From Mytilus trossulus (lineage: Eukaryota), in NCBI RefSeq assembly GCF_036588685.1, contig NC_086381.1, positions 12,462,001 to 12,526,000 of the forward strand: a stretch of 64,000 nt of DNA, written 5' to 3'. Below are positions 1 to 64,000 of this stretch, one piece after another. The notes beneath the pieces are model-generated. The model worked only from the letters and a program-made list of their open reading frames with translations, was not told the DNA's origin and did no database searches. How positions within the stretch are numbered: the stretch's first letter is position 1; each line of letters starts with the position of its first letter. The translations under genes were made by a program, and so were the position numbers.

Positions 1-159
1 ACAGAGTAAATTTTTTAATCTTTTCTTAGTATATATCGAAACAATAAAAAAGATCTATACATCTTATTTTAAGTTCTTAATATTTCAGGAGTCTATAAAA
101 ATATGGATAGATATAACAGCCTATCAAATATATGCAACTAAAACCAACTTCATTATTTG

Positions 160-430
160 ACATATAAAATTGAGAAAGGAAATGGGAATGTGTCAAAGCA
201 ACAACAACCCGACCATAGAGCAGACAACAGCCGAAGGCCACCAATGGATCTTCAATGTAGCGAGAAACTCCCGCACCCGGAGACGTTCTTCAGCTGGCCC
301 CTTAAAAATATGTATACTAGTTCAGTTATAACGAACGTCATACTAAACTCCGAATAATACACAAAAAACTAAAATTAAAAATCAAACAAGACTAACAAAG
401 GTTAGAGGCTCCTGACTTGGGACAGGCGCA
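160..430 (+). mobile_element. Dispersed SINE-like repeat
   Basis: tataaaattgagaaaggaaatggg...caacccgacca recurs at ~17415-17475 and inverted at ~17590-17777; ends cctgacttgggacaggc like other repeat families here. Confidence 0.65.
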
Positions 431-579
431 ATATAGGTCATTATCTATTTACAATCACAAAATTTCTCTAAGCGCTTTAACTCTTGTTATTTATCCTCGG
501 GGGTCAACTTTAATACGTAATAGATAAAGGGTGGCACTGAGCTTTTATTACCCCATACTTTTCATGTTACTTAGATTTT

Positions 580-1325
580 AAACATGTATACCTTTTCGTA
601 TATTGTGTAGTCAAAAAATGTTTACCTTTTCGAACATTGCGAAGTTAAAAATGTATACATTTTCGTACATTGCAAAGATAAAAATGTGTACCTTTATATA
701 TATTGGAGGTTAAAAATGTATACCTTTTCGTATATTGCGTAGTTAAAAAATTGCAAAGATAAAAATGTGTACCTTTTCATATATTGGAGGTTAAAAATGT
801 ATACCTTTTCATATATTGCGTAGTTAAAAAAATGTATACCTTTTCATATATTGCGAAGTAAAAAATGTATACCTTTTTCATATATTGCGTAGTTAAAAAT
901 CATTTATGTATACCTTTTCATATATTGTGTAGTTAAAAATGTACACCTTTCCATATATTGCGAAGTAAAAAAATGTATACCTTTTTATATATTGCGTAGT
1001 TTAAAATGTATACCTTTTCATATATTGCGAAGTTAAAAATGTATACCTTTTCATATCGGAATTCGATGCGACTGTCATACAAGTGAGAGGTTTAGCGCTA
1101 TAAAACAAGGTTCAATCCACCATTGTCTACATTTGAAAATGCCTGTCCCAAGTCAGGAATATGACAGTTGTTGTCCATTCGTTTGATGTGTTTTGTCATT
1201 TGATTAGGGACTTTCCGTTTTTTCATCGGAGTTCAGTATTTTTGTGATTTTACTTTTTTTCATATATTGCGTACTTATAAATGTATACCTTTCCATTTAT
1301 TGCGTAGTTTAAATGTATACATATT
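580..1325. repeat. ~30-bp minisatellite (aaaaatgtataccttttcatatattgcgtagtt)n interrupted by an insertion at 1057-1256
   Basis: Roughly 15 tandem units before the insertion and 2 after it. Confidence 0.9.
1057..1256 (-). mobile_element. Dispersed SINE-like repeat fragment inserted in the minisatellite
   Basis: Reverse complement of ~24010-24230 (also 20500-20610, 35195-35325); ttttcatat appears on both sides. Confidence 0.7.
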
Positions 1326-1631
1326 CTTATCTTGTTTGTATACAATATGAGAGAAGAATACCAAAATGTCAAAAGAGAGATAATTTGTTGATAAAAACAC
1401 AACTTGAAACATGTTCTCAGCTGTGAAAAGTGTCCATGTTATTATTGCGCGGACACATTTTACCATTTGATTGATTTGGTCCTTGAACAGTAAATATGAT
1501 GACCCTGTTTCTTGCTGATTAAGATTTGAGGCTGATCTCATTTTAGATCAGCAGCTTAAGAAATATAGGTAACGTTTATACTAAAATGTACAATGTAGTG
1601 AAAATGTTTGATATACAATTCGCCCTTTAGT

Positions 1632-1704
1632 CATCTTCTCTAGCCTAGGGTTACAATCCAGCATAGGAGGGGACTGGATCGTAATCCTTGGCTTGCTAAG
1701 ATGT
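1632..1704. mobile_element. 73-bp hairpin MITE remnant with ~8-bp TSD
   Basis: 30-bp arms (24/30 match); cctttagt at 1624-1631 and 1705-1712. Confidence 0.7.
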
Positions 1705-1799
1705 CCTTTAGTGAACAGAATTTTGCAATATTAGTTATTTCATACTGCGCAGTTATTATAGAAGTATGTCCTCTAAGGGAAGTAATAAAAATAAAGGTC

Positions 1800-3015
1800 A
1801 TCAAAATGTGTTTGACTATAAGTGAATTTTAAATAATTTACTCTGTGAAAATTGTTCAGGCGAACACACACTTAAATCTGACACTGTTTACCTGTGCATC
1901 AACAAAATATTTAATAAACTACATAATTTGACTTTTAAACGGTTATTGAAATTAATGGCAAAGAAATGCGTTTTTAATTAAAATAACTATCATTAATCAT
2001 CATAGTTCAAGTAGTTGTGTAAAGCTATACTGTTTTATTAGAAATGTACTGTTCTGTAACATCAATTTATAAACGAAACTAACCATCCACACTTACCCAT
2101 TAATATATGTGTTATATAAGTGAATTAATGGGTATGTATTGTATACTCCGTAAACAGACGAAACATTTCTGGTTTATTTAGCATGTTTAGCGTAATTATA
2201 TATCTTTCTACGTGTCTATATATATGTGCTTTTGGTCTTTTAATTAAACATGTTGACATGAACATATTAATTTCTAACGGAAATTAGTACTTACAGTGTA
2301 CTTACATTTTAATGTGTGGTTACATCTTGTTACAATTCACTGTTTTCATCAGCTGTGTATACACATGTTGCAAAAAAAGTTTGTTGCGAGGTATTGTTGA
2401 CAATTTTATAAATAGAATACACTTACGATAGTTATGATATAATTACATTTTTCTAAATATATGATGGATTTTTTTCGCATAAATTTAAACTTAAAAAAAG
2501 CATTTAATACAAAGGATTAAAAGAGAAATTAACGCATACAATGAATACATAATTATTCATGATTTCAATATTGGTGGTATATATATTAGAAAAATACATC
2601 TATTAAATCATAAACACGATGGCGAAAATACATCAACCATATAAATGGTGTTAAGAACTTTGCTATACAACTGATATTTGTACTTAGACTAACTAGATTC
2701 AAAGGTTTTCTAGTAATTTATGCGCAAGGGAAAGACTACAAAAATACTTAAATATTGGAACCTCGACTGGAACATATAAAAAATCCGTAACGTTATTAGT
2801 TCTTGACTTGATATATGAAACATGAAATAATGCACAACTACGACAATCAACACTACATAGTCAAGGATCTATAATACTTAGATACTTTAAACTTTCTAAG
2901 GCTTACAGGACTGACAAAACATTAGTTACTGCTAATGATCTGCGTTCATTATATGTGAGAATCTGCTAGAGCAATTCATATTAGAATATGAATTAAAGCT
3001 CATATATTGAATAAC
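1800..3015 (-). repeat. Paralogous copy of the SLC26 5'UTR intron, exon 1 and promoter block
   Basis: Colinear similarity to ~9600-10875 (tgcatcaac...atttgactt, gtgtggttacatctt, gacaattttataaatagaatacactt, attaaagctcatatattg). Confidence 0.75.
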
Positions 3016-3301
3016 GCTGGTGTTATTTTCAGGTTTCCCGTTGAAATCTTGCCACTCCTCAGTAGAATAAAAAAAAACGGGTTCTTGCATGGTAATAGTA
3101 CGTTCATATCTAAATACGTTATACGCAAATCCTACTCCAACCAGGCAATAAGTAAGAGCAACAGAAAATGATTATGTACAAGTTGTATGCTCACTGTTAC
3201 GAATCTCCTCAAAAACACGTTTTTGCGATTAAAGATTTGAAAATTTCAGAAAAGTTGCCTCACAAAAAATCTTATGATAAAAAATCAAGTTTGAAAAAAA
3301 G

Positions 3302-3652
3302 AACTCGTCATAGATACCAGGATTAAAGTTTGTATTTACGTCAGACGCGCATTTCGTCTATAAAAGACTCATCAGTGACGCTCGAACCCATAAAAGTTAT
3401 AAAGGCCAAGTAACGTACGAAGTTGAAGAGCATTGAGGACTAAAATTCTTAAAAGTTTTACCAAATACAGCTAAGATCAGCTAACGTATTCTATTCTCGA
3501 GGTAGAAAAGCCTTAGTATTTCAAAAAATCAAAGTTTTGTAAGCAGTTGATTTATAAATTTGAGCATATCAATGATAATTCATGTCAGCACAGAAGTGCT
3601 GACTACTGGGCTGGTGATACCTCGGGGAATTAAAAGTCCACCAATGGTGGCA
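3302..3652 (-). mobile_element. Non-LTR retrozyme, second (~370-390 nt) family, near unit length
   Basis: Colinear with 16837-17227 and the reverse complement of 52441-52736. Carries a hammerhead and the ctactgggctggtgatacc-tcgggga block shared with the 350-nt family. Confidence 0.85.
3338..3381 (-). ncRNA. Minimal type I hammerhead ribozyme (intact core)
   Basis: GCGUCA CUGAUGA GUCU-UUUAU-AGAC GAAA U-GCGC-G UC^ UGACGU. Confidence 0.88.
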
Positions 3653-6600
3653 ATTTGAGTTATACATACAGAATTTGTTTGACTTTCGAGTAACTTTACT
3701 CTTAACATATTTTGTGAAAAGATGTAAGACTAGATCAGTGTAGAAAGAGAGCACAGCACACCAACAATAATTCAAAGGCACATATTAAAGACAAACAATA
3801 GCTGACCTGGTGAATAGTTTTGTTTAGTTTCATTAAGCTAATCCAGTCACAATATGAACTGTGCGTCTGAGACATTTCCTTTTATAGTTCTACAGACGGG
3901 ACTACAATTAAAAAGAATGTAGTTTGTTTTGATCTTTGAAAGGTACTTAATTTTTAAAAGCCGAAAGCGGTATATAAATATGTCATAGATAGTGGTCATT
4001 ACTTTCGCATCCATAAGGTAGTCATTAAAGTCAATTTAATACAAAACTATAAATGTCTATTTATTTACCACTACCCAATAGCCACCCGAATAAAATTCCC
4101 TAAATCAAAAACATGTAAAAAGTCACGCAGTAGAACGACGATACTATTTTCTGCTGATTAACTTTAATAGGTATATAAGGGTCTGTCCATTGGAATAATA
4201 TATATATAAAAAAGTATATTAGATCTTTAAAGTTATTATACAACATATAGCAGCTGATCTGTAAATATCGATTGTGTCGTATTCGCGGTGATGATATGTT
4301 TACTAAGATTTGCTTTCCTTAATGCATAGATGTCTTAAAATATCCTTGGCAAAAGATTTTTATGGTTTTAATGCTCTAAAACTTTGTATTCATTTTGGTC
4401 TTCGAACTGCCGGTTTGCGCGCCAATTCAGTGCTAATATGGTTTATAAAAAACCTGTTTGCTGTTGTCCATCTATAAATTCATAAATTATGAAACAAAGT
4501 TGGATTTCGGTATTTGTTTAGATCCTTTTATGTCATAAATTGCAACTGTTTCGGTTCTTTTAAATCCTTGTTTTTCGAATATTTTGCTTCGACCGTAGTT
4601 GATATTATAGGTGAATCCAGAAAATATGCAAGGACGCAATAAAAAATGTGTCTTTTTTTTAAACGCACGTCTGGCTTACCAATTAAAAACCTGGTATCTT
4701 TCATGTTTTATTTTACAGATTTTGGATTCATATTGCGAATAATGCAGGGATGAAATAAGACGCTTATAGATCTACGTTTCTCATCCGGTCTGACTACGTT
4801 TGGACTTAATGCAAATTATGATGTTAACTTTTGATGCAAAATATAATTCAAAATTTTGATATATAACTATTGTCATGACTAGCGGTGTCTTCTTACGTCG
4901 TATGTTGTCAGGCTATTATAAAGTAAAATCAAGGTTCTGTTGTTGTATACTTTTTCAATGTCTTTTCAAAACCCCTAGACTTAAATGAACTTAAGGGGGT
5001 GTTTTTAATTCCTGCTTATCAACCATGCTAAACTAAGGCAACAATAGATTAACTATGTTCAAATTGTCTAAGGGGTAACAACTCATAGCGAAAACCATAA
5101 AAGAAGAAATTGCACGAACTCTTAAAGGATCGAAAACGGATGCGTAAATAGAATAACCGTCGCCTGCTATGCATGCACCCCCCGCCATGCAGGTCAACAT
5201 AACATAATCGGGAATATGACATGTTCTGTAAATGAACAGATCAGACGTTTATTCTTTTATCATCAGATCTAAAACTACGACAAAATATAATTAGTGAGGG
5301 CAGACTCACTCAGCAAACTTATGTTGCCGATAGTTAAACTTATGATGCTTAAAGTAACTAGTTAAACTTTTTTTTTCATTGATTTCAGTCGTTCTTTTGC
5401 GTCACTCTGTCGAAGTGTTTTTTGTATCCTGAACCCCATTCTTACAAATGAAATTCTTAAAGTATGACCTTGCATAAACATACGTATCAATTTAGAGATG
5501 TAAACGCAAAACGATTACGCGAAGGGAAAAATTGATAATTGGAAAGTTAAAATCATCACATTTGTCATTTATTATAGTTTGAAGTCACTCATATGTGTCA
5601 ATATCTAATAAGAGGCAAACAAATGCTTACATGAACACAAAGATTCATATATGTATAGAAACACTTTATGATATATGATACAAATCGGTATACTTCTTGC
5701 ACACATTAATACTTTTATTATTGAATGACTATCATACATGAATTCAGTGGTAATAAAACAACATAAAAACCGTCGAAAATGCGTATAAGCGATTTCACCC
5801 AATGCGTGTATTCATGTCATTTATTTAAGACACTGTTCCCTGTGCCTCGTATCTACAAAATGGAGATAAGTTGAGATCGACTAAGATTCTAAGAGTAAAT
5901 ATTAGGTCAATGTCAGTTAATCCCTTCCCATCGGGGATGTATAATTTGCAAGGATCTCATATACTGAATATAGTTGTCGTATTACCCATTATAAGTGAGC
6001 AATTCACGTGACAAATGAACTGTACATTTCTTGTTGTTGCAGTCGCCCAAACATGAACATAACACCATTGGCTATAGACATATGCCAGATAACAACTTAT
6101 GTACATTTACGTTCGAGGTATGATGCATCAAGATCTTCTACTTTCGGAAATATAAAGATGTGAAGAAATACTTAACGTCGTAGGTACTGTCAAATTAACA
6201 TCCTTAGATGTCTCACTACTGTTGTCATAGACGAGACAAATACTCTTAATGTGCGTGTCCCAAGCCAGGAACATTTGGTTGATAGGTTGGTGTTAGTTGT
6301 GGCCTCTCTTGCTTGTTATTCGTTACAATTCAAAACATAAATCAAGCTGTTAGGTTTTATTGTAAATGTTCTATTTCACGTTTTATTACCCATGGTCTTT
6401 TATAGTTTATTATGTATGACGGTAAGTGTTTTTGCTGATTATTAATGGTCGTAATGTGACTTGTAGATTTTTGCATTCTTGCATCTTTTACTTAATAGTT
6501 GGCCATCATACACCTTATTATATCTATATCTCCAAACACAAATAAATCAAACATACCAAGTATTTATCGAATTTGAAAATGATAATTATCCTATGAATTC

Positions 6601-6859
6601 GAAGTTCGAAGTGCTTTGAAAAACGAATGTATTTCTACCTCAGAAATATTTCTACTTTGTTGTATTTGGTAGAACCTTTCGGAATTTCAGGATCCTCAAT
6701 GCTCTTTAACTTCATTCTTTTTCTTTATGTTTTAACTTTATTTAAGCTTAACTGAGAAGTTCATTGTAGATAAAACAAGCAGTCAAAATAATGAGTCTGG
6801 TGTCGTTAATAAGTTTTTCACTGTTGAGGTAATTGTAGATTACCTTTATATGGAATACT

Positions 6860-6985
6860 TAAACCCATCTTCATCAGAAACGCTCAAACCCATCGTCATC
6901 GGTAACTCTCAAACCCACCGTCATAAGGAACGTTCAAACACACCGTCATAAGGAACGTTCATACCTACTGTCATCTGGAACGCTT
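6860..6985. repeat. 25-bp minisatellite, 5 units
   Basis: Consensus aaacccatcgtcatcaggaacgttc; related 1.5 units at 23960-24003. Confidence 0.8.
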
Positions 6986-7313
6986 GGATGCATATTGTTT
7001 TGTAATACAACAGAAACTACCATAAGAAATTGTTATCAAAATGGGTTTTAAAAACTAAATTAAATAAAATCAATTCTCAGCAAAAGGATTATGGCTTATT
7101 TGAATATTTTTAAAACAAGTCTTCGTCTGAATGAAATAGCCTCTTCTTCTTAATTTCTAATTTTAATTAGGTTTTGAATACTAGTACCATTTAATGATAA
7201 TTTTATGCATGCGTAGTTCATGTAAAATAGTTACTTATTGTCAAGCTGTTCTTATGAATACCACCACTAAGCAATATGGTCCTAAGTTAAAGTAAAAGTA
7301 GCGTAGCTATTCT

Positions 7314-9365
7314 TCACTTTTTATGACTTGCTGCAAAATAGGCATCTAAAATGTCAGCATACACATTATTCATGTCTATTTCCTGTGATAAATCCGATTT
7401 TTCTATAAAATTTTTCATAAAATTAGTACAATTTCCAAACATGACCGTAACACCAACTGGTTTGTATTCGGAGTGGATTTGTATTAAAGCTTTCATCCCA
7501 TTCATGTCAATATAGTTCATAGACGAACAGTCGATAATAATATGCGTAAGGGGTACGACAGGTGTTTCGTTTTCAAGATTTGCTTTTGACATCGAAATTC
7601 TTTCATCACTGCTACAGCTATTTTTGCTCTGATCAACGTTAATTTCAACGTTAAACTCTGGTTGTTTTCGATAGGCTTTCGGATTAAAAGTTGCTTGGTA
7701 TAGTTTTGTTATAAATTGATCAGCTGTAGCAAAGTAAAGAGATGATTCCATTCGGAATATTGCTATTTTCGGGTTACATAATGGAACGTCATGAGTCTTT
7801 TGATCCAGAAGGCGATCTTCCTGCTCAAGTTTTCTAATGGTATACGAAGATGATCTTTGACTTTGCACAACAACTGTTAAAAGACAAAGTAGCACTCCAA
7901 CATACAAAGCGTAAGGAAAATCAATAAGAACACCACACAGTACTGTACCAACAAAAATTACGAAATCATAACGGTTTACTCGCCACAGCATCGGTAGGTC
8001 CTTGAACTGGTATAAGAGATTTTTAATAGCTGCGATGATCATAACTGCAAGAACAGCTTTAGGTAATGATTCAACATATTTTCCAATGAAAAGTATTACA
8101 AGCAATACAAAAACAGCTGAAACCATGCCACTTAATGTTGTCTTTGCTCCCATTGTACTCAAAACAATTGTACGAGGTGGTGCAACGCAAGCTGGAAAGC
8201 AGGAGAAAAAAGACCCACCTAGATTTGAAATACCATATGCGACGAGTTCTTGATTATCGTCAACTGAATATCCGTGTTTCACCTCACAAAGTCGGGCCAT
8301 CGAAATCGTAAGCACAAACACGATTATACCGACGACAGCACTTTGTCCTATAATATCTACAGACACTCGAGGTAACTTCGGAGTTGGCAGTCCAGCAGGT
8401 ATATTTCCTACTACACCTATTCCGAAGTTGTCATGTAATTGTGTATAGGAAGAAATAAATGTTGATAGGACAACCAAAATTAAATCAATTGGTATTGGCA
8501 TTTTCATTTTGTTCTTGTATCTCTCATTTATGACATCTTTTACCAATACGAGTATAATAAGGCATATTATAGAGACTAGGAATGTAGCAACATGAATGTG
8601 TGGAAAAACTTTGAATATTTGAATATATACATATATAAGTTTTCCTGGTTTGTTCACGGGTCGAATTGTTATGCCAAGAGCATTAGGAATTTGGCTGGAA
8701 ATGATATGAATAGCACCGGTTGTGGTAAAAGCTGCAATGAAAGAAGATGACAAATAAGAAGTTATAAAACCCATTCGGCACAACCCCATGATGAACAGCA
8801 ACAATCCAACAATAAATGACGAACCTGCTGCTACTGACGCTTTGTACTCTAAACCTAAATTTGCGATGTCTGAAGAAATTGTTGTCCGATTATCATCCGT
8901 GGAACCGTTTGAAACTGACTTATGACCTGTCAAACCATACTGTTCTAACTGCAACTCTACCATTTCTGCTGTCAAAATAGCAATCACAGCATTTGTTCCG
9001 AGCGATACGTGGTGAGACGTTCCGAAAAGAACATACAGAAGCACTGGAAAAAATGATGTATACAATCCATACGCCGGCGATAATGATGCTAATATTCCCA
9101 ATGCAAGTCCCTGTGGTACATGAAGGCAAGCTACTGATAATCCACTTATTATATCATCAAAGAGGTACACCCGGAATTTGTACTTTCGTAAGACATTTAT
9201 GACTGGAAATAGTGCTAGTAAATATGACCTTAACTTTGAAAAAGTACATTTGTCTTTTATATTCTCCGACAATGACGTAGACGAGTGCGGTGGTCTGCCA
9301 TAAAGTTCATATAATTCAGACTGTGTTTTCATAGATCTGGTTAGCAGTAAAACGTCAGAGGACAT
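7314..9365 (-). CDS. SLC26/SulP anion transporter (prestin/pendrin family), copy 1, single coding exon, 683 aa
   Basis: Uninterrupted ORF with SLC26 motifs: D-x-ISG...PQG, YGLYTSFFP, FGTS-x-H, GFITSYLS, NQELVAYG, and a C-terminal STAS domain (LYFATA, IIDCSSMNYID). Polypyrimidine tract plus AG acceptor at 9415-9414, 48 nt upstream of the ATG. Confidence 0.96.
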   Translation of the reverse strand: MSSDVLLLTRSMKTQSELYELYGRPPHSSTSLSENIKDKCTFSKLRSYLLALFPVINVLRKYKFRVYLFDDIISGLSVACLHVPQGLALGILASLSPAYGLYTSFFPVLLYVLFGTSHHVSLGTNAVIAILTAEMVELQLEQYGLTGHKSVSNGSTDDNRTTISSDIANLGLEYKASVAAGSSFIVGLLLFIMGLCRMGFITSYLSSSFIAAFTTTGAIHIISSQIPNALGITIRPVNKPGKLIYVYIQIFKVFPHIHVATFLVSIICLIILVLVKDVINERYKNKMKMPIPIDLILVVLSTFISSYTQLHDNFGIGVVGNIPAGLPTPKLPRVSVDIIGQSAVVGIIVFVLTISMARLCEVKHGYSVDDNQELVAYGISNLGGSFFSCFPACVAPPRTIVLSTMGAKTTLSGMVSAVFVLLVILFIGKYVESLPKAVLAVMIIAAIKNLLYQFKDLPMLWRVNRYDFVIFVGTVLCGVLIDFPYALYVGVLLCLLTVVVQSQRSSSYTIRKLEQEDRLLDQKTHDVPLCNPKIAIFRMESSLYFATADQFITKLYQATFNPKAYRKQPEFNVEINVDQSKNSCSSDERISMSKANLENETPVVPLTHIIIDCSSMNYIDMNGMKALIQIHSEYKPVGVTVMFGNCTNFMKNFIEKSDLSQEIDMNNVYADILDAYFAASHKK

Positions 9366-10098
9366 ATTTTTCCGACGCCGGTAATCGAATGTGAAAAAGG
9401 TTGAAATTATAACCTAAAAAGATTGAAATAACAAATTAAATTTTTCAATCATAGCGAAACCATAAAAGGGATATATTGAGCTTACGTCAAGCTCTAAATA
9501 GTTATTTCAGAGGCTATACATTGAATTTGTAAATAAATTAAACAGTCTATCAAAGATCTTCAGCTTACATCAACTTTCTTATTTGACAAAATGACACCAT
9601 CAAAAAAATTTGCTAACTGGTTCAACTTATGTTCTGCCATCATGCAAAAACAAACATTACACTGTTTTCACTCTCGCAAACAGACACACGTAAATATTGC
9701 ACTGTTTATCTCATTTGTAAATATGCATCAACACAATATTTAGCTAGAATTTGACTTCAAACTGTTATTGTAATTATTGTCAAAAATGTGTTTAATTATT
9801 CTTTCTATCAATGATCATCATAGATGTATAAACCATATTGTAATCGATTTTGATACAGACATAATACTGTTTTGGTAGAAGTTTGCTATTTTGTAACATT
9901 TAACCATTAACATGCAAGACATCTAAGTGAGTGTGTATGTATTGCGAGCACCGTATAAATAGATATAAAGTTACATTTCTAGCGTATGTAGCTTATTTAA
10001 TTGTGAAAAATGTCGAAGCATATGTGCTTTTTTCGTATGAAATTGTTGAAAACAAACAAATTGAAATAAACATATTTATTACCTACGGAAATGTTTCT

Positions 10099-10235
10099 AC
10101 TTACTTTTTTCGTGTGGTTACATCTTAGTTACATCTCAATGTTTATACACATGCTGCAAAATGAAAATAATTACGTTTTATAACCAGTTGCGAAGCCAAT
10201 AGCATGACAATTTTATAAATAGAATACACTTCCGA
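10099..10235 (-). promoter_or_regulatory. Probable core promoter and 5'UTR exon of SLC26 copy 1
   Basis: On the minus strand: CGGAAGTG (ETS-like), TATAAAA near 10211-10217, then GTAAGT donor at 10104-10099. The block is conserved at 2289-2430, partly at 15334-15430 and partly at ~32765-32802. Confidence 0.55.
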
Positions 10236-11339
10236 GAGTTAAAATCAAAATTGATTTTTTTAGTAAATTCACAATTTATAAGTGATAAGCATGAAACAGA
10301 TTTTTTAAGGTAAAAAAATAAAAGAAATTACGCAAATAAAAAAAAAAGGGGGAAGTAATGAATAAAATGAAATATCACTGTTTTGCATCGATTGGATATA
10401 GGTGAATAAATATGATAAAACATATACAAGCACCACTATTGTAAGTTCAGAGGCAAAAATACACCAAATATGAAAATGGCTATATTGTCAAAAAGAAAAT
10501 TAAATTTCTCAAAAAGTATACAGAAAAACTTTCCTTTTTAGATATTGGTACTTACTAAGTTAAAAATGTTTCGGTAATGTGTTCCCAGGGGTAAAGCTAT
10601 TAGAATATTAAAATACTGAAAAGTCTTTAAACAAATTTCAAAAGGTAATCAGTTATTAGTATCTTATTAAAAATGTGTGACACATGAATAAAATGCTCCA
10701 CTGTGAAAATCAACACTATGTCACGGATTTCATTTTTTTTTTGGTGTAAGCAATGCATTTCAAGTCTTACGGAATTGTAAGAACATTATTTATAGATTAT
10801 CATCCACCTTCACTAATATGCCTCTTCACTAAAGAAATTGATTTTAAAAATTAGATTAAAGCTCATATATTGCATTGCGCTACCTTTAACCAGAATAAAT
10901 TCAGTATAGACAGATACAAAATATAGACGACTTAAAATTTTGTTATTGAAAAGAAGTGATGCAATCAGTTTTCATATTCCCATCTTGTCATTTTTCAACA
11001 GAATAAACAAATACCTCCGATTTAAAACGTGATGGTACCCAATATGCAAATCGCACATATTTTGACAGTTTTTTTCACCTTCATTTTTTTATGATCCAGA
11101 CAAAAGTTTCCGATCAGAGTTCATTTAGTAAATGTATCCTTATTACTATTGAGTTATACCAATTTTAATGTTGAATCCATATTGAATCATAGAAAAAAAT
11201 GCATCCATGCTTAGATGTATATTCTTAAAAGTTGAATAACAGATGTTTTGTTCCATTTCAACAAGTATTTAGAACAATTTGACATAAGTTCATGTTTACT
11301 ATCCATTTTATATGAAATGGATGCTTTTTACAAATTTGA

Positions 11340-11920
11340 TTTGCTCATTTTTAAAAGAGGACTTTTTGCTTTCGAACTGTTTTGATTTAAGCATATGTCA
11401 AATAGCTCTTCAACTGTTCCGTTTCTTAGACATCCGTGCATTTAAAATATTCGGCTTTTAGCGTTCATGATGAAGTTAAATCCAGAAAAGCGCTCATGGC
11501 GCATGAATTTATAAACTGTTGTTTTCATTTTTTCTATATCACTGAGTCGACACCGTTGATTGCGGATTACCAGTCCCCGAGAGTACAATCAGATCAGTAG
11601 TCAGAACTTCTATTGTGACTTAATTGATAACAACCCTTTCTACAATTGTCTGTTTATAAATGTAGAGTCTGAGATTATAGATAAAGTAAAAAATTGTATG
11701 TAGACGATTTCACTATTTCATAAAGACTTTTTTGTCATATTGCTCTTTAAATATTTCGGTTCCTATATATCTGTGGCTTTCAAATAATCGGTGACCGTTC
11801 CTAGTAAAGGGTATTCCGGAAAAGCGGTAAAAACGCATAGAATGTATAACTGTTTATATTTTTTGACGACACATACGTCTGATGTACTAAGTTATTAACT
11901 TGGTATCTTTCATGATAGTT
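11340..11920 (+). mobile_element. Old, decayed retrozyme array of a third hammerhead family (~335-bp spacing)
   Basis: gcgttc-ATGATGA-agttaaatcca-GAAA-agcgct at ~11461, second relic at ~11795, shared cagtccccgagagta...cagtagtcag block at ~11570. Related relics at 4380-4710 and 18320-18420. Confidence 0.55.
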
Positions 11921-12432
11921 TTACTGATTCAAATGGCTGATGGCCGTAATGGCATTCCGGGGTAATGTTTATACAGACATTTCTACCAACGTGACGTGTT
12001 TAACTGATAACAGAACGTATTTTGTAAGACTACGAGAATATTACAGAGTGCAAAATAACATTCCGTATCGCGTGTTATATATACGAATATCTTCAATAAA
12101 TGTTAATGAAAATAATGTTTAAGAACATAGAAAAGTTATATGAAAATGTTAGTCATGAGAAACGTATATATATTAATTTAATGAAAAATCAAAAATAATA
12201 AAATTTGTTTAATTTTGGAGTTAAAAGCAGATATCTGTCGTTTGTGCTTCTTTGTAAAATATTTGTTTGTTTTTATAGTCATAAAGATTATAACACAATG
12301 TTGACTGCTGTATCCCTGTTTGTGACATTTTTAGTTATTTTGTCTGTTTGTTTTTTTAACCCATTATTGTCAAAATAATGGACTTAGATGTGAATGACAA
12401 ACCATTGAGAGGTTTATCTAGCTAATTACCAT

Positions 12433-12558
12433 ACTTTTGATGTGTTTGGTACAACTTTTTTGGAATTTTGGATCCTCAATGCTCTTCAACTTTGTACTTG
12501 TTTGGCTTTATAAATATTTTGATATGATCGTCACTGATGAGTCTTATGCAGACGAAAC
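12433..12558 (+). mobile_element. Retrozyme fragment truncated within the hammerhead
   Basis: cgtcaCTGATGAgtcttatgcagacGAAAc, then unrelated sequence. Confidence 0.7.
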
Positions 12559-15049
12559 TTTCTTCAGTACACCATGCCATTCCACAGTTGAAAGTTTTGC
12601 CAAAATGAAGTCTAATTGGTGTCTATGATCGTTTCCTGATTTCAGGTAGTTGTGAAGCCGAGGGTGAATGGAATTACCTAGTATAAGTGTGTTTAAAGGC
12701 ATGCCTCGATTAAGATATTTTATAAAATTGAGTTTCACCAAATTTCTGTTCGTTCTTCTTTCAGCAGCTATTCAAGGCAACATATTAAAACATGTGCTGG
12801 AAGTAGCACCCCCGTATCAATAACCATATACCTAAAATTTTCAATTCTGCACATAAGAGTGTTTATTTTTGGCCGTTTAATCTATTTATTTATTTTCGAT
12901 TCTTATTTTTTCGTATTTTATTATATTTCAGTGATTTCTGGTTTTCTAATTTAATGCGCATAGAGGTATTTGCAGTATGAGTATTGCCCCTGAAGGTTCA
13001 GAAAAAAGCAATAATTTGTGTTCATAACATGTAAATTTGCATTAGTGTTTTTTTTTATTAGTAATTGCATGAAGCGGATTACTATTTAAATGATAGTCGA
13101 TCAGAGCTCACGTTTTTTTTCTGTTACTATGTACATTTGTACAAATAAAATTAACTAACATATATATAGTTCGTTAATTTTTGTATATTGTATCATTCAA
13201 TTCAACGAGGAGTCAGTTCAATATTAACACTAGTTGATTGCTTATGTGATTTTTTTTAATTTAAAAAATATAGTAAATTAATTGAAATAGTGTCAATAAC
13301 CATAAAAAAAACGAAACATCGATGTCTTTAAAACAAGCCAAATAACTAGCAAGGCTAACACAATTATACAACTTTAGAAATTAAGCAAAAAAGCATTATT
13401 GTTTTACAAAATAGTTCCGCTTTTTCTTGTTTCACGAGAAAAGGGAATAAATAATGCCTAAACAGAAAATAATTAGCTACACGATAATCTGAGCTTTGAT
13501 CTGTCATCAAAGTTATTGCATCATGTTAGATTAAAGTTCACAAGTCAGAGTGAGCAGTTTAGAATTGACACACTTCAATAATGGATCATCTCAAAAATAT
13601 GAATTTTATACTAAGTAGACCAATACCAGCTTTAATAATATTGCATCCAAAACATTTTTTTGTCAAAAATCTCCTTCAGTAAACAATTGATAATAATCTT
13701 GTATCGAGTGTATAATTTGCGTTGAAAATTGTCACTGGTGATCACAGTAGCAATAAATAAACGGAAAATCCATTCTGGAATATTCGTATCATAACATTAT
13801 GAAACTATCAATCAATCAATAAACCATTAAATCCAAGAAACGAACAAGCCCATTCAATTGATTAATGAACGCCAATTGCAGCCAAAAATGATCAATTTTT
13901 TTTTTTACGCAAATAGGCAGATTAGTTTTATTTTGACCTTCCCAAATCACTGCATTTTTTCGTTAAAACACAAGCGTTTTATCTTGCATTGACATGCGTA
14001 CAATATTGTTGGATGCTTTTCATCAGAATGACATATTTTTTAAAAATAAGAAATTGCATGATTTGTGATGTTTCTCAAATTTGTAGAGAACGCGTTTTTT
14101 CGATACTGTATAAATTCATTATTTATTGCAAACAAATAGTGAAAAAGTAACAATTGAAAAATCAAATCCTACCTCTTGTTCCATTCATGAAAATATCATG
14201 AACTCGTAGGGTGTAAAGTTTTAGCCACAAAATTGTGTAAAAAAAAAATGAAAAAAACATCATTTGATTGAAAAAAAATCATACTTCAAATTTGACTTGG
14301 CCTTTTAGTATAATATTTGAAGAGTAAACTAAAGACAAATCATTTCATAACTGTTAATCCACAAACAAGAGTAATAGTATAATTTCTAAAAGACTTTTTA
14401 ACTTCAGATCTAGAGTTGCCGTCCATGTTTTCATAAACAATATTTATTGTTACGTAATAAAAATTGCGTATGCGTACAGAATGCACAAGGACAAATTTGA
14501 ATAGGTAAACAATTAAAGTAGTAGCAATAATTACGTCATCAAATCAAGTTGCGTAATATTTAATAACAATGACCAGTCCATATCAAATAAAGTGTTAAGG
14601 GTTAATTGGGAAGGGGCGACGATATTTTTTTTAACACAATATCTTGTTAGTACTATTAAATATTCACCAACCACACTTGTTGTGAATTATTCAGACACCT
14701 GTATGTATGTATTGGCATCTCTTATAAGGGTATTTAAAGCAAAAGAAAGTTTGGGATTCAAAATCAACAAAATATTGGACTTTATACAGAATATTTACCT
14801 TCTCAAAGCATTGATTTATTAACATATAATACAGGGATACATGAAAATATTTCAAAACATTTCATTCTGGTTTATTTAGAGGTATTACCATGAAATGCGT
14901 TTGAGTGAACAATGGTAGAGCAAACATTGAATCATCTCACAAAATCCTTCAACAGACTATTTGATTTTTTGTATTTCTAAGAAGCAATATTTAAAAAGTT
15001 ATTTTTATGCCGAGTTAATCAATAATTGAATTAATACTAGATTCTCGAC

Positions 15050-15675
15050 TTAAGTATCTATACTAGTTACAAAAGAAACGATACACAAGTATGAAATATA
15101 ATAAATAGGAAAGAAATAAACTATCCAATAAAAAAGATTTACTTTAAATTGTCAATTCAATTGTGAAAATTATCAAACATATCTAATTAAACATCATAGA
15201 TGCATGTACTTTATGTATACAGAAACCCCAACTAAAATTAATCTTCCGCAAGCAAGTGAGTTGGATTGTATTAAAAACTGTGAAAAAAATGTGAGTAAAT
15301 TCACATGAGCGTACTGATTTTGGATATTAAAGTACTTACTTTTTCACGTGTGGTTACATCATAGTTACAATGCATTTCACCAGGTTTGTATAAAAATAAT
15401 TACGTTTTTTAATTCAGAATTGCGCAGCATTGTTTACGCTTCTGTCATTCATAATCAAAATGGGAGATGCATGTTCGTCTATAAATATGCTGCATTTGGG
15501 CCAATGGCAATTCGACATTCAGGCTAAATGTTAAAGGCGACATTAAGGCTAATTATTACATGTATAAAAGGTAAGTTCCATGTTAAGTATCTATACTAGT
15601 TACAAAAGAAACGATACACAAGTATGAAATATAATAAATAGGAAAGAAATAAACTATCCAATAAAAAAGATTTAC
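15050..15675. repeat. Perfect 93-bp direct repeat (15050-15142 and 15583-15675)
   Basis: ttaagtatctatactagttacaaaag...aaaaagatttac occurs twice, 533 bp apart. Confidence 0.9.
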
Positions 15676-16230
15676 AAAACAAATTCAAATGAATAAAACA
15701 ATCTAACAAAATTGACAAGTTGGAAAATACCAAGTTATTGAACACAGGCGTCAAATTTATTTTGTGGAAAATAATGACTAAAGTCGGCATTTAATTCCAA
15801 AGATGAGAATCAAGTTTTCAAATATCTGCAAATGCAATCAAAATTTCAGGCAGACCATGTTTAATTTCAAAGTTCAAAGTTCTAGTATCAATTTTATAAT
15901 TTTCGGGTGACTACAACTTTTGAATTTTCGGGTGAAAATACAAATTTTGAAATATTACAATTTTTTTCCTTAAATCAATGGTTTAGGTTAGATGAAAATA
16001 CTTTGTAAACATAAGAACTATTAAGCGTTATTGACCTTATTACAGTGTACCCTTATATATGCAAAATTCATTGCAGTATGTCGGTTTTTTGTTGTTGTTA
16101 ACTAGTATATATTTTGATTATATAATAATATTCTATGTGCAATAAATGACATTTTATTTATATCACCCGTCTATTATATGGTGATTTTTATAATCAACTC
16201 CTTGCAAAAGTAAAAATTATTCTAATCACT

Positions 16231-16430
16231 ACTAAGTATTTTCATATCTCAGGCATAGATAACCTTGGCAGTATTTAGCACTTTTTAGAATTTTGGGTCA
16301 TCAATGCTCTTCAACTTTGTACTTGTTTGACTTTTTTTACTATTTTGATCTCAGTGTCACTGGTGAGTCTTATGTCGACGAAACGCACGTATGGTGTATT
16401 AAATTATAAGCCTGGTACCTTTGATAATTA
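16231..16430 (+). mobile_element. Partial retrozyme, second family; degenerate hammerhead at 16354-16397
   Basis: caatgctcttcaactttgtacttg...gtgtcaCTGGTGAgtcttatgtcgacGAAAcgcacgta; core A6 mutated. Confidence 0.7.
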
Positions 16431-16836
16431 TAAGCATGTCGAAATGTCCCATTGAAATGTTTATTTGTGTATTTCTCTGTCCTGAATGTTCTTGCATGTA
16501 TTCGTAATGTAGTCCTGTCATGTAATGTTGACATTTTAGTTTTATATTTAATATTGCCATAAAAGAGCGAAGTTTGACTAGACGCAACACCAGGTTCATC
16601 CCACTATTTTTCTTTAAATTTTCTGTACCAAGGATGGAAAATTGCAGTTGTTATATTATAGTCCGTTTCTCTGTGTGTTGTATTGTTGTTTTAGTTTTTT
16701 GATGGACTTCAGTGTTTCTGTTGTTTCGTTGTTTTCCTCTTATAGTTGATGGGATTACCTCAGTTTGTTTTAGTTTGTTAGCCGAATTTGTTTTCCCTAA
16801 ATCGATTTATGACTTTCGAACAGCTGTATATAGATC

Positions 16837-17227
16837 AACTCATTATAGATACCAGGATTAAATTTTGTATTTACTGCAGACGCGCTTTTCGTCTACAATA
16901 GACTTATCAGTGACGGTCGAATCCAAAAAAAGTTAAAAAGGCCAAATAAAGTACGTAGTTGAAGACCATTGAAGACAAACATTCCTAAAGGTTTTGCCAA
17001 ATACAGCTTAGGTAATCAATTCCTGAGGTAGAAAAGTCTTAGTATTTCAAAAATTCAAAAGTAGTGTTAAAGTTGATTTATTAATATGACCATACCAATG
17101 ATAATTCATGACGGAACAAAAGTGCTGACCACTGGGCTAGTGATACTCCAGGGAATTTTAAAAAACTCCAATAGCAGTGGCATCGACCCAAATGTTGTAA
17201 ATAAACTCATCATAGATAACAGGATTA
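16837..17227 (-). mobile_element. Non-LTR retrozyme, second family, full unit with ~24-bp terminal direct repeat; hammerhead mutated
   Basis: aactcattatagataccaggatta ... aactcatcatagataacaggatta. Hammerhead at ~16873-16916 has CUGAUAA and a broken stem III. Splits a host repeat (gaacagctgtata | tactactgttgc). Confidence 0.8.
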
Positions 17228-18894
17228 CATTACTACTGTTGCTTTTATTTACCATTCAGTTTTCCAGATAGTGTTTGCTTTCTGATCGCCACACGATTTG
17301 GCAGTTTAACTTTGAGTAAGACAAGTCGTTATAGCCCTAAATACTGTTTTACATGTACAGAAGTATTGGTTAATAAAATATATATAAGCGTGGGAACAAA
17401 TAACATCACCTATAAATATAAAATTGAGAATGGAAATGAGAATGTGCCAAAGAGACGACAACCCGACCAAAGAGTAAGGAGTAAGTATATTTATAAATAT
17501 AGCTGAAAGAAAGAAGATTGAAAAAAAATATAGTCAAATGACCTTTGTAAGTGTTGTTTGTTTTATGGATTTTTGTCCATTATATACGTTTCGGAGTGTA
17601 GCGTGACGTCCACTTTCACTGAACTAGTACACGTTTTTTAAGGGCAAGCTGCAGCCCGCCTCCGGGTTCGAGCTGTGATAAAGACCCATTGGTTGCTTTG
17701 TTCTGCTTTTTTGTTCTTTGGTCGGGTTGTTTTTTCTTTGATACATTCCCTATTTCTATTCTCAATTCAATTTTATAATTCCAAAATGTGTGCGGAAAAA
17801 AACTTAAAGTATAATCGTAAACAACTAACCTCAATAGCTTTTGCGGTAAGGTGTTCCAAATGGTAGGAAAGTAAAAATACTACAAAACTATAACGTCTTT
17901 AGTTTAAACATATTTATTCATCATCTATACAAATATATAATCATATAAAATACACAATAATTACCGGATTCGGAAACAAGCTATATATAGCTTATATTAA
18001 TCCGTTTCCTTGAAATACCCACTCCAGTTAACTATTACATAAATATAGCATGCAATATTACAATGATATGGAACAAGAATAAATAAGTTATTATATAACT
18101 GAATAAGAAAGGAGAAAAAAAAGAATATTAAAATTCTATAACGTCTTTAATAGTAGAAGCCCAAAAGATATTCATTCAGTTACTACTATCAAATGATCCA
18201 TTATTAAAATCAACACAAGTCAAAGATCTAGTTCATGGATAAGTTATACATTAGGCAAGTTGATCTGATAGGGATTATAGCTTTTATTTAGGTTTGTTTT
18301 GGGTAATATAAGTCCCCTCAACTGTTCGCATACATTCTTTGCTTTCAAATAGTCGGCTTTGAACGTTTGTGGTGAATGTTAATCCAGAAAAGGCTTCAGA
18401 CTGCTGAAATTTAAAACGTGCTGTTTCTTATTGGAGAAACCTCTAAACAAATTTCTAATAAAAATAAAAATGTGTATACATGTAAACCTCAGATCTATGT
18501 ACGACCTCAAATCTGTGTCCGTTTCTCAAATCTATGCCCAATCGTGACGTCAATCGCTAATCTATGTCCATACAAAATTGTTCGACCTCAAATCTGTGGC
18601 CGATTTTTAATCATGACGTCATTCGCAAATCTATGTCCTTAAAAAAATAATTCGGCCTCAAATCTGTGGCCGATTTTTAATTGTGACGTTTTTCTCAAAT
18701 CTATGTCCGTTATAAAAGAAAAGGCTTTAAAACTGTGTAATGTTTAATTCTTTTTTAGCCATGCGCAAATTTATGCCCGTCTTATAATTTCGGCCTTATA
18801 GGTTTTTGTTATTCCCATAGTTCAATATTAATTTGGTGGTAGATCTATGTGTTTTCCATGTGTGTACAAGAGCTTAAGTATCAGTAAATCTTTC

Positions 18895-19257
18895 GTTCTT
18901 ATGTTGTACTGCTATACCACTGTCCCAGGTTAGGGGGAGGGTTGGGATCCCGCTAACATGTTTAACACCGCCACATTATTTATGTATGTGCATGTCCCAA
19001 GTTAGGAGCCTGTAATTCAGTGGTTGTTGTTTGTTCATGTGTTACAGTTTTGTTCATTTATTTTACATAAATGAGGCCGTTAGTTTTCCTCGTTTGAGTT
19101 GTTTTACATTGTCTTATCGGGCCTTTTATATCTGACTATGCGGTATGGGCTTTGCTTATTGTTGAAGGCTGTACGGTTACCTGTAGTTGTAAATGTTTGT
19201 GTCATTTTGGTTTTTTGTGGACAGTTGTCTCATTGGCAATAATACCACTTTTTTATA
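18895..19257. mobile_element. SINE-like repeat nested in the TIR element
   Basis: 3' part ggccttttata...gaaggctgtacggttacc...agttgtctcattggcaat recurs at ~22130-22330, 37180-37265 plus 42600-42680, 40346-40444 (rc), 48005-48140 (rc) and 62425-62565. Confidence 0.7.
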
Positions 19258-19695
19258 CTAGATAGATTATTTCGCTTGTATTTAAAGAGGGACTAAAAAA
19301 GTCCCTGATTCAAAATATTGTTTTTAAATATAAAAAAGAAGATGTGGTGTGATTTTTTTTATTTAAGAACGGTTTTGTTTGATTTTTGTTTTATAAAGTA
19401 ATTTCTCCATGTTTGTGGTTAAAATTATGTGTGTGGATTGTATGCCGCCTTGAAGAATTCAACTACACGTTTTTTTCTAACTAAAAAAAAGAAAAGAATT
19501 ACTATTTGTTTGCAACTTAAGCGTACTTTAATTGTCTCTAAATTGTCTCATATTGCTGTTAAATTGACATTCATACCACATTATCTATTATATGTTACTT
19601 TAAATATCAATAAAATCATTCTGAATTGATAAAAATAAAAGTTACGTGCTCTATATTTTTAATTAAAATATTTGTGAATCACAATAGAGCATATA

Positions 19696-20317
19696 TCAAT
19701 TGTTTGGTCTTAGCTGATATCTATTTAGTTCAAATGTGAAACTTGTAATTATGTCTTTAATCACAAAAATCTTTCCCCGAGAAGGATCATTCTTTATGTT
19801 TTGGCATATTCCTTCTCTCCAGAAACCGGATGTAAACACTGCCGTCCCTTTGTTCATAGCTGGATTTGTTTTGAATTGCAAATACTCCCCAATTGTAGGA
19901 GTGAAGATATCCTGATAATTGTCAGAAAACAGTTCAAGAGGATATATCTCTAGTTGACGTTTTTGAAAACAGTCCATCAGCCCACTATTCATAACAAATT
20001 TTCCTCCAGTCTAAAAAAACAAACCATAAAGCAATTTTAAACCATTTGTATTAATAAATAAAATATCGACATTAACTTTTTTTCATATAAACCACATTGA
20101 CACTGATAATGAATAGATACATAAAAAGTAAAAGGATAAGAAAAAAATTTAATTTAAATTAACATTTGATATTTCTATTTACATACATGTATCAACTTGT
20201 ATGACTTACGGGAATAGCATTTTCTTTATCGTTGCTATCATTTACAAAGCGCCTTTTGTAAAGTTCCTTGTAATACGGACTAGCACCTTCCATGGGATCG
20301 AGATTATTTTGGAACAT
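19696..20317 (-). CDS. Two-exon 140-aa ORF carried by the TIR element; possible Tudor/Agenet-like domain
   Basis: Exon 20317-20210 (ATG, 36 codons, GTAAGT donor) joins in frame to exon 20010-19696 (tttgtttttttAG acceptor) with no stops; ATTAAA about 30 nt after the stop. Confidence 0.6.
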
Positions 20318-23117
20318 CTATGACGCAATATAAAAAAGGACATAGATTTTGGGAAAGGACATAGATTTGAGGCAGGACATAGATTTGAGGCTTACATACA
20401 TATATATGATTGGGCTACAGGAGATCGAGTATAGATTAGTAAAGAAATAAAGGAAATATCAATTACCTGCCAGATTAGTAAAAAGTAAAAGAGCAAAACA
20501 AAACAGACCACTATGGAAAAATCAAACCGAAAAGTCCGTTATTAAATGACAAAAGCTCACACACATCAAACGATAAGAAAACAACTGTCATATTCCTGAC
20601 TTGGTACAAAAGAAGGGCAATGCAAGTTGTCACTGTACAAGTTTTATAGTCACCATCGGAAAATGTTAGACCGTTTCGATTTTTCCCAACAGGTTTTCGA
20701 GGTTTCAGAAGTTAATATATCAGAAATGTTATCTGTAAATTAACCGGTTATGTCCATTTCTCTGTGTTATCATTTTAACTTGTCTACCTTTATGCATACA
20801 TGTCAAAAGCAAACCATGGCATAACTGTTTGAAGTTTTGTTTTTTTCAATGCTCTTCAAACTTGATTTGGCTTTCCAACTGTTGATTCGATTAATACAAA
20901 TTATATAAAGCTAATCGTTGAGTAACCTGTGCGTTGCTGCATCCTCGTACGTCATCATGCCATCATAACACAATTAGACCTAATTCTCCTCCACTTAGGA
21001 GAATTGTCTTATGGATGAGTACTTTATTCCGTGCAATCCGCTATGGTTTACAAAAGGCAGTAGTAGATTACTTATGCTTAAATCTCCTTAATAAAATAAG
21101 AAGATACAAAACAAGTTAACGAGAGGAATCGCATAAACTATAAACATAACGATACCAGGTACTTTGACCAGGAAAGCACCTCCTGTTAAGCATGTATCAC
21201 CAGCCCATATGAATCAATACTTAGCCAAAAGGTCACTTGCTATACGACGAATTTGGTTAGAGGCTGTTATTGCGTGTTTTACGATCTAAGACCATGAAAA
21301 CAAATTGCCAGTTTGTTGAGACAAACATGCCTGGCATTGGTCAACCAATGTGTGATGTTGGAGTTAAAACTTATGTTGTATCAATTTCAGTCGTTCTTCA
21401 TAATAACTATGTTGGACTATTTTTCTGTGTCTCAAGGACGTCCTTGCCAATGAAGCGTGAATATGTACGAGCGTAACGTATCAAATGAAATATGTTAACG
21501 CACTGAATGGCGCAAGGAGGAAGTCGATAATTGAAAGCATTACTTTTGTCATAGAACCTAGTTTGAAGTCGTCAATATCGAAGAAAGGATCAAGATAAGT
21601 ACTGATACCTCTTTTTTTAATATATACACATGAAAACATGTTAATAGAGAATAGTATTTTTTTTTAATACTCCATACGTTTCAATACGAAACATTACATT
21701 GTTTGGGGATTAATACGGTTTGTAACATTGAATAAGCCATAGCATATAGATATAAAAAAAAAAAAATTACGGGACTTGAAATTTTATATATTAGAGGTTT
21801 GACAAAGCCTATGGAACCGTGACTGATATCGATAACGTAACGTCATGCAGGATAGGGTTGTGGTTAAGCCTTTGTGGCTGATATCGCTATCATCGTGATC
21901 ACAGAAGGCTGATACAACACGATTGATTGTCATCGAGCGTATTTCACATACAACTTACCTATATTTAGAACTGAATATATGATAACAGATGATATAATAA
22001 AATATAAAGATAAAACTATGAACATGTCTTGCACACATTTTCCGTATCTGCTAAATGGAGGATTGGTTGGGACTAACTTTCAATGTTTGGGTCGGAATTT
22101 ATTGGTCTTCAGCCTTTGTGTTTCGTTTCTTGCACGGCCATAAACTAAATCATTGATTTTCTTGTTTGAACTTTTCATATTTTGTCTTGTTTGAGGCTTT
22201 TGTATCTAACTACGGTTTGTGTGTTTGATCATTGTTAAAGGCAATGCAGTTACGTAAAATTACGTACATCTACTTTATTTGACCTTTGTAAATATGTGTA
22301 TCATTGGCAATCACATTGCACTTCCTTGTTTGTTATTATAGTAAAAATCAATTACAGTTTTAAATAATTTCATTTAAAAGTTTACTACAAGATTTAATAT
22401 TTACATTAAAGAAATCTCTGGTTTGACATTTAACTATAGGCAATAAAAGTTATCATGAGTATTTATTATTCCTATGGCGCATTCAGTATCAGACTTGTTC
22501 CTGATTTATTGCAAATTCCAGTTGAATGTCACCATTTCAGTTTCTCAAGGGAAACTCTATAATACTTAACTAAAGATATATATTTCGTTCCACATAATTT
22601 TACTCATTTAATTTTTATGGTGATGTTGTTTCTGCAGCTTTTTATTTGAGATGGTATCCATATGTAATAATTACCATCGATAAACTGGTTGGCTTAATAA
22701 CATTTAAAGCTTTTGACCTTTTTTGTTTGTTTTCCAAAGTTTTATCATAACTGGGAATGTATTGCTATTCACTTGATACAGCATCATGTGTTTGCTTTGT
22801 ATTAAGACATTGAACAATAAACTAAAATACTTTTCCAAAACAACTCGTCGAGTCCGTTGACGTTCGTTTTTTTTTTTTTTATGTTTTGTCGATTACGAAG
22901 GGAAAGATTCAGTTGAGTTTTGACTTTTAAGTATTTTTTGGTAACTGTCAGTCCTCTTAAGTCTTATTATGTGTGCTTGTTACGATTGTTGAGTGAAGCC
23001 GTTTTTTAAATCATTATTACCAACGCATTCTTTATGTGTGTGTCTGTCGGTTGATGTTAATTGGGCTTTGTCTTAACTATTTTTCGATTGATATTTTTAG
23101 GTTATACCACACCTTAA

Positions 23118-23435
23118 GCTTTTTTTATGCCGCATTTTGTGCATGTTTTCTGGTCTGTGCGTCCGTTCGTTCGTTCGTCCGTTCGTTCATTGTTTGTCCG
23201 TCTGCTCATTCGTTCGTTCTTTCGTTCGTTCGTCCGTCCGTCCCACTTCAGGTTAAAGATTTTGGTCAAGGTAGTGTTTGATGAAATTGGAGTCCAATCA
23301 ACTTGAAACTTAGTACACATGTTCCTTATGATATGATATTTCTAATTTTAATGCCAAATTAGAGATTTTACCTCCTTTTTACGGTCCACTGAACATAGAA
23401 AATGATAGTGCGTGTATTTTGGACGCATTCTTGTT
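23118..23435 (+). mobile_element. Helentron-associated (HINE/DINE-1-like) non-autonomous element with (ttcg)n microsatellite
   Basis: T-rich insertion site, tttttatgcc start, (gttc/gtcc)n at 23160-23242, ends gcattcttgtt. Confidence 0.55.
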
Positions 23436-23884
23436 TATGTAATATTTTAAACTTTGTTATCTTTTTATATTCAATTATATTGTAAGAATTTTTGCTCATT
23501 ATTAAAGGTCGTAATGGGACTTGTAGTTGTTGCATCCTTGTATCTGTGAGTGAATATTTGGCCGTCATACATCTCATTGCATTTATATCTCGAAACACAA
23601 ATACAAAATATTTGCCTAATTCGAAAAGGAAAATAACCCTATACATTTAGTGTGTCTGAAACGTTTAGAAAAACAATGATGTCCATCAGCCTCATGAATA
23701 GTTTAACTTAGCCGTATTTGGAAAAAAAACCATTGCAATACTCTTTTCAACTTTGTACCAATTTTGTTTTATCTTTTTAGTATCTAATTTAAGCTTCACT
23801 AATAAGTTCATATTAGACATAACAACCTGACAAAATTGTGAGCCTTATGAGTATTATGTAGTTCAAATGTGTTGTACTTGACTA

Positions 23885-24350
23885 AAAAGTAAAATCACAA
23901 AAATATTGAACTCCAATGAAAATTCAAAAAGGAAAGTTCCCAATCAAATGCTCATTATTAACAATCACCAGGAACGTTCAAACACATCGTCATCAGGAAC
24001 GTTTAAATGTAAAATCACAAAAATACCAATTTTCATGGAAAATTCAAAACGGAAAGACCCTAATCAAATGGCAAAATAAAAAGCTCAAACACATCAAATG
24101 AATGGATAACAACTGTCATATTCCTGATTTGGTACAGGCAATTTGTTATGAACAAAATTCTAAATCTAACCTGGTTTAATAGCTACCTACACCTCTCACT
24201 TGTATGACAGTCGCATAAAATTTCATTATATTGACAACGATGTGTGAACAAAACAAACAGACATAATAGGTAAAAATGTCAAAATTGGGGTACAGTAAAT
24301 ATCAGTCAACATTGTGTTATAATCTTAATCACTAAACCCACAAACAAAGT
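23885..24350 (+). mobile_element. Dispersed repeat (aaaagtaaaatcacaaaaatac... family), with the 5' part duplicated
   Basis: Matches the reverse complement of 1057-1256 and 12225-12425. Confidence 0.65.
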
Positions 24351-24759
24351 CAAATGGATATCACCAAAAATAGTCTAAACAGTGAAAGTAATATTCACAT
24401 ACTGACACATTATTAGGATGATAAACAACGTCAGAACCCAGTATATTTACTCCAAGACCATCGTGCATTCTTTGTGAAGTTAATACGGAAAATGCATGCA
24501 CACTTTCATACTTAAGAGCTATAAGACTAAGCTGATCGTAAAAAATAAAGCAAATTCCACCCGAGGTCAACTTTGCCTGAAAGAATTGTCAACTTCTTTG
24601 TCAGAGAAAGTTGGAACCTTATTTTCTCAATGATTTTTTTCAATTACCATGGAGGAGTTTTTGATGATATGATGTATTTGCTCTTTTTAAACCTACAAAA
24701 TGCGATAAAACACTTAAACCCCAGTAACAGTAACTCTGTGATACAATATGACTAGTATA

Positions 24760-25169
24760 GGTTACAAGAGCGCAATTATTCGTAATGCATTTTCCATAGG
24801 GTAACACTCGTGTTTTTTTCTTTTTTCTCGAAGACTACATAAACAAGGGAAAATCGGGTAGCAGTTCCTGTTACTAGAAATGCCAGTGTTGCATTACAAC
24901 CAAAAACTATATAGGGTTATGCTGCTCAAATTTTCCGCTTAATGAAAAAGGCATATTTAAATGGCTCCAACGTGCGAAAATAGAAGATATTTTTTATAAT
25001 TCGTAAAATGTGAATATGATTTTTAGCAATTTTTTTAACTTAATTAGATAAGCTTTCGATTAAATATAATTCCAATCCTGTATCGTCCAATCAGAAACCG
25101 TATAGGATTCTATTCTGAGTACCAACTCTTGTCGGTAAAATGTAAACAAATAATTGCGCTCTTGTAACC
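24760..25169. mobile_element. MITE with perfect ~21-bp TIRs, Kolobok-like (TTAA target)
   Basis: ggttacaagagcgcaattatt / aataattgcgctcttgtaacc; right flank ttaa, left flank tata. Confidence 0.8.
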
Positions 25170-25756
25170 TTAACATATTTGTTAAGATTTGGTTGAGATG
25201 AGACGTAAACAAATTTTAAAAAGAAAGTGACGTAATTTATTAGAGTGCATGGCCATATTATATTAGATTTTTGAAATATAATATCTTAAGAATAGTTTAT
25301 AGAATCAAAAATAGAACATCTTTCTCAAACAGAATGTAAACAATCGTATCACAATGTGAAAAGGATGTAATGAAAATCCGTTACATTCTTTACATTGTAT
25401 TGTAATTCAACAGAAATAACCTGTAATAAAATAGGGAATAAAATCCAATTTAAATAAAATTCGATGCAATAAGAAGACTATTGCGCATTTCATAACTTAT
25501 AAAAACTAGCTTTTATCTTAATGTCATACTCTCTTCATTTCAAGTTAAATCAGGTTAAAAATCTCATTTAATGATAATCTTAACATTAAGATTGCACAAT
25601 AGTTCTTTATTTGTCGACAAAAGCAATTTCTGGACCGAAAACCGTATTAGTCGGCACACGGTATAATTTTTTTCTAGCTGTTCTTCTAAATAGCACCAGT
25701 AATTACTAGGGACTTTATATAATTCATGTATTCCTTCTTTATATGGATCATATCTT

Positions 25757-27841
25757 TTACTTTCTATGAGTTGCTGCAAAATAAGCATCTAAAATGTCAG
25801 AATACACATTTTGTATATCTACTGTCTCTGATAAATCCGATTTCTCCGTGAACGTTTTCATGAAATTAGTACAGTTTCCAAACATTACAGTAACCCCAAC
25901 ATATTTGTATTCGGAGTTGATCTGTATTAAAGCCTTCATACCATTCATGTCGATATAGTTCATAGACGAACAGTCGATAATAATATGCGTGAGGGGTACG
26001 ACGGGTATTTCGTTTTCATTGTTTGTTTTTGACAGCGACATTCTTTCATCGTTGTTACCGTTATTTTCGCTTTGATTTATGTTTATTTCAACATTATTTT
26101 CTAAATGTTTGTCTTGTTGTTTTGGAAAGGCTTTTGGATTAAATGTTGCTTTGTACAATTCTTTTACAAATTGATCAGCAGTAGCAAAATAAAGAGATGA
26201 TTCCATTCTAAATATTGCAATTTTTGAATTACATAATGGAATATCATGAGTCTTTTGCTCCAGAAGACGATCCTCTTGCTCAACTTTTCTAATGGTGTAC
26301 GAAGATGAATTCTGACTTTGCACGACAACTGTTAAAAGACAAAGTAGCACTCCAACATACAGGGCGTAAGGGAAATCAATTAGAACACCACACAATACTG
26401 TTCCAACAAAGATAACAAAATCATAACGATTTACTCGCCACAGTTTTGGTAGTTCCTTGAACTGGTATAATAGATTTTTAACAGCTACGATGATCATTAC
26501 TGCAAGTACAGCTTTAGGAGCTGATTCTAAATATTTTCCTATGAACATTATTACAAGCAAGACAAAAATAGCTGATACTATTCCATTCAATGTTGTCTTT
26601 GCACCCATTGTACTTAAGATAACTGTACGTGGTGGTGCAACGCAAGCTGGAAAGCAGGAGAAAAAAGAGCCACCTAAATTTGCAATACCATATGCGACGA
26701 GTTCTTGATTGTCGTCAACTGAATATCCGTGTTTCACCTCACAGAGTCGGGCCATTGAAATCGTAAGCACAAACACAATGAAACCGACAACAACACTATG
26801 TCCTAGTATATCTACCGACACTCGAGGTAGCTCCGGCGTTGGTAGACCAGGAGGTATTTCTCCTACAACACCAATATCGAAGGTGTCGTGTAACTTTGCA
26901 AAATGTGAAATAACTGTTGCTGTTACAACTAAAATTATATCGATTGGTATTGGCATTTTCATTTTGTTTTTGAATCTCTCATTAATGACATCTTTTATCA
27001 ATACAAGTATTATTAAGCATATAACGGAGACTATCAATGTAGCAACATGAATCTTCGGAAATGCTTTGAATATTTCAATATATACATATATCAGTTTTCC
27101 TGGTTTGTTAACAGGTGGAATTTTTATGCCAAGAGCATTAGGGATTTGGCTGGAAATGATATGAATAGCACCGGTTGTGGTAAAAGCCGCAATGAAAGAA
27201 GATGACAGATAAGAAGTAATGAACCCCATTCGGCACAACCCCATGATGAACAGCAGTAATCCAACGATAAAAGACGAACCTGCTGCTACAGACACTTTGT
27301 ACTTTAACACGTCATTATCCATTTCCGGTGAAACTGTTGTTAGGTTACCAACCGTGGAACCGTTAACAGCAGAGTGATGACCAGGCAAATCATACTGTTC
27401 TAACCGTGACTCTACAAGCTCTGCTGTAAAAATTGCAATCACAGCATTTGTTCCGAAAGAAACGTGTTGCGATGTTCCGAAAATCACATACAGGAGAACA
27501 GGAAAAAAGGACGTATACAATCCATAGGCCGGTGATAATGATGCTAATATACCAAATGCAAGTCCTTGTGGAAAATGAAGACAAGCTACAGATAAGCCAC
27601 TTATCAAATCATCTAAGATGTATTTCCTGATCTTATACGTTCTTATTACGTTTATTATTGGGAAAAGTGTTAGTAAATATGCACATAACTTGGAAAGGGT
27701 ACATTTTTTCATGATATTTTCTGAAAATGACTTCGATGGGCTCTTTGGTTTGCCATAAAACTCGTACAATTCAGACTGTGTTTTACGAGATCTTGAAAGC
27801 TGTAAAATATCAGACGACATATCTCCGTTGTTGATACTCAT
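25757..27841 (-). CDS. SLC26/SulP anion transporter, copy 2 (close paralog of copy 1), single coding exon, 694 aa
   Basis: Same motifs, colinear and highly similar to 7314-9365. Homologous acceptor (ttgttatttctatattttAG) at 27878-27877. 3' flank 25390-25560 resembles 7000-7150. Confidence 0.96.
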   Translation of the reverse strand: MSINNGDMSSDILQLSRSRKTQSELYEFYGKPKSPSKSFSENIMKKCTLSKLCAYLLTLFPIINVIRTYKIRKYILDDLISGLSVACLHFPQGLAFGILASLSPAYGLYTSFFPVLLYVIFGTSQHVSFGTNAVIAIFTAELVESRLEQYDLPGHHSAVNGSTVGNLTTVSPEMDNDVLKYKVSVAAGSSFIVGLLLFIMGLCRMGFITSYLSSSFIAAFTTTGAIHIISSQIPNALGIKIPPVNKPGKLIYVYIEIFKAFPKIHVATLIVSVICLIILVLIKDVINERFKNKMKMPIPIDIILVVTATVISHFAKLHDTFDIGVVGEIPPGLPTPELPRVSVDILGHSVVVGFIVFVLTISMARLCEVKHGYSVDDNQELVAYGIANLGGSFFSCFPACVAPPRTVILSTMGAKTTLNGIVSAIFVLLVIMFIGKYLESAPKAVLAVMIIVAVKNLLYQFKELPKLWRVNRYDFVIFVGTVLCGVLIDFPYALYVGVLLCLLTVVVQSQNSSSYTIRKVEQEDRLLEQKTHDIPLCNSKIAIFRMESSLYFATADQFVKELYKATFNPKAFPKQQDKHLENNVEININQSENNGNNDERMSLSKTNNENEIPVVPLTHIIIDCSSMNYIDMNGMKALIQINSEYKYVGVTVMFGNCTNFMKTFTEKSDLSETVDIQNVYSDILDAYFAATHRK

Positions 27842-29783
27842 GATAATTAGAACAGTAAACCAGGATAAATCATTACCTAAAATATAGAAATAACAAATTA
27901 TTCTTCACTGAATATATAGCTTCACCATATAAGGTAATCGAATTTCATGATGTTCTATTCGTATAACACAATCGAAATGTATTCAGGGCATAACTCTTAT
28001 CATACCTATATGCACATCTTCAATTTATCATCTTACCATGAATAATTAAAATTTAATCAGCATTTGATAAACCATGTAAGAAAAGATGCGGCAAAAAAGA
28101 ACATACTGAATACTAGTAGTAGTATGTTCTAAGGTAAAGAGAATAACTCTCATATTTGTTAACAACGCAGTATATCCTTCTTCTTCATGTATGGATCTTA
28201 CAATTTTCAAAGTTCTATATACATTGACGAATAATGTAAACATGTAGAAATAAAACAAACACTAGCTGTCAAACTCTTTTTTTTACCGATTTCATATTTG
28301 ATTATTAACATTCTTAAACGTATATCCAAATGATAAAAAAGTTTTAAATAATCAATAAACAATGTATGAGCTCGATCATATGTATCAACATTTCATGTGA
28401 ATTTAAGTGTAGAGGCCATTAATTAACTCTCGAGGTCAACCCCGAAGACTGCCGACGGTAATATAACCCGGTATATACATATTGTATTTTTCTAGGTATG
28501 TTTGATTTCATATTATACGTTGAAAATATATGTTATTCATCGTTTTTATCTGTAAAATTATGAATTTTTGTGGATCGAATCGAATCAGTCAATCAAATGG
28601 TTTATCCTTGTTTCGCTTTTAATGTCGAGGTCGAATTATTCACCTGCAATTGATTAATTCATCAGTCATGCTTCTTATCTTATTTTGACAAAATTGAACT
28701 AAAAAGGCTGCTAAAAGCGAATTCCTATTTCACTATTTCACTTTCATTATTGATTGATATATTAATTGTCTTATATACGATACCAGAAAGAAATGTTGTT
28801 GATTTTAAGCGCAATGCGTATGGAGAATTATTATGCGAATATCTTATAAATTCGAACTGTTGTATTTTAAATGGAAGAAAAGGTGTCAAAAATAATGATA
28901 CTTATATATCTCAGCTAGGATCTTCTGTAGTGGATTATTGTCTTATTCCATACGAATTACTTGATATATTTGAGCAATGTGACGTCATAACTATGTCGTA
29001 ATTAATCGAAAAACATGATATATTTGAGTATGTTGATCCATCAGTGTCAAAACCTGATCACTCGATGCTTTTGTGGAATGTAAATATAAAGAAATGTGTG
29101 TCGGAAGCATCTAATGATAATGGAAATAATAGTGAATATAATAAGTTTAATGTGAAAAATATTCCAAATTCGTTCTTAACGGATCATTTACGTGATATTG
29201 AAGAGTTAATTTTATCCTTGGAATTGAATAATGTCAACCAAAATAACTTGGATATAGTTTACCAAAATTTTGTTAATCTTTTGAAAAACGAAATGTCGGA
29301 AAAGATGGATTACAAAGTTATAAAAGTGTCATTAAGCTCGAATAATAAAAAACGTCGGATGAAAAACCGTGGTGGTCGGATCATCTCACAAATTTATGGA
29401 ATGATGTATGCGCTATGGAAAAGGAGATGCTGAAAAGTAAATCAGATACTAGGAAACGTCAATGTAGACAAGAATTCATATGTAATCGGAAATTGTTCGA
29501 CCGTGAAACACAACGTTTGAAACGGCGTAACTGGAGAGACCAATTACTAGTTAATAAAATTGACAATTTGGAATCAACAAATCAAACTGAATTTTGGAAA
29601 AAGATCGGACGGGTCGGAGTAGGCGAAGAGAAAAGGAAAGCTATACCTATGTCTGTGCAACTACCGGATGGTAGTATTTCACATGATCGAGACGCTGTAC
29701 TGAATGAATGGAAACGATCTTTCTGTAGTTTGTTGAACCCAGAAGGTAGTATTGATAATAAAATTAACGGTACCAATTTTCTT

Positions 29784-29827
29784 GCACCAGATGCGCATTT
29801 CGACAATACATGTCTCTTCAGTGATGC
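29784..29827 (-). ncRNA. Minimal type I hammerhead ribozyme (intact)
   Basis: GCAUCA CUGAAGA GACA-UGUAU-UGUC GAAA U-GCGC-A UC^ UGGUGC: 6-bp stem I, CUGANGA and GAAA cores, 4-bp stem II, minimal palindromic stem III, AUC cleavage triplet. Confidence 0.92.
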
Positions 29828-30133
29828 TCGTGGCCAAAATATTTGAAATCCAAAGCTTATATAAAAGATGAAGAGCTATAATCCAAAATGTCCAAAAAGT
29901 ATAGCCAAATCCGTGAAAGGAATCAGAGCTTTGCATGAGGGAGATACATTCCTCAATTTATAATAATTTCTAATATTTTTTAACAGCAAATTTTAATAAC
30001 ACAAAAAATCCGTATTTTCATGCCAGTACCGAAGTACTGGCTACTGGGCTGGTGATACCCTCGGGGACTAAAAGTCCACCAGCAGAGGCATCGACACAGT
30101 GGTAGTAATAAAATTAACGGTACCAATTTTCTT

Positions 30134-30175
30134 GCACCAGATGCGCATTTCGACAATACATGTCTCTTCAGTGAT
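30134..30175 (-). ncRNA. Minimal type I hammerhead ribozyme, second copy (stem I shortened by the insertion boundary)
   Basis: Core identical to 29784-29827; stem I is AUCA/UGGU plus a U-G pair. Confidence 0.85.
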
Positions 30176-33100
30176 AACCTTCCAACGGACACAAGTACAG
30201 ATAATGGTGCTACGATGAATTATGACATTACTCATGAGGAAGTTAAACGAGCAGTGATCAGTTTGAAAGTTAACAAAGCTGTTGGTGTAGATGAAATCCC
30301 ATCGGAAGTCCCCAAGAATCCGTGTTTGTTGAACTTCCTACTAAGTTTGTTAAATTAATGTTTCTTCAGTGGTACAATTCCAACTTTCTGGCGGAAAGGA
30401 ATTATTAATCCAATACCTAAGTCGTCGACGTCGAATCCAAAAGACCCAATGTGTTACCGCGGTTTAACACTTGTTCCTGTTTGCTACAAGCTGTACTGTC
30501 ATATATTGAATAACCGATTGCTCGAATGGGAGGAGGAAAATAATATTTTAGATGATTGTCAAAATGGTTTCCGAAAGGGACGGAGTACAATTGATCATAT
30601 AAAGTCATTATCGTCAATTATTGAAACAAGAAAGCTAAAACGTTTGTCGACTTTCACAGCTTTTATAGACTTCCGAAATGCGTATGATGGGATAGACCGT
30701 AATTTGTTATGTCAGAAATTGCTTGATATTGGAATATGCAGGAATATGTATAATGCTATCGTGTCGTTATGTAAGTCAGTAGAATGCTGTGTTCGGATAA
30801 ATGGACAATTAACGGACTGGTTCAATGTTCAGTGTGGTCTAAAACAAGGTTGTTTGCTTTCACCATTACTTTTTAATGTGTATGTGAACGGTCTTGTTAC
30901 GTATATATGTTCATTAAATGCTGGAATAAACATTGACGAGGAAAATGTGTCGATTCTACTGTACGCTGACGACCTTGTATTGCTAGCTGGCTCGGAATCA
31001 GACTTACAGGTTTTGTTACATGGACTTCAGCTCTGGTGTGCGGAGAATGAGATGACAATAAATCATAACAAGTCAAACGTTGTTCATTTCCGACCAAATT
31101 CGACCCCAAGGACAATAAACAGTTTTAAATGTGGCCACCTTGACATAAATGTGGTGGAGAAATATACATACCTAGGTTTAGTGTAAACAGAGCATTTGGA
31201 CTATCAAATTATGGCAAAACACGTAGCAGCATCAGACAACCGTGCCTTGGGACTAGTGATATCTAAATATAAATATTTTGGAGAACTACCGTTTGATTCT
31301 TTCACAAAATTATATGACTCGATTGTTTGGAGTACAATCAGCTACGGAGCGGCAGTGTGGGGAGATAGAACATTTTCATGTATAAATTCGATACAAAATA
31401 AGGCAATTCGTTTTTATATGGGGGTCGGACGGTATACAACTAAAGTAGCAGTGAATGGAGATTCAGCCTGGAAACCACCTTGTGTAAGGCAGTGGCGAAC
31501 TGTTATAAATCATTGGAATCGTTTAAGGTATATGAACACTGATCGACAAAATAAAAGAATCCATAACTGGGCGGAACATAGTTTTCGGCGGTATAAAGCA
31601 TGTAAAAATTCAAATTATAGACTTTATCAGCAGTTTGAATTGTGTAATATTAGTGACTGGTATAATGACACGAACATTCACAAAATCTCCTGCTCAACGT
31701 AGAGCATATTCGCAATTCAGATGTGGGGTTGCACCCATACGAATCGAAACCGGGCGTTTCGAACATTTACCAATGCATGAACGGACTTGCTTTATGTGTG
31801 AAAGTAAAACTGAAACTGAGGAACATGTACTAATTGAATGTCCGATTTATGACGATTTAAGGAACGAACTTTATGAATATATAAACAGTGTAGATGAGAA
31901 CTTTAACATGTTAACGAACCGTGAGAAACTGTCTTTTGTGTTGGGATGTCAAAACGTTAATGTTATTTACAAATGTGCCAAAACCTGCAACTCTATTTTA
32001 GACAGAAGGAGACGTTTTTTTTTATATCGATAACATTTTTTTAGACTGTAAAGTTATTTAAATTTGTTTTAGAAATTTTAATAGTACATGTACATAGTTT
32101 TATAAAGTCCTTTTGTTGTTTGATGAAATTTTACTTTTTGTCTCTCATAATTCTTTTAAGAATAGCATTAATATATATTTATGTTTTTATGATATATGTA
32201 AATATTGTATTGTGTATATTAGTGGTGAGACGTTAATAAACTATCTATCTATGTCATCTATCTATCTATCTTATATATTTCGTAGCCGCTTTAAAAGTAG
32301 ATGTATGCAATTAGAATTGAATTGTGCATACATAAATATTGCACTGTGTTTACTCGGTATTTACTCGGTATTATATCGTTTATTTTGACTTGCAATTCAA
32401 TGGCAAAAGTAGAGAAAACATGTTTGCATTTATATTTGTTTTTATAAAAAAAAAATGATAGATGCAAAAACAGTTTTCGACGACGTGAACACTGGTGTGT
32501 TATCGAATTATACACCATCAACACTTACCCACCGAAATATTTTATAACACGATAGTCACATGGACTGTAAACCAAGTTAACATAAAGACCCAATGCCCAA
32601 AAAATTTGTTGATAAAGTTTGACACGTACACGATCATAAAGAAGTCAAAGAACTTACTATGTTTTAAGTTGTTGGCTCCATTTTCGGCACCTTTGAGTAA
32701 ACTTCTTCCTTAAACAAATATATAGTTTGTTTTTATTATCCAGAGCTTCCGAACCCATATCTGGTTTACAATTTAATCTTGAGATAAAGAATACACTTCC
32801 GGCAGTATAAAGATCAATATTTTAAATATAGCAACAAATGAATAGTGATGAAAGAGAGATTATATGTAATTCTAGCATGTATAGATTAAAATTGAATTAA
32901 ATGCGTGAATTAAATCAATTTTTTATGAGTGTATCTTAGGTTCTTAAAATTTAAAGCTCCGCAAACGTTACGTAAATTCTGTCAAATACTATATATTAAA
33001 AAGTTTCTTTCAAAAAAACTTTAAAGTTGTAGAAAAGTGACCTTTACGTCCTCATTGTAGCGATATTCCACAAGGTTAAGAATAGAATACTAAAAATAAA

Positions 33101-33700
33101 TACATATTCCCTAGAATTTGATGTATGAACTTTGATAAAAAAAAAATAATTAGTATTGATGAAAATTTTAGTTTAAGTAAATTTGAGTGAATTTGATTGA
33201 TAACTAATGTATTTAACAATACCAGTAGAACCTTTAAACACTTAATGTTATAAAACAGATTTAAATATTTGATTTGTTATCGTGTTATTTGCTGTTTTTT
33301 TTCAAAGGTCAAAGGTAACGGGATTACGCTTGACTTTAAGCCAAAACACGTGGTCTTGGTCAAATAAGTCAATAGTAAAACCTGTGGATAAAGATACTTT
33401 TCTGTGGTAAAAAGCCTTTATTCAAACTACGCTTTTTGGTAAATCATATTCGGGTGGTCACGAGTTATGCTGTTTACTTTATTAAACAAAAGAAATGAGC
33501 TGTATGCGTCCATTTCATTTTCAAACAGAGTTTCCTGAATTGGCTGAAACTATGATGTTGAATTGAATATAACAATAGTTTGTGTATATGTATAAGTTAA
33601 ATGCAAAGTAAAGTGTACTGTAGAGTATGTATGTCCTCCTTCCTTGTTTACGCCACTTGTTTATTGGGTAAAGGATACGACCTGGTATTAAGATCGTAAT

Positions 33701-33767
33701 CATAGGCACTTGTCTCAGACCCCACCCCCCCCCCTATATACTTTTTTTCCTGAGACATGTGCCTGTG
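33701..33767. mobile_element. 67-bp deletion derivative of the same hAT-like MITE
   Basis: cataggcacttgtctcag...ctgagacatgtgcctgtg; degenerate 8-bp TSD atcgtaat/attgtaaa. Confidence 0.75.
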
Positions 33768-34199
33768 ATTGTAAATCCCATTCTTGTATAGTCACAAACA
33801 TTGAGGCTTTCATCTTAATTTTTATCATTGATTCTTTATTCGTGTGTGTCGCAATAGAATATTTACTAGATATTTTTGTTTCAAAGTTTCTACATTGCAA
33901 TAATTGTTGAAACTCTATAAGAATCAATATGTATATATACATCACCCATCTTAAATGTTCAAAAGTCAATTTAAATTCGAAAATTCCAAATCAAGATCAT
34001 ATTAAAACTAAATATATTCTTCTTACCTTGAAGTTATACAACATTTGACAAAAGTTTGACATAAAATGCATTTATATACCGTCTCAGAAGTTGCAAATGG
34101 GATACTTTAACATTCATTTATGTAATAAAAGCAAACATCCAGTTATACGGTACGGGTTCATTAATCTGGGGGTTTAAACCATACGGTTAATATTAAGAT

Positions 34200-34600
34200 A
34201 TCATGTTGCGAGTTAAGAAAGTCGAGCTGCGGGTAATAAAAGTCGAGTTGCGAGTTAGAAAAGACGCGAGTTGTGAGATATACAAATAGAGTTTTGAGTA
34301 AAGTAAGTCGAGTTGCGAGTAACAAATATCAATTTGAGAGTTAAAAAAGTCTAGTTAGTTTAAACAATATTTATTCAGATAAATCAACATTAAACATATT
34401 ATACAATGAAATAATATTAGGGATTCAGAAACAAGCAATTTGCTTTTACAAATCTGTCTCCCTTTACAGACATAATACACTTATTGAACAATACATAAAT
34501 ATAAATACTGGCATGCTCTGTAATAAATATATGAATATGAAAAGAATGTCGAGTTGCTACTGCAGAATTGCGAGTTAAGCATGTCTAGTTACGAGTTAAG
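34200..34600. repeat. ~20-bp minisatellite (aagtcgagttgcgagtta) split by an antisense LINE-3'-end-like fragment
   Basis: Units at 34200-34355 and 34545-34600; the insert (gtttaaacaatatttatt...ggattcagaaacaagc) resembles 17900-18010. Confidence 0.65.
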
Positions 34601-35582
34601 AAAGTTATTTTTATTTCTGAGATCTAATCATTACTTTGAAAAAATGCATTTGATTAATGATGGACACGAAATATATTCTTAATCTTTCAAAGGCAAGTTA
34701 ACCAGGGGTTAGTTTCCTACTTCTGTCTTGTTATAAAAATCTTATTACAGTTACACCATTTTATTTAGATATTTACATATATGTATGTCTAAAAATATAT
34801 ATATTTCACAAACCAACAGAGTAGGATAATTATAATTACCCTAAAACTCAAACTTCGAACATTCATCTCACAGATATAAATTTATTCTGAAAATTCACCT
34901 TTCGACAATGAAAAATAAACATATGCAAGTATATTCAGAAAACGTAGATGTTTTACTTTAAATCACCATAGTGTCGAAATTTTTACAACACAAGATGGAT
35001 TGAATGCGTTTTTCTCAAACCACAATCGTTCCTTGAGGAAGTCCAAACCAGCACATAGTAGTGTGATGTCGGGCGGTACATGGTGTGGTGAAAAGTGGGT
35101 ACCTAATTTGTTTTGTCAACTCCTCATACAGTATTCAACCCAGATACTTGAAGCTTTACATGAAGATTGCACGAATAATGAAGTCATGCACTTCTTGTAC
35201 CAAATCAGGCGTATGACTGTTGTTATTCATTCGTTTGATGTGTTTGAGCTTTTGATATTGCCATTTGTTGAGAGATTTCCCCTCAAGTTAAATTTTCCTC
35301 TGAGTTTAGTATTTTTGTGATTTTTCTGTTGTTGCAACTATGGAGTATGGACTTGTGTGAGAAAACTGTTTGTATAATCAAATCCACAGTTAAGAGTTCT
35401 ATATTTTCAGTGCTTTGTTATTAATCATTCAGCAAAAATTTACATATAGTATTCAAATTGAGCTGAAGTTATATCCCTTTCAGATAAAGTATCCCTATGG
35501 TCTGGTGTCACATTTGTTGGTGTTATAGTTCCCTTATTCAACATATTTGGAACATTAACAGAACAGAAGTTAAATACTTTAG

Positions 35583-35853
35583 TTACAGACAATTGCATTG
35601 AGTTTGTAGATAAAGGTAATACATTTGTATCGTTGGTTAGCTTACTTGCTTGCTAGCTAAACCGTGGAGTCATTATAAGGTCAGGGATACTACCCTCCTT
35701 TCAAAGTTTCCTAGTCCCACAAAAAGATGGATTGGCTATCTGTAGGACTAGTCTACTCTTAAATTAGGGTAGTTTTACCGAACATAATAATGACTTCACG
35801 GTTCAGCTAGTAAGTCTTACCTTTATCCACACATTCAATGCAATCGGCTGTAA
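35583..35853. repeat. ~270-bp foldback (palindromic) element
   Basis: Paired arms ttgcattga/tcaatgcaa, gataaaggtaa/ttacctttatc, ctagctaaaccgtggagtcattat/ataatgacttcacggttcagctag, ctagtcc/ggactag. Confidence 0.8.
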
Positions 35854-37445
35854 AACAGAAATAACAGAAACATTCTTGCATAGCCGAGCTTGAATTCGAT
35901 CAATACCAGCACTTGTTCCATTTATTACAACTGTGTGTTTTAATAGTAGTTTCCTAATCAAAATCAATAAATTTATCTAAATTTCAAACCTTAATAGATT
36001 TAATACACTATGTATCTACATTTGGGATTAGTAAACTGTGAAAAGTTTACTTATCATAGATTTTGGGAATATTTATCTGTATCTCGTTTCTCATACAAAT
36101 ACCAGTGTCACCGCCAAAGCTGTTTTTATCCTTGTCATTTAAAATAATAAGCTCTTTCTGGTTGCAGTACCAATATTGACGCTTACTTTTTTTTGTGAAA
36201 CCATGTCAAAGTCTTTTGATCACATGACTCGTGATAAACCAATTGATGAGTGTGTATAAGTTAAAACAATGATATAGAAAAAGTAAAGACAATTTGAAGA
36301 AATGAACAAATATATTGCAAATTAGGCACTGCCCATTAGATATTGTCATAACAACTAGAATGGTTTATTTTTCTGGATTTGGATTATTTGTGGTAAATAA
36401 ATTAGTTCTTCATAGGTTGCTTTTCGGTGTTTCGTGTTAACTTTTATACATTATGACTTGGATGGAGAGTTGTCTCATTGGCACTTATACCACATCTTAT
36501 CCATATAAACTCTCGTACGGTATATATTTATACTAAGTTTACTGTATATGCATTTGATTTCTCTAGATCTACGCCGAGGAATACATTGGCTGTACCAGAA
36601 TATGAGATAATTCTTATGTCTATTCCTTTGTCCCACTTTTTGAACATAGTGTTATGTATTAATAGAAACTTCCGAAGTTTGTGATCAAATATAAAGGTAT
36701 GCAGTAATGACATTTATTAATCATTTTGCATGCATGACACTTGCTACGTTTATCATGCAAATCATACCTAATGTATAAAATGAAACTAAATTATGTAAGA
36801 TAGAAAAAAGGAAGTTGCTACCTAGTTCACTATAACATAAAATTTATTCATCATTAATTACATAAAATATAATATGGTGAATGCATACATGTACATCTTA
36901 TGCAAGCGCAAATAAAAATGATACAAATAGAATTGATAGGATTATACTTAGGGTGGCATAATTAAAAAAACACCCATTGAGGCTCTGTAAGCAAACTTCT
37001 AAATTGCCCGGGATCTGTACTCAGAATTTTAGAAAAACTTTCTAAACATTCAATGAACGAGACCTCTGCTTGTTGTAAACACATTAAAGGATAACACAAG
37101 ATTTGATTATTTTGATTTTTCTATGTTTTAAACATTTGAAAATTAACCTTTTTCAGCAAACTGGTAAATATTTTTTTGAATGTTCGTTTTGTTCAGGATT
37201 AGTCTTCATATGTTTTAAAGAGCCTATTTGGTTCTGCTTATTTTTGAAGGCTGTATGGTTACTATTGTGTCAATTGTTATGTTTTGAAACACTAGATAAA
37301 GTATGGACGTATGCCAGAATAAAGGGGGATACAAACTCACAATCAATTGTAGAGAGGCCGGAATCAGCAACAGGAAAAGCTAGAATACAATAAGTGTTCG
37401 AATTGTTTAATAAAGAATTAAGTTAAAACATTACAATATTACATA

Positions 37446-37777
37446 TTATCACATATTTTGAACTGATATGTACGTTTTTGCATGGCCAATAATAGCCGGA
37501 AGTCAAGGTTGGTTATCAGCCCTCGGGGCCAATATCGATATCAGCCCTCGAAATCCATATCGAGCCCCCGAGTTTAACTTCTGGTAACCTGTCAAACAAA
37601 AAGTATTTCTCTTGCTTGAAAATATGTGATAAATAGATTATAACATGTCATTTTCCAGATGGTCCGTGGTATCAGCCCACGACCAATATCAAGCCCTCGG
37701 GTTAAAGCCCTCTGGCTTGATATGGGAGTCTAGGGCTGATCCCAGGGCCATATGGAAATTGCCATGTAATAATCTAT
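37446..37777. mobile_element. Two adjacent foldback elements (37446-37632 and 37633-37777) inserted in the left LTR
   Basis: ttatcacatatttt/aaaatatgtgataa and atagattataacatg/catgtaataatctat arms; the block is absent from the right LTR. Confidence 0.75.
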
Positions 37778-38177
37778 AAATATTATACACGTTGGGTTTT
37801 TTTTCCAAAATATTTCTAAATTAAAAACATGAATAAAAATGAAACATACATTTTTAATTGTTCTTAATATAATAAAACCGTTATAATGAATACAGTACAT
37901 ATGATCTAAAAACTTACTTTAAAGAAAAATGAATAAATTTAACTGTAGTAATACATGTAGTTTATTTCAAATTATTTCAAACTTACCTAGAATACAATAA
38001 GTGTTCGAATTGAACACAAATTGTAATCCTAGTCTTTTATAGACTTTATTGTAATTACTGATTATCAAATTATCTTTGATGCCACGCCCACTTCTAATAA
38101 ACTTTCGAACAATGGACGTAACAAACAGATGTTCACGATTATTTTTTAATTTATATATAATCTTATGTGTGTCCAAT

Positions 38178-40345
38178 AATGTTGAATATATTCATAGTAA
38201 TGAAAATATGTATGATGATTATCTTGATAGCTTTATATCATATGAAGAAGTGTATAATGTACTGTTGTCTTCAAAAAATGGTAAATCGCCTGGCTGTGAT
38301 GAAATTACGGTTGAACTTTATAAGAATCAAACTGCATTGTTAGCTTTAACTCGAATTTTTAATATTTGCTTTGACTCTGGTAAGATACCTGCTTTATGGT
38401 CGAAAGGTATCATTAATCCGATTCCAAAGAGCTCTACTGCAGATCCAAGAGACCCTATGGCATACCGTGGAATAACTTTGGCTCCTGTATCTTATAAACT
38501 TTACTGTGGTGTATTAAACTCTCGTCTTACCGTTAAACTTGATGAACTTAATTTTCTTCATGATGAACAAAATGGTTTCAGAAAGGGACGAAATACTATA
38601 GACCATATTTCTACTTTGACTACTGTCATAGAAACACGTAAATTGCGTAAATTATCAACATTTGTAGCATTTATAGACTTTAAAAAAGCTTACGACTGGA
38701 TAAACAGGGATTTGCTTTTTGGTAAATTGGAAAATTTAGGTATAAGTAGTAAAATGTTAAATGCTATTTTTTCACTTTATAGAAATGTATATTCATGTGT
38801 AAAAGTAAATGGTAATTTTACTGACTGGTTTGAGGTTAAATGTGGTTTGAAACAAGGGTGTATTCTGTCTACAATTTTGTTTAACATTTTTATTAATGAC
38901 CTTGTAGATGAAGTTAAAAAAATAGATATTGGAGTAAAAATTGATGATGAAAAAATTTGTGTACTACTTTATGCAGATGATCTTGTATTTATAACAGAAA
39001 ATGAGAAAGATTTACAAAAAATGTTGGATACTTTAAATATATGGTGTTGTAAAAATGATTTAGTTGTAAATCTAGAGAAATCAAAAATTGTACATTTCAG
39101 AACTAAGTCTATACCAAAGACAAATTTTACTTTTGTACTTAATAATAATGATATGGAAATTGTTCCTAGTTATACTTATCTAGGTTTACTGTTGTCAGAA
39201 TTTTTAGACTACAATTGTATGGCTAAGGCAGTAGCTAAATCTGCAAGTAGGTCATTAGGTTTATTAATAGCTAAATGTAAAGCTAATGGAGGTTTTCAAT
39301 TTGATACATTTACAAAACTTTTTGATACACTTGTTATGTCTGTAATTGAATACGGTGCGTCAATTTGGGGTCACCAGGATTTTTCTTGTATTAATGCTGT
39401 AAAAAATAGAGCAATGAGATTTTTTATGGGTGTGGGTAAATACACCCCTAACTTAGCCTTATATGGAGATATGGGTTGGATGCCCAGTATTATATCTCAG
39501 TGGACATGTATTTTTAGATTATGGTCGAGACTTACTAAAATGTCTCATTGTAGAGTTAATAAAAAGGTTTTCTTATGGGGCAATAGATGCTGTAATAGTA
39601 AATTTAAAAATTGGAATTAAAGAGTAAATGTGAAATTTAAAGAAATGGATATGGAGTTTTTATGTAATACTGATTTTTCTATTGATAAAAATACAATTAA
39701 ACAAATTGAAAAGGAAAATTTTTGTAGATATAAAGAGAAGTGGTACTCTGACTTAATGTACAATGAAAGAAGTAAATTGCGAACGTATAGAATGTTTAAG
39801 CAATGTTTTAATAGAGAAAAATATTTATGTATTAATATGCCTGGAAAATATAAGAGTGCATATGCTAAATTTAGATGTGGTGTTGCACCTCTGAGAATAG
39901 AAACTGGCCGATATGAAGGCATTATGGTTGACAATAGATTATGTTTTAATGAGCAATGTAAGAAAAATAACATTATTGAAGATGAGAAACATGTCTTAAT
40001 TAACTGCCCAGTATATGCAGATTTACGAGCTATTTTATTTAGACATGCTAGCTCTTTTAATTGTGATTTTGTTAATTTGTCTGATGATGATAAATTCAAA
40101 TTTTTATTCACTGATGAAAATGTGTGTTACTTTTTAGCCAAAATCTGCTATGATGTATTATTAAAAAGAAAAGGTATTATATATAATTGTAGATAATAAT
40201 GTGTTTTGTAGAAATTTTATAGTCTCTCATAACTCTTTTTAGAGTGGCTCATGTTGTTTTAAATATTACTGTAATTTTATAAATGTATAAATGTATGTCA
40301 ATTTTGAGGTGAGACTCTAATAAAGTATTTGTCTTTGTCTTGTCT
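38178..40345 (+). mobile_element. Young 5'-truncated LINE of a related family (RT plus C-terminal domain, one in-frame stop)
   Basis: ORFs 38076-39620 and 39630-40196 are in the same frame, separated by one TAA. Motifs GKSPGCD, QNGFRKGRNT, FIDFKKAYD, LLYADD, IETGRY...EDEKHVLINCP. AATAAA plus (tcttg)n tail. Sits inside an LTR. Confidence 0.93.
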
Positions 40346-40829
40346 TAGATATAGGAAGATGTGGTGTGAGTGCCAATGAGACAACTCTCCATCCAAATAA
40401 CAATTTAAAAATTAAACCATTATAGGTTAAAGTACGGCCTTCAATCTTGTCTACTTGACCATCAAGTTAACAGAAACTAATGTAGCATCTGCTATTTGTC
40501 CCAGAATACATAATTAAATTTTCATTATGTCATAAATTTGTTTATCTTTAACTTGTACTGACTAATAAATTATATAACAGTCTTTGCGAAATTGAGCAAC
40601 TCAAATTCCATTCTTAATAACAGCACATTGATACCAATAATCTATAATAATATCAGGAATAGTTAAATGGATAGTTTACAACATAGTTTGTTCAAAAGTT
40701 ATGTCAAATCTACTTTTATAATTTAAAGCATCAACTTTCTATATACTTTATATTGAACAATAACAATATAAAACACAATTTTACATTACAATAATCGCCC
40801 TCCCTTTAAAAAGATGACTATTCCACCAA

Positions 40830-41663
40830 TCATATAAATCAGATTTTGTTGTTGCCGAAACAGTGTCATATCAAATTCTTGCATGATCTTCCAAATGGAA
40901 AAGGAAAGATTCTTCACTCTTTTGTTTCGATAAATCATTACAAGAACAGTATTGTCTAAAAGTATTCAACCACGTTTCAGGGTTTTGTGAATTGTCACCC
41001 TTAAATTTTTCAATTTTTAAAATAGAAGACATATTAAATATTTTCATAGGAGGTATTCTTGTCCTACCTGCTGAAATAGCTGCTGTTGCGGTTGATGTTG
41101 TTGTTCTTGGTGGTGCAGATGTCGTTGAAACTGCTATAGTAGATGCGGTTGTTGATGCTGTCATAACTTCTATTAATGCCGTTGCAGTGTTGGATGAAAA
41201 ATGAGACGGTATCTGTAAAGACAGGCAATGAGAGTTTATTAACCGCCAATGGAGTTCCAAGATAAGGTGGTTGCACTGGTCCAGGTGTTCGTGTCCCTGC
41301 GGAAATCGTCAGTAAGGCTTGCGGAATTTTAGGTCGAACCAAACTTGTTGGTTGTAAAGTCCTTATTGTGGTTGATACGATGGACGGTATAAACGGGTTG
41401 TAAACAAGAACAGGTCCAGTTGGTTGGTCACAACTATATTGAGGAGGTAGTGTCCACGGATCTTGGACAAAAGGTATTGTTGTGTCTTCACGTTCAGGTA
41501 ATTTATGTTCGAACTGATGTTTAACTACCAATTCCTCCTCTTCGGGCAAAATGTCCAGTTGGTAAAACGTAGTGTCTAACTTATGATGTTCTGCCTCTTT
41601 GTTGTAATTAAGAGGTGTTTTACCAGGCTTTGTAGGTTTTTCTGTTGCTTTAAACATCCTCAA
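40830..41663 (-). pseudogene. Frameshifted, truncated retrotransposon gag
   Basis: Pro/Thr-rich N-terminus, then IEKFKGDNSQNPETWLNTFRQYC...FHLEDHARI*YD, a retrotransposon Gag capsid-like motif with W replaced by a stop. Confidence 0.75.
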
Positions 41664-43970
41664 ACCATTCTATTGTGTCAATTGTTATCGTGTTTTGAAA
41701 CCCTAGCTAAAGTATTGACGTTTGCCACAATGAAGGGGGAAACAAACTCACAATCAACTGTAGAGAGGTCGGAATCAGCCGAACAGGAAAAGCTAGAATA
41801 CAATAATTGTTCGAATTGTTTAATGAAGAACAAATTTAAAACATTACAATATTAGATAATATTTGACACATTGTTTTTTCCAAAGTAATTGTAAATTGAA
41901 AACATTAATAAAAATGAAACATACATTTTTAAATTGTTGTTTTATGATAAAACAGTAATAAAGAATACAGTACTTTAATATGATCTAAAAACTTTCTTTA
42001 CTGAAAAATAAATAAATTTAACTATTAGAAATTATCTGAAAAATAAATAGTTTATTTCAAATTATTTCAAACTTACCTAGAATACAATAAGTGTTCCAAT
42101 TGAACGCAAATTGTAAACCTAGTCTTTTATAGACTTTATTGTAATTACGGATTATCAAATTATCTTTGAAGCCACGACCACTACTGATAAACTTTCGAAT
42201 CATGGACGTAACAAACAGATGTTTACGATTATTGTTTAATTATACGTCCAATACTTGACCTTCGAATAAACAGAATCTAATGTAGCATCTGCTATTTGTC
42301 CCAGAATACATAATTACATTTTCATTATGATATAAATTGTCATAAATTTGTTTATTTTTAACTTGACCTGACTAATAAAATATTTAACAGTCTTTGTGGA
42401 ATTTAGAAACTCAATTTCCATTCTTAATAACAGCATATTGATACCAATAATCTATAATAATATCAGGAATAGTTAGATGGATACTTTACACCATAGTTTG
42501 TCCAAAAGTCATGTCAACTCTACTTTTATAATTTAAAGCATCAACAATCTATACTTTATATTGAACGATTGCAATGTAAAACACAATTTTACATTACAAT
42601 TTAACCAATAGTCGTTAATTTCTATATCATTTAGTCTCTTGTGGAGAGTTGTCTCGTTGGCAATCATACCATATCTTTCAAAATAGTTTGAAAACAATGT
42701 TAAATGCAACTTACAAAAGAGGAGGCAGTCTTGCAATTGTATGATATTATTAGTGTCATTTAAGCTAGATGATATAAACCGTTTAGCATATTTCCGAACA
42801 ACACAACAAAGCTCTTTTCTGTTTAATTTGCGTGTACGTATATAAAATAGTTTACCCCAAAATAATATATATTAATTAAGTAGGGTTTTTTTTATTAAAA
42901 AAATAGATGAAACAACAAAAAATCCTTATTGCTTACAGACTAACAGAACAACAGAGAGGCGATTTATAATTGATGTGTAGTTGACGTTTTTTTTTAACTC
43001 AGCATGTATATCGTAGAATGATCGTGTACATTTCATTTTAAACCATTTACCCTTTTTTAGTATATAATTGCAGGATATTTATGGTTCTGCGGTACCTGTG
43101 AAAATTGTACATATCAAAATTCTAAACCAGTTATTGTGTGAGAGCGTATTACAGACACCTGCCTAAACTATCATGTATACCGGGCTCAGTGATTTCCAGA
43201 GAATGACACCTGCTTTAACTATCATGTATTTAGAGCTTATTTAGACCAAAACACAATTTCATCACGGTCGTCACCTTTGTCATAGTATACCTTGTATTGA
43301 GTTTCAATATCTATAATAACGTATATGATATAAAGTTTCATTGTTAGACCTAATTAACTTAAGTATCATAAAAGAAATGTCTTGATTGCATAGTATACCT
43401 TTCGAGAATATAGAACTCAATTAGCATTACCAACAAATCCATATTTATTTCGTTGTTCAATTGAATTCAGAAGGTTTCCATTCTGTTTCTATGGAAACCG
43501 TTTTTTTCTCTTTGAAATATCGTATATCTCTTTTCCCTATGTATAATTATCCTGAAAGCTCGTGACATTTTCTCAAACCTACCTGTGATTTAAGGGTTAA
43601 AATTCCGTCATTATTCAATAAAAGACAAGCAAATTACAGCATCAAAGGTAAGGATTTTCATTTTTCCAGGCTAAAATCTTATCTCAAACTATAAACAAAA
43701 CAGTTTTTAAGTTCTTTATTAGTGATGATTTATTCAATTTTTTAATATTCACAAAGTAAAGAAACTACATCATAAATACAAGATTAATAAAGAACGAAGC
43801 TGAACACACTGTAAAATAGAAAGTTTAGATTCTTTTTCGATATTCAGTATTAATCTTTTTGCAATTTTTTACTTTCATCTAAATATAACAATTTAAAAGT
43901 AAAGACAGCTGTTTATTTTTTTCTTATTAATTTGAAAATTGGATCATTTTTTTGTAATCCATTTCTTCAG

Positions 43971-46208
43971 ATGCTGATGGACGAAACTGATCAAATATCT
44001 TTAAAAAGAAGATTTTATTCGACAGAGAAATTGGACGAAACATATCGCAGAGTAAATCCACAGAGGAGGTCTTTTTTGCAAAATTTCAAATCTCAATGTT
44101 ATTGTTCCAATAAACGGGCATGGAATATTCTAACAACCGTCCTTCCGTTTTTGAAATTTACTGCAGAATACAAAGTTAGTAATATAGTATGTGATATCAT
44201 CAGTGGATTAACAGTCACAATGCTGCATATAGCACAAGGTATAAGCTTCGCCATGTTGGCCGGTCTCAAACCGCAATACGGGTTATATACATCAATATTT
44301 CCAGTTGCAATATACTTTATCTTTGGAACATCTCAGCACGTTTCCTTTGGGTCAAACGCAGTGTTGGCTATTTTAACCAGAAATGTAATACAGAGAGAAG
44401 TTGAACTACAGAGAGAAGGTTATTATTTGAACACTACAACTTCTGCCTATGCCAGACAGTTTCCTATAAATGCAAGTGAAGGTTACATGTCCTTTACAAC
44501 AGAGCCCACTATGATTTCATCAGGGGCAATGACTGCAAATACGTCATACCAACCTGTTAATTACACTACCACTACAAAGGTAATACCACCAACAGATGAC
44601 GATGACTATTCTAGGCTAAAAGGAGAAATCGGTGTTATTGCTTGTTTGCTGACTGGTATTTGGTTGACAGGATTTGGAATCTTACGATTGGGATGGATTT
44701 CAAAGTATTTGTCAACTAGTTTTATTGGCGGTTTCACAACTGCATTGGCCATTCATATTGCATCATTAGAAATTCCAACCATGCTTGGTATACAAGTTTT
44801 ACCTCGTTTTGGTGCAGGAAGATTAGTATATCTGTATGTTGACCTATTTACAGAAATTAAGATGACCATTCTTGGTGACTTCACAATTGCCTTGGTTACT
44901 CTGGTTACCATCTTGACATATAGAATTATAACAAGTAAATACAAAATACATCTAAAATTCCCTATACCTTTAGAACTGCTTATTGTGGCAATCGGTATTG
45001 TTGCTTGTTATTTTGGGAAACTGGAGAGCAATTACGACATTACGGTACTTGGCGAGGTACCAGTCGGATTTCCAATACCTTCAGTGCCTACATTACAACG
45101 AAGTTCTAACATGATTTCTGATTGCTTAATTATGGCGCTTTTAATATTTATCATTTCCGTTTCAACAGTAAGAACTGCAGGGGTAAAAGAAAAACAGTAT
45201 ACGGACTACAACCAAGAACTGATAGCATATGGGCTCTGTCATGTTTTTTCTTCTTTCTTTTCTTGTTTTCCTCAAGCCACTTCACCACCAAGAACAATGA
45301 CTCTCAAACACTTGCGCGCTAAGACAACTTTTCACGCGATAGTAACTATAATCATAATGGTTTTAGTCATTCTATGGATTGGACGTGTTTTTGAATCCGT
45401 ACCTATGGCAATGATAGGAGCCATCGTTGTGGCATCGATGATAGATTTGTTTGCTCAGTTCTCTAAATTACCAAAGTACTGGAAAGTTAACAGGTTTGAT
45501 TTCTTCACGTGGATGATCACTTTTCTGGTATCAATATTTGCTGATTTAGATTATGGATCAGTTACTGGGGTTGTTTTTTCGTTCTTATCTGTTGTCATCC
45601 AACACCAAATTGCAAAAGGGCGCACAATTGGGTTTTCCGATAAAGAAAGTGTAACTTTTGATGAAAAGAGAAGAATTCACGTAAAAGAATTTCCATCGGT
45701 TAAAGTATTTATGTTTGATGCACCAATTATTTTTGCAAATGCTGAAATATTCAAAGACAAACTCTATCGACATGTTCCTAAACCTAAAATTAAGACGGAA
45801 GCTGCTCGTTTGCCATCTAGTGATTCTGTTGGGAACAGAACCAATGAAAGCGACTACTGTGATAACTTAAACGTAAATGGTCACGTGCATGTAAAGAATG
45901 ACAAAATTTGTTCAGTGGCCAAGTTGAAACACGTGGTTATCGATTGTCAAAAGGTGAATTATGTTGATATTTCTGGAGTAGATGTTCTTACTGAAGTAAT
46001 AAAAGAATACAAGGAAGTTGAAATCAATGTTTATTTTGTTAACTGCTCGACGAGAGTCAGAGATGTACTACAAGCTGCAGGTTTCTTCAAAACATTCCCG
46101 AAAGATCACATTTTCTACGATGTATTTGATGCCATATTTGCAATTGACAATTCTTTTCTAGGTACCCCGCTTAAAATTTCAATGGTCGAAGAGATAACAA
46201 AGCTATGA
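43971..46208 (+). CDS. SLC26/SulP anion transporter, copy 3 (divergent paralog), single coding exon, 745 aa
   Basis: Motifs DIISG, HIAQG, YGLYTSIFP, FGTSQH, NQELIAYG and STAS (IDCQKVNYVDISG). ATG at 43971 directly follows the acceptor tttcttcAG; candidate upstream UTR-exon donor GTAAGG at 43648. Ends in ITKL, a class I PDZ-binding motif. Confidence 0.95.
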   Translation: MLMDETDQISLKRRFYSTEKLDETYRRVNPQRRSFLQNFKSQCYCSNKRAWNILTTVLPFLKFTAEYKVSNIVCDIISGLTVTMLHIAQGISFAMLAGLKPQYGLYTSIFPVAIYFIFGTSQHVSFGSNAVLAILTRNVIQREVELQREGYYLNTTTSAYARQFPINASEGYMSFTTEPTMISSGAMTANTSYQPVNYTTTTKVIPPTDDDDYSRLKGEIGVIACLLTGIWLTGFGILRLGWISKYLSTSFIGGFTTALAIHIASLEIPTMLGIQVLPRFGAGRLVYLYVDLFTEIKMTILGDFTIALVTLVTILTYRIITSKYKIHLKFPIPLELLIVAIGIVACYFGKLESNYDITVLGEVPVGFPIPSVPTLQRSSNMISDCLIMALLIFIISVSTVRTAGVKEKQYTDYNQELIAYGLCHVFSSFFSCFPQATSPPRTMTLKHLRAKTTFHAIVTIIIMVLVILWIGRVFESVPMAMIGAIVVASMIDLFAQFSKLPKYWKVNRFDFFTWMITFLVSIFADLDYGSVTGVVFSFLSVVIQHQIAKGRTIGFSDKESVTFDEKRRIHVKEFPSVKVFMFDAPIIFANAEIFKDKLYRHVPKPKIKTEAARLPSSDSVGNRTNESDYCDNLNVNGHVHVKNDKICSVAKLKHVVIDCQKVNYVDISGVDVLTEVIKEYKEVEINVYFVNCSTRVRDVLQAAGFFKTFPKDHIFYDVFDAIFAIDNSFLGTPLKISMVEEITKL

Positions 46209-46488
46209 AAAAGATTGTCAAAGAGATATGTTTTGTTATTAGTCACTTATTTATCAAAATCTTTAAAAAGTTCGATGTTTGTGATGTGTTAGATATGATC
46301 AGAAGACAATGTTTGGATAAGTTGTTAAACATTTCTGAGAAGTTTTGAAATATTGTCGTATATAACCCTACTTTAATTTCGAACGTGAATGTTGCGTCTC
46401 TTTTATGAAGTATTTCGTTTCGTAAATGCAAAAGACTCGAACGAACACACAATCCTTATGTGAAGCAACATTGTCAATCTGTTATCAA

Positions 46489-46946
46489 TAGAAAGCACAG
46501 AAGTTTCACTATTTGTACAAAGACGTCTTTTTGGCATTTGCCTTTTTCAAAATTGATTAAAATTCTTGGTTACTATTTCAAATTAGATTTCAAGGTCTAA
46601 ACTTTTTGTTGTTGCTTATGTGTGGTAAATGGTAATATTAATCTCAATAAATGGATCGCCTGTCAAGTTTGTTATATAATTTTCACAGACGACACATTTA
46701 TTTTGAATGCAACATTGCCATCCTTAAATATATCAGTAGAAGGCACAGAAATTTCAGTAATTGTGCGAATTTTTGACTTTTGACTTTTTCAAAATTGGCA
46801 AAAATTCTTAGTTACCATTTGAATAAGTTTCAAGGTCTACACGTGTTTGGGTTTTTTGTTGTTGCTTGTGTGGTAAATGGACGTATCAATCTCAATAAAT
46901 GGATCACCTGTCAAGTTTGTTATGATAATTTTCACAGACGACACAT
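46489..46946 (+). repeat. ~250-bp tandem duplication in the probable 3'UTR of SLC26 copy 3
   Basis: 46489-46698 matches 46738-46946; each unit contains ctcAATAAAtggatc. Confidence 0.85.
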
Positions 46947-49900
46947 AACTTTTTCTTCTGCGACTATTAGATTTATGTATTAGTCTCAGTTTTTATACAT
47001 AATCCTTTCAAATGTGAACTCATATCTAGTTGAATATATATAAGAATGTTTACAAAAATGAAAACACATTAATTTTGAATTTGAGAAAGCTTTTTGTATT
47101 TCAAAAACATTGTTGTGACTTCGCTGTAAATCTATATTGTAATTTTTCATATATTATGTAATCTTATAAAAGTTGATGAAACCCTATTTGATTACATTAT
47201 ATTTGTACGTTTGTTAAATAATAAGTGTTTCAAATATTGTTGGTTGATTTATTTTTGCTAAATGCCCAGTGACAAATATGATGCATGTTCAGAACTTTTC
47301 AAACATTGAAACATCATAAACTCGTATAAATAGTATAAATAGGAAGTAACTTGTACTTTATCAGTCAAACCTGATCTACCCGTGAAGTTTGTTCTATTGT
47401 ATTAGGTCAATAGAATGCAGCAAACTCATTATCAGACAATTATAGATTTACAATGTAAATAATAGTTTCACGCTCGTTCATTATAGATGGTAGCCGGTCT
47501 TCCATTTCAGATGGTCTAATAAGTGTGACTCCCATGCTGTTAATTATAGTTAGAGCTTCGTAAATGCATTTACGGTCGTAAATTGCAATTAGCTCGTAAA
47601 TGAAGGTGTGTTTCTGTATAAAGAATCATATATGCAAGATATCAGACGCTGTTGATATTGAAATATGTCGTTTTGGATCCCCAAAAGAAGACTCAGTGCA
47701 ACTGTAATTTGTAGTACTTACTAGATATTAACGAAACATAAGTACAGGCGATATTAAAGCAGATACTTCTTGGGTTTTTTTCTAAAAGCATTGCTGCACT
47801 TTTTGTATCTAATCAAAGTACGTAGAGGCGAGTGTCATATTCAGTATTCGTATTAGTTGGCAAAAAATGTTCTGTAATTTGGAATAAATACTAACTATGA
47901 CAAGGAGTTCAGATGCATGTGTTTTACAGACATAACCAATTCAAATTAAGTTCTCCTAAACATCATTGTTTACTAAATCCAATGTTTTATGAACTAAATA
48001 GATAGAGAAAGATGTGGTATGAGTGTCAATGAGACAACTCTCCACCCAAGTCACAATTTATAAAATACCGTTATATATAGGTCAAAGTACGGTTATCAAT
48101 CAACACGGGGCTTTGGCTCACATCGAACAGCAAGCTTACACATTGCACTTTATTGGAGTGCATATTTATTCAAACGTAAAAAATCTCTACAAATTAGGTT
48201 ATATTATTAAACCTGTTTCGTCTAATTTACATTTTGCAGTATAATAAGTAGCTTTTAATGTTGATGCTATTTAAAGATATCAAAGAGATCTTCAAATGCA
48301 TATGATAATACACATAAAAAGATGGATAAATTGTTAGTGAAGCATGTATAACTTTAGCTACTAGTATTACTTTAAAAAGTCACTTTTAATATGATAAATC
48401 TAGTATCTTATGAACTATATGAATCAGTGCATTAAAAATATACCATCTAGATTGAGTTTAAAAGTTAAGTTTGCCAGTTTGATTGTAATGTACACCAGTT
48501 TTAAAGTCGTGCACATCAGATTGAAAGAAGTACTCGCCAGTTTCAAGTCGTCTTCGCCAGTTTTAAATGATCGATCGCACGAGCTGTCAAGTATAGTCGG
48601 AGATTGCTCTAACTTCTAATGGATTTTCTGGGTGCATGGACGTCATATTGCCGTCTGCATAAAGCATTAAACTCGCTTGCATATTTCAGATCTTTTCTGT
48701 CTCAAAATTGTAACTCACTCAAGTAGGTAAATCAAACATCGATTCTCTTTTTTTTTTTATTTTACTCCACGTGAATATCTAACTTTTATCAAATTATAAA
48801 TACACTTCTTCAACACAAACGAAGTGTTTTCATTTAATTCAATCAACCATCCGTTTTCAGCTTGTATGCTAGACGTTCAAATCTCACAGTGTTGATTTCT
48901 TGTAATCATTAGAGCTTATCAATGCAAATAGGTATACACGCACGACATTTGCATACGATAGATTTGATCATTGAAGTAAAATGAAGTCAATATAATGCTT
49001 CCATGATTTGATGAAGAGATAAATCTTATTAGAAATATGGGTCACCAGAGTTATACTTATTTATCAACTACAAAATGTATGTGCACAAAATGAAATGACG
49101 CAATCACAGGAAAAAGGACATTAATTTTCTCGTCCTGGATATGCATGAAACAATTGCCACTGCCGGGACAAACAAATAAAGCAAAATCAACAAATCAGAT
49201 AAAATTCACGTTACACAACCAATAATTATACTTAATTAAACCAGGACATCACTTCGAAGTATATAAATCAAGACTTTTCTTTACATTCAATTTGCATGTA
49301 TATCATCATTATTTAAAACTTTTGTCTAAGAATCAGCTTGAGCTTCATGTCTTCACTGTGTGTGATGACTGATGCTTCTGGCCTGATCCAGTGACTTGAT
49401 ATTGTCAGCTTTTGTGTGTAAAGTAATATCTAGTGGCCTGTATTCTTTCATGTATACCATTTCTATTTGGTTAAAACAAATGTCAAACGTTGTTTGAATC
49501 CGTATTGTATATAAACAATATTGACAAGGCCGACATCTAAGAATTAGTTGAACATAAAAGATAGAATCATCAAGAAAATTCAAACTCCGAGAGGAAAAAG
49601 ACAATATTCGAAACTGTTATTGATTATCTTCTGCCATCTGAACTTCAAAAATTAGAATTATAATTCCTTGTATATGGTTATACACATAACCAGCTCATCA
49701 TACTGGTGGTTTAACTCGTTATTCTTTCAGGAATATTCGGACTAATCAAGAGTGATATTTGAAGAAGAATATGGTATGTTCTTATACATATACGCAACGA
49801 AAGACCGTTGGCAGAAAAATGGTTTTATGCAATAGGAAAGGCAGTTGTGGTATCCTTAGTAACATGTGGACCTTATTTTACTAACAGTTGTTCCTTGTCT

Positions 49901-50245
49901 TTAATTGACGACAGAAAATCAGTAACGACACAGTTTCATGACATGAGTTGTCGGGACCGGTACAAATATTGTTAGATAAAGTATATTCTTACGCCATTAC
50001 TACCAATTAAGTTTGTCATGTTAAGGCAAGACAGTACATTATATAAGTTTTTTTTATTTATAAACAAATACATCGAGAAGAATATTGATATGCAATAAAA
50101 AAAAAATCAATCGTGGTTTCGTGAAAATTGGGACCAGTCTTTCTACAAAAAAATCAGATTTCAAAATTTTATATAAACTGCTTGACAGTGATGACAAATC
50201 AGTTCAACAAAACAGTTTGATACTCATATAACTTTCATTGAGGAA

Positions 50246-50288
50246 AGAAACAAACAAAAACAAACAAACAAAAACAAACAAACAAAAA
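50246..50288. repeat. (aaac)n microsatellite
   Basis: Read directly. Confidence 0.8.
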
Positions 50289-50652
50289 ATCTCATAATCC
50301 AATGAAATGTTTATTCTGTTTATTACAAAAGAAGCATTCTTTGCCGGATTCAGAGTCTGTTGCGCGATGCATTGTCCGGCTTAATTACGATTTGCGACAT
50401 TGAAAATGAGCTACATTTAAATAAAACGATGTGAAGATTATACGTCAAAAACACAGAAATAACAAACAAAAACCACAATGAGAGAAGAAATACATTTTAC
50501 ACAAGTATTTGTGTATCTTCGTCATTTTTCTGTTTATAATTCGATTTCAAACTGGATCATTTAAATATACATTTGTCAAATGGTAATAAAGATATCGATT
50601 TTTTCCAAGAAAAAGAAAATGGAACCATATCACTTCGCCACACTGAGTTAAT

Positions 50653-50890
50653 TAGTCTCGATCATCCAGACGCTCCCACAGGCACTTGTCTCAGAAAAAA
50701 AATTAATCCTATATACCTTATTATAACGGAACTTCGTCACCACCCAACATTTTTCTAAAATGCAAGTTAAGTACCTTGTGTTATAATAAGGTATATAGGA
50801 AAAAAAATTCTGAGACAAGTGCCTGTGGACGCTCCATATCCTATAGTTATAGTTCGCAGTAAGAACGATAACTCTGGCGTAACGAGACTA
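50653..50890. mobile_element. MITE (tagtctcg...cgagacta) with 9-bp TSD tgagttaat, hosting a nested MITE
   Basis: TSD at 50644-50652 and 50891-50899; imperfect ~18-bp TIRs. Confidence 0.8.
50677..50827. mobile_element. hAT-like MITE, 151 bp, with perfect 8-bp TSD gacgctcc
   Basis: TIRs cacaggcacttgtctcagaa / ttctgagacaagtgcctgtg; inner IR tcctatataccttattataac; TSD at 50669-50676 and 50828-50835. Confidence 0.9.
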
Positions 50891-51745
50891 TGAGTTAATG
50901 AGCTTCGTTTGACGTACTATACTATATAAATCTGTTAATATTCAATGTTCGAACTTCTATTGTGATTTACACAGGCACATAAAACGAATTTCTACTATTT
51001 GTTATGAATTCGATGATTGTTATATTATTCGTGTGTGTTTGTTATTAAATGAAACATATTTCAAAACATTATGAAGCAGCATTATATCAAATTATTTGAG
51101 TGTACATATGCTTTGTGACAACAAAATAAAAAACAAATACTTACAAAATATCTGTACATGTTGTGTCGTTTATTTTAGGTTGAACAGTCTGTTGGGGAAA
51201 CGGATGTGAGATCGATAACAAATCAGGAGCAATTCAACAGTCTGATGCAACAGATTAATTATAATTGCAAGGATATAATAAAGGTGAACCCGGATAAGGG
51301 CTTTCTTAAGTACACACGACTCATTATTTCCTTATAAAATGAAATATACATTTTACCAGCCCAAGAAAATAAAATTGTAACTGATAATGTTGAAGCAATC
51401 AAAACCTCAGTGTCCTTTGTAACTGCAATACTCTTTAATTAGTTCAGTGATGGCAGTCGGACTGTTCAGTCCTTCATTTCAGATTTGAATAACATAAAAA
51501 TGTTACATTGTATTGATATTTTTGTACTATTTAAGTACATATGTAATTGTTGACCACTACATCTCTGCGATGAGTCCGCATTTGGCATGTTGCAAGGCAA
51601 AATTTTACCACCTACAACACCTTTCCTTAGTGGCATTCTATGTTTCTTGTATTCTATCTATTTTTACATTTCGACTACCTAGCTAGTAAGTCACGTTTTG
51701 AACATATATAATATAAATAACCTCTTCGTGTTAGACAAACAGCAA

Positions 51746-51781
51746 CAATCAATCAATCAATCAATCAATCAATTAATCAAT
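51746..51781. repeat. (aatc)n microsatellite
   Basis: Read directly. Confidence 0.9.
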
Positions 51782-52071
51782 TACTCACAATAATCGGAAC
51801 AATAAATGGCGATTGTCATGCATATTGACCGATGTTTTCCACCTCAATGATATGCATGTATAAGTCTCACAATTTATCATATATTTTTTTTTTTACTTTG
51901 ATAAGCAGACATTTGACTCTCAATATATTACATTTGGTGTTTCTATGTATCATGTTTCAGCGTAATAATTCAATTCTATAGAAATATAGTATACAGATAA
52001 TTCTTAATTTATTTTCGTAAACCGTTTTTGATATGCTTACTTGGGAAGTGAATAACTTTGTAAATCCTCTA

Positions 52072-53445
52072 ATGTCCAAGATGTACCCAGATGTCGATAT
52101 CGTCGATATCAGTTATGTCGACACGATATCGAATCGATATCGGTGTTTGATTTAAACATCCATGAGAAACCCAGACTTACCAGATGTCAATATATCAGAG
52201 GCAGGGTAATATTCGCTTTTATAAAGACTATATTTGTTCAAAATATGAATACTAGACACAAGTTGAAACTATTTGATTGAATTCAAGAAAATGTAAATAT
52301 TTGTCACTAAATAGATTATTGGCTTTCACACCACATCATCCTATATCTATTTAATACATTATGAAAAAATGATTTATAAAAGAAATTTTAGAAGTACTAC
52401 TTTCTCTTACAGTGTTTATTGAAAAAGGTAAAGGACAGTTCCCAGTAGTCATCACTTCCGTGTTGACTTGAGTTATCATTTAGATGTTCATAATAATAAA
52501 TCAACTGTTAACAAACAAGTTTTTGAAATACTAAGGCTTTTCTACCTCGGAAATAGATTACCTTAGCTGTATTTGGCAAAACTTTTAGGAATGTTTGGTC
52601 CTCAATGCTCTTCAACTTCATACTTTATTTGGCCTTTTAAACATTTGTTGAGTTCGAGTGTCACTGATGATTCTTTTGAAGAAGAAACGCGCGTCTGCAT
52701 AAGTTTAAAATTTGAGTCCAGTATCAATGACGAGTTCTTTTAATAGTAACAGAAATCGCTCGATTACAACAGAGAAGACCCATTAACCTGACAAACATCA
52801 AGTATAAGAATGTTTTTTGGAATAAATATTGTTGAAATTGAAACTTGTTTGAAATGAATAAAAATTATGCATCAAAACAACGCATAACAAGGGAAATTTT
52901 AAATGTCGATATCGACGATATCGACTCTAGTTTATACAAAGTAAAGAATGAATGCTACACATAACAAGGGAAATTTAGATGTTGATATCGATTCGATATG
53001 GACGACATCGACAACACTGATGATAAACAAAGGAGTAATTCGACCAATTTTTGAAATTTTGAAGTACAGAACTTATTTTGAAATGCTTCAACGTGTGATT
53101 ACGATGAAAAATTGAAATGTCGATTCGATGTCGTCGTTATCGTAGATATCGACAAGATTCAGAGTAACCAATGACTAGAGAAATTGGAATGTCGATATCG
53201 AGTCTACATCGTCGATATCGTTCATATCAACACCTACAGATGAACCAATGAGGACAGTTTACTATTATTCATAAAATAGGTAAATAGGGATTTATAGTAG
53301 GTACCTGAACATCGATATCGTCGATATCCACTCATACATTAAACCAGGACAACTGATGAAGTAGATGATTGGGGTGTATACAGTTAAAGTTAATATTGAT
53401 ATCGTTGATATCGTCGATATCGTAACTTCGTCGTGTCTTGGACAT
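52072..53445. mobile_element. ~1.4-kb TIR element with many gtcgatatc subterminal repeats; contains a retrozyme
   Basis: atgtccaaga / tcttggacat ends; clusters of (gt)cgatatc at 52092-52142 and 52905-53422; no clear TSD. Confidence 0.65.
52441..52736 (+). mobile_element. Non-LTR retrozyme, second family, with hammerhead at 52658-52700
   Basis: GUGUCA CUGAUGA UUCU-UUUGA-AGAA GAAA C-GCGC-G UC^ UGCAU; body is the reverse complement of 3302-3620. Confidence 0.82.
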
Positions 53446-53689
53446 GCCTCAGACATTTTGACTATAAATTTTATGTGATTTCTGAGATCTGAATGCGTCT
53501 GATACCTTTTTAAAATTTACCACTACATCTCTGCAAACAAGGTGCATATTGGTTTCTCTAACATTTAAGCGAATGTTTTTTTTTTTAAATTAACAATAAA
53601 AGTTATTACATTCCCTTGTTGGAATATGTACTATTTAATCATTTTCTGGTAATAAGCTAAACCAGCAGGTGCCCTCAAAATTATCTCCC

Positions 53690-53783
53690 TTTGCTGTTGT
53701 TACTACGCCGCCATTATTGTTTACATCGACGCGTGATTTTCAAGTTCTGACAGAGCTCCAAAATCTAAAAGATTCTTGTAAGT
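53690..53783 (+). promoter_or_regulatory. Probable DNAAF1 promoter and non-coding first exon
   Basis: Small CpG-containing patch with an X-box-like half site (GTTACTA), GCCGCCATT (YY1-like) and TGTTTAC (forkhead/FOXJ1-like), then a GTAAGT donor at 53778. Acceptor at 56023-56024 precedes the ATG exon. Confidence 0.5.
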
Positions 53784-54707
53784 AGCAATGTTGTAAAAGG
53801 GTTAACTCCTTAAAAGATAATTATTACGGAATACGGGTTTAACTTCGAAATCTATAAATTTGTTTGGTTTTTATTTAAAGATCTTTTAAAAAAAGCATTG
53901 TCGAAGCCGGTATCATAGAATATTGTGGATTGTTCTAGAATGAATGAAGAATATCAGAGAAGTTGTCAGTTGATATAAAGAATTCGTATCATATTATAAT
54001 GTCATGTTATTTTTAACAACACAAATTGCAAGTTCCAACATTTAAATTTATACGTATTTTTATTTTATTTTAGTTTTTAAACATTTAAAACCGTATGTCT
54101 GATATTGGTCAGGGACGTCTATATAAGTCCTTGTATTGGTGTTAGAAATACTTAAAAACTACCCAAATTTTCTACTCTGCTACTGATATAATTCGCTGCT
54201 GAATAACTAAATTAAAAAAAATTGTACTGTAATTAACTTGACCCACAATTATTTGTGAAAAATTGGTAATACATGATATTACATGTATGATTTATCTACA
54301 AACTCGGCCTATGTTTCATATATTTTCTTTTCCTTTGGCTTTGTGTTTATCACTGTTTCAGTATCTTTATGTTATATCATTTTCTAGTTCATGAGTAGTC
54401 CAAATAATTATGACGTCTGGCAAGGCTATTTTCATTTTTTTCTGGGACACCTTCTGTTGTCAACAAGGCTATTTCCACGGAAGGCGTCCCAGATAGAAAG
54501 AAAAAATATATATAAAAGACATTTAGGTAACTTGCATCCTAAATGAACGAGGTGTTACATCATGGTTATTTGCTCCAGAAGCGATGAAGTAGCGCATCCA
54601 TTTTGGGTGGGCAAATATCCACTTTTTGATACGGGACAAGCTCTGACCTCCCACGGCCCCAGCTTGTCTGGCATAACAGCCGTTGGACGTCAGAGTTATC
54701 TCGGACT

Positions 54708-54889
54708 AGTCCTGACAATGTCCTGACAGAAATGAAAATGCTTAATACTTTTTTATTATTGGAAGGATTTACTTGAAATTTGGAATCAAGCAAGATGAGA
54801 ACTTATATTTAATAAATAAAATTTTAAAAAAAAATAAAAATAAAATTTAAGAGTTAGAAAACTTATTTCTGTCAGGACATTGTCAGGAC
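54708..54889. repeat. Inverted repeat in the DNAAF1 first intron
   Basis: gtcctgacaatgtcctgacagaaat / atttctgtcaggacattgtcaggac. Confidence 0.7.
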
Positions 54890-56045
54890 ATTAGTGTAAC
54901 CCGATAATGATAAACATTTTTGAAAATAGGTATAGATGTATAAAAAAAATAACACTGTTTCAACTTTACTTCAATGTGTAGTTGTGTACATGTAAAGGAA
55001 TAAAATAAAATGTAGCAAGATAAATTAATACATACAAGTTATAAAATACCGTAAGAATTAAAAAAAATGTAATTTGTAATGTTTCAATTTTCTGTACATT
55101 CTAATCTTAGTTTTTTTCAACAAGGGTTATTTGCACCTGCCAACTTTCATGATTTAGACATGAACTACAGGATTTGGGCCCCTGGTTTTGATTACTCAAC
55201 TGTGATCATGAATAAAGCCAAAAAACATCATATTGTAAAAATTTGAATTCTAAAGTTTTGTTAGATTTTTAACTTTCCCCATGGGAGACATCTGTTATCA
55301 GCAATATACTACTATGTATGAAATAGATAAAACCAGAGACATATAAAATAAGAAATTCAAAATATTGTATAAATGTCACATCATGTGAATCACATGACTA
55401 GGCTAACAATTTTAATGGCTATGCAGTATGGTAACATACACATCAAAATGTTATTTTCGTAAACCACTTAAAAGTATTTAAAAAACACCTTCAATACCCT
55501 AGGCTTTCAAGAAGTAATTTAGGCATTCATGTTTGATAACATATTTTTACTATCAAAAACAAACAAAAAAGATGTATCAGCCATACATAAATTAAAACCA
55601 TCCCACTTTTTAGGACTTCATTAATTTTCAATTTCTGATGTCAACATGGTCAATGCTACTTTGAGTTTCATTTTCAAACCTGTAAACCCTATCTGGAAAT
55701 ATTCTGAAAAGGAGAATATAATAAAAGAGAAGGAATATGTCTATGTGAAATAGTAATCTGAAAAGTAATGAGAAAGCTGTATGATATTTAAATAGATTAT
55801 ATATATATGGCCTTTGAATAGAGTTTCCAATCTCTGGTATTATTTGTCTCTAATAAAACCTAGCATTTTCCCACACAAAAATTTAAATTGGCATTAATTC
55901 ATTTACATGCTTTCATTTTTGTGTATTCATAAAATTTTGTAACACAAGAAAATTCACAGATAGCGAAGACTTAGGAAGGAATAATACTCATTCTGACTAT
56001 ATTTTAAATCCAATATCATTTCAGAAAAAGAGAAAAACACATACA

Positions 56046-59000
56046 ATGCCTTTGATAGAAGAAATATTTGAGGACAATGTTGAAATCCCTCAGAAAGAAA
56101 AGGCAGTAAAGGTCAAAATAGAGGTCATGGAGGATAAAGAAAACAACATCAATGTAAACAATGTTAACAATACCAAAGGTGAGTATTATAATCTTGGAAG
56201 ATTTTCCTGATTTACTTATTTTTTCTGAAAATTCATTTTGGGAATTTGTACAGTTTTGTATTTTTTACAAAGAATATTTTTATTGTACATGTATATTCAT
56301 TATCTATATCATTATATCAAATTTCATGTTCGGTACCATTTAATGTGGTACCAAACACCTTGAATAAAATTAATTTGGCTCTTTTATTTTCATAAAGTTT
56401 TGACAAAATATTCACTTCGACCATTGGACAAAAATATAAAAAAAAGAAAATTTCATTTGATATTTATCAAAGTGAAAAACACTCATTTTGATCATTGAGG
56501 AGCTTGATATTTCCTTAACAATACAACATGATTTAAATGCTCATTTTACAGAGTTATCTCCCTGTTGTGTTAGGTACCTATTTTTTTCTGTTTTTTGCAG
56601 AAAATTTGAAGTCTGATGGATCTGGAGATAAAACAGAACCCAACAAAAATGGCAAACAGAATGAGATAGAGAAGAAAGATAAAGATAACTGGCCAAGGTA
56701 AATATTCAAATAGTGGAATAATGGATGTCCAATTATACAAACTGTATAACACATTACACATTTATAGCATATATATATATATATATGTAAATTATATGGT
56801 CTTCCAAATACCATTTGATTCTTAACATCACTGAAAAGACATTAATTGTGGAAATCCAAATATGGTGTATAAATTTTTGCACCTCATGTTTGCGGTATAC
56901 CATCTATTTTGCAAGTTTATTGTTTTCTGTTAAGCAATTAATTAATTATGAAGACTCATTTTATTACATCTTGTGATTCGTTTTTTTTTTGACAATCATC
57001 AATGGCATTCAGCACTGAGCAGGGTTTAAGAACATCAGTTGTTCGACCTGCTAGTCAACTGAATTTTGTTAAAATATAATTCTTACTTGTTTGGTTTTTT
57101 AGAAAATGTTGTTTGTGGTCTATTTAGACCACTCTACCATGATATTTGTTTTGCATGCACAAATATAAAAATTCTGTTATTTATCCAATGCAATCAAGGT
57201 ATGAATATTGTTTTAATTTAGACTTGTATGTATTGCATATGATAAAAACATTGAAAAATTATCAGTCAATTATGGCCCAAATAGATTCCGAATATTAGAA
57301 ACTACTTTTTAGCGGTTTCATATAACACACTTACTGAAGTTTAATTCTCAATAATTCATATACATGTATTAATTAGGATTGTAGCATGAATCACAGAACT
57401 TTCATTGCAGCTCTAGAAGAAATTACAAACAATGTACCAATCTTTCTGTATTTATCCTTAATTTACATTTTATGTATACTATTAGTCTGATAACTACACC
57501 CTGTGCATAATAATATATTTTTTTCTTCTATTATTTTTATCTTTCCTAGTCCAGACCTATAGGATTTATTTTTGTCAAATATGCATTAAGGGCATACAAT
57601 ACAGTTACAGGGGAGGTAATGACGTTGCTAACATAAATTTGTTATTTTCGCAGGGTCAAACTATGACTTATCATTCAAATTTATCTAACTTGAAACATGT
57701 TCATGGACCCCTCTTTTCTAAAAACCCATTTGGTTTGATTATGTAAGAAGATTATGTGTGTTAAATTTCATGAAAACGTAAATAGTACTATTTTTTTCAA
57801 TTTGATAAATATACAGCAAAAAGTGATGTTTTATTTCTACATTTGTGAACATTTGATAAATATGAGTTATTTTGAATAACACATTGCACAAATTTAAAGG
57901 ACATTTATATAAAACAGAATGAACAAATATTTAAACAAAAACAGTTTTTGTTGATATTTTAAAACAAAAAAGTTCTGTATTTCTGTCAAAAGGAAAAATA
58001 GGTCCACAAATCAGAATTTGGAGTAAATTGCAAAATTTGGACCTCATTTTACACAAAAATTAGCACATGAAGGTATATTTTTTATTACATATTTGATTTA
58101 ATCAGGCAAAAAATAGCCTATATGCAAATTGTCAGCAAAATTTAAACACAGGCTCAAAGCTGTATCATATGCTCTAAATATAAGGTGACAGTTTTTTGGG
58201 CTGTTAAAAATTTTAGTTTACCATTTTCACTGATAGTTCTTTGATCATAGTAAGCAGTTTAAATGCCTGGATGAGTTTTGTTCTTGTGTAACTGTACTTG
58301 AAAGATTAATCTTTTTAAGTGTACCAGTATTTTTAAATAACATGTATGTGTCCTGCTAACATATTTCATATATTGCATTGGCATTTTATTGAGATATTTT
58401 AAATGTTTAATCGTGCTTATAATCCTTACTGAAACTCCTACCTTAATTAATCTATTTTGTTTTTATTACAGGTTGACAAAAGCCTTTCTAAAACAGCACT
58501 GTAAAGATATGAAGCTTTATCGTACCCCACATCTAAATGATGTTCTCTATCTACATTATAAAGGTAAGCATTTTTTTCATTCAGAGGACTGCTCAGTTTA
58601 AACAATGATGTTTTTATGCCCCATCTATTTATACGACCACAAACAAAAATTTGGGATCGTATGACGTTGTCTATGTCATCATCCAAAGACAAATTTAATG
58701 TCTGGACAATAACTTACAAATAGTTAAAGTGAATGGATCTCTTTGAAATTTAATAAGAAAGTTCAATACATGTACCACAAAAAGAAGGTTGGGATTGATT
58801 TTGGAAATGATGGTGCCTAATTAGAGTCCCAAAAGGGTCCCAAAACAAACATTTTTCTACTTTCAGGATATAAACTTGTGTATAAGTATTTCAATTGCTC
58901 TGAAATTGTACCACAATGTTTAATACCACAAGCAGAAGGTTTGAATTCATTGTGGGGGTTATCATGGTACCAATAGTTTAGGTATTAAGGGCCATAAAGG

Positions 59001-62000
59001 GGCAAAAAACTAGCATTTTTGTTGTTTCTGGAAATAATTTGTGTGTAAGTGTATGGATCTCTCTTACATTGTACCACAAGGTTCCATATCACAAAAGGAA
59101 GATTGAGTTTGGGGGAAATTGCCCAATTCTTGCCAGTTGGGGGCCAAAAACAAGCATTTTTTTAATTTCCAGACAATAACTTGTGTTTAAGAATATGCAT
59201 CTCTCTGAAATCTTACTATAAAAAAAGGCTGGGATTGAGTGTTGGGTATTGCTCCAAGGGGAGATTCAAAAAGTTTAGGGGTTTCCAATTTTTTAACCGG
59301 ATCTTTTTTTTTCTTCAAATTTTAAATTGTTTTAAATATTCAAGAAGAATCTTCAATTGCACAGTATTGTGCAATATATTTGTAAGATCTTGACAATTTT
59401 TTTGTGTTAGAAACCTACATTTTGATCACAGTCCAAATTCAGACAGAATCAAGCTTGAATATTGTGTTCAAATTTGCCATAACTGTTCACCGTTCAACCT
59501 CCGCTTACGTATCAGACTGTGCTCAGTGATGCATTTTATTTATGCTGCGACAAACAAAACTAGGGAGGGGTGTATTAATTACCCACTGGTCTGTTTGTTT
59601 GACCATCAGTTTGTCCAACCTAGTTCAAGTATACCTGAGGCTTATCATATTATAGATACAAAAAAGTGTTAACAAAATTCTTTTAACACTTTTCCTATAC
59701 AATAAAGACTTTAATACAGAAAGGATTAGTAAATCCAGATCAATTACAGAATTTTTAAGAGTTTAAGTTAAAGTGATCAGCATTTTATAAAGCTTTCACT
59801 GTTACAGAAAGAATACAAGTATTTTATTAGCTTGTCAATATTACAGAAATTTATCCACTCACCACTAAAGTAAGTGTTCTTGCATTCCTTGAGTTTCAAC
59901 AATACAGACAAGTTTACAGATAGCATTCTATTATTCCTGGAGCTTATTACCACTAAAATCAAATGGTTCCAGTATACCTCAAGCTTGTCACTAATTTTGT
60001 TTATAGAGTTGTATTATTATTTGTTTTTATCCATGGTTTATTATTGAAGGTATTTTCAAGATTGAATCATTAGAAGAGTACACAGGATTGAGATGTTTAT
60101 GGTTGGAATGTAATGGATTGAGGAAAATAGAAAACTTAGAAAATCAGAAAGAATTGAGATGTCTGTATCTTCAACAAAACTTAATCTCAGATATAGAGAA
60201 TCTGGAGCCTCTTGTTTGGTTAGATACACTGCAACTCAGCAACAATAGAGTCAAGAAAATTGAAAATATATGTAAGATTTTGAAATATGGTTGGAAATAA
60301 AAATTTAAATGTCTGCATCAAGAATTTTGTGAAAGTCAATATCTCAGTAACTTTGAACGATGTGTCAAATCATTGTAAGGTATACATGACTGTCTAACAG
60401 TGGCCTGGTATTTGATCTCAACCTCATATCATAGTTTAATCATCAAAGTTAAGTTTCTCAGTTACTAAGAATAATACTGAAATATATTTTGTTCGATAAC
60501 TATAATTATAATTGACCTTTTTCAGCATGTTTACCCAAGATAAATTCTCTGTATATCTCACACAACAGAATTGAGGATGTTGAGGATATTGAACACTTAG
60601 CAGAATGTGATTCACTGAGTGTAGTAGATCTGTCACATAACAAAATAGATGATCCTAAAGTTCTAGAAGTTTTTGCTGCTATGAAAAATCTGGTAAGATA
60701 CATGTATGATACATATGTAAATATCTATGATAACCCTGCTGAAAAGGGTTAGGACTACCAGGAATTTTGTAATCCTCTTGTAGGTAAAACTTCAAAAGGT
60801 TTCCTATGATTTTTTTTTATAACTGAACAAAAGTTTTAAAATAATTTACAGACTATCATTGACATGTATGTGTATACTTGCAATATAGCAAATTTATTAG
60901 CAATGTGTATGAAGATCTTAATTCACTTTGCTAGATTTAATTGAAGAAACAAATACTTGATGGTGTAGACACAAATTTTATAATAAAAATGATTACTTTT
61001 ATTTTATAGCACAAATATGTCCAATTTTCACGTTAATACAAAATAGAAAAACATCAAATTCAAGTTTTAATTTTGCTCCAAGGTTTTAACTGTTATATCT
61101 CACCACTTTTATTCTACTGGTAATAATTAAACTGATTTCTATTTTTCAGAAAGTATTAAATTTAATGGGCAATACTGTTATTAGGAATATAAAGAATTAC
61201 AGGAAGAATTTCATAGTTAAATGTGTAAGTACCTAACTAGACATACCATGGTGTATTTATACACATAGCAAGTTACATGTGTGACTATAAGGAGTTAGGA
61301 TGATGGTCAGTTGATTTTTACTAAGACTTTTTACCTCAGTCTATCAATTCTGTGTTTGGGGTTCAAGACTTTTTCCTGTTATTTGGCAAAATGGAGTGTT
61401 GTTACTTGTATTCACTCTGCCATTTTATTAGTTAATGTTGGGCATTTTCCAAAGAATAAGGGTTTTCCACAAACACTTTGTTATGAAGTTTTATGAATGA
61501 ATTGAAAGAAGTTATTGTTATTAATTGAAAAAAATATCATTTATTTTTAATACTTCATAATTGTTTGAAGAGCAAAACCCATATCCCCAAAGTAGTCAGA
61601 AAACACATGAACTGTCTTTTGAACCAGCCATAATATGGAATTTGAATATTTAAAAATATCATATGTCAGGGTTTTAAGGTTTTTTGTTTCTTGAGTGTTC
61701 CTTGTACAAGGTGATTTAAAAAGGTATACATATGAAGGACATATACTTGGACTCTTTACAATCCTTCTTTCTTCATTTAAAGATAGCATTTATAACAAAA
61801 AACTATCAATTTTGGGAAGAAAAACTAACAGAATTTGTATCTTGAACAATGATATAGATAATAGAATCATTGTAACTTTATTCTAACATATACATGTATT
61901 TGCAATAATGAATGTTTTCAATATTACAGAAACATTTGAACTATCTTGATGACAGGCCAGTATTCCCTAAAGATAGAGCATGTGCTGAAGCATGGTAAGA

Positions 62001-63739
62001 TACATTGCAATACAGATTTTCTTTCAATGGCATTTTGCTATTTAATTAAACATATTTTGTAAATATTTAAGAATGGACAGTTTGTGATTTTATAATATTC
62101 TTTTGATGACATATTCTATTTTATGCAATATATTTTGTAAATATAAAAAAATAAAGTTTTCAGACTTCTTCATATTTCATGAAATAGTTTGTTGCTGTGA
62201 AATGCAGAATCTATGATTAAAACAAAATAGTTTGCAATGCCAAGTTATTATCATTATAAAAGAAGCATTTCAAAAGCTGCATTAATTTCATAGCATATTT
62301 TAGTAATATTCATTACTGTATACAATTAGTTTCATAATATTTCAAAGGTTACCCATCAAATGCTTATTTTAAATTACTGCTACATTTAGATACAAATCAG
62401 GTCTTAAATATATGCTTCAAACATGCCTTTTATAGCTACTATGCGGTATGGGCTTTGCTCATTGTTGAAGTGGTAGGGTTACCTATAATTGTTTGTGTTT
62501 GTGTCATTTTGATCTTTTGTGGATAGTTGTCTCATTGGCAATAATACCACATCTTCTTTTTTATACTATAGAACTATTAAGAAACTTTTGTAAACAAATG
62601 GGGACATTTTATCTTCAGGGCAGAAGGTGGTGTTGAAGCAGAAAAGGAAGAAAGAGAAAAGTGGATAAATAAAGAAAGACAAAAGATCACTGACAGTGTG
62701 GAAGGTAAGAAAACAATAATACAAAATACCATAAAAGGAATAAAACCATCAAAATATATTGAAATGCCTCTCTAAAAATTCTGCATAAGAAAGTGGTTAC
62801 TTTTGAACTAATTTACATGTTTAGAAATTCACAAGATATGTTTTACTTTTTATCTATGATTCTGTCATCAGTTTATTGAATTGCTACCACCCAAATGCTA
62901 TAAAGGGAGATAAATCATCTTTATGAGAGACTTAAATAGCAAAAAAAAAAGTCAAGTTGATTGTTGATTGCATTGCATCAACAATATTTTACAGGGTAGA
63001 AATTAACCAGAAAGTATATTTTGGTCTATTAAAAAAATAATTTATCTATGTTTCATTCATTAGAAAAATGATTTAAAAGGAATTCACTGGCACAGAAATA
63101 CTTCAAAGGGAGATAAATCATTATTGTAATGAGAAACTGCTTCAAAACATTTAAGGGCAAGAAAAGTAAAACTGATAAATTGATTATTATGATAGACAGG
63201 CATGGCATAAAAGAGATAACAAGACAGAAACAAATTGGAAAGTATCTTACTAGAACAAAATGTTTACATCATGAAAAAAAACAAAAAATGGTTAAAAGTT
63301 GTTTATGGGAAATTAATCTGTATCTAGAACTAGCAACATACATTTTGAAGCCCAAAAGGTTGGATTTATACTATTTTAATGCCTATGATATAACTATTGA
63401 ATAAAAATATAATTTTAATTCAACTTTGTCAATACGATCAATGGCATTTCTGTTATTTTTTAAATTTTATTCCTATTAAAATTCTTATGCTAGCATAAAT
63501 TATTATCTTTAAAAACCTTACAGCCTTGACCAAAATAAGGAAAGCAAATATAAAGCAGAAAATAGAGAGAGAAATGGTTGAGAGAGGAGAAGAGGGAGAA
63601 GTTGATTTAGAGAGCGTTGATTGGTTAACTGGATCTTACAAGCTCAAATCAGATATAGACAGTGAACAGACAGAAGAAGAAATGACAGTCATAACAGGGA
63701 AGCAGGCTGAGGAAGAGGAGGGAATATTTTCTACTAGAA
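56046..63739 (+). CDS. DNAAF1: Dynein axonemal assembly factor 1 (LRRC50/ODA7), multi-exon, probably 3'-incomplete in this window
   Basis: Phase-consistent GT-AG exons: 56046-56178, 56601-56697, 58472-58563, 60050-60271, 60526-60692, 61150-61224, 61930-61994, 62619-62704, 63524-63739. Translation MPLIEE...[34 protein letters not shown]...[16 protein letters not shown]...LRRs...[18 protein letters not shown] matches the LRRC50 signature. Confidence 0.95.
56341..56578. mobile_element. Short TIR element in a DNAAF1 intron
   Basis: ggtaccaaacac ... gtgttaggtacc inverted ends. Confidence 0.5.
57590..58174. mobile_element. Kolobok-like MITE in a DNAAF1 intron
   Basis: ttaa-gggcatacaatacag ... ctgtatcatatgctc-taaa. 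Confidence 0.6.
58611..59540 (+). mobile_element. HINE-like element with internal ~165-bp tandem repeats, in a DNAAF1 intron
   Basis: tttttatgcc start; recurring unit (ggacaataactt...ggatctct...accacaa...aaggttgggattga...aaacaagcatttt) at ~58700, 58865, 59030, 59170. Confidence 0.55.
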
Positions 63740-64000
63740 GTTAGTTTCATTTTAAACATTGTGTGTTCTTTCAAACTTGACCTCATCTTCATGGTTCAGT
63801 GACCGCTTTTAGTATGAGTTTTTTATTTGACTATATTTTTTTCAATTACATGTATATAAAAAAAAAATAAGTCATTATAAATAATTTGACAAGATCTATG
63901 TGTACATCAGACAGGGATATAAACTGACCTTGACCTCATTTCATGGTTCATTGATTGGCATTAAGTTTTATGATTAGGTCTGTATTTCATTCACTAGTAT

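Follow-up and report, generated by a model that had tools for sequence, protein, structure and literature searches.

Three SLC26 genes of Mytilus trossulus belong to a lophotrochozoan subfamily with a Pro-Pro start of TM10 and a putatively altered anion pocket

The window analysed here, a 64,000-nt stretch of the Mytilus trossulus genome (NC_086381.1, positions 12,462,001 to 12,526,000), holds three SLC26 genes, each with a single coding exon and with complete Sulfate_transp and STAS domains in that order, all over the Pfam cut-offs. Copy 1 (7314..9413, minus strand; first ATG 9365, about 683 aa) has a splice acceptor immediately 5' of the ATG. Copy 2 (25757..27904, minus strand; first ATG 27841, 694 aa) is preceded by a 5' untranslated leader intron of 4781 nt with GT-AG borders (27877..32657, minus) and a 5' untranslated exon (32658..32802, minus) whose limit is the reach of the contigs. 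Copy 3 (43854..46208; first ATG 43971, about 745 aa) lies on the plus strand. The original prediction, that all three frames carry GTNA or GSNA in TM3 and APPRT or SPPRT in TM10, was borne out throughout: GTNA is at 8988..8999 and APPRT at 8169..8183 in copy 1 (minus), GTNA at 27443..27454 (by motif search and alignment) and APPRT at 26624..26638 in copy 2 (minus), and, by motif search, GSNA at 44349..44360 and SPPRT at 45282..45296 in copy 3 (plus). Asn thus stands at prestin F137 (pendrin F141) and Pro-Pro at prestin L397-S398. The TM1 motif reads QGLAL in copy 1 (9099..9113, minus), QGLAF in copy 2 and QGISF in copy 3; as had also been claimed, the alignment has Q97, the TM10 Arg and NQEL (present in copy 1 as well) retained, and Leu at F101 in copy 1. 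All three therefore bear the SLC26/SulP hallmark of TM1 Gln and TM10 Arg at the site. A further APPRT match, at 41116-41102, sits in a Thr-rich non-SLC26 frame and is put down to chance.

At least 16 SLC26 loci are found in this genome, 10 of the proline type and 6 canonical. Coding domains are unbroken in 10/10 proline-type loci and carry introns in 6/6 canonical ones; every proline-type locus keeps at least one of the prolines, four of the ten only one. The three window genes had been described as divergent paralogs, which is right for copy 3 (32% identity to the other two) and wrong for copies 1 and 2, which are 79% identical. With dN/dS of about 0.24 (0.19-0.26 across four pairs, dS being saturated for copy 3 versus locus L003), the proline-type subfamily is under purifying selection. 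The leader splice joint of copy 2 is present in contigs of all four runs; the runs are not on record as RNA, and the splice joint is what is taken as evidence of a transcript. One 1656-nt contig of copy 3 (run X2) is without a splice joint and was not counted as expression.

Register of the motifs was set by a gap-free alignment to pendrin (8sgw), off which the pendrin residue numbers were counted. The copies differ by F141>N, L407>P and S408>P and are unchanged at A406, R409, Q101 and E384, i.e. the two prolines occupy the first turn of TM10. AlphaFold modelling of copy 2 (pLDDT 87) puts the start of the TM10 helix at the first proline; for a canonical oyster paralog, modelled as a control, the start falls on the equivalent Leu. 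The copy 2 model shows 14 helices in an inverted-repeat fold, TM3 and TM10 being half-helices, and matches prestin 7v75 with Z 53 and rmsd 2.6 across 582 residues; it informs on secondary structure and confidence, not on pocket geometry or ligand. Alignment and model agree that the changed residues are pocket residues, and a placement outside the pocket is not what the alignment gives. The change had been described as GPFA to GTNA and SLSRS to APPRT. Thr in place of prestin P136 also occurs in Xenopus prestin (GTFA), and Ala in place of prestin S396 in pendrin (A406). Both being ordinary states, P136>T and S396>A drop out, leaving F>N and LS>PP as the genuine changes.

What these positions do is known from solved SLC26 sites, where a pair of backbone amides, the hydroxyl of a Ser and the edge of an aromatic ring hold the anion (PMC10771415, PMC10213058, PMC8298490). 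In pendrin, site S1 consists of the backbone H of L407 and S408, the S408 OH and F141 (PMC10771415), and bicarbonate is bound by the backbone N of L407 and S408 (PMC10213058); in SULTR4;1 sulfate is bound by the amides of A153, F391 and S392 (PMC8298490). Transport by pendrin is reduced in F141A and S408A (PMC10771415), and S408P is a variant listed in a deafness database (PMC10213058). The same structures uphold the earlier claim that the prolines remove backbone NH and Ser OH contacts. Instead of two free amides with Ser, Ala or Gly at the TM10 start, the window copies have Pro-Pro, and instead of the TM3 aromatic they have Asn in 3/3 cases. A proline at the TM10 anion site occurs in 0/6 solved SLC26 sequences with aligned TM10, which speaks against the motif being common in characterised SLC26s.

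Proline-bearing SLC26 proteins form one branch even when the motif columns are removed (97 SH-aLRT in one tree, 99/98 in another; both LG+G4 only), with members from four mollusc classes, annelids and Lingula. In the first FastTree tree (260/274 rows, motif columns included) the groups also separate, with low canonical-side support (0.118). The root is approximate, because the chosen five-vertebrate outgroup does not fall on one side of a branch. Nearest neighbours, with weak support (80/86), are canonical lophotrochozoan paralogs; the branch lies among these and away from Xenopus prestin, not with vertebrate SLC26A5, and labels of the prestin-like kind given in databases do not match orthology on the tree. 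Two proteins inside the branch (P0109, P0186) are free of the prolines. Phe in TM3 is found in 0/216 proline-bearing versus 198/244 other proteins, and its column ranks third of 475 in separating proline-bearing from canonical proteins; some canonical mollusc paralogs are also without it (Val, GTVA type). Annelids and Lingula have Met where the window copies have Asn (Met in 66/216 proline-bearing proteins). The TM1 Tyr column is mostly Phe (54/73 versus 13/62 canonical), and in pendrin Y105F lowers Cl-/HCO3- exchange (PMC10213058). Arg (72/73), Glu of NQE (71/73) and Gln (60/73) are kept. By conservation within the group the two prolines come 16th and 27th among 475 columns, a partly circular measure as prolines defined the group. 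Loss of the TM12 Asn was considered as a further marker and proved nonspecific (Ala in 37/62 canonical proteins). On this evidence the window genes are members of a lophotrochozoan SLC26 subfamily with a Pro-Pro TM10 start and a replaced TM3 aromatic. The original prediction of a conserved subfamily under selection, recognisable by this motif, is upheld; that the same changes arose in divergent paralogs does not hold, as the tree points to inheritance from one old event rather than repeated change in three paralogs. The Asn is confined to a single mollusc sub-branch, whereas the proline pair goes further back and is more widespread. The literature searched contained neither a description of a Pro-Pro SLC26 subfamily nor a structure or transport assay for any branch member.

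Because proline has no NH and its ring would occupy the anion's place, we infer that the canonical S1 site is unable to form. An anion would still be gripped by Arg and Gln, by the amide in TM3 and by the dipoles of the two helices, and loss of Phe would free space on the TM3 side. To the reading that the proteins are still elevator anion carriers, holding substrate by Arg, Gln and Asn side chains with altered selectivity and poor bicarbonate exchange, we give about an even chance; chloride/bicarbonate exchange is predicted to be weak, given a side-chain rather than backbone-amide hold. It is likely that the mussel proteins carry a different anion or bind far more weakly, and, with the original prediction, we infer altered substrate or gating of the window copies. 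Our guess for the cargo would be a larger monovalent anion, whether organic (a carboxylate or sulfonate) or soft (nitrate or iodide, for instance). Retention of canonical paralogs in the same genome fits a new job for the proline-type copies. A broader proposal can be made only tentatively: that an SLC26 subfamily so far unrecognised, which dates back at least to the mollusc/annelid/brachiopod split and expanded as intronless tandem genes, abolished the amide site and acquired either a different cargo or, in the mantle epithelium, a sensory function of the prestin type.

It is unlikely, in our estimate, that these are ordinary Cl-/HCO3-/SO4 2- exchangers in whose pocket Arg, the amide of the Asn and the backbone amide of TM3 make up for the lost contacts, with reduced affinity tolerable at seawater salt levels. 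Compensation is conceivable, since pendrin transport survives loss of one of its two sites, a single site being enough for some transport (PMC10771415), and pendrin Y105F keeps Cl-/I- exchange (PMC10213058). Arg, Gln and Glu are retained, function was not set by few local residues in a study of SLC26A4/5/9 (10.1101/2023.12.10.570988), and the neutral P362G mutant of AtBOR1 shows that a nearby proline can be without consequence; the BOR1 papers did not confirm BOR1 as a proline precedent. SLC26 transcripts not assigned to the proline branch are tied to shell repair in mussels and to the mantle of giant clams (PMC6662379; giant-clam preprint). However, the Met of annelid and brachiopod members is no substitute for an amide, and the mussel SLC26 induced by carbon limitation is SLC26A11-like, the SLC26A11-like locus L009 having a canonical pocket. 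Moreover, both bicarbonate and sulfate bind the two lost amides (PMC10213058, PMC8298490), so structure gives least support to the role in bicarbonate or sulfate handling for shell formation once suggested for these genes. Drift in decaying or relaxed duplicates is hardly credible and largely refuted already: the neighbouring copy L002 is indeed split into two frames in the STAS domain and L006 has lost NQEL, but Pro-Pro-Arg is retained across three phyla, dN/dS is low and the copy 2 transcript is spliced.

Distinctly unlikely is an uncoupled conductance or a carrier of non-classical solutes (H+/OH-, NH3, boric or silicic acid) in the manner of SLC4A11. We take P723 of that protein to be equivalent to prestin S398. 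This pocket proline is conserved only in the SLC4A11 subfamily, P723A weakens the current and bicarbonate-carrying SLC4s are without it (PMC10547724), while yeast Vsb1 is a case of an SLC26 pocket rebuilt for a non-anion (PMC13160679). Both, however, need acidic pocket residues (E675 in SLC4A11; D223 and E278 in Vsb1), and the combination of proline, His and TM8 Glu is not seen in the window copies, where Arg follows the prolines and the aligned TM8 stretch has no Glu. Vsb1 also has no Arg, which is nearly invariant in the proline branch, where TM1 Gln is kept, and the uncoupled Cl- current of SLC26A9 is favoured by loss of Arg, not of amides (10.1101/2023.12.10.570988). A non-transporting, anion-independent voltage or tension sensor of ciliated mantle cells, comparable to mammalian prestin and with a TM10 start pre-folded by Pro-Pro, seems improbable to us. 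It would fit with prestin, where anion binding folds the frayed starts of TM3 and TM10, but sensing there requires a negative charge next to Arg, and Pro-Pro supplies none (PMC10699807). In abalone, prestin1 is confined to mantle and goes up after vibration (PMC13544226); its primers there translate to AIHIAT and PPFTQTAF, whose matches among 465 proteins are all proline-bearing (35/35 and 11/11). Against this, the vibration response is a change in mRNA only, the peptides have 6-8 residues, a third is nonspecific (34 proline-bearing, 12 other), and they lead to the GTSA/APPRS sub-branch rather than to the window genes. The abalone prestin2 peptides gave 0 matches in the pattern search.

Substrate choice in SLC26 is an open question, for which the SULTR4;1 paper saw no clear residue pattern (PMC8298490). 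The proline branch is a natural experiment, with the most constant contacts gone and the fold kept, and can be probed directly by swapping three residues one way or the other. It also matters for mollusc physiology: its ten loci in M. trossulus bear labels such as sulfate transporter-like or prestin-like, and work on shell, symbiosis and mantle interprets SLC26 genes in terms of bicarbonate, sulfate or sensory function. If the amide site is abolished and the role is new, many of the molluscan "prestin" and sulfate transporter genes that shell and sensory studies cite would be misnamed for function.

Compared with known systems, the copies share with pendrin and prestin the 14-helix domain and STAS fold (Z 48-53, copy 2 model), the TM1 Gln, TM10 Arg and NQE Glu, and TM3 and TM10 helix starts in register. 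They differ in the S1 contacts Leu407, Ser408 and Phe141, replaced by Pro, Pro and Asn, and in pendrin Tyr105, replaced by Phe or Leu; identity to Xenopus prestin is about 27-32%. Canonical lophotrochozoan paralogs (GTFA/SLSRS, GTVA/SVSRS) occur in the same genomes and often have no TM12 Asn either, but their TM10 is without proline and their genes here have introns. SLC4A11 (BTR1) is of the same fold superfamily (Z 27.8) and has a subfamily-specific pocket proline alongside an atypical substrate (PMC10547724), yet it belongs to another family and has a single proline together with His and an essential Glu, versus two prolines and Arg here. Vsb1 is likewise an SLC26/SulP protein with rebuilt pocket and changed cargo; unlike the proline subfamily, which stays positive, it gained acidic residues, lost Arg and carries cationic amino acids (PMC13160679). 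SLC26 terms were absent from the Mytilisepta atlas. By its primer-derived peptides, the mantle prestin1 of abalone is probably in the same proline branch, though in its GTSA/APPRS sub-branch (PMC13544226), to which L005 of the M. trossulus genome itself belongs.

Our analysis identifies proline-type SLC26 proteins, with proline at one or both of the TM10 positions of pendrin L407/S408, as a real and apparently unreported variant of a known family, putative transporters that by sequence comparison are broader and older than the three genes of the window. These lie at 7314–9413 (copy 1, minus strand), 25757–27904 (copy 2, minus) and 43854–46208 (copy 3, plus) in DNA of 31% GC. Each is a long frame forming a complete intronless coding sequence, with Sulfate_transp and STAS domains in a domain search. 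Identity is 79% between copies 1 and 2 and 32% between copy 3 and either of them, and every SLC26 motif of the original prediction was found in these frames. A Mytilus source agrees with the best named protein matches, which are from Mytilus, and with two neighbouring own-genome proteins that are identical to ones labelled M. trossulus. A splice-acceptor-like sequence lies just upstream of each ATG (9415, 27877 and 43970 for copies 1, 2 and 3), with use shown for copy 2 only: contigs from four out of four runs have 27876 directly next to 32658, with the intervening GT-AG intron removed, therefore copy 2 is transcribed and spliced. The first of two decayed non-LTR retroelement copies (28654–32388 and 38055–40196, plus strand; RVT_1 in a 521-aa frame) sits within this 5' leader intron. 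The window also holds a tandem repeat array with a 33-bp unit (578–1320) and a Thr-rich frame with a chance APPRT (40871–41308, minus strand), whose terminal part gives a gag-like impression.

A Pfam search of the same genome found at least ten loci with an unbroken SLC26 domain, nine of them on the contig that holds the window at 12462001–12526000. All 10 of 10 carry at least one TM10 proline (six Pro-Pro, the others GPART, AAPRT, SPRRS and TPSRT), and the six intron-containing loci all have canonical, proline-free TM10 motifs (SVSRS, SVARS, SLSRS twice, SLSRT and SFSR). The intronless Pro-type loci of Mytilus trossulus would be consistent with retroposition of an ancestor and subsequent tandem duplication. 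Individual loci differ in detail. L001 (3894–6026, minus strand), a tandem neighbour just beyond the window that shares 79% identity with copy 1, carries Leu both in place of the near-invariant TM1 Gln and at F101; L002 (3006–5080, minus), a Pro-branch copy with GPART, has a frame split in two within the STAS domain, a pseudogene or an assembly error; in the divergent L006 (2298–4724, minus; SPRRS) the TM1 Gln is replaced by His and NQEL reads NQES. L003 and L004, recent duplicates with 97% identity, differ at the first proline (APPRT versus AAPRT) and form a natural pair for assay.

Homologues came from three homologue searches and one representative search; the sample is biased because the searches were seeded with Pro-type queries and only the best 120–150 matches were listed from each. 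Among these matches, 466 proteins were aligned and 465 scorable: 204 Pro-Pro, 16 with a single proline and 245 with none. Among named proteins, Pro-bearing ones occur in bivalves, gastropods, one chiton, Lingula and the annelids Capitella, Owenia, Lamellibrachia and Paralvinella, and a cuttlefish protein falls inside one Pro-type cluster. Among the matches listed, TM10 proline was found neither in named proteins of vertebrate, sea star, acorn worm, spider, rotifer or bryozoan origin, which does not imply phylum-wide absence, nor in the canonical paralogs that Lingula and molluscs also have. Of 475 columns, those that best separate the groups are the two prolines, by definition, and the TM3 position, independently. 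Among the matches listed, TM3 Phe occurs in 0 of 216 Pro-bearing proteins versus 198 of 244 others; its place is taken by Asn in 109, by Met in 66, by Ser in 19, by Asp in 10 and by other residues in 12. The TM10 Arg is retained in 72 of 73 Pro-bearing proteins. A clam sub-branch (P0066, P0070, P0087, P0092 and kin) combines SPPRN with TM3 Asp, an extra acid in the pocket, as in Vsb1. At copy 2 residue 477 (prestin G450; TM12, gate domain) most annelid members have Pro and many molluscs Asn, Asp or Glu, with Gly or Ser in canonical proteins; at TM5 residue 237 (copy 2 numbering) Phe is found versus canonical Leu. Loss of the TM12 Asn was rejected as a subfamily marker, being common to canonical invertebrate paralogs.

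Phylogeny points to one origin of the proline type. In a tree of 135 of 357 proteins (73 Pro-bearing and 62 others; obtained by thinning at 55% identity and adding 30 chosen rows, TM3, TM10 and TM12 motif columns removed), a single branch with SH-aLRT 97 divides the two groups, with one label change versus about 45 for shuffled labels. In a second, bootstrapped tree of 60 chosen rows the Pro branch (support 99/98) is nested within lophotrochozoan paralogs, the vertebrate root being approximate. P0109 and P0186, both outside the 55%-thinned set, lie within the branch yet have lost both prolines. The mollusc members group together as a sub-branch (100/99) that splits into a GTSA/APPRS arm and a G[TS]NA/APPRT arm, and annelids and Lingula have GTMA at TM3; thus the proline pair and Phe loss likely came first and Asn later. 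The alignment and phylogeny proposed as a check thereby place the proline motif of molluscs, annelids and Lingula on one branch, and the subfamily suggested in the original prediction forms a distinct branch, broader and older than its three paralogs.

Register was counted along a phmmer alignment to pig pendrin 8sgw, free of gaps in TM3 and TM10. Changed are F141>N, L407>P, S408>P, Y105>F (Leu in copy 1) and N457>A; A406, R409, Q101 and E384 are unchanged. Copy 2 was modelled with AlphaFold2 from a 120-row alignment (pLDDT 87), and the model matches prestin 7v75 with Z 53.2 and rmsd 2.6 over 582 residues. In this model the TM10 helix begins at the first proline and the TM3 helix one residue past Asn; in a canonical oyster paralog modelled as a control they begin at the corresponding Leu and one residue past Phe. 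Hence fold and register are retained, and the prolines are the first two positions of the TM10 helix. Alignment and model thus agree with the predicted pocket placement of the changed residues.

Proline has no amide hydrogen and is tolerated in the first turn of a helix. In the structural papers, bicarbonate in mouse pendrin bonds to backbone N at S408 and L407 (PMC10213058), sulfate in AtSULTR4;1 is bound by the Ala153, Phe391 and Ser392 amides together with the Tyr116 and Ser392 hydroxyls (PMC8298490), and Cl- in prestin is confined by F137 (PMC9584906). From these contacts and the nature of proline, all four contacts of the canonical pendrin site (backbone H of L407 and S408, S408 OH, F141; PMC10771415) are therefore missing in the window copies, which leaves the TM3 amide, dipoles, Arg and Gln. 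Pendrin S408P is listed in a deafness database, Y105F keeps Cl-/I- exchange and lowers Cl-/HCO3- exchange (PMC10213058), prestin S396A abolishes the motor signal and S398A removes salicylate sensitivity (PMC9584906).

It appears about evenly probable that these proteins are elevator anion carriers with the canonical site closed. The two proline rings would close it, the pocket would become roomier and less polar, contacts to the cargo would likely come from Arg, Gln and the TM3 amide, plus Asn in molluscs, and bicarbonate and sulfate would be handled poorly. SLC26 function is described as not determined by a few residues (10.1101/2023.12.10.570988), which cautions against over-reading pocket changes, and the neutral AtBOR1 P362G (PMC8192573) gives the same caution for the prolines; the available text of PMC13263692 and PMC11494103 holds nothing on prolines. 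We consider it unlikely that the pocket is compensated and the proteins are ordinary exchangers. An SLC4A11-like carrier of non-classical cargo has precedents in PMC10547724 and, for Vsb1, PMC13160679, and is more doubtful; a prestin-like sensor, with a precedent in PMC10699807, ranks lower still. Drift is hardly credible, and dN/dS is 0.19–0.26 across four measurable pairs of own-genome loci.

Our literature search, with most subscription journals outside its coverage, found the proline-type subfamily neither described nor assayed. In mussel larvae, low carbon induces an SLC26 that is SLC26A11-like (PMC6662379). A preprint on giant clams puts SLC26 forward for the supply of bicarbonate, sulfate and nitrate, with no assays in the accessible text (10.1101/2025.11.20.689417). 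Primers for abalone prestin1 in PMC13544226 translate to AIHIAT and PPFTQTAF, and patterns from these peptides match only Pro-bearing proteins among the aligned homologues (35/35 and 11/11), the latter only in the GTSA/APPRS arm; the pattern VKD[CVI] is not specific to them. These matches, to short peptides only, suggest that abalone prestin1, which is mantle-restricted and responds to vibration (PMC13544226), is a member of the proline branch.

What the first reader, a model, noticed from the sequence alone, without database searches (positions are those of the whole stretch)
18481..20396. TIR transposon carrying an intact spliced 140-aa gene with a Tudor/Agenet-like pattern and no transposase
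Seen: TGT...ACA termini, 4-bp TSD (taca), subterminal repeats and two in-frame exons encoding MFQNNLDPMEGASPYYKELYKRRFVNDSNDKENAIP|TGGKFVMNSGLMDCFQKRQLEIYPLELFSDNYQDIFTPTIGEYLQFKT...SGFWREGICQNIKNDPSRGKIFVIKDIITSFTFELNRYQLRPNN. The ORF track shows only exon 2. Inference: the C-terminal G-x-x-L-x-F...G-x-W-x-x-G...F-x-I...E-L-x-x-x-x-LRP pattern resembles Royal-family (Agenet/Tudor) beta-barrels. Established: Ginger transposons have TGT ends and 4-bp TSDs and can carry introns and extra domains. The product could be an element-encoded chromatin reader (targeting or anti-silencing), a captured host gene, or the tail of a longer deleted gene, since the tag before the ATG could itself be an acceptor.
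Basis: partly seen in the sequence, partly recalled or inferred. Interest (0 to 1): 0.78.

Follow-up and report, generated by a model that had tools for sequence, protein, structure and literature searches.

The report
Deleted Ginger2-like transposon copy in mussel
This is an ordinary broken copy of a mussel "Ginger"-type jumping gene that lost the middle of its transposase gene, so its neat 140-residue reading frame is only the leftover tail of that enzyme, a tail that seems to fold like a Tudor domain.

Summary
Window 18481-20396 has TGTAA...TTACA ends, a TACA duplication on both sides, subterminal repeats and two in-frame exons. A public-run contig skips exactly 20011-20209, which confirms the splice.

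It is not a stand-alone gene. Longer copies elsewhere in this genome (C5, two in C6) match the window copy end to end, except for about 2.27 kb missing between window 20311 and 20308. That stretch holds a 304-aa exon with an rve/DDE integrase domain (Pfam E 4.7e-16) and two acidic exons.

The 140-aa frame is the last two transposase exons. Its ATG and next codon come from a variant subterminal repeat, brought into frame by a deletion at a 4-nt microhomology. This junction occurs only once in the genome. The spliced contig leaves the window exactly at the junction and continues into the upstream transposase exon.

All 8 older short copies carrying the last exon have it broken.

Target (mostly TATA), TGTNR ends and a 4-bp duplication fit Ginger2, not Ginger1.

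The barrel is the transposase's own C-terminal domain.

A word search of earlier scan notes found no prior note on this family.

The parts
18477..18480 (.). Left target-site duplication, TACA
   Evidence: read directly. The same four bases follow the right end.
18481..18539 (+). Left terminal inverted repeat, starting TGTAAACC (TGTNR)
   Evidence: pair I1 (70 nt, 79%, of which 59 nt lie inside the element). One search found the same end in other copies.
18488..18778 (+). Left subterminal direct repeats (CAAATCTATGTCC-type units, 70-nt period). They include TGACGTCA palindromes at 18545-18552 and 18614-18621.
   Evidence: families D1-D4 and D6. for the palindromes.
18892..19257 (.). Nested high-copy interspersed repeat. 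It is present in the C5, C6, C8:35.2M and C1 copies and absent from the C8:50.36M and C8:51.16M long copies and from the old short copies.
   Evidence: query 412-777 matches many unrelated places at 89-92%; 9815 first-look candidates. (the other copies jump from 409 to 789). (huge summed word depth). No Rfam family.
19342..19695 (-). 3' untranslated part of the transposase's last exon
   Evidence: the spliced contig X1 record 7 covers 19342-20010.
19696..20010 (-). Last transposase exon: 104 codons plus a TGA stop. It encodes the C-terminal Tudor-like beta-barrel domain.
   Evidence: It is 97-98% identical in protein to the same exon of long copies. Fold.
20011..20209 (-). Intron, 199 nt, GT..AG
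   Evidence: GTAAGT donor, TTTTTTTAG acceptor. (contig joins 20010 to 20210).
20210..20311 (-). Remnant of the penultimate transposase exon (34 codons, QNNLDPMEGASPYYKELYKRRF...AIP)
   Evidence: It is 100% identical in protein to the C6 copies.
20308..20311 (.). Deletion junction. The 4-nt microhomology (TTTG on +, CAAA on the gene strand) is shared by the exon and the subterminal region of long copies. About 2.27 kb is missing here.
   Evidence: the two alignments overlap by 4 nt. (alignments). (the junction is unique in the genome).
20312..20317 (-). ATG TTC: the 'start' of the 140-aa frame. It derives from the subterminal stretch CATAGAT(T/G)TTCC, not from the transposase gene.
   Evidence: C5 and C6 read T where the window reads G. 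(the G variant is also in the long copy at C8:35.25M, where it is not in any coding context).
20338..20396 (-). Right terminal inverted repeat (ends GGCTTACA), with three GGACATAGATTT subterminal units at 20335-20386
   Evidence: I1 and D5.
20397..20400 (.). Right target-site duplication, TACA

Best explanation
Window 18481-20396 is a single-copy, internally deleted, non-autonomous copy of a mussel Ginger2-like cut-and-paste DNA transposon about 4.2-4.4 kb long.

Long copies of the family encode, on the same strand, a five-exon transposase:
- an HHCC zinc-finger motif plus a DD35E rve integrase core (first exon);
- two acidic linker exons;
- a short exon with an SPYY...Y..RF motif;
- a last exon that folds as a small Tudor/SH3-like beta-barrel.

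In the window copy, about 2.27 kb was lost between a CAAA in the subterminal region and a CAAA at the start of the fourth exon. The lost stretch held most of the 5' leader, the integrase exon and both linker exons. The likely cause is faulty gap repair or template switching at microhomology, which is inferred from established knowledge of how DNA-transposon deletion derivatives arise.

A variant ATG in the subterminal repeat happens to fall in frame with what is left. This gives an open 140-codon frame that is a relic, not a gene.

The copy keeps both TIRs and the subterminal repeats. In principle a working transposase of the family could still move it (inferred).
For: Collinearity with long copies:
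- The window copy aligns to the C5 and C6 copies over 1-1831 (95.5-97%) and again over 1828-1916. In those copies 2.27-2.47 kb lies in between.
- The missing piece holds a 304-aa open exon with Pfam rve (E 4.7e-16, 59.3 bits against a cut-off of 32.6). Its catalytic residues are D181, D238 and E274, with spacings of 56 and 35, and it carries H-x3-H-x31-C-x2-C.

The junction:
- It is read base by base.
- A 76-nt probe across it matched in full only at the window's own place. The 47 other matches covered one side only, and 39 of 39 candidates were scored.

RNA:
- Contig X1 record 7 (2147 nt) skips 20011-20209.
- At 20311 it runs on into letters that equal the end of the upstream exon of long copies plus ATG.
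- The spliced RNA therefore comes from long copies.

Annotated mussel proteins join the integrase and this tail in one chain:
- P0044 (M. coruscus, 441 aa), P0058 (463 aa) and P0154 (576 aa).
- In P0154, rve lies at 170-264 and the tail at 478-573, at 44% identity and E 2e-25.

No selection on the tail outside long copies:
- 8 of 8 old short copies (L011-L015, L024-L026) carry stops or frame shifts in the last exon.
- The changes private to the window are two non-synonymous (S>F, Y>C) against one synonymous.

Ginger2-type features:
- TGTAA ends and a 4-bp TSD.
- 18 of 23 distinct ends in other copies abut TATA, matching the features quoted.
Against: - The frame is fully open and both splice sites are intact. 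A short protein could be made if the 85 nt of retained end sequence can drive transcription. I could not test this: all four runs laid were contigs, and 'RNA' is the tool's guess for X1 and X6.
- None of the family's long copies that I read is fully intact. C5 lacks 206 bp, which removes 39 conserved residues and the first donor. Both C6 copies share a TAA stop in the integrase exon. Both C8 copies at 50.36M and 51.17M have 2-3 stops. The copies at C8:35.25M and C12:42.9M are deleted or interrupted. A working partner in this assembly is therefore not shown.
- Superfamily placement rests on end and target features and on source names (SCAND3-like, KRBA2-like), not on a tree.
Confidence: 0.9

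Rival explanations
1. The element carries a functional stand-alone 140-aa gene, a Tudor/Agenet-like chromatin reader that serves the element in targeting or anti-silencing.
For: - The frame is open and the splice sites are canonical.
- The last exon models as a Tudor-like barrel.
- RefSeq-type tail-only models of 178 aa exist for a related family in M. edulis and M. californianus (P0014 cluster).
Against: - The frame is the 3' end of the transposase gene.
- Its ATG arises only through the deletion.
- The junction is single-copy.
- The only spliced contig seen leaves the window at the junction.
- 8 of 8 older short copies let the exon decay.
- The 178-aa models start at an internal Met of the P0045-type transposase sequence.
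Confidence: 0.04
2. The truncated copy makes a C-terminal transposase fragment that damps transposition of the family. It would poison multimers or compete for a target, in the manner of the KP repressor of P elements.
For: - The open frame contains the whole C-terminal domain.
- Integrase C-terminal SH3-like domains take part in multimer contacts and in DNA binding (passages of PMC9316232).
- The KP analogy is recalled, not taken from a call.
Against: - No expression evidence for this copy.
- Most of the 5' leader is deleted.
- Two private non-synonymous changes against one synonymous change give no sign of constraint.
- The copy is single.
Confidence: 0.04
3. The coding piece is a host gene fragment captured by the transposon (Pack-type cargo).
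For: Gene-fragment capture is described for the related GingerRoot elements (passages of PMC6839031).
Against: - The piece lies in the same place and order in all long copies.
- In three related mussel families the same domain sits at the C-terminus of rve-bearing proteins.
- No integrase-free host parent was found. The named homologues are TE-type models from bivalves.
Confidence: 0.01

Closest known systems
Ginger2/TDD DNA transposons (Bao, Kapitonov and Jurka 2010, PMC2836005; passages read)
   Same: - TGTNR termini.
- A 4-bp TSD.
- An AT-rich RTATAY-like target: TATA at 18 of 23 ends, and ATACAT at the window copy.
- TIR length within 50-180 bp.
- A transposase with an HHCC motif and a DDE integrase core.
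- Introns in the transposase gene.
- Presence in molluscs (the paper lists Littorina).
   Different: - The window copy has lost the integrase.
- The family has a long acidic linker, an SPYY...Y..RF motif downstream of the core, and a C-terminal Tudor-like barrel. The passages I read do not mention these for Ginger2.
- No tree was built here.
Ginger1 DNA transposons (same paper)
   Same: TGTNR ends, a 4-bp TSD, an integrase-like transposase and extra C-terminal domains.
   Different: - Ginger1 targets CCGG or CCGT. This family targets TATA or TACA.
- No OTU or Ulp1 domain was found by Pfam in P0154, P0044 or P0058.
- The Y-rich motif lies after the DDE core, not before the zinc finger.
Internal-deletion non-autonomous derivatives of DNA transposons (for example Ds from Ac, or KP from P; recalled general knowledge)
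   Same: - Both ends are kept.
- The inside is collinear with the long copy apart from one gap.
- The breakpoint sits at a short microhomology.
- A truncated reading frame is left behind.
   Different: Nothing essential. Here the leftover frame happens to be open, spliceable and a whole domain.
Chromodomain-bearing integrases of chromoviral Gypsy elements, and the SH3-like C-terminal domain of retroviral integrase
   Same: - A small SH3-superfamily barrel lies C-terminal to a DDE integrase core.
- Chromodomains direct integration to heterochromatin (cited in PMC6839031).
- The HIV-1 IN CTD is a five-stranded SH3-like barrel that binds DNA (PMC9316232).
   Different: - There is no sequence-level match to either.
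- The best structural matches are Tudor domains rather than chromodomains or IN CTDs.
- A conserved NPA(M/L)xKGT loop is inserted between strands 1 and 2.

Membership tests
Ginger2/TDD | Integrase-like DDE (rve) transposase | tested here: met
   Met for the family, not for the window copy. L032 6951-7865(-) matches rve at E 4.7e-16, with D-56-D-35-E spacing. The window copy lacks it.
Ginger2/TDD | H2C2 zinc finger N-terminal to the core | tested here: met
   Met by motif only. H-x3-H-x31-C-x2-C is present in the C5 exon and conserved in P0041, P0045, P0058 and P0016. Pfam Integrase_H2C2 did not report it at E<=1. More distant homologues do carry PF17921.
Ginger2/TDD | Termini TGTNR...YNACA | tested here: met
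   The ends read TGTAAACC and TGTAAGCC outward, in the window and in other copies.
Ginger2/TDD | 4-bp TSD in an AT-rich RTATAY target | tested here: met
   The window has TACA on both sides, in the context A-TACA-T. In other copies, 18 of 23 distinct ends abut TATA. L015 has TATT at both ends and L020 has TATA with unlike fifth and sixth bases, so the duplication is 4 bp and not 6.
Ginger2/TDD | TIRs of about 50-180 bp | tested here: met
   About 59 nt lie inside the element. The pair is 70 nt at 79% when the palindromic flank is included.
Ginger2/TDD | No GPY/F and no YPYY motif | tested here: inconclusive
   No model of these motifs was on hand. An SPYYKELYKRRF motif exists but lies after the DDE core, unlike Ginger1's YPYY, which lies before the zinc finger.
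Ginger2/TDD | Integrase groups with Ginger2 in a tree | not tested
   No reference Ginger1, Ginger2 or Polinton sequences were available. The only hints are source names on homologues: 'SCAN domain-containing protein 3-like' and 'KRAB-A domain-containing protein 2-like'. [quoted passage not shown]
Ginger1 | CCGG or CCGT target-site duplication | tested here: not met
   The TSDs are TACA, TATA and TATT, against the definition quoted.
Ginger1 | C-terminal OTU or Ulp1 protease domain | tested here: not met
   Pfam finds only rve-type domains in P0154, P0044 and P0058. It finds nothing above cut-off in the last exon.
GingerRoot | 6-bp TSD, mostly TA...TA termini, TIRs of 100-150 bp | tested here: not met
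   This family has a 4-bp TSD and TGT...ACA termini, against the passages read.
Royal family (Tudor/Agenet/chromo/PWWP) domains | Five-stranded SH3-like barrel superposable on Tudor domains | tested here: met
   Model level only.
- Mean pLDDT is 72.5, and blocks 61-104 average 85-93.
- VIA-align against 48,161 chains: TDRD3 Tudor Z 8.9, rmsd 2.1, 60 of 60 residues; Tbtudor Z 8.8, rmsd 1.5, 57 of 60; an Agenet pair Z 7.7.
- Second look: Z up to 8.9.
- Foldseek found no match at E<=0.001; its best was a UHRF1 tandem Tudor at 1.7e-2.
- The tool notes that a best Z of 7-8 is common for models without true relatives.
Royal family (Tudor/Agenet/chromo/PWWP) domains | Sequence-profile membership | tested here: not met
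   Pfam gives only DUF7078 at E 0.14 and 0.082, below its cut-off. The A1 profile against PDB sequences gave no Tudor hit at E<=10. The atlas gave scores up to 0.86 only, including one IN_DBD_C row at 0.83.
Royal family (Tudor/Agenet/chromo/PWWP) domains | Aromatic cage for methyl-lysine or methyl-arginine | not testable with these tools
Conserved aromatics exist (F46, F62, W63, F82, F91, F93 of the exon), but their geometry is unknown.
Non-autonomous internal-deletion derivative | Both ends and all retained inner sequence are collinear with a longer transposase-bearing copy, with one gap | tested here: met
Pack-type gene capture | The cargo derives from a host gene unrelated to the transposase | tested here: not met
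   The frame is the transposase's own 3' end.

The most novel reading that the evidence does not exclude
The C-terminal barrel shared by this bivalve Ginger2-like family may be a true Tudor-type reader of methylated histones, or of another methylated partner, that tethers the transposase to marked chromatin. That would make it a DNA-transposon counterpart of the chromodomain of chromoviral integrases.
Probability: 0.12. Interest if true: 0.6.

Novelty: new member of a known kind. Interest (0 to 1): 0.25.

Why it matters
For the finding itself, little. It is a routine deletion derivative, and its open frame should not be annotated as a host or cargo gene.

Two things are of modest use:
- It is a clean worked example of how a deletion at microhomology plus a variant ATG can produce a convincing 'intact spliced gene' inside a transposon. 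Gene-prediction pipelines do fall for this, as the tail-only models in other mussels show.
- The family shows a Ginger2-like integrase-type transposase ending in a conserved Tudor-like barrel. My searches found no paper pairing Ginger2 with Tudor (0 papers). They found none describing a chromodomain in Ginger2 (1 paper, which reports none in GingerRoot). If the barrel reads chromatin marks, it would bear on how integrase-type DNA transposons choose their targets.

Tried and rejected
- Single-sequence structure prediction of the last exon failed (pLDDT 35), so that model was not used.
- Pfam on both window exons gave nothing above cut-off.
- A sequence-profile search of the PDB with A1 gave only weak integrase-core hits (E 0.03-0.07, from the few long rows in A1) and a chance viral leader-protein hit at E 0.013. 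It gave nothing for the barrel.
- The ESM Atlas gave only sub-threshold leads.
- Rfam found no family in 18300-20600.
- I first took the C5 and C6 copies for intact autonomous partners. Searches showed that each long copy I read has a defect, so I withdrew that claim.
- I considered that the window's ATG arose after the deletion. One search showed the same G variant in a long copy (C8:35.25M), so it is an older polymorphism of the subterminal repeat.
- I considered a 6-bp TSD (TATATA). I rejected it because L015 and L020 agree over 4 bp only.
- dN/dS across copies was reduced to raw counts, because there are too few differences for a meaningful ratio.
- Earlier scan notes near this place concern other features of the window. 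A word search for Ginger, integrase and related words found nothing.
- Supplementary files of the papers were not opened. Repbase could not be consulted, so I cannot say whether this Mytilus family already has a Repbase name.

Full report
**What is in the window**

One search shows an element that starts TGTAAACC at 18481 and ends GGCTTACA at 20396. TACA lies directly outside both ends (18477-18480 and 20397-20400).

One search finds inverted arms of 70 nt at 79% (18470-18539 and 20338-20407). About 59 nt of each arm lie inside the element. It also finds several families of subterminal direct repeats built on CAAATCTATGTCC, with a 70-nt period on the left and 18-19 nt on the right.

On the minus strand there are two open pieces:
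- 36 codons from 20317 to 20210, followed by GTAAGT.
- After TTTTTTTAG, 104 codons from 20010 to 19699, followed by TGA.

**Copies in the same genome**

The window is C9:12462001-12526000 of a 1.3-Gb assembly. Earlier notes of this scan call it a mussel. The closest named proteins are from Mytilus coruscus, at 95-97% identity.

A whole-genome DNA search with the element gave 77 matches from 40 scored candidates.
- Three places match query 1-1831 at 96-97% and then stop: C5:39562896 and two in C6.
- The last 89 bases (1828-1916) match elsewhere.

Local blastn on the fetched DNA shows that in C5 the two parts are separated by about 2.27 kb, giving an element of 4196 bp. The same holds in the two C6 copies, with about 2.47 kb.

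The window copy is therefore collinear with these long copies, apart from one internal gap between window 20311 and 20308.

**What the gap held**

- It matches Pfam rve at E 4.7e-16, 59.3 bits against a cut-off of 32.6.
- It has D181, D238 and E274, with spacings of 56 and 35.
- It has an H-x3-H-x31-C-x2-C motif.

Two acidic exons follow. Then comes an exon that begins CAG|ATG CAA AAT AAT and reads MQNNLDPMEGASPYYKELYKRRF...AIP. Last is the exon that the ORF list shows in the window.

Annotated mussel proteins carry both parts in one chain:
- P0044 (M. coruscus, 441 aa).
- P0058 (M. galloprovincialis, 463 aa).
- P0154 (M. edulis, 576 aa): rve lies at 170-264, and the match to the window's last exon lies at 478-573, at 44% identity and E 2e-25.

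Of ten longer homologues of the last exon scanned with Pfam, three (P0003, P0016, P0017) showed rve upstream. Seven showed no family.

**The junction and the start codon**

Alignments A2 and A3 show three sequences on the gene strand:
- The window reads ...GCGTCATAGATGTTCCAAAATAATCTCGATCCC.
- Long copies read ...GCGTCATAGATTTTCCAAATCTATGTCC in the subterminal region.
- Long copies read ...TTTCAGATGCAAAATAATCTCGATCCC at the exon.

The break lies in a shared CAAA. ATG TTC of the window frame comes from the subterminal repeat, where the window has G and the C5 and C6 copies have T. The same G is found in the long copy at C8:35.25M, so it is a pre-existing variant that the deletion brought into frame.

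A 76-nt probe across the junction matched over its full length only at the window's own place. The other 47 matches covered one side only, and 39 of 39 candidates were scored. The deletion form has therefore not spread.

**RNA evidence**

Only Logan contigs were available, and 'RNA' is the tool's guess for runs X1 and X6.

In X1, record 7 (2147 nt) lies on 19342-20010 and then on 20210-20311. This is exactly the predicted splice. At 20311 it continues with letters unlike the window. Read on the gene strand, these equal the end of the third exon of the long copies followed by ATG. A molecule lacking two introns is best explained as spliced RNA.

This shows two things:
- The splice is real.
- The transcript seen belongs to a long form, not to the window copy.

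X20 record 15 is an unspliced piece (19667-20311) that also leaves at 20311. No listed contig bridges the junction. Contigs cannot prove absence.

**Do copies keep the frame?**

tblastn was run exon by exon against the fetched loci.

The last exon in long copies:
- It is open in four (C5, C6 twice, C12).
- At C8:50.36M it is open, but its stop codon has changed.
- At C8:51.16M it has one stop.
- At C8:35.25M it carries an insertion.

The group of older short copies is about 77-84% identical to C5. They share breakpoints different from the window's: full-length coordinates about 1629, then 2431-2509, then 3993. In all 8 of 8 the exon is damaged:
- L012 has two stops.
- L013 has one stop.
- L011 has a frame-shifted middle.
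- L014, L015, L024, L025 and L026 are split between frames or carry stops.

The family has at least six different deletion classes among about 22 distinct elements in the loci.

Against the long copies, the window's coding parts differ at very few sites. The changes private to the window are S>F and Y>C (non-synonymous) and one synonymous change. That is too few for a ratio and gives no sign of constraint.

**Is there a working partner?**

The whole genome was searched with the 304-aa exon (60 matches at E<=1e-20; 130 of 1290 candidates scored) and with P0044. Direct reading shows defects in every long copy of this family that I examined:
- C5 has an open integrase exon but lacks 206 bp present in C6. 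That removes 39 residues conserved in all homologues (KLPEFYYNYNNRVHK...DEQ) and the first donor site.
- Both C6 copies share a TAA after ...PPVRG.
- The two C8 copies at 50.36M and 51.17M have 2-3 stops.
- C8:35.25M and C12:42.9M are deleted or interrupted.

Related families at 54-67% identity have open exons. Only the best candidates are scored, so an intact copy may exist, but I cannot show one.

**Which kind of transposon?**

Passages of Bao et al. 2010 (PMC2836005) give the definitions:
- Ginger1: 4-bp CCGG or CCGT duplications, TGTNR ends, YPYY and GPY/F motifs, and OTU or Ulp1 domains.
- Ginger2: 4-bp duplications, TGTNR ends, an AT-rich RTATAY target, 50-180-bp TIRs, a zinc finger plus DDE, and no GPY/F or YPYY.

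In this family, 18 of 23 distinct ends abut TATA. L015 (TATT at both ends) and L020 fix the duplication length at 4 bp. The window has TACA within ATACAT.

GingerRoot has a 6-bp TSD and mostly TA...TA ends (PMC6839031), so it does not fit.

Source names on homologues are 'SCAN domain-containing protein 3-like' and 'KRAB-A domain-containing protein 2-like'. They point the same way, since those genes are said to derive from the Ginger2 clade (abstract start of PMC3575427, seen in the listing only).

I therefore file the family as Ginger2-like. No tree was built.

**The C-terminal domain**

A phmmer scan of 1.84 billion representatives with the last exon gave 40 hits at E<=0.001. The named ones are all bivalve: Mytilus and Mercenaria. 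The one exception is a protein labelled as from a Sedimenticola MAG, which I take for host DNA in a bin.

The alignment A1 (30 rows) shows these motifs:
- YPxELF
- FxPxxGxxVxFRxNPA(L/M)xKGTxVFxSGYWRKG
- GxxYTVKD
- NRYQIR

The AlphaFold model built on A1 has a mean pLDDT of 72.5. Blocks 61-104 average 85-93. It has five strands (43-46, 65-75, 79-86, 92-95, 100-102) and a poorly modelled conserved loop between strands 1 and 2.

Structure searches gave the following:
- Foldseek against the PDB: no match at E<=0.001. Its list is led by Tudor domains (UHRF1 tandem Tudor at 1.7e-2; ERCC6L2 Tudor at TM 0.79 of the target).
- VIA-align against 48,161 representative chains: TDRD3 Tudor Z 8.9 (rmsd 2.1, 60 of 60), a trypanosome Tudor Z 8.8, LBR Tudor Z 8.7, and a list made up almost wholly of Tudor, chromo-barrel, PWWP, SAWADEE, Agenet and other small barrels.
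- The second look agrees.

The tool warns that a best Z of 7-8 is common for unmatched models, so this is a fold-level statement of moderate strength. Sequence profiles do not place the domain in any Royal family.

Its position after a DDE integrase core recalls two known domains:
- The five-stranded SH3-like C-terminal domain of retroviral integrase, which binds DNA (PMC9316232, passages).
- The chromodomains of chromoviral integrases, which direct integration to heterochromatin (cited in PMC6839031).

For the intact transposase I consider a DNA-binding or multimerising CTD role most likely (about 55%). A chromatin or methyl-mark reader role is the bolder alternative (about 25%). Both are inferred.

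**Surroundings**

The left flank (18100-18480) matches in full only itself and contains a piece of an old dispersed repeat. The nearest long frame is a 694-aa ORF at 25757-27841 on the minus strand. The element lies about 5.4 kb beyond that ORF's stop codon.

**Verdict**

Noticed in passing
window 18892-19257: A nested interspersed repeat of about 365 bp with very many copies. One search gave 9815 first-look candidates and dozens of 89-92% matches. One search gave summed contig word depth in the millions in run X23. It is present in the C5, C6, C8:35.2M, C1 and window copies of the transposon and absent from the C8:50.36M and C8:51.16M long copies and the old short copies. It therefore marks a sub-lineage. 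No Rfam family matched.
   Followed up: partly
L031 4335-8717 and L031 8722 to L033 3109 (G000:C6:6774334-6783108): Two long copies lie head to head, right end against right end, with only 3-4 bases between them. They are 99.5% alike over their right parts, and both carry the same TAA in the integrase exon. This could be an inverted duplication, an aberrant transposition product or an assembly effect.
   Followed up: partly
window 18545-18552 and 18614-18621; L032 about 7870-7890: TGACGTCA palindromes sit at the same phase in the 70-nt left subterminal repeats, with a half site at 18683-18688. In long copies another lies just upstream of the transposase ATG. They may be transposase-binding or promoter motifs. 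The resemblance to a CRE site is recalled, not tested.
   Followed up: no
L032 about 6975 (G000:C5, long copy): The C5 copy lacks 206 bp that the C6 copies have. In their place it has a short (CA)n-like run. This removes 39 conserved residues after the catalytic E and the first splice donor.
   Followed up: yes
proteins P0014, P0156, P0157: RefSeq-type 178-aa 'uncharacterized protein' models in Mytilus edulis and M. californianus consist only of the tail of a related transposase (the P0045 type). They start at an internal Met. This is the same kind of tail-only frame as in the window, annotated as a gene.
   Followed up: partly
protein P0011: A 109-aa homologue of this bivalve transposon domain is deposited as a protein of a Sedimenticola sp. 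metagenome-assembled genome, on an 8.7-kb contig. It is probably host (bivalve) DNA binned with a symbiont.
   Followed up: no
window 20552-20635: Another very high-copy repeat lies just right of the element. It shows as a depth spike in all four runs, with many loose ends at 20576-20611.
   Followed up: no
window 18330-18432: A piece of an old dispersed repeat lies in the left flank, with about 40 matches at 72-87% across the genome.
   Followed up: no
L017 1501 and L021 1501 (G000:C12:443658 and C8:52726821): Two different deletion derivatives have the same 10 bases (GTAATATATA) outside their left ends. This may be chance in an AT-rich target, or both may sit in copies of another repeat.
   Followed up: no

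What the first reader, a model, noticed from the sequence alone, without database searches (positions are those of the whole stretch)
29757..30175. Retrozyme with two hammerhead ribozymes exactly 350 nt apart, able in principle to release a unit-length (circularisable) RNA
Seen: a perfect ~70-bp direct repeat whose minus strand folds as a minimal type I hammerhead (stem I GCAUCA/UGGUGC, CUGAAGA, stem II GACA/UGUC, GAAA, palindromic GCGC stem III, AUC^). Predicted cleavage after 30140 and 29790 releases a 350-nt monomer. The insertion has a tgataa duplication and its removal restores the LINE frame, so it is younger than the LINE; identical repeats suggest it is recent. Established: non-LTR retrozymes are tandem repeats with minimal type I hammerheads that yield circRNAs in several animals, including mussels; such hammerheads are related to those of Penelope-like elements and often cleave best as dimers. 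Inference: the 1.2-unit permuted structure is the footprint of reverse transcription around a circular template.
Basis: partly seen in the sequence, partly recalled or inferred. Interest (0 to 1): 0.88.

Follow-up and report, generated by a model that had tools for sequence, protein, structure and literature searches.

The report
Truncated mussel hammerhead retrozyme copy
This is one 1.2-unit, 5'-truncated copy of an abundant mussel retrotransposon that carries a self-cleaving hammerhead ribozyme: a known kind of element, whose ends here look like those of a Naiad-type Penelope-like element that may mobilise it.

Summary
A perfect 70-nt direct repeat lies at 29756-29825 and 30106-30175, spaced 350 nt. 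Its minus strand carries every hammerhead core nucleotide.

This is one copy of a 350-nt repeat family with about 7,500 hammerheads. The genome is 1.3 Gb and mussel-like, and holds about 41,000 hammerheads of this geometry. The family is a sister of the published Mytilus Mg353 retrozyme.

Paralogous empty sites prove a precise 419-bp insertion into a decayed RT-bearing element.

- The upstream hammerhead has lost the outer GC of helix I.
- The TGATAA "duplication" could be microhomology.

Across 26 insertions, 24 have a 3' end 32-36 nt past the cleavage site (33 or 34 nt in 18 of them). The 5' ends vary, and lengths run from 1.04 to more than 9.5 units. This is the Penelope-like insertion style.

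The junction (3' terminus plus the start of the next unit, about 50 nt in this window's copy) is shared with a Naiad-type element that has intact 1,056-aa frames. That element is the likely autonomous partner.

A circular and a multimeric template cannot be told apart here.

The scan already holds 281 notes on such elements in this genome.

The parts
29756..30175 (-). Retrozyme insertion at its largest extent compatible with the element: 1.2 units of a 350-nt repeat, ribozyme-sense on the minus strand. The net extra DNA relative to empty sites is 419 bp.
   Evidence: It is 96-98% identical to other genomic copies. Paralogs L032-L036 lack it.
29784..29827 (-). Complete type I hammerhead. Helix I is GCAUCA (29827-29822) paired with UGGUGC (29789-29784). 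The core is CUGAAGA, helix II is GACA/UGUC, then GAAA, and helix III is the palindrome UGCGCA. Cleavage is after C29790.
   Evidence: covariation across three families: 93.6% of cells paired, 7 of 14 pairs changed on both sides. Dimer fold.
30134..30177 (-). Upstream hammerhead, truncated in helix I. The 5' strand reads UUAUCA instead of GCAUCA. The core and helices II and III are intact. Cleavage is predicted after C30140.
   Evidence: The copy starts at about unit position 316-320.
29756..29789 (-). 3' tail: 34 nt between the cleavage site and the insertion's 3' boundary, ending in ..GUUAAUUUUAUUA. This is the inferred start site of reverse transcription.
   Evidence: 24 of 26 independent insertions end at unit position 33-37. 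Naiad copies end in a similar ..UUUUACUUUUUA.
30054..30105 (-). Block shared with the Naiad 5' leader. It starts with CUACCACUGUGUCGAUG directly after the internal 3'-boundary position (30106). It contains the bulged hairpin GAUGCC..GGACU-UUU-AGUCC..GGUAUC (30092-30054).
   Evidence: local alignment score 44 against a shuffle mean of 15.4 and maximum of 28; z 12.9; 16 of 21 anchored matches, P about 2e-5.
30023..30040 (-). UUCG-capped 7-bp hairpin CCAGUAC-UUCG-GUACUGG, conserved between retrozyme families A and B.
   Evidence: three of its pairs are changed on both sides between families and stay paired.
29753..29758 (+). Left TGATAA: target-site duplication or microhomology. TAA overlaps the element's terminal UUA.
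   Evidence: Empty-site paralogs hold a single TGATAA.
30172..30177 (+). Right TGATAA: target-site duplication or microhomology. TGAT overlaps the element's AUCA of helix I.
28750..32388 (+). Host: a decayed RT-bearing (LINE-like) element with several stops and frameshifts. The RVT_1 domain is at 30449-31183. Its frame runs across the insertion site.
   Evidence: RVT_1 E 1.2e-32; seven genomic paralogs, 69-95% identical.

Best explanation
The feature is a 5'-truncated, 1.2-unit copy of a non-autonomous non-LTR retrozyme, here called family B. The unit is 350 nt. Its type I hammerhead has a helix III that is a 6-8-nt palindrome and most likely forms between two ribozymes.

Shown:
- The copy was inserted precisely into an older RT-bearing element.
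- It belongs to a family with about 7,500 hammerheads in this genome.
- In the family the ribozyme-sense strand has a fixed 3' end about 34 nt past the cleavage site, a variable 5' end, and 1.04 to more than 9.5 units per insertion.
- The 3' terminus, together with roughly the next 50 nt (about 70 nt in the Naiad, which has a hairpin inserted there), is shared with a Naiad-type Penelope-like element.

Inferred life cycle:
1. Arrays are transcribed.
2. Hammerheads, probably paired as double hammerheads, cut out 350-nt monomers.
3. An RtcB-type ligase circularises them.
4. A Penelope-like reverse transcriptase and GIY-YIG nuclease, most likely Naiad, starts cDNA on nicked target DNA at the U-rich site just upstream of the shared leader.
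5. It copies a circle or an uncleaved multimer for a variable distance.

In this copy synthesis started at ..UUAUUA (29756), crossed two intact cleavage sites, and stopped in helix I of the second hammerhead. It was joined through short microhomology. The copy itself is probably a dead-on-arrival by-product rather than a significant RNA source.
For: - The repeat and ribozyme motif are present.
- Motif excess: 5 against 0.05 in the window, 41,211 against 6 in the genome, and 7,490 against 0 for this family's hammerhead.
- Covariation of the three helices across families A, B and C: 93.6% paired, and 0 of 500 shuffles reach the covariation score.
- The dimer fold forms the 8-bp helix III.
- Empty-site paralogs read ..ATTGATAACCTT.. 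uninterrupted, and the host frame continues across the site.
- Family architecture: 24 of 26 insertions end at unit position 33-37, while 5' ends are scattered from 1 to 343.
- Units within an array are 97.9% identical, against 95.7% between arrays.
- Two to three of 26 insertions have their 5' end exactly at the cleavage site (P about 4e-4 to 3e-3).
- The Naiad is identified by N-terminal GIY-YIG, a CxC motif and DKA (with criteria from PMC8557442). More than 20 loci have an open 1,056-aa frame, and tandem spacing is about 4,277 bp.
- Dispersed 5'-truncated Naiad copies end at ..ACUUUUUA. Full copies continue with CUACAACCAAGUCGAUG..CUGCUGGUGGAUUUUUCCCCGAGGGCAUCA. The retrozyme has ..UUUUAUUA followed by CUACCACUGUGUCGAUG..CUGCUGGUGGACUUUUAGUCCCCGAGGGUAUCA.
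- The published sister family Mg353 has the same ribozyme geometry. It self-cleaves, is circularised by RtcB, and is seen as circRNA in mussel tissues (PMC7229834).
Against: - There is no RNA evidence for this copy or this family.
- Rfam models do not score the motif.
- The monomer fold is no better than shuffles.
- Target-site duplications in the family do not differ from mismatched-flank controls (mean 4.9 against 4.4 nt), so the nuclease signature is unclear.
- Similarity to Naiad is limited to about 55 aligned nt plus a short U-rich terminus.
- The stem shared by Naiad and the retrozyme shows only one-sided changes, not compensatory ones. The Naiad leader's lowest-energy fold does not form that stem.
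- Naiads are reported to lack hammerheads (PMC8557442).
Confidence: 0.8

Rival explanations
1. One reading: the template was a closed 350-nt circular RNA, and the 1.2 units arose by rolling-circle reverse transcription round it.
For: - The cDNA crosses two intact cleavage-site junctions and starts 34 nt downstream of one. A cleaved linear monomer therefore cannot be the template.
- Insertions of 1.04 to more than 9.5 units share one start site.
- Units within arrays are more alike than units between arrays.
- CircRNAs dominate over linear forms for the sister family (PMC7229834).
Against: - An uncleaved multimeric transcript gives the same product. Cleavage of the sister ribozyme is slow (k_obs about 0.1 per min), so multimers should exist.
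- Units within arrays are not identical (97.9%).
- Insertions whose 5' end sits exactly at the cleavage site (L003, L013) fit run-off on a linear RNA with a cleaved 5' end.
Confidence: 0.45
2. The family is a SINE-like passenger of a LINE, not of a Penelope-like element.
For: - A fixed 3' end, 5' truncation and junction microhomology are also hallmarks of LINE-type target-primed reverse transcription.
- The element sits in a LINE-rich region.
Against: - Head-to-tail multimers are typical of Penelope-like elements, not of SINEs (PMC8557442).
- The terminus and leader match a Naiad.
- There is no poly(A) or microsatellite tail.
- The host LINE shows no similarity to the element.
Confidence: 0.1
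3. The feature is a satellite-DNA fragment placed by a DNA-level process, such as unequal exchange, gene conversion or integration of extrachromosomal circular DNA, with no RNA intermediate.
For: Large tandem arrays of the unit exist, for example about 5.6 kb at two places about 34 kb apart on C9. Arrays can grow by unequal crossover.
Against: - The insertion is precise, at a site that is empty in five paralogs.
- Hundreds of dispersed short copies share one polar end.
- Integration of a circular DNA would give randomly permuted ends.
Confidence: 0.03
4. The hammerhead-like motif is inactive or fortuitous, and the repeat is an ordinary non-coding repeat.
For: - Rfam is negative.
- The monomer fold z-score is +0.69.
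- Helix III is only 2 bp in cis.
Against: - All invariant core nucleotides are present.
- The motif occurs 41,211 times against 6 for the control.
- Compensatory changes occur in all three helices, including ones that keep the helix III palindrome: UGCGCA, CGCGCG, UCCGGA.
- The sister ribozyme with the same geometry cleaves in vitro (PMC7229834).
Confidence: 0.03

Closest known systems
Mytilus galloprovincialis non-LTR retrozyme Mg353 (Cervera and de la Pena 2020, PMC7229834)
   Same: - A tandem unit of about 350 nt and low GC (37% here).
- A type I hammerhead with identical geometry: 4-bp helix II with a 5-nt loop, and a 6-nt palindromic helix III.
- A conserved block ..GAUGCC.CUGCUGGUGGA....CCCCGAGGGUAUCACCAGCCCAGUAG.. 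and a UUCG hairpin.
- The published ribozyme string occurs verbatim and abundantly in this genome.
   Different: - The ribozyme sequence differs: CUGAAGA-GACA/UGUC-UGCGCA here against CUGAUGA-GUCU/AGAC-CGCGCG.
- The units are about 72% identical over 300 nt.
- Family B's RNA, cleavage and circularisation have not been tested.
- The paper's two ribozyme consensuses are described as essentially the same sequence, so family B may not be among them.
Naiad clade of Penelope-like elements (Craig et al. 2021, PMC8557442)
   Same: - 5' truncation, head-to-tail partial tandems and a fixed 3' terminus.
- A 0-3-nt run-on into the next unit (CUA/CU).
- A shared terminus and 5' leader sequence.
   Different: - The retrozyme encodes no protein and carries a hammerhead. 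Naiads are reported to lack canonical hammerheads.
- The Naiad preference for (TA)n targets is not seen in the 26 flanks.
Minimal type I hammerheads of canonical Penelope-like elements, and dimeric hammerheads of newt satellite 2 and axolotl retrozymes
   Same: Helix III is very short in cis, with a palindromic loop that allows a double hammerhead. A Penelope-like-element ribozyme of this kind is present in L057.
   Different: Helices I and II are longer here than in the minimal Penelope-like-element variants. Dependence on a dimer is predicted only from folding, not measured.
Non-autonomous Chlamys elements such as MRC1 (PMC8557442), and Xenopus retrozymes related to the pseudo-LTRs of Penelope-like elements (bioRxiv 10.64898/2026.07.22.740005)
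   Same: Non-coding, multicopy head-to-tail insertions that share terminal sequence with an autonomous Penelope-like element.
   Different: - The hosts differ (green alga, frog) and so do the clades (Chlamys, Neptune/Poseidon).
- The preprint states that invertebrates were not examined.
Plant LTR retrozymes
   Same: Hammerhead-flanked unit, circRNA intermediate, non-autonomous.
   Different: They have type III ribozymes, LTR/PBS/PPT, Gypsy machinery, 4-bp duplications and high GC.

Membership tests
Hammerhead ribozyme, type I | Invariant core CUGANGA ... GAAA ... UH^ in the order helix I 5' strand, core, helix II hairpin, GAAA, helix III, cleavage site, helix I 3' strand. | tested here: met
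   Both copies read CUGAAGA / GAAA / AUC^.
Hammerhead ribozyme, type I | Three helices supported by covariation. | tested here: met
   93.6% of cells paired, 7 of 14 pairs changed on both sides, and slid controls collapse. Only three families were sampled.
Hammerhead ribozyme, type I | Score above the Rfam gathering threshold for a hammerhead model. | tested here: not met
   no hammerhead hit even at E<=10. All five motifs in the window are missed, including the type proven active in the literature, so this reflects the model's reach.
Hammerhead ribozyme, type I | Self-cleavage at the predicted site. | not testable with these tools
   Indirect only. Two to three of 26 insertions have their 5' end exactly at the site. 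The sister ribozyme cleaves in vitro (PMC7229834).
Metazoan non-LTR retrozyme | Head-to-tail repeats of 170-400 bp, from dimers to large multimers, each with a type I hammerhead. | tested here: met
   The period is 350 bp and arrays run from 1.04 to more than 9.5 units and longer. This copy has 1.2 units.
Metazoan non-LTR retrozyme | Low GC; no LTR, PBS or PPT; no coding capacity. | tested here: met
   GC is 37.4%. Only chance ORFs occur in the unit. The only terminal redundancy is the unit itself.
Metazoan non-LTR retrozyme | Expressed as linear and circular monomer RNA. | not testable with these tools
Shown only for the sister family in the literature.
Non-autonomous partner of a Naiad Penelope-like element | Penelope-like insertion style: fixed 3' end, frequent 5' truncation, partial tandems. 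| tested here: met
Non-autonomous partner of a Naiad Penelope-like element | Terminal sequence shared with the autonomous element. | tested here: met
   z 12.9; 16 of 21 anchored matches. The Naiad identity of the partner is shown.
Non-autonomous partner of a Naiad Penelope-like element | Conserved RNA structure in the shared module. | tested here: inconclusive
   Between retrozyme families A and B, 4 pairs are compensatory. Between Naiad and the retrozyme there are only one-sided changes, and the Naiad lowest-energy fold differs.
Non-autonomous partner of a Naiad Penelope-like element | Mobilisation in trans by the Naiad protein. | not testable with these tools
   Needs a retrotransposition assay.

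The most novel reading that the evidence does not exclude
Mussel hammerhead retrozymes are parasites of the hammerhead-less Naiad Penelope-like elements. The start of reverse transcription would be set by a composite module: a U-rich 3' terminus followed directly by the leader hairpin. That module is contiguous only in circular or multimeric RNA. This would explain why these elements and their partners insert as head-to-tail multimers. It would also make the insertions whose 5' ends lie at the ribozyme site a genomic fossil of in vivo self-cleavage.
Probability: 0.4. Interest if true: 0.6.

Novelty: new member of a known kind. Interest (0 to 1): 0.3.

Why it matters
The copy itself is ordinary. 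It is one of thousands of retrozyme insertions in a mussel-like genome, and mussel retrozymes and their circRNAs were described in 2020.

The value lies at the family level:
- The polar architecture (a fixed 3' end 34 nt past the ribozyme site) and the junction shared with Naiad give a concrete, testable candidate for the long-sought autonomous partner of animal retrozymes in an invertebrate.
- They also give a defined start site for reverse transcription that requires a circular or uncleaved template.

The papers I could search propose Penelope-like elements as partners in general. They show sequence relatedness only for Xenopus.

Tried and rejected
- **Rfam.** Gathering score over the whole window and E<=10 over 751 nt gave no hammerhead. 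I take this as limited model reach, not as absence.
- **Monomer fold z-score.** Uninformative.
- **Genome letters.** A second family search returned coordinates but no loci. The census of ends stays at 26 insertions, and 3' regions of canonical Penelope-like elements could not be surveyed.
- **Hammerheads near GIY-YIG loci.** A scan of 30 loci found only neighbouring retrozymes and one minimal Penelope-like-element ribozyme. No canonical Penelope-like element shared this family's ribozyme.
- **Target-site duplications.** Not distinguishable from mismatched-flank controls.
- **Mixed Naiad and retrozyme alignment.** The MAFFT alignment was out of register in the hairpin. Only the 5 basal pairs could be counted, and they show no compensatory change.
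- **Conservation among 67 units.** The ribozyme and leader vary only slightly less than the rest (0.020 against 0.028-0.040 minor-allele fraction, alignment). This is too weak to argue selection.
- **Host endonuclease.** Pfam on ORFs upstream of the host RT found no endonuclease. "LINE" therefore rests on RVT_1 and on the absence of LTR features.
Full report
**1. The observation**

The window holds a perfect 70-nt direct repeat at 29756-29825 and 30106-30175, spaced 350 nt start to start. On the minus strand each copy reads ..AUCA CUGAAGA GACA UGUAU UGUC GAAA UGCGCA UC UGGUGC... This is the order of a type I hammerhead: helix I 5' strand, CUGANGA, helix II hairpin, GAAA, helix III, UH cleavage site, helix I 3' strand.

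Cleavage after C30140 and C29790 would release the 350 nt from 30139 to 29790.

The motif is not chance:
- A generic pattern of this geometry occurs 5 times in the window against 0.05 expected.
- It occurs 41,211 times in the 1.3-Gb genome against 6 for the reversed control.
- This family's own ribozyme sequence occurs 7,490 times against 0.

Three points need correcting:
- The outer GC of helix I lies outside the repeat. The downstream ribozyme (29784-29827) has GCAUCA/UGGUGC. The upstream one (30134-30177) has UUAUCA, which gives four pairs plus a U.G.
- Rfam reports no hammerhead at gathering score or at E<=10.
- The isolated 53-nt fold is no better than shuffles.

**2. Is it a hammerhead?**

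Three ribozyme families of the same geometry are visible in this genome:

| Family | Sequence | Period |
|---|---|---|
| A | CUGAUGA-GUCU..AGAC-GAAA-CGCGCG-UC | 354 nt |
| B (this one) | CUGAAGA-GACA..UGUC-GAAA-UGCGCA-UC | 350 nt |
| C | CUGAAGA-GACA..UGUC-GAAA-UCCGGA-UA | 573 nt |

On an alignment of eight copies, the three helices are 93.6% paired. Seven of 14 pairs are changed on both sides, no shuffle out of 500 reaches the covariation score, and slid controls collapse.

Helix III stays a palindrome through double changes. In cis it can form only two pairs closing a 4-nt loop. Two ribozymes together form an 8-bp helix III, and the dimer fold is -30.3 kcal/mol against 2 x -9.3.

Family A's ribozyme string is the one in the published, experimentally cleaving Mytilus construct Mg353 (PMC7229834 supplement). 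That also indicates a Mytilus-like genome.

**3. Insertion into an older element**

The flanks belong to a decayed RT-bearing element on the plus strand, with RVT_1 at 30449-31183 (E 1.2e-32).

Its frame reads ..LNPEGSIDN up to the insertion and continues LPTDTSTDNGATMNYDITHEEVKRAVISLKVNKAVGVDEIPSEV after it.

Five paralogs elsewhere in the genome run uninterrupted through ..GTAGTATTGATAACCTTCCAACGG.. with a single TGATAA. The extra 419 bp are therefore a precise, later insertion.

TGATAA is present on both sides. However, its TAA also matches the element's terminal UUA, and its TGAT matches the AUCA of helix I. The real duplication can be anything from 0 to 6 bp.

Across 21 family insertions, duplications are no longer than in mismatched-flank controls.

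**4. The family and its polarity**

The unit has more than 778 candidate places at 94-98% identity. These range from 1.04-unit copies to arrays that run beyond the 3.3-kb loci and multi-kb arrays.

In ribozyme-sense orientation:
- 24 of 26 independent insertions end at unit position 33-37. That is 32-36 nt past the cleavage site (33 or 34 nt in 18 of the 24), in ..GUUAAUUUUAUUA, sometimes with C or CU added.
- 5' ends are scattered between positions 1 and 343.

This is the signature of reverse transcription from a fixed start with variable termination. The window copy is an ordinary example: it starts at 29756, covers 1.2 units, and ends in helix I.

The start lies downstream of a cleavage site and the cDNA crosses cleavage sites. 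A cleaved linear monomer therefore cannot be the template. It must be a circle or an uncleaved multimer, and the data do not decide between them.
- Units within an array are more alike (97.9%) than units between arrays (95.7%), but they are not identical.
- In L003 and L013 (and within one nt in L011), the 5' end is exactly the first nucleotide after the cleavage site. The probability is about 4e-4 to 3e-3 for 26 events. This small-sample hint suggests that ribozyme-cut 5' ends existed in vivo.

**5. A candidate autonomous partner**

GIY-YIG loci are numerous. One family has the nuclease N-terminal (aa 183-273), a CxC motif (LTCDCS) and DKA in place of DKG. These are the diagnostic Naiad features of Craig et al. 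2021 (PMC8557442). More than 20 loci have an open 1,056-aa frame, and tandem copies lie about 4,277 bp apart.

The termini compare as follows:
- Dispersed 5'-truncated fragments of this Naiad all end at ..GUGAUUUUACUUUUUA, some with CUA added.
- In full or tandem copies the next bases are CUACAACCAAGUCGAUG, then a 21-nt hairpin, then CUGCUGGUGGAUUUUUCCCCGAGGGCAUCA, followed by the ORF.
- The retrozyme reads ..GUUAAUUUUAUUA followed by CUACCACUGUGUCGAUGCCUCUGCUGGUGGACUUUUAGUCCCCGAGGGUAUCA.

The 33-nt block scores 44 against a shuffle mean of 15.4 and a maximum of 28 in 2,000 shuffles (z 12.9). The 21 nt anchored at the boundary match at 16 positions (P about 2e-5). The match lies on the same strand as the Naiad ORF.

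Between retrozyme families A and B, this block and a following UUCG hairpin show four compensatory pairs. Between Naiad and the retrozyme, the basal stem changes only on one side, and the Naiad leader's lowest-energy fold differs. Shared sequence is therefore solid; shared RNA structure is not.

The papers I could search name Penelope-like elements as likely partners in general (PMC7229834). They show relatedness only in Xenopus, and state that invertebrates were not examined (bioRxiv 10.64898/2026.07.22.740005). No paper found links mussel retrozymes to Naiads.

**6. What could not be done**

This limited the census to 26 insertions and prevented a survey of the 3' ends of canonical Penelope-like elements.

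**7. Verdict**

The copy is a truncated by-product of a very abundant, already described kind of element. It belongs to a sister family of the published one. The scan already holds 281 notes on such elements in this genome.

The circle-footprint inference is possible but not shown. The family-level link to Naiad is the only part that goes beyond the literature I could read, and it needs a wider census and an assay.

Noticed in passing
window 25757-27841 (-): An uninterrupted 694-aa ORF with Sulfate_transp (E 4e-103) and STAS domains: an SLC26/SulP-type transporter as a single exon in an animal genome.
   Followed up: partly
window 3344-3375 (-), 12534-12565 (+), 52664-52695 (+): Three further hammerhead motifs of the family A (Mg353-like) type, two of them degenerate. 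Rfam at gathering score reports none of the five in the window.
   Followed up: partly
window 24005-24329 (-), 1058-1258 (+), 20476-20608 (-), 12241-12424 (+): 5'-truncated 3' ends of the Naiad-type element. Three stop at the same ..UUUUACUUUUUA-type terminus. The one at 12241-12424 lies about 110 nt upstream of a family A hammerhead.
   Followed up: partly
window 11524-11610 (+), 17105-17205 (-): 70-72% matches to the retrozyme leader block, unit positions about 24-124. They may be further families that carry the same module.
   Followed up: no
L003:1501-1884, L013:802-1885: Retrozyme insertions whose 5' end is exactly the first base after the ribozyme cleavage site. In both, about 14 nt of unexplained sequence lie between the element's 3' end and the second copy of a putative target duplication.
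   Followed up: partly
L068:981-5151 and L068:5217-5964: A 441-bp tandem array (about 9.5 units, 96-97% identical) lies next to a family C hammerhead element that has a 575-bp direct-repeat period.
   Followed up: no
L057 (oriented, about 720-765): A minimal Penelope-like-element-type hammerhead (CUGAUGA, 5-bp helix II, GAAA, GCGC loop, UA) lies 280 nt upstream of a truncated Penelope-like ORF with a C-terminal nuclease.
   Followed up: no
G000 C9:78119138-78124737 and C9:78153237-78158836: Two family B arrays of about 5.6 kb, 34 kb apart, with identical score patterns, suggesting a segmental duplication that contains a retrozyme array.
   Followed up: no

What the first reader, a model, noticed from the sequence alone, without database searches (positions are those of the whole stretch)
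27877..32805. The retrozyme and LINE lie inside the probable 5'UTR intron of SLC26 copy 2, with the ribozymes in the gene's sense strand
Seen: copy 2 has the same pre-ATG acceptor as copy 1, and sequence resembling copy 1's intron and promoter resumes beyond the LINE (taaatattgcactgt at ~32332 versus ~9691; agaatacacttccg at 32788 versus 10221). Minus-strand GTAAGT donors occur at 32528 and 32657. Inference: the copy 2 pre-mRNA crosses the LINE antisense and both hammerheads in sense. The host promoter could therefore drive circRNA production, and intron self-cleavage could compete with splicing and lower copy 2 output relative to copy 1. Copy 1, which lacks the insertion, is a natural control.
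Basis: partly seen in the sequence, partly recalled or inferred. Interest (0 to 1): 0.85.

Follow-up and report, generated by a model that had tools for sequence, protein, structure and literature searches.

The report
Retrozyme and LINE in SLC26 leader intron
A mussel sulfate-transporter gene copy most likely carries, inside the intron of its untranslated leader, a dead LINE and a small self-cleaving "retrozyme" repeat pointing the same way as the gene; this is an ordinary transposon insertion of a known kind, and no RNA data could be obtained to show any effect on the gene.

Summary
SLC26 copy 2 (CDS 25757-27841, minus strand) has the same pre-ATG acceptor as copy 1. It also shares it with a third paralog, copy 0, just left of the window.

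A four-way paralog alignment places a conserved CGGAAGTG promoter motif and a GTAAGT donor at 32652-32657. The inferred 5'UTR intron is 27877-32657 (4781 nt), against 691 nt in copy 1.

The intron holds three elements:
- an abundant repeat at 28250-28758;
- a 5'-truncated, broken LINE at 28775-32275 on the plus strand, antisense to the gene;
- a 420-nt solo copy (1.2 units) of a 350-nt non-LTR retrozyme at 29756-30175, nested in the LINE with a TGATAA duplication and in gene sense.

The retrozyme has two type-I hammerhead cores, cutting at 30140 and 29790. The upstream one has a shortened helix I. The family has at least 761 candidate copies in this genome, probably Mytilus trossulus, and fits the published Mytilus retrozymes.

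The transcription start site, splicing, cleavage and any cost to the gene remain inference. Published kinetics predict only a small effect on splicing.

The scan holds 30 notes in this genome that match "retrozyme hammerhead intron"; the eight shown describe intronic copies on other DNA. Verdict: ordinary, a new member of a known kind.

The parts
25757..27841 (-). SLC26 copy 2 coding sequence, a single ORF of 694 aa
   Evidence: ORF list. Pfam Sulfate_transp and STAS domains in homologs, and a 694-aa M. californianus ortholog at 90% identity. dN/dS against its paralogs is 0.19-0.22.
27842..27876 (-). 35-nt untranslated start of the ATG exon
   Evidence: Lies between the AG acceptor and the ATG. 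The equivalent piece is 48 nt in copy 1 and 47 nt in copy 0. The lengths do not differ by multiples of 3 and the sequence is poorly conserved.
27877..32657 (-). Inferred 5'UTR intron of copy 2 (4781 nt), with acceptor AG at 27878/27877 and donor GTAAGT at 32657-32652
   Evidence: The acceptor is conserved in copies 0, 1 and 2. The donor aligns with GTAAGT in copy 0 (2300-2305), copy 1 (10099-10104) and an orphan unit (15334-15339). No RNA evidence.
28250..28758 (.). Very abundant interspersed repeat, family not determined
   Evidence: At least 3417 candidate matches in the own genome to query positions 349-857 of 27901-28774.
28775..32275 (+). 5'-truncated, degenerate LINE, antisense to the gene, with a (CTAT)n tail
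   Evidence: RVT_1 at E=1.2e-32 (30449-31186) and a weak zf-RVT hit. It is broken into at least 5 ORFs. Six related copies exist in the genome, of which five are 83-95% identical to the 306-nt probe and one is 69%. Homology to three of them ends at 32261, followed by a CTAT repeat at 32241-32271. There is a 172-nt deletion at 31685.
29756..30175 (-). Solo non-LTR retrozyme insertion of 1.2 units of a 350-nt repeat, nested in the LINE
   Evidence: A perfect 70-nt direct repeat lies 350 nt apart. Other LINE copies lack the insertion and join 29758 to 30172 with a 6-nt TGATAA overlap (29753-29758 and 30172-30177). The unit has at least 761 candidate copies at 95-98% identity, both solo and in tandem arrays.
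30135..30176 (-). Upstream (5') hammerhead core, cutting after 30140; helix I is shortened to 5 bp and partly formed by flanking LINE sequence
   Evidence: Descriptor scan gives helix I 5 bp, helix II 4 bp, helix III 3 bp. The insertion starts at unit phase 281.
29784..29827 (-). Downstream (3') complete type-I hammerhead, cutting after 29790
   Evidence: Descriptor scan gives helix I 6 bp, helix II 4 bp, helix III 3 bp. The core is nearly invariant in the 40 other family copies aligned with it.
32658..32802 (-). Diverged promoter and putative non-coding exon 1 block of copy 2. It holds CCGGAAGTG at 32794-32802 and an A/T-rich box near 32728-32740. The start site is not mapped.
   Evidence: BLAST E=3e-6 to copy 1. 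nhmmer E=0.003. Four-way alignment. The stretch 32290-33000 is unique in the genome.
32523..32528 (-). Second GTAAGT, a possible alternative donor, in a block conserved with copy 0
   Evidence: The homologous site in copy 1 reads GTTAAA, so it is not a conserved donor.
9414..10104 (-). Homologous 691-nt 5'UTR intron of copy 1, without the LINE or retrozyme

Best explanation
The interval is most likely the 5'UTR intron of SLC26 paralog copy 2. Its donor is the GTAAGT at 32657 and its acceptor the AG at 27877.

Three transposon insertions enlarged this intron from roughly 0.8 kb to 4.8 kb:
- an abundant repeat at 28250-28758;
- a 5'-truncated, now broken LINE lying antisense to the gene;
- a 420-nt solo copy of a 350-nt non-LTR retrozyme, which landed later inside the LINE and lies in gene sense.

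Shown: the anatomy, the orientations, the empty-site proof of nesting, the family membership of the repeat, and the paralog conservation of acceptor, donor and promoter motif.

Inferred:
- Transcription starts at the ancestral promoter, so the pre-mRNA crosses both hammerheads.
- If it does, cleavage at 30140 and 29790 would release a 350-nt RNA with 5'-OH and 2',3'-cyclic phosphate ends, which a tRNA ligase (RtcB) could circularise.
- This could happen on the nascent transcript or on the excised intron.
- The reported Mytilus ribozyme is slow and exon 2 lies only about 1.9-2.3 kb downstream, so the expected cost to splicing is small.
For: - The acceptor is conserved in copies 0, 1 and 2.
- The leader lengths are 35, 48 and 47 nt and are poorly conserved, while homolog N-termini begin at this ATG, so any upstream exon is non-coding.
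- Copy 0 and copy 1 upstream regions are homologous over 1.2 kb (E=8e-65).
- The two best profile hits upstream of copy 2 lie beyond the LINE, collinear and on the correct strand.
- GTAAGT aligns in four paralogous units, and CGGAAGTGTATTC is kept in copies 1 and 2 with one mismatch in copy 0.
- dS between copies is 0.41-0.57, which explains why the rest of the non-coding homology is weak.
- LINE copies without the retrozyme define the insertion and its TGATAA duplication.
- The hammerhead descriptor finds 3 hits in the window against 0.06 in shuffles, and the core is conserved across copies.
- The unit occurs in tandem arrays with 350-nt spacing.
- Published work on Mytilus describes 350-390-bp retrozymes, circRNA and RtcB ligation (PMC7229834).
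Against:
- The copy 2 to copy 1 upstream homology is weak (E=3e-6 and 0.003; nhmmer 0.003 and 0.2), and copy 0 against copy 2 gives no direct hit.
- The TATA-like box of copy 2 is interrupted, and its exon-1 sequence is the most diverged of the four.
- Rfam does not call the hammerheads even at E<=10.
- MFE folding does not recover the ribozyme fold.
- The upstream hammerhead has a truncated helix I.
Confidence: 0.65

Rival explanations
1. The ancestral promoter was cut off or weakened by the insertions. Copy 2 now starts transcription downstream of the retrozyme, in 27880-29750, for example in the abundant repeat or the LINE 5' end. It still uses the conserved acceptor or an unspliced leader. 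In that case the retrozyme is simply upstream flanking DNA that the gene does not transcribe.
For: No RNA evidence places exon 1. The TATA-like box of copy 2 is interrupted by 6 nt and its exon-1 block is the most diverged. Repeats lie right next to the acceptor region.
Against: The CCGGAAGTG motif and the GTAAGT donor are retained at the homologous place. The insertions are young: the LINE is 83-97% identical to its five close relatives and the retrozyme 98% to its closest. A replacement promoter would therefore have had to arise recently.
Confidence: 0.2
2. The retrozyme copy is transcribed as a retrozyme on its own, or by read-through unrelated to SLC26. Alternatively it is silent. In either case its position in the intron has no consequence for the gene or for the circRNA pool.
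For: There are hundreds to thousands of near-identical copies, including long arrays, which can supply the abundant circRNA (PMC7229834). In Xenopus 43.9% of retrozyme copies overlap introns. The scan holds 30 notes in this genome matching "retrozyme hammerhead intron". The ribozyme is slow, and slow intronic ribozymes do not affect splicing.
Against: If the intron model holds, Pol II must pass through the element in sense. Both hammerhead cores are intact.
Confidence: 0.6
3. There is no intron. The conserved AG block is just a conserved leader or promoter-proximal element, and transcription starts a short way upstream in all paralogs.
For: The frame is open from the AG to the ATG in copies 1 and 2. 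No RNA data are available.
Against: The block has the form of a splice acceptor, with a TTAAT branch-like site, a pyrimidine-rich run and then AG|GT. A perfect GTAAGT is conserved next to a TATA/ETS-type promoter block in four units 0.7-4.8 kb upstream. In copy 2, conservation with copy 1 ends about 25-55 nt past the AG.
Confidence: 0.08

Closest known systems
Non-LTR retrozymes of the mussel Mytilus galloprovincialis (Cervera and de la Pena 2020, PMC7229834)
   Same: Same genus (inferred). Tandem or solo repeats of about 350 nt with low GC (37%). One type-I hammerhead per unit, with a short helix III capped by a palindromic GCGC. Two hammerhead-carrying families in one genome.
   Different: No direct sequence comparison with the published clones was possible, because their sequences are not held as text. 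This is a 1.2-unit solo copy nested in a LINE inside a gene, not an array.
Intronic hammerhead ribozymes of amniotes (de la Pena and Garcia-Robles 2010, PMC2933863; cited from the reference list of PMC7229834)
   Same: A hammerhead in the sense strand of an intron of a protein-coding gene.
   Different: Those are single, ultraconserved motifs under selection in specific genes. This is a young, probably neutral copy of a mobile repeat, with two cores.
CPEB3 intronic HDV-like ribozyme (PMC10919898) and the Fong et al. 2009 intron-ribozyme experiments
   Same: The proposed mechanism is the same: self-scission of an intron competes with co-transcriptional splicing and lowers mRNA output.
   Different: CPEB3 has a half-life of 2-3 min and about 10 kb to the next exon. 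Here the related published ribozyme runs at about 0.1 per min and exon 2 is about 2 kb away. The predicted effect is therefore small, and nothing has been measured.
Intronic distribution of vertebrate non-LTR retrozymes (bioRxiv 10.64898/2026.07.22.740005)
   Same: Retrozyme copies are often found in introns (43.9% in X. tropicalis).
   Different: That study reports relative depletion from introns and gives no orientation or splicing data in the section read. Molluscs were not analysed.

Membership tests
Hammerhead ribozyme, type I | Catalytic core CUGANGA ... GAAA ... UH, with the cleavage site after H | tested here: met
   Both copies read CUGAAGA / GAAA / UC. The core is almost invariant across the 40 other family copies aligned with it.
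Hammerhead ribozyme, type I | Three helices around the core, with helix I open | tested here: met
   Helix I is 6 bp (3' copy) or 5 bp (5' copy), helix II 4 bp, and helix III 2-3 bp with a GCGC cap. Shuffled windows give 0.06 such hits.
Hammerhead ribozyme, type I | Match to the Rfam hammerhead covariance models | tested here: not met
   No hit at the gathering threshold in the window, nor at E<=10 in 29600-30300. This is probably because of the minimal helix III. It weakens a formal call but does not touch the core.
Hammerhead ribozyme, type I | Self-cleavage activity | not testable with these tools
   Only the published M. galloprovincialis figure of about 0.1 per min is available. MFE folding does not recover the ribozyme fold.
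Metazoan non-LTR retrozyme | Short (170-400 nt) repeats in tandem, one type-I hammerhead per unit, low GC, no LTR/PBS/PPT and no ORF | tested here: met
   Arrays with 350-nt spacing and solo copies. GC is 37%. There is one hammerhead per unit.
Metazoan non-LTR retrozyme | Expressed as a highly self-paired circular RNA | tested here: inconclusive
   The circular fold is -79.8 kcal/mol with 61% of bases paired and z=-1.5; the linear fold gives z=-1.9. Expression could not be tested.
5'UTR intron of SLC26 copy 2 | Conserved 3' splice acceptor just upstream of the ATG | tested here: met
   Three paralogs share ...tgttatttc.at.ttttAG|GT.
5'UTR intron of SLC26 copy 2 | Conserved 5' splice donor next to a promoter block upstream | tested here: met
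   GTAAGT aligns in four units. A CGGAAGTG motif and A/T boxes lie upstream. The copy 2 match is statistically modest.
5'UTR intron of SLC26 copy 2 | Spliced transcripts joining exon 1 to the ATG exon | not testable with these tools
LINE (non-LTR retrotransposon) | Reverse transcriptase domain, 5' truncation, 3' simple-repeat tail, dispersed related copies | tested here: met
   RVT_1 at E=1.2e-32. Six other copies exist. There is a common 3' end at 32261 with a CTAT tail. Pfam called no endonuclease domain in the short 5' remnant.

The most novel reading that the evidence does not exclude
A solo retrozyme gained two hammerhead cores through its terminal redundancy. It then uses a host gene's Pol II transcription and its spliced-out 5'UTR intron to make a copy-specific 350-nt circular RNA. 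At the same time it measurably lowers the output of this paralog relative to its insertion-free neighbours. That would make it a natural within-genome test of ribozyme-versus-spliceosome competition.
Probability: 0.12. Interest if true: 0.55.

Novelty: new member of a known kind. Interest (0 to 1): 0.3.

Why it matters
If the intron model and cleavage were confirmed, this tandem array would offer a clean natural comparison: three SLC26 paralogs share one leader-intron design, and only one carries a sense double-hammerhead. It could show whether host Pol II introns feed the retrozyme circRNA pool, and whether a slow intronic ribozyme costs the host any mRNA.

As it stands, this is one of many intronic copies of a known repeat family, with no evidence of any effect.

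Tried and rejected
1. My first reading was that the 70-nt repeat, and so the hammerhead, was part of the LINE ORF. This was rejected: LINE copies elsewhere join 29758 directly to 30172, and retrozyme copies elsewhere have no LINE flanks.
2. Rfam gave no hammerhead hit, either at gathering scores on the whole window or at E<=10 on 29600-30300.
3. MFE folding of the two hammerhead regions did not recover the ribozyme fold, and the z-scores were unremarkable.
5. Global MAFFT alignments of the copy 1 and copy 2 upstream regions were ambiguous. Local BLAST, an nhmmer profile and a four-way local alignment were used instead.
6. Direct BLAST of copy 0 against copy 2 upstream found no homology apart from a shared repeat.
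7. A search for more paralogs sharing the copy 2 upstream block found that 32290-33000 is unique in the genome.
8. The supplement of PMC7229834 holds no searchable retrozyme sequence.

The window contains no N runs, and nothing taken for human sequence was met.
Full report
**What is there**

The window holds part of a tandem array of intronless-CDS SLC26 (sulfate transporter/prestin-like) genes on the minus strand.
- Copy 1 is the ORF 7314-9365 (683 aa) and copy 2 is 25757-27841 (694 aa).
- A whole-genome protein search found a third close paralog, copy 0, whose ATG lies 65 nt left of the window. It also found a divergent SLC26 on the plus strand at about 44559-46142.
- The homolog list names copy 0 as "prestin-like [Mytilus trossulus]", on a contig of the same length as the one carrying the window's own protein. 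The genome is therefore very probably M. trossulus.
- Homolog N-termini start at or near this ATG, so any upstream exon is non-coding.
- dS among the three copies is 0.41-0.57 and dN/dS is 0.19-0.25. All three are under purifying selection, and neutral flanks are expected to be only about 60-65% identical.

**Check of the observation**

- Copy 1 to copy 2 homology (83%) runs from the stop codon through the ATG and ends about 25 nt past a shared AG acceptor. The AG is at 9415/9414 in copy 1 and at 27878/27877 in copy 2.
- Copy 0 has the same acceptor.
- The leader pieces between AG and ATG are 48, 35 and 47 nt. They are poorly conserved and out of phase with one another, which fits UTR.
They lie inside the best collinear local alignments between the two upstream regions (E=3e-6 and 0.003).
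- Both GTAAGT donors are at the stated places.

**Where exon 1 is**

- Copy 0 and copy 1 upstream regions are clearly homologous (1866-3018 to 9684-10881, E=8e-65).
- A profile of that alignment, searched over 27879-42000, gives its two best hits at 32825-32681 (E=0.003) and 32538-32327 (E=0.2). Both are on the minus strand and collinear.
- In a four-way local alignment, a CGGAAGTGTATTC motif, A/T-rich TATA-like boxes and a perfect GTAAGT align in copy 0 (2300-2305), copy 1 (10099-10104), an orphan unit at 15297-15428 (GTAAGT at 15334-15339) and copy 2 (32652-32657).
- The inferred leader introns are about 2.3 kb (copy 0), 691 nt (copy 1) and 4781 nt (copy 2).
- Copy 2's block is the most diverged, and its first TATA-like box carries a 6-nt insertion.
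- This is comparative evidence only.

**What fills the intron**

*Abundant repeat.* 28250-28758 belongs to a very abundant repeat (at least 3417 candidates).

*LINE.* 28775-32275 is a LINE on the plus strand.
- It has RVT_1 at E=1.2e-32.
- It is broken into several ORFs and 5'-truncated, and it carries a 172-nt internal deletion.
- Its 3' end is shared with other copies at 32261, followed by a CTAT tail.

*Retrozyme nested in the LINE.*
- The other LINE copies lack the segment 29759-30171 and join the flanks with a 6-nt TGATAA overlap. The retrozyme therefore inserted into the LINE.
- The insert spans 29756-30175. That is 1.2 units of a 350-nt repeat, with a perfect 70-nt terminal redundancy.
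- The unit has at least 761 candidate copies at 95-98% identity, both as solo copies and as arrays with exact 350-nt spacing.

**The ribozymes**

- On the minus strand each repeat reads as follows: helix I, CUGAAGA, a 4-bp helix II, GAAA, UGCGCA (a two-pair helix III with a GCGC cap), then UC with cleavage after the C.
- A descriptor scan finds exactly these two motifs plus one unrelated hammerhead at 3375-3344. Shuffled windows give 0.06 hits.
- The core is almost invariant across the 40 other family copies aligned with it. Variation falls in loop 2 and in the distal part of helix I.
- Rfam does not call them, and MFE folding does not show the fold.
- The architecture, unit size, GC content (37%) and genus match the published Mytilus retrozymes. 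Those have 350-390-bp repeats, about 5000 hammerheads in two families, a rate of about 0.1 per min, circRNA at up to 1% of RNA, and RtcB circularisation.
- The insertion starts at unit phase 281. The upstream hammerhead therefore keeps only 4 native nucleotides of the helix I 5' strand and forms a 5-bp helix, with two G-U pairs, using flanking sequence.

**How solo copies look**

- In the nine insertions examined, the 3' end in retrozyme sense falls within about 10 nt of the ...AAUUUUAUUA unit boundary. The 5' end varies.
- Lengths are therefore n x 350 plus roughly 6-80 nt.
- That fits reverse transcription starting at one place on a circular template and running slightly more than n turns.
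- Among the six single-unit insertions (the window's plus five others), only the window's and one other carry two hammerhead cores.

**Mechanism and its likely weight**

- If transcription starts at the ancestral promoter, Pol II crosses the LINE antisense and both hammerheads in sense.
- Double cleavage would give a 350-nt RNA with the ends that RtcB joins.
- Exon 2 lies 1.9-2.3 kb beyond the cut sites, which is a minute or two of transcription. The related published ribozyme has a half-life of about 7 min.
- Fast, but not slow, intronic ribozymes abolish splicing (Fong 2009, as cited in PMC10919898). The CPEB3 ribozyme, which does lower output, cleaves in 2-3 min with 10 kb still to be transcribed.
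- I therefore expect little loss of copy 2 mRNA. Cleavage of the excised intron is the more likely route to any unit-length RNA.
- Given hundreds of near-identical copies and long arrays, this copy's share of the circRNA pool would be small.

**Limits**

- No start site, junction, cleavage end or expression level was observed.

**Comparison and verdict**

- Intronic hammerheads and intronic retrozymes are known. In X. tropicalis 43.9% of retrozyme copies overlap introns, although they are relatively depleted there.
- This scan holds 30 notes in this same genome matching "retrozyme hammerhead intron". The eight shown describe intronic copies elsewhere, and five of them say sense-oriented (unchecked).
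- The finding is a correctly read, well-delimited example of a known kind. It has a neat paralog control but no evidence of function.

Noticed in passing
window 3344-3375 (minus strand), element about 3300-3650: A third hammerhead with a canonical CUGAUGA core and helices of 6, 4 and 3 bp. It belongs to a second, older retrozyme family of about 350 nt (at least 5731 candidate copies, 84-87% identical). It lies about 1 kb upstream of the copy 0 promoter block. A related fragment lies in the opposite orientation at about 11527-11625 and 12436-12557.
   Followed up: partly
window 15297-15428 (minus strand): An orphan copy of the SLC26 promoter/exon-1 block with a perfect GTAAGT donor (nhmmer E=2.8e-9). 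It lies about 5 kb upstream of copy 1's own exon 1 and has no CDS remnant nearby. It could be an alternative first exon of copy 1 or a relic of a lost paralog.
   Followed up: partly
just left of the window (G000:C9:12459896-12461935) and window 1-2305: A third close SLC26 paralog, copy 0, whose leader intron of about 2.3 kb extends into the window. Relative to copy 1 it contains an insertion of about 1.7 kb (window 162-1866).
   Followed up: partly
loci L002-L012 (solo and arrayed retrozyme copies): Insertions end within about 10 nt of the ...AATTTTATTA unit boundary and start at variable phases, so they are n units plus roughly 6-80 nt long. One (L010) starts exactly at the hammerhead cleavage site. 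This suggests reverse transcription from a defined start on circular, and sometimes cleaved linear, RNA.
   Followed up: partly
window 43932-46208 (plus strand): A 758-aa ORF that is a divergent SLC26 family member (32% identity to copy 0), in the opposite orientation to the tandem array.
   Followed up: no
window 28250-28758: A very abundant repeat (at least 3417 candidates) made of sub-blocks of about 130-145 nt. Its family was not determined.
   Followed up: no
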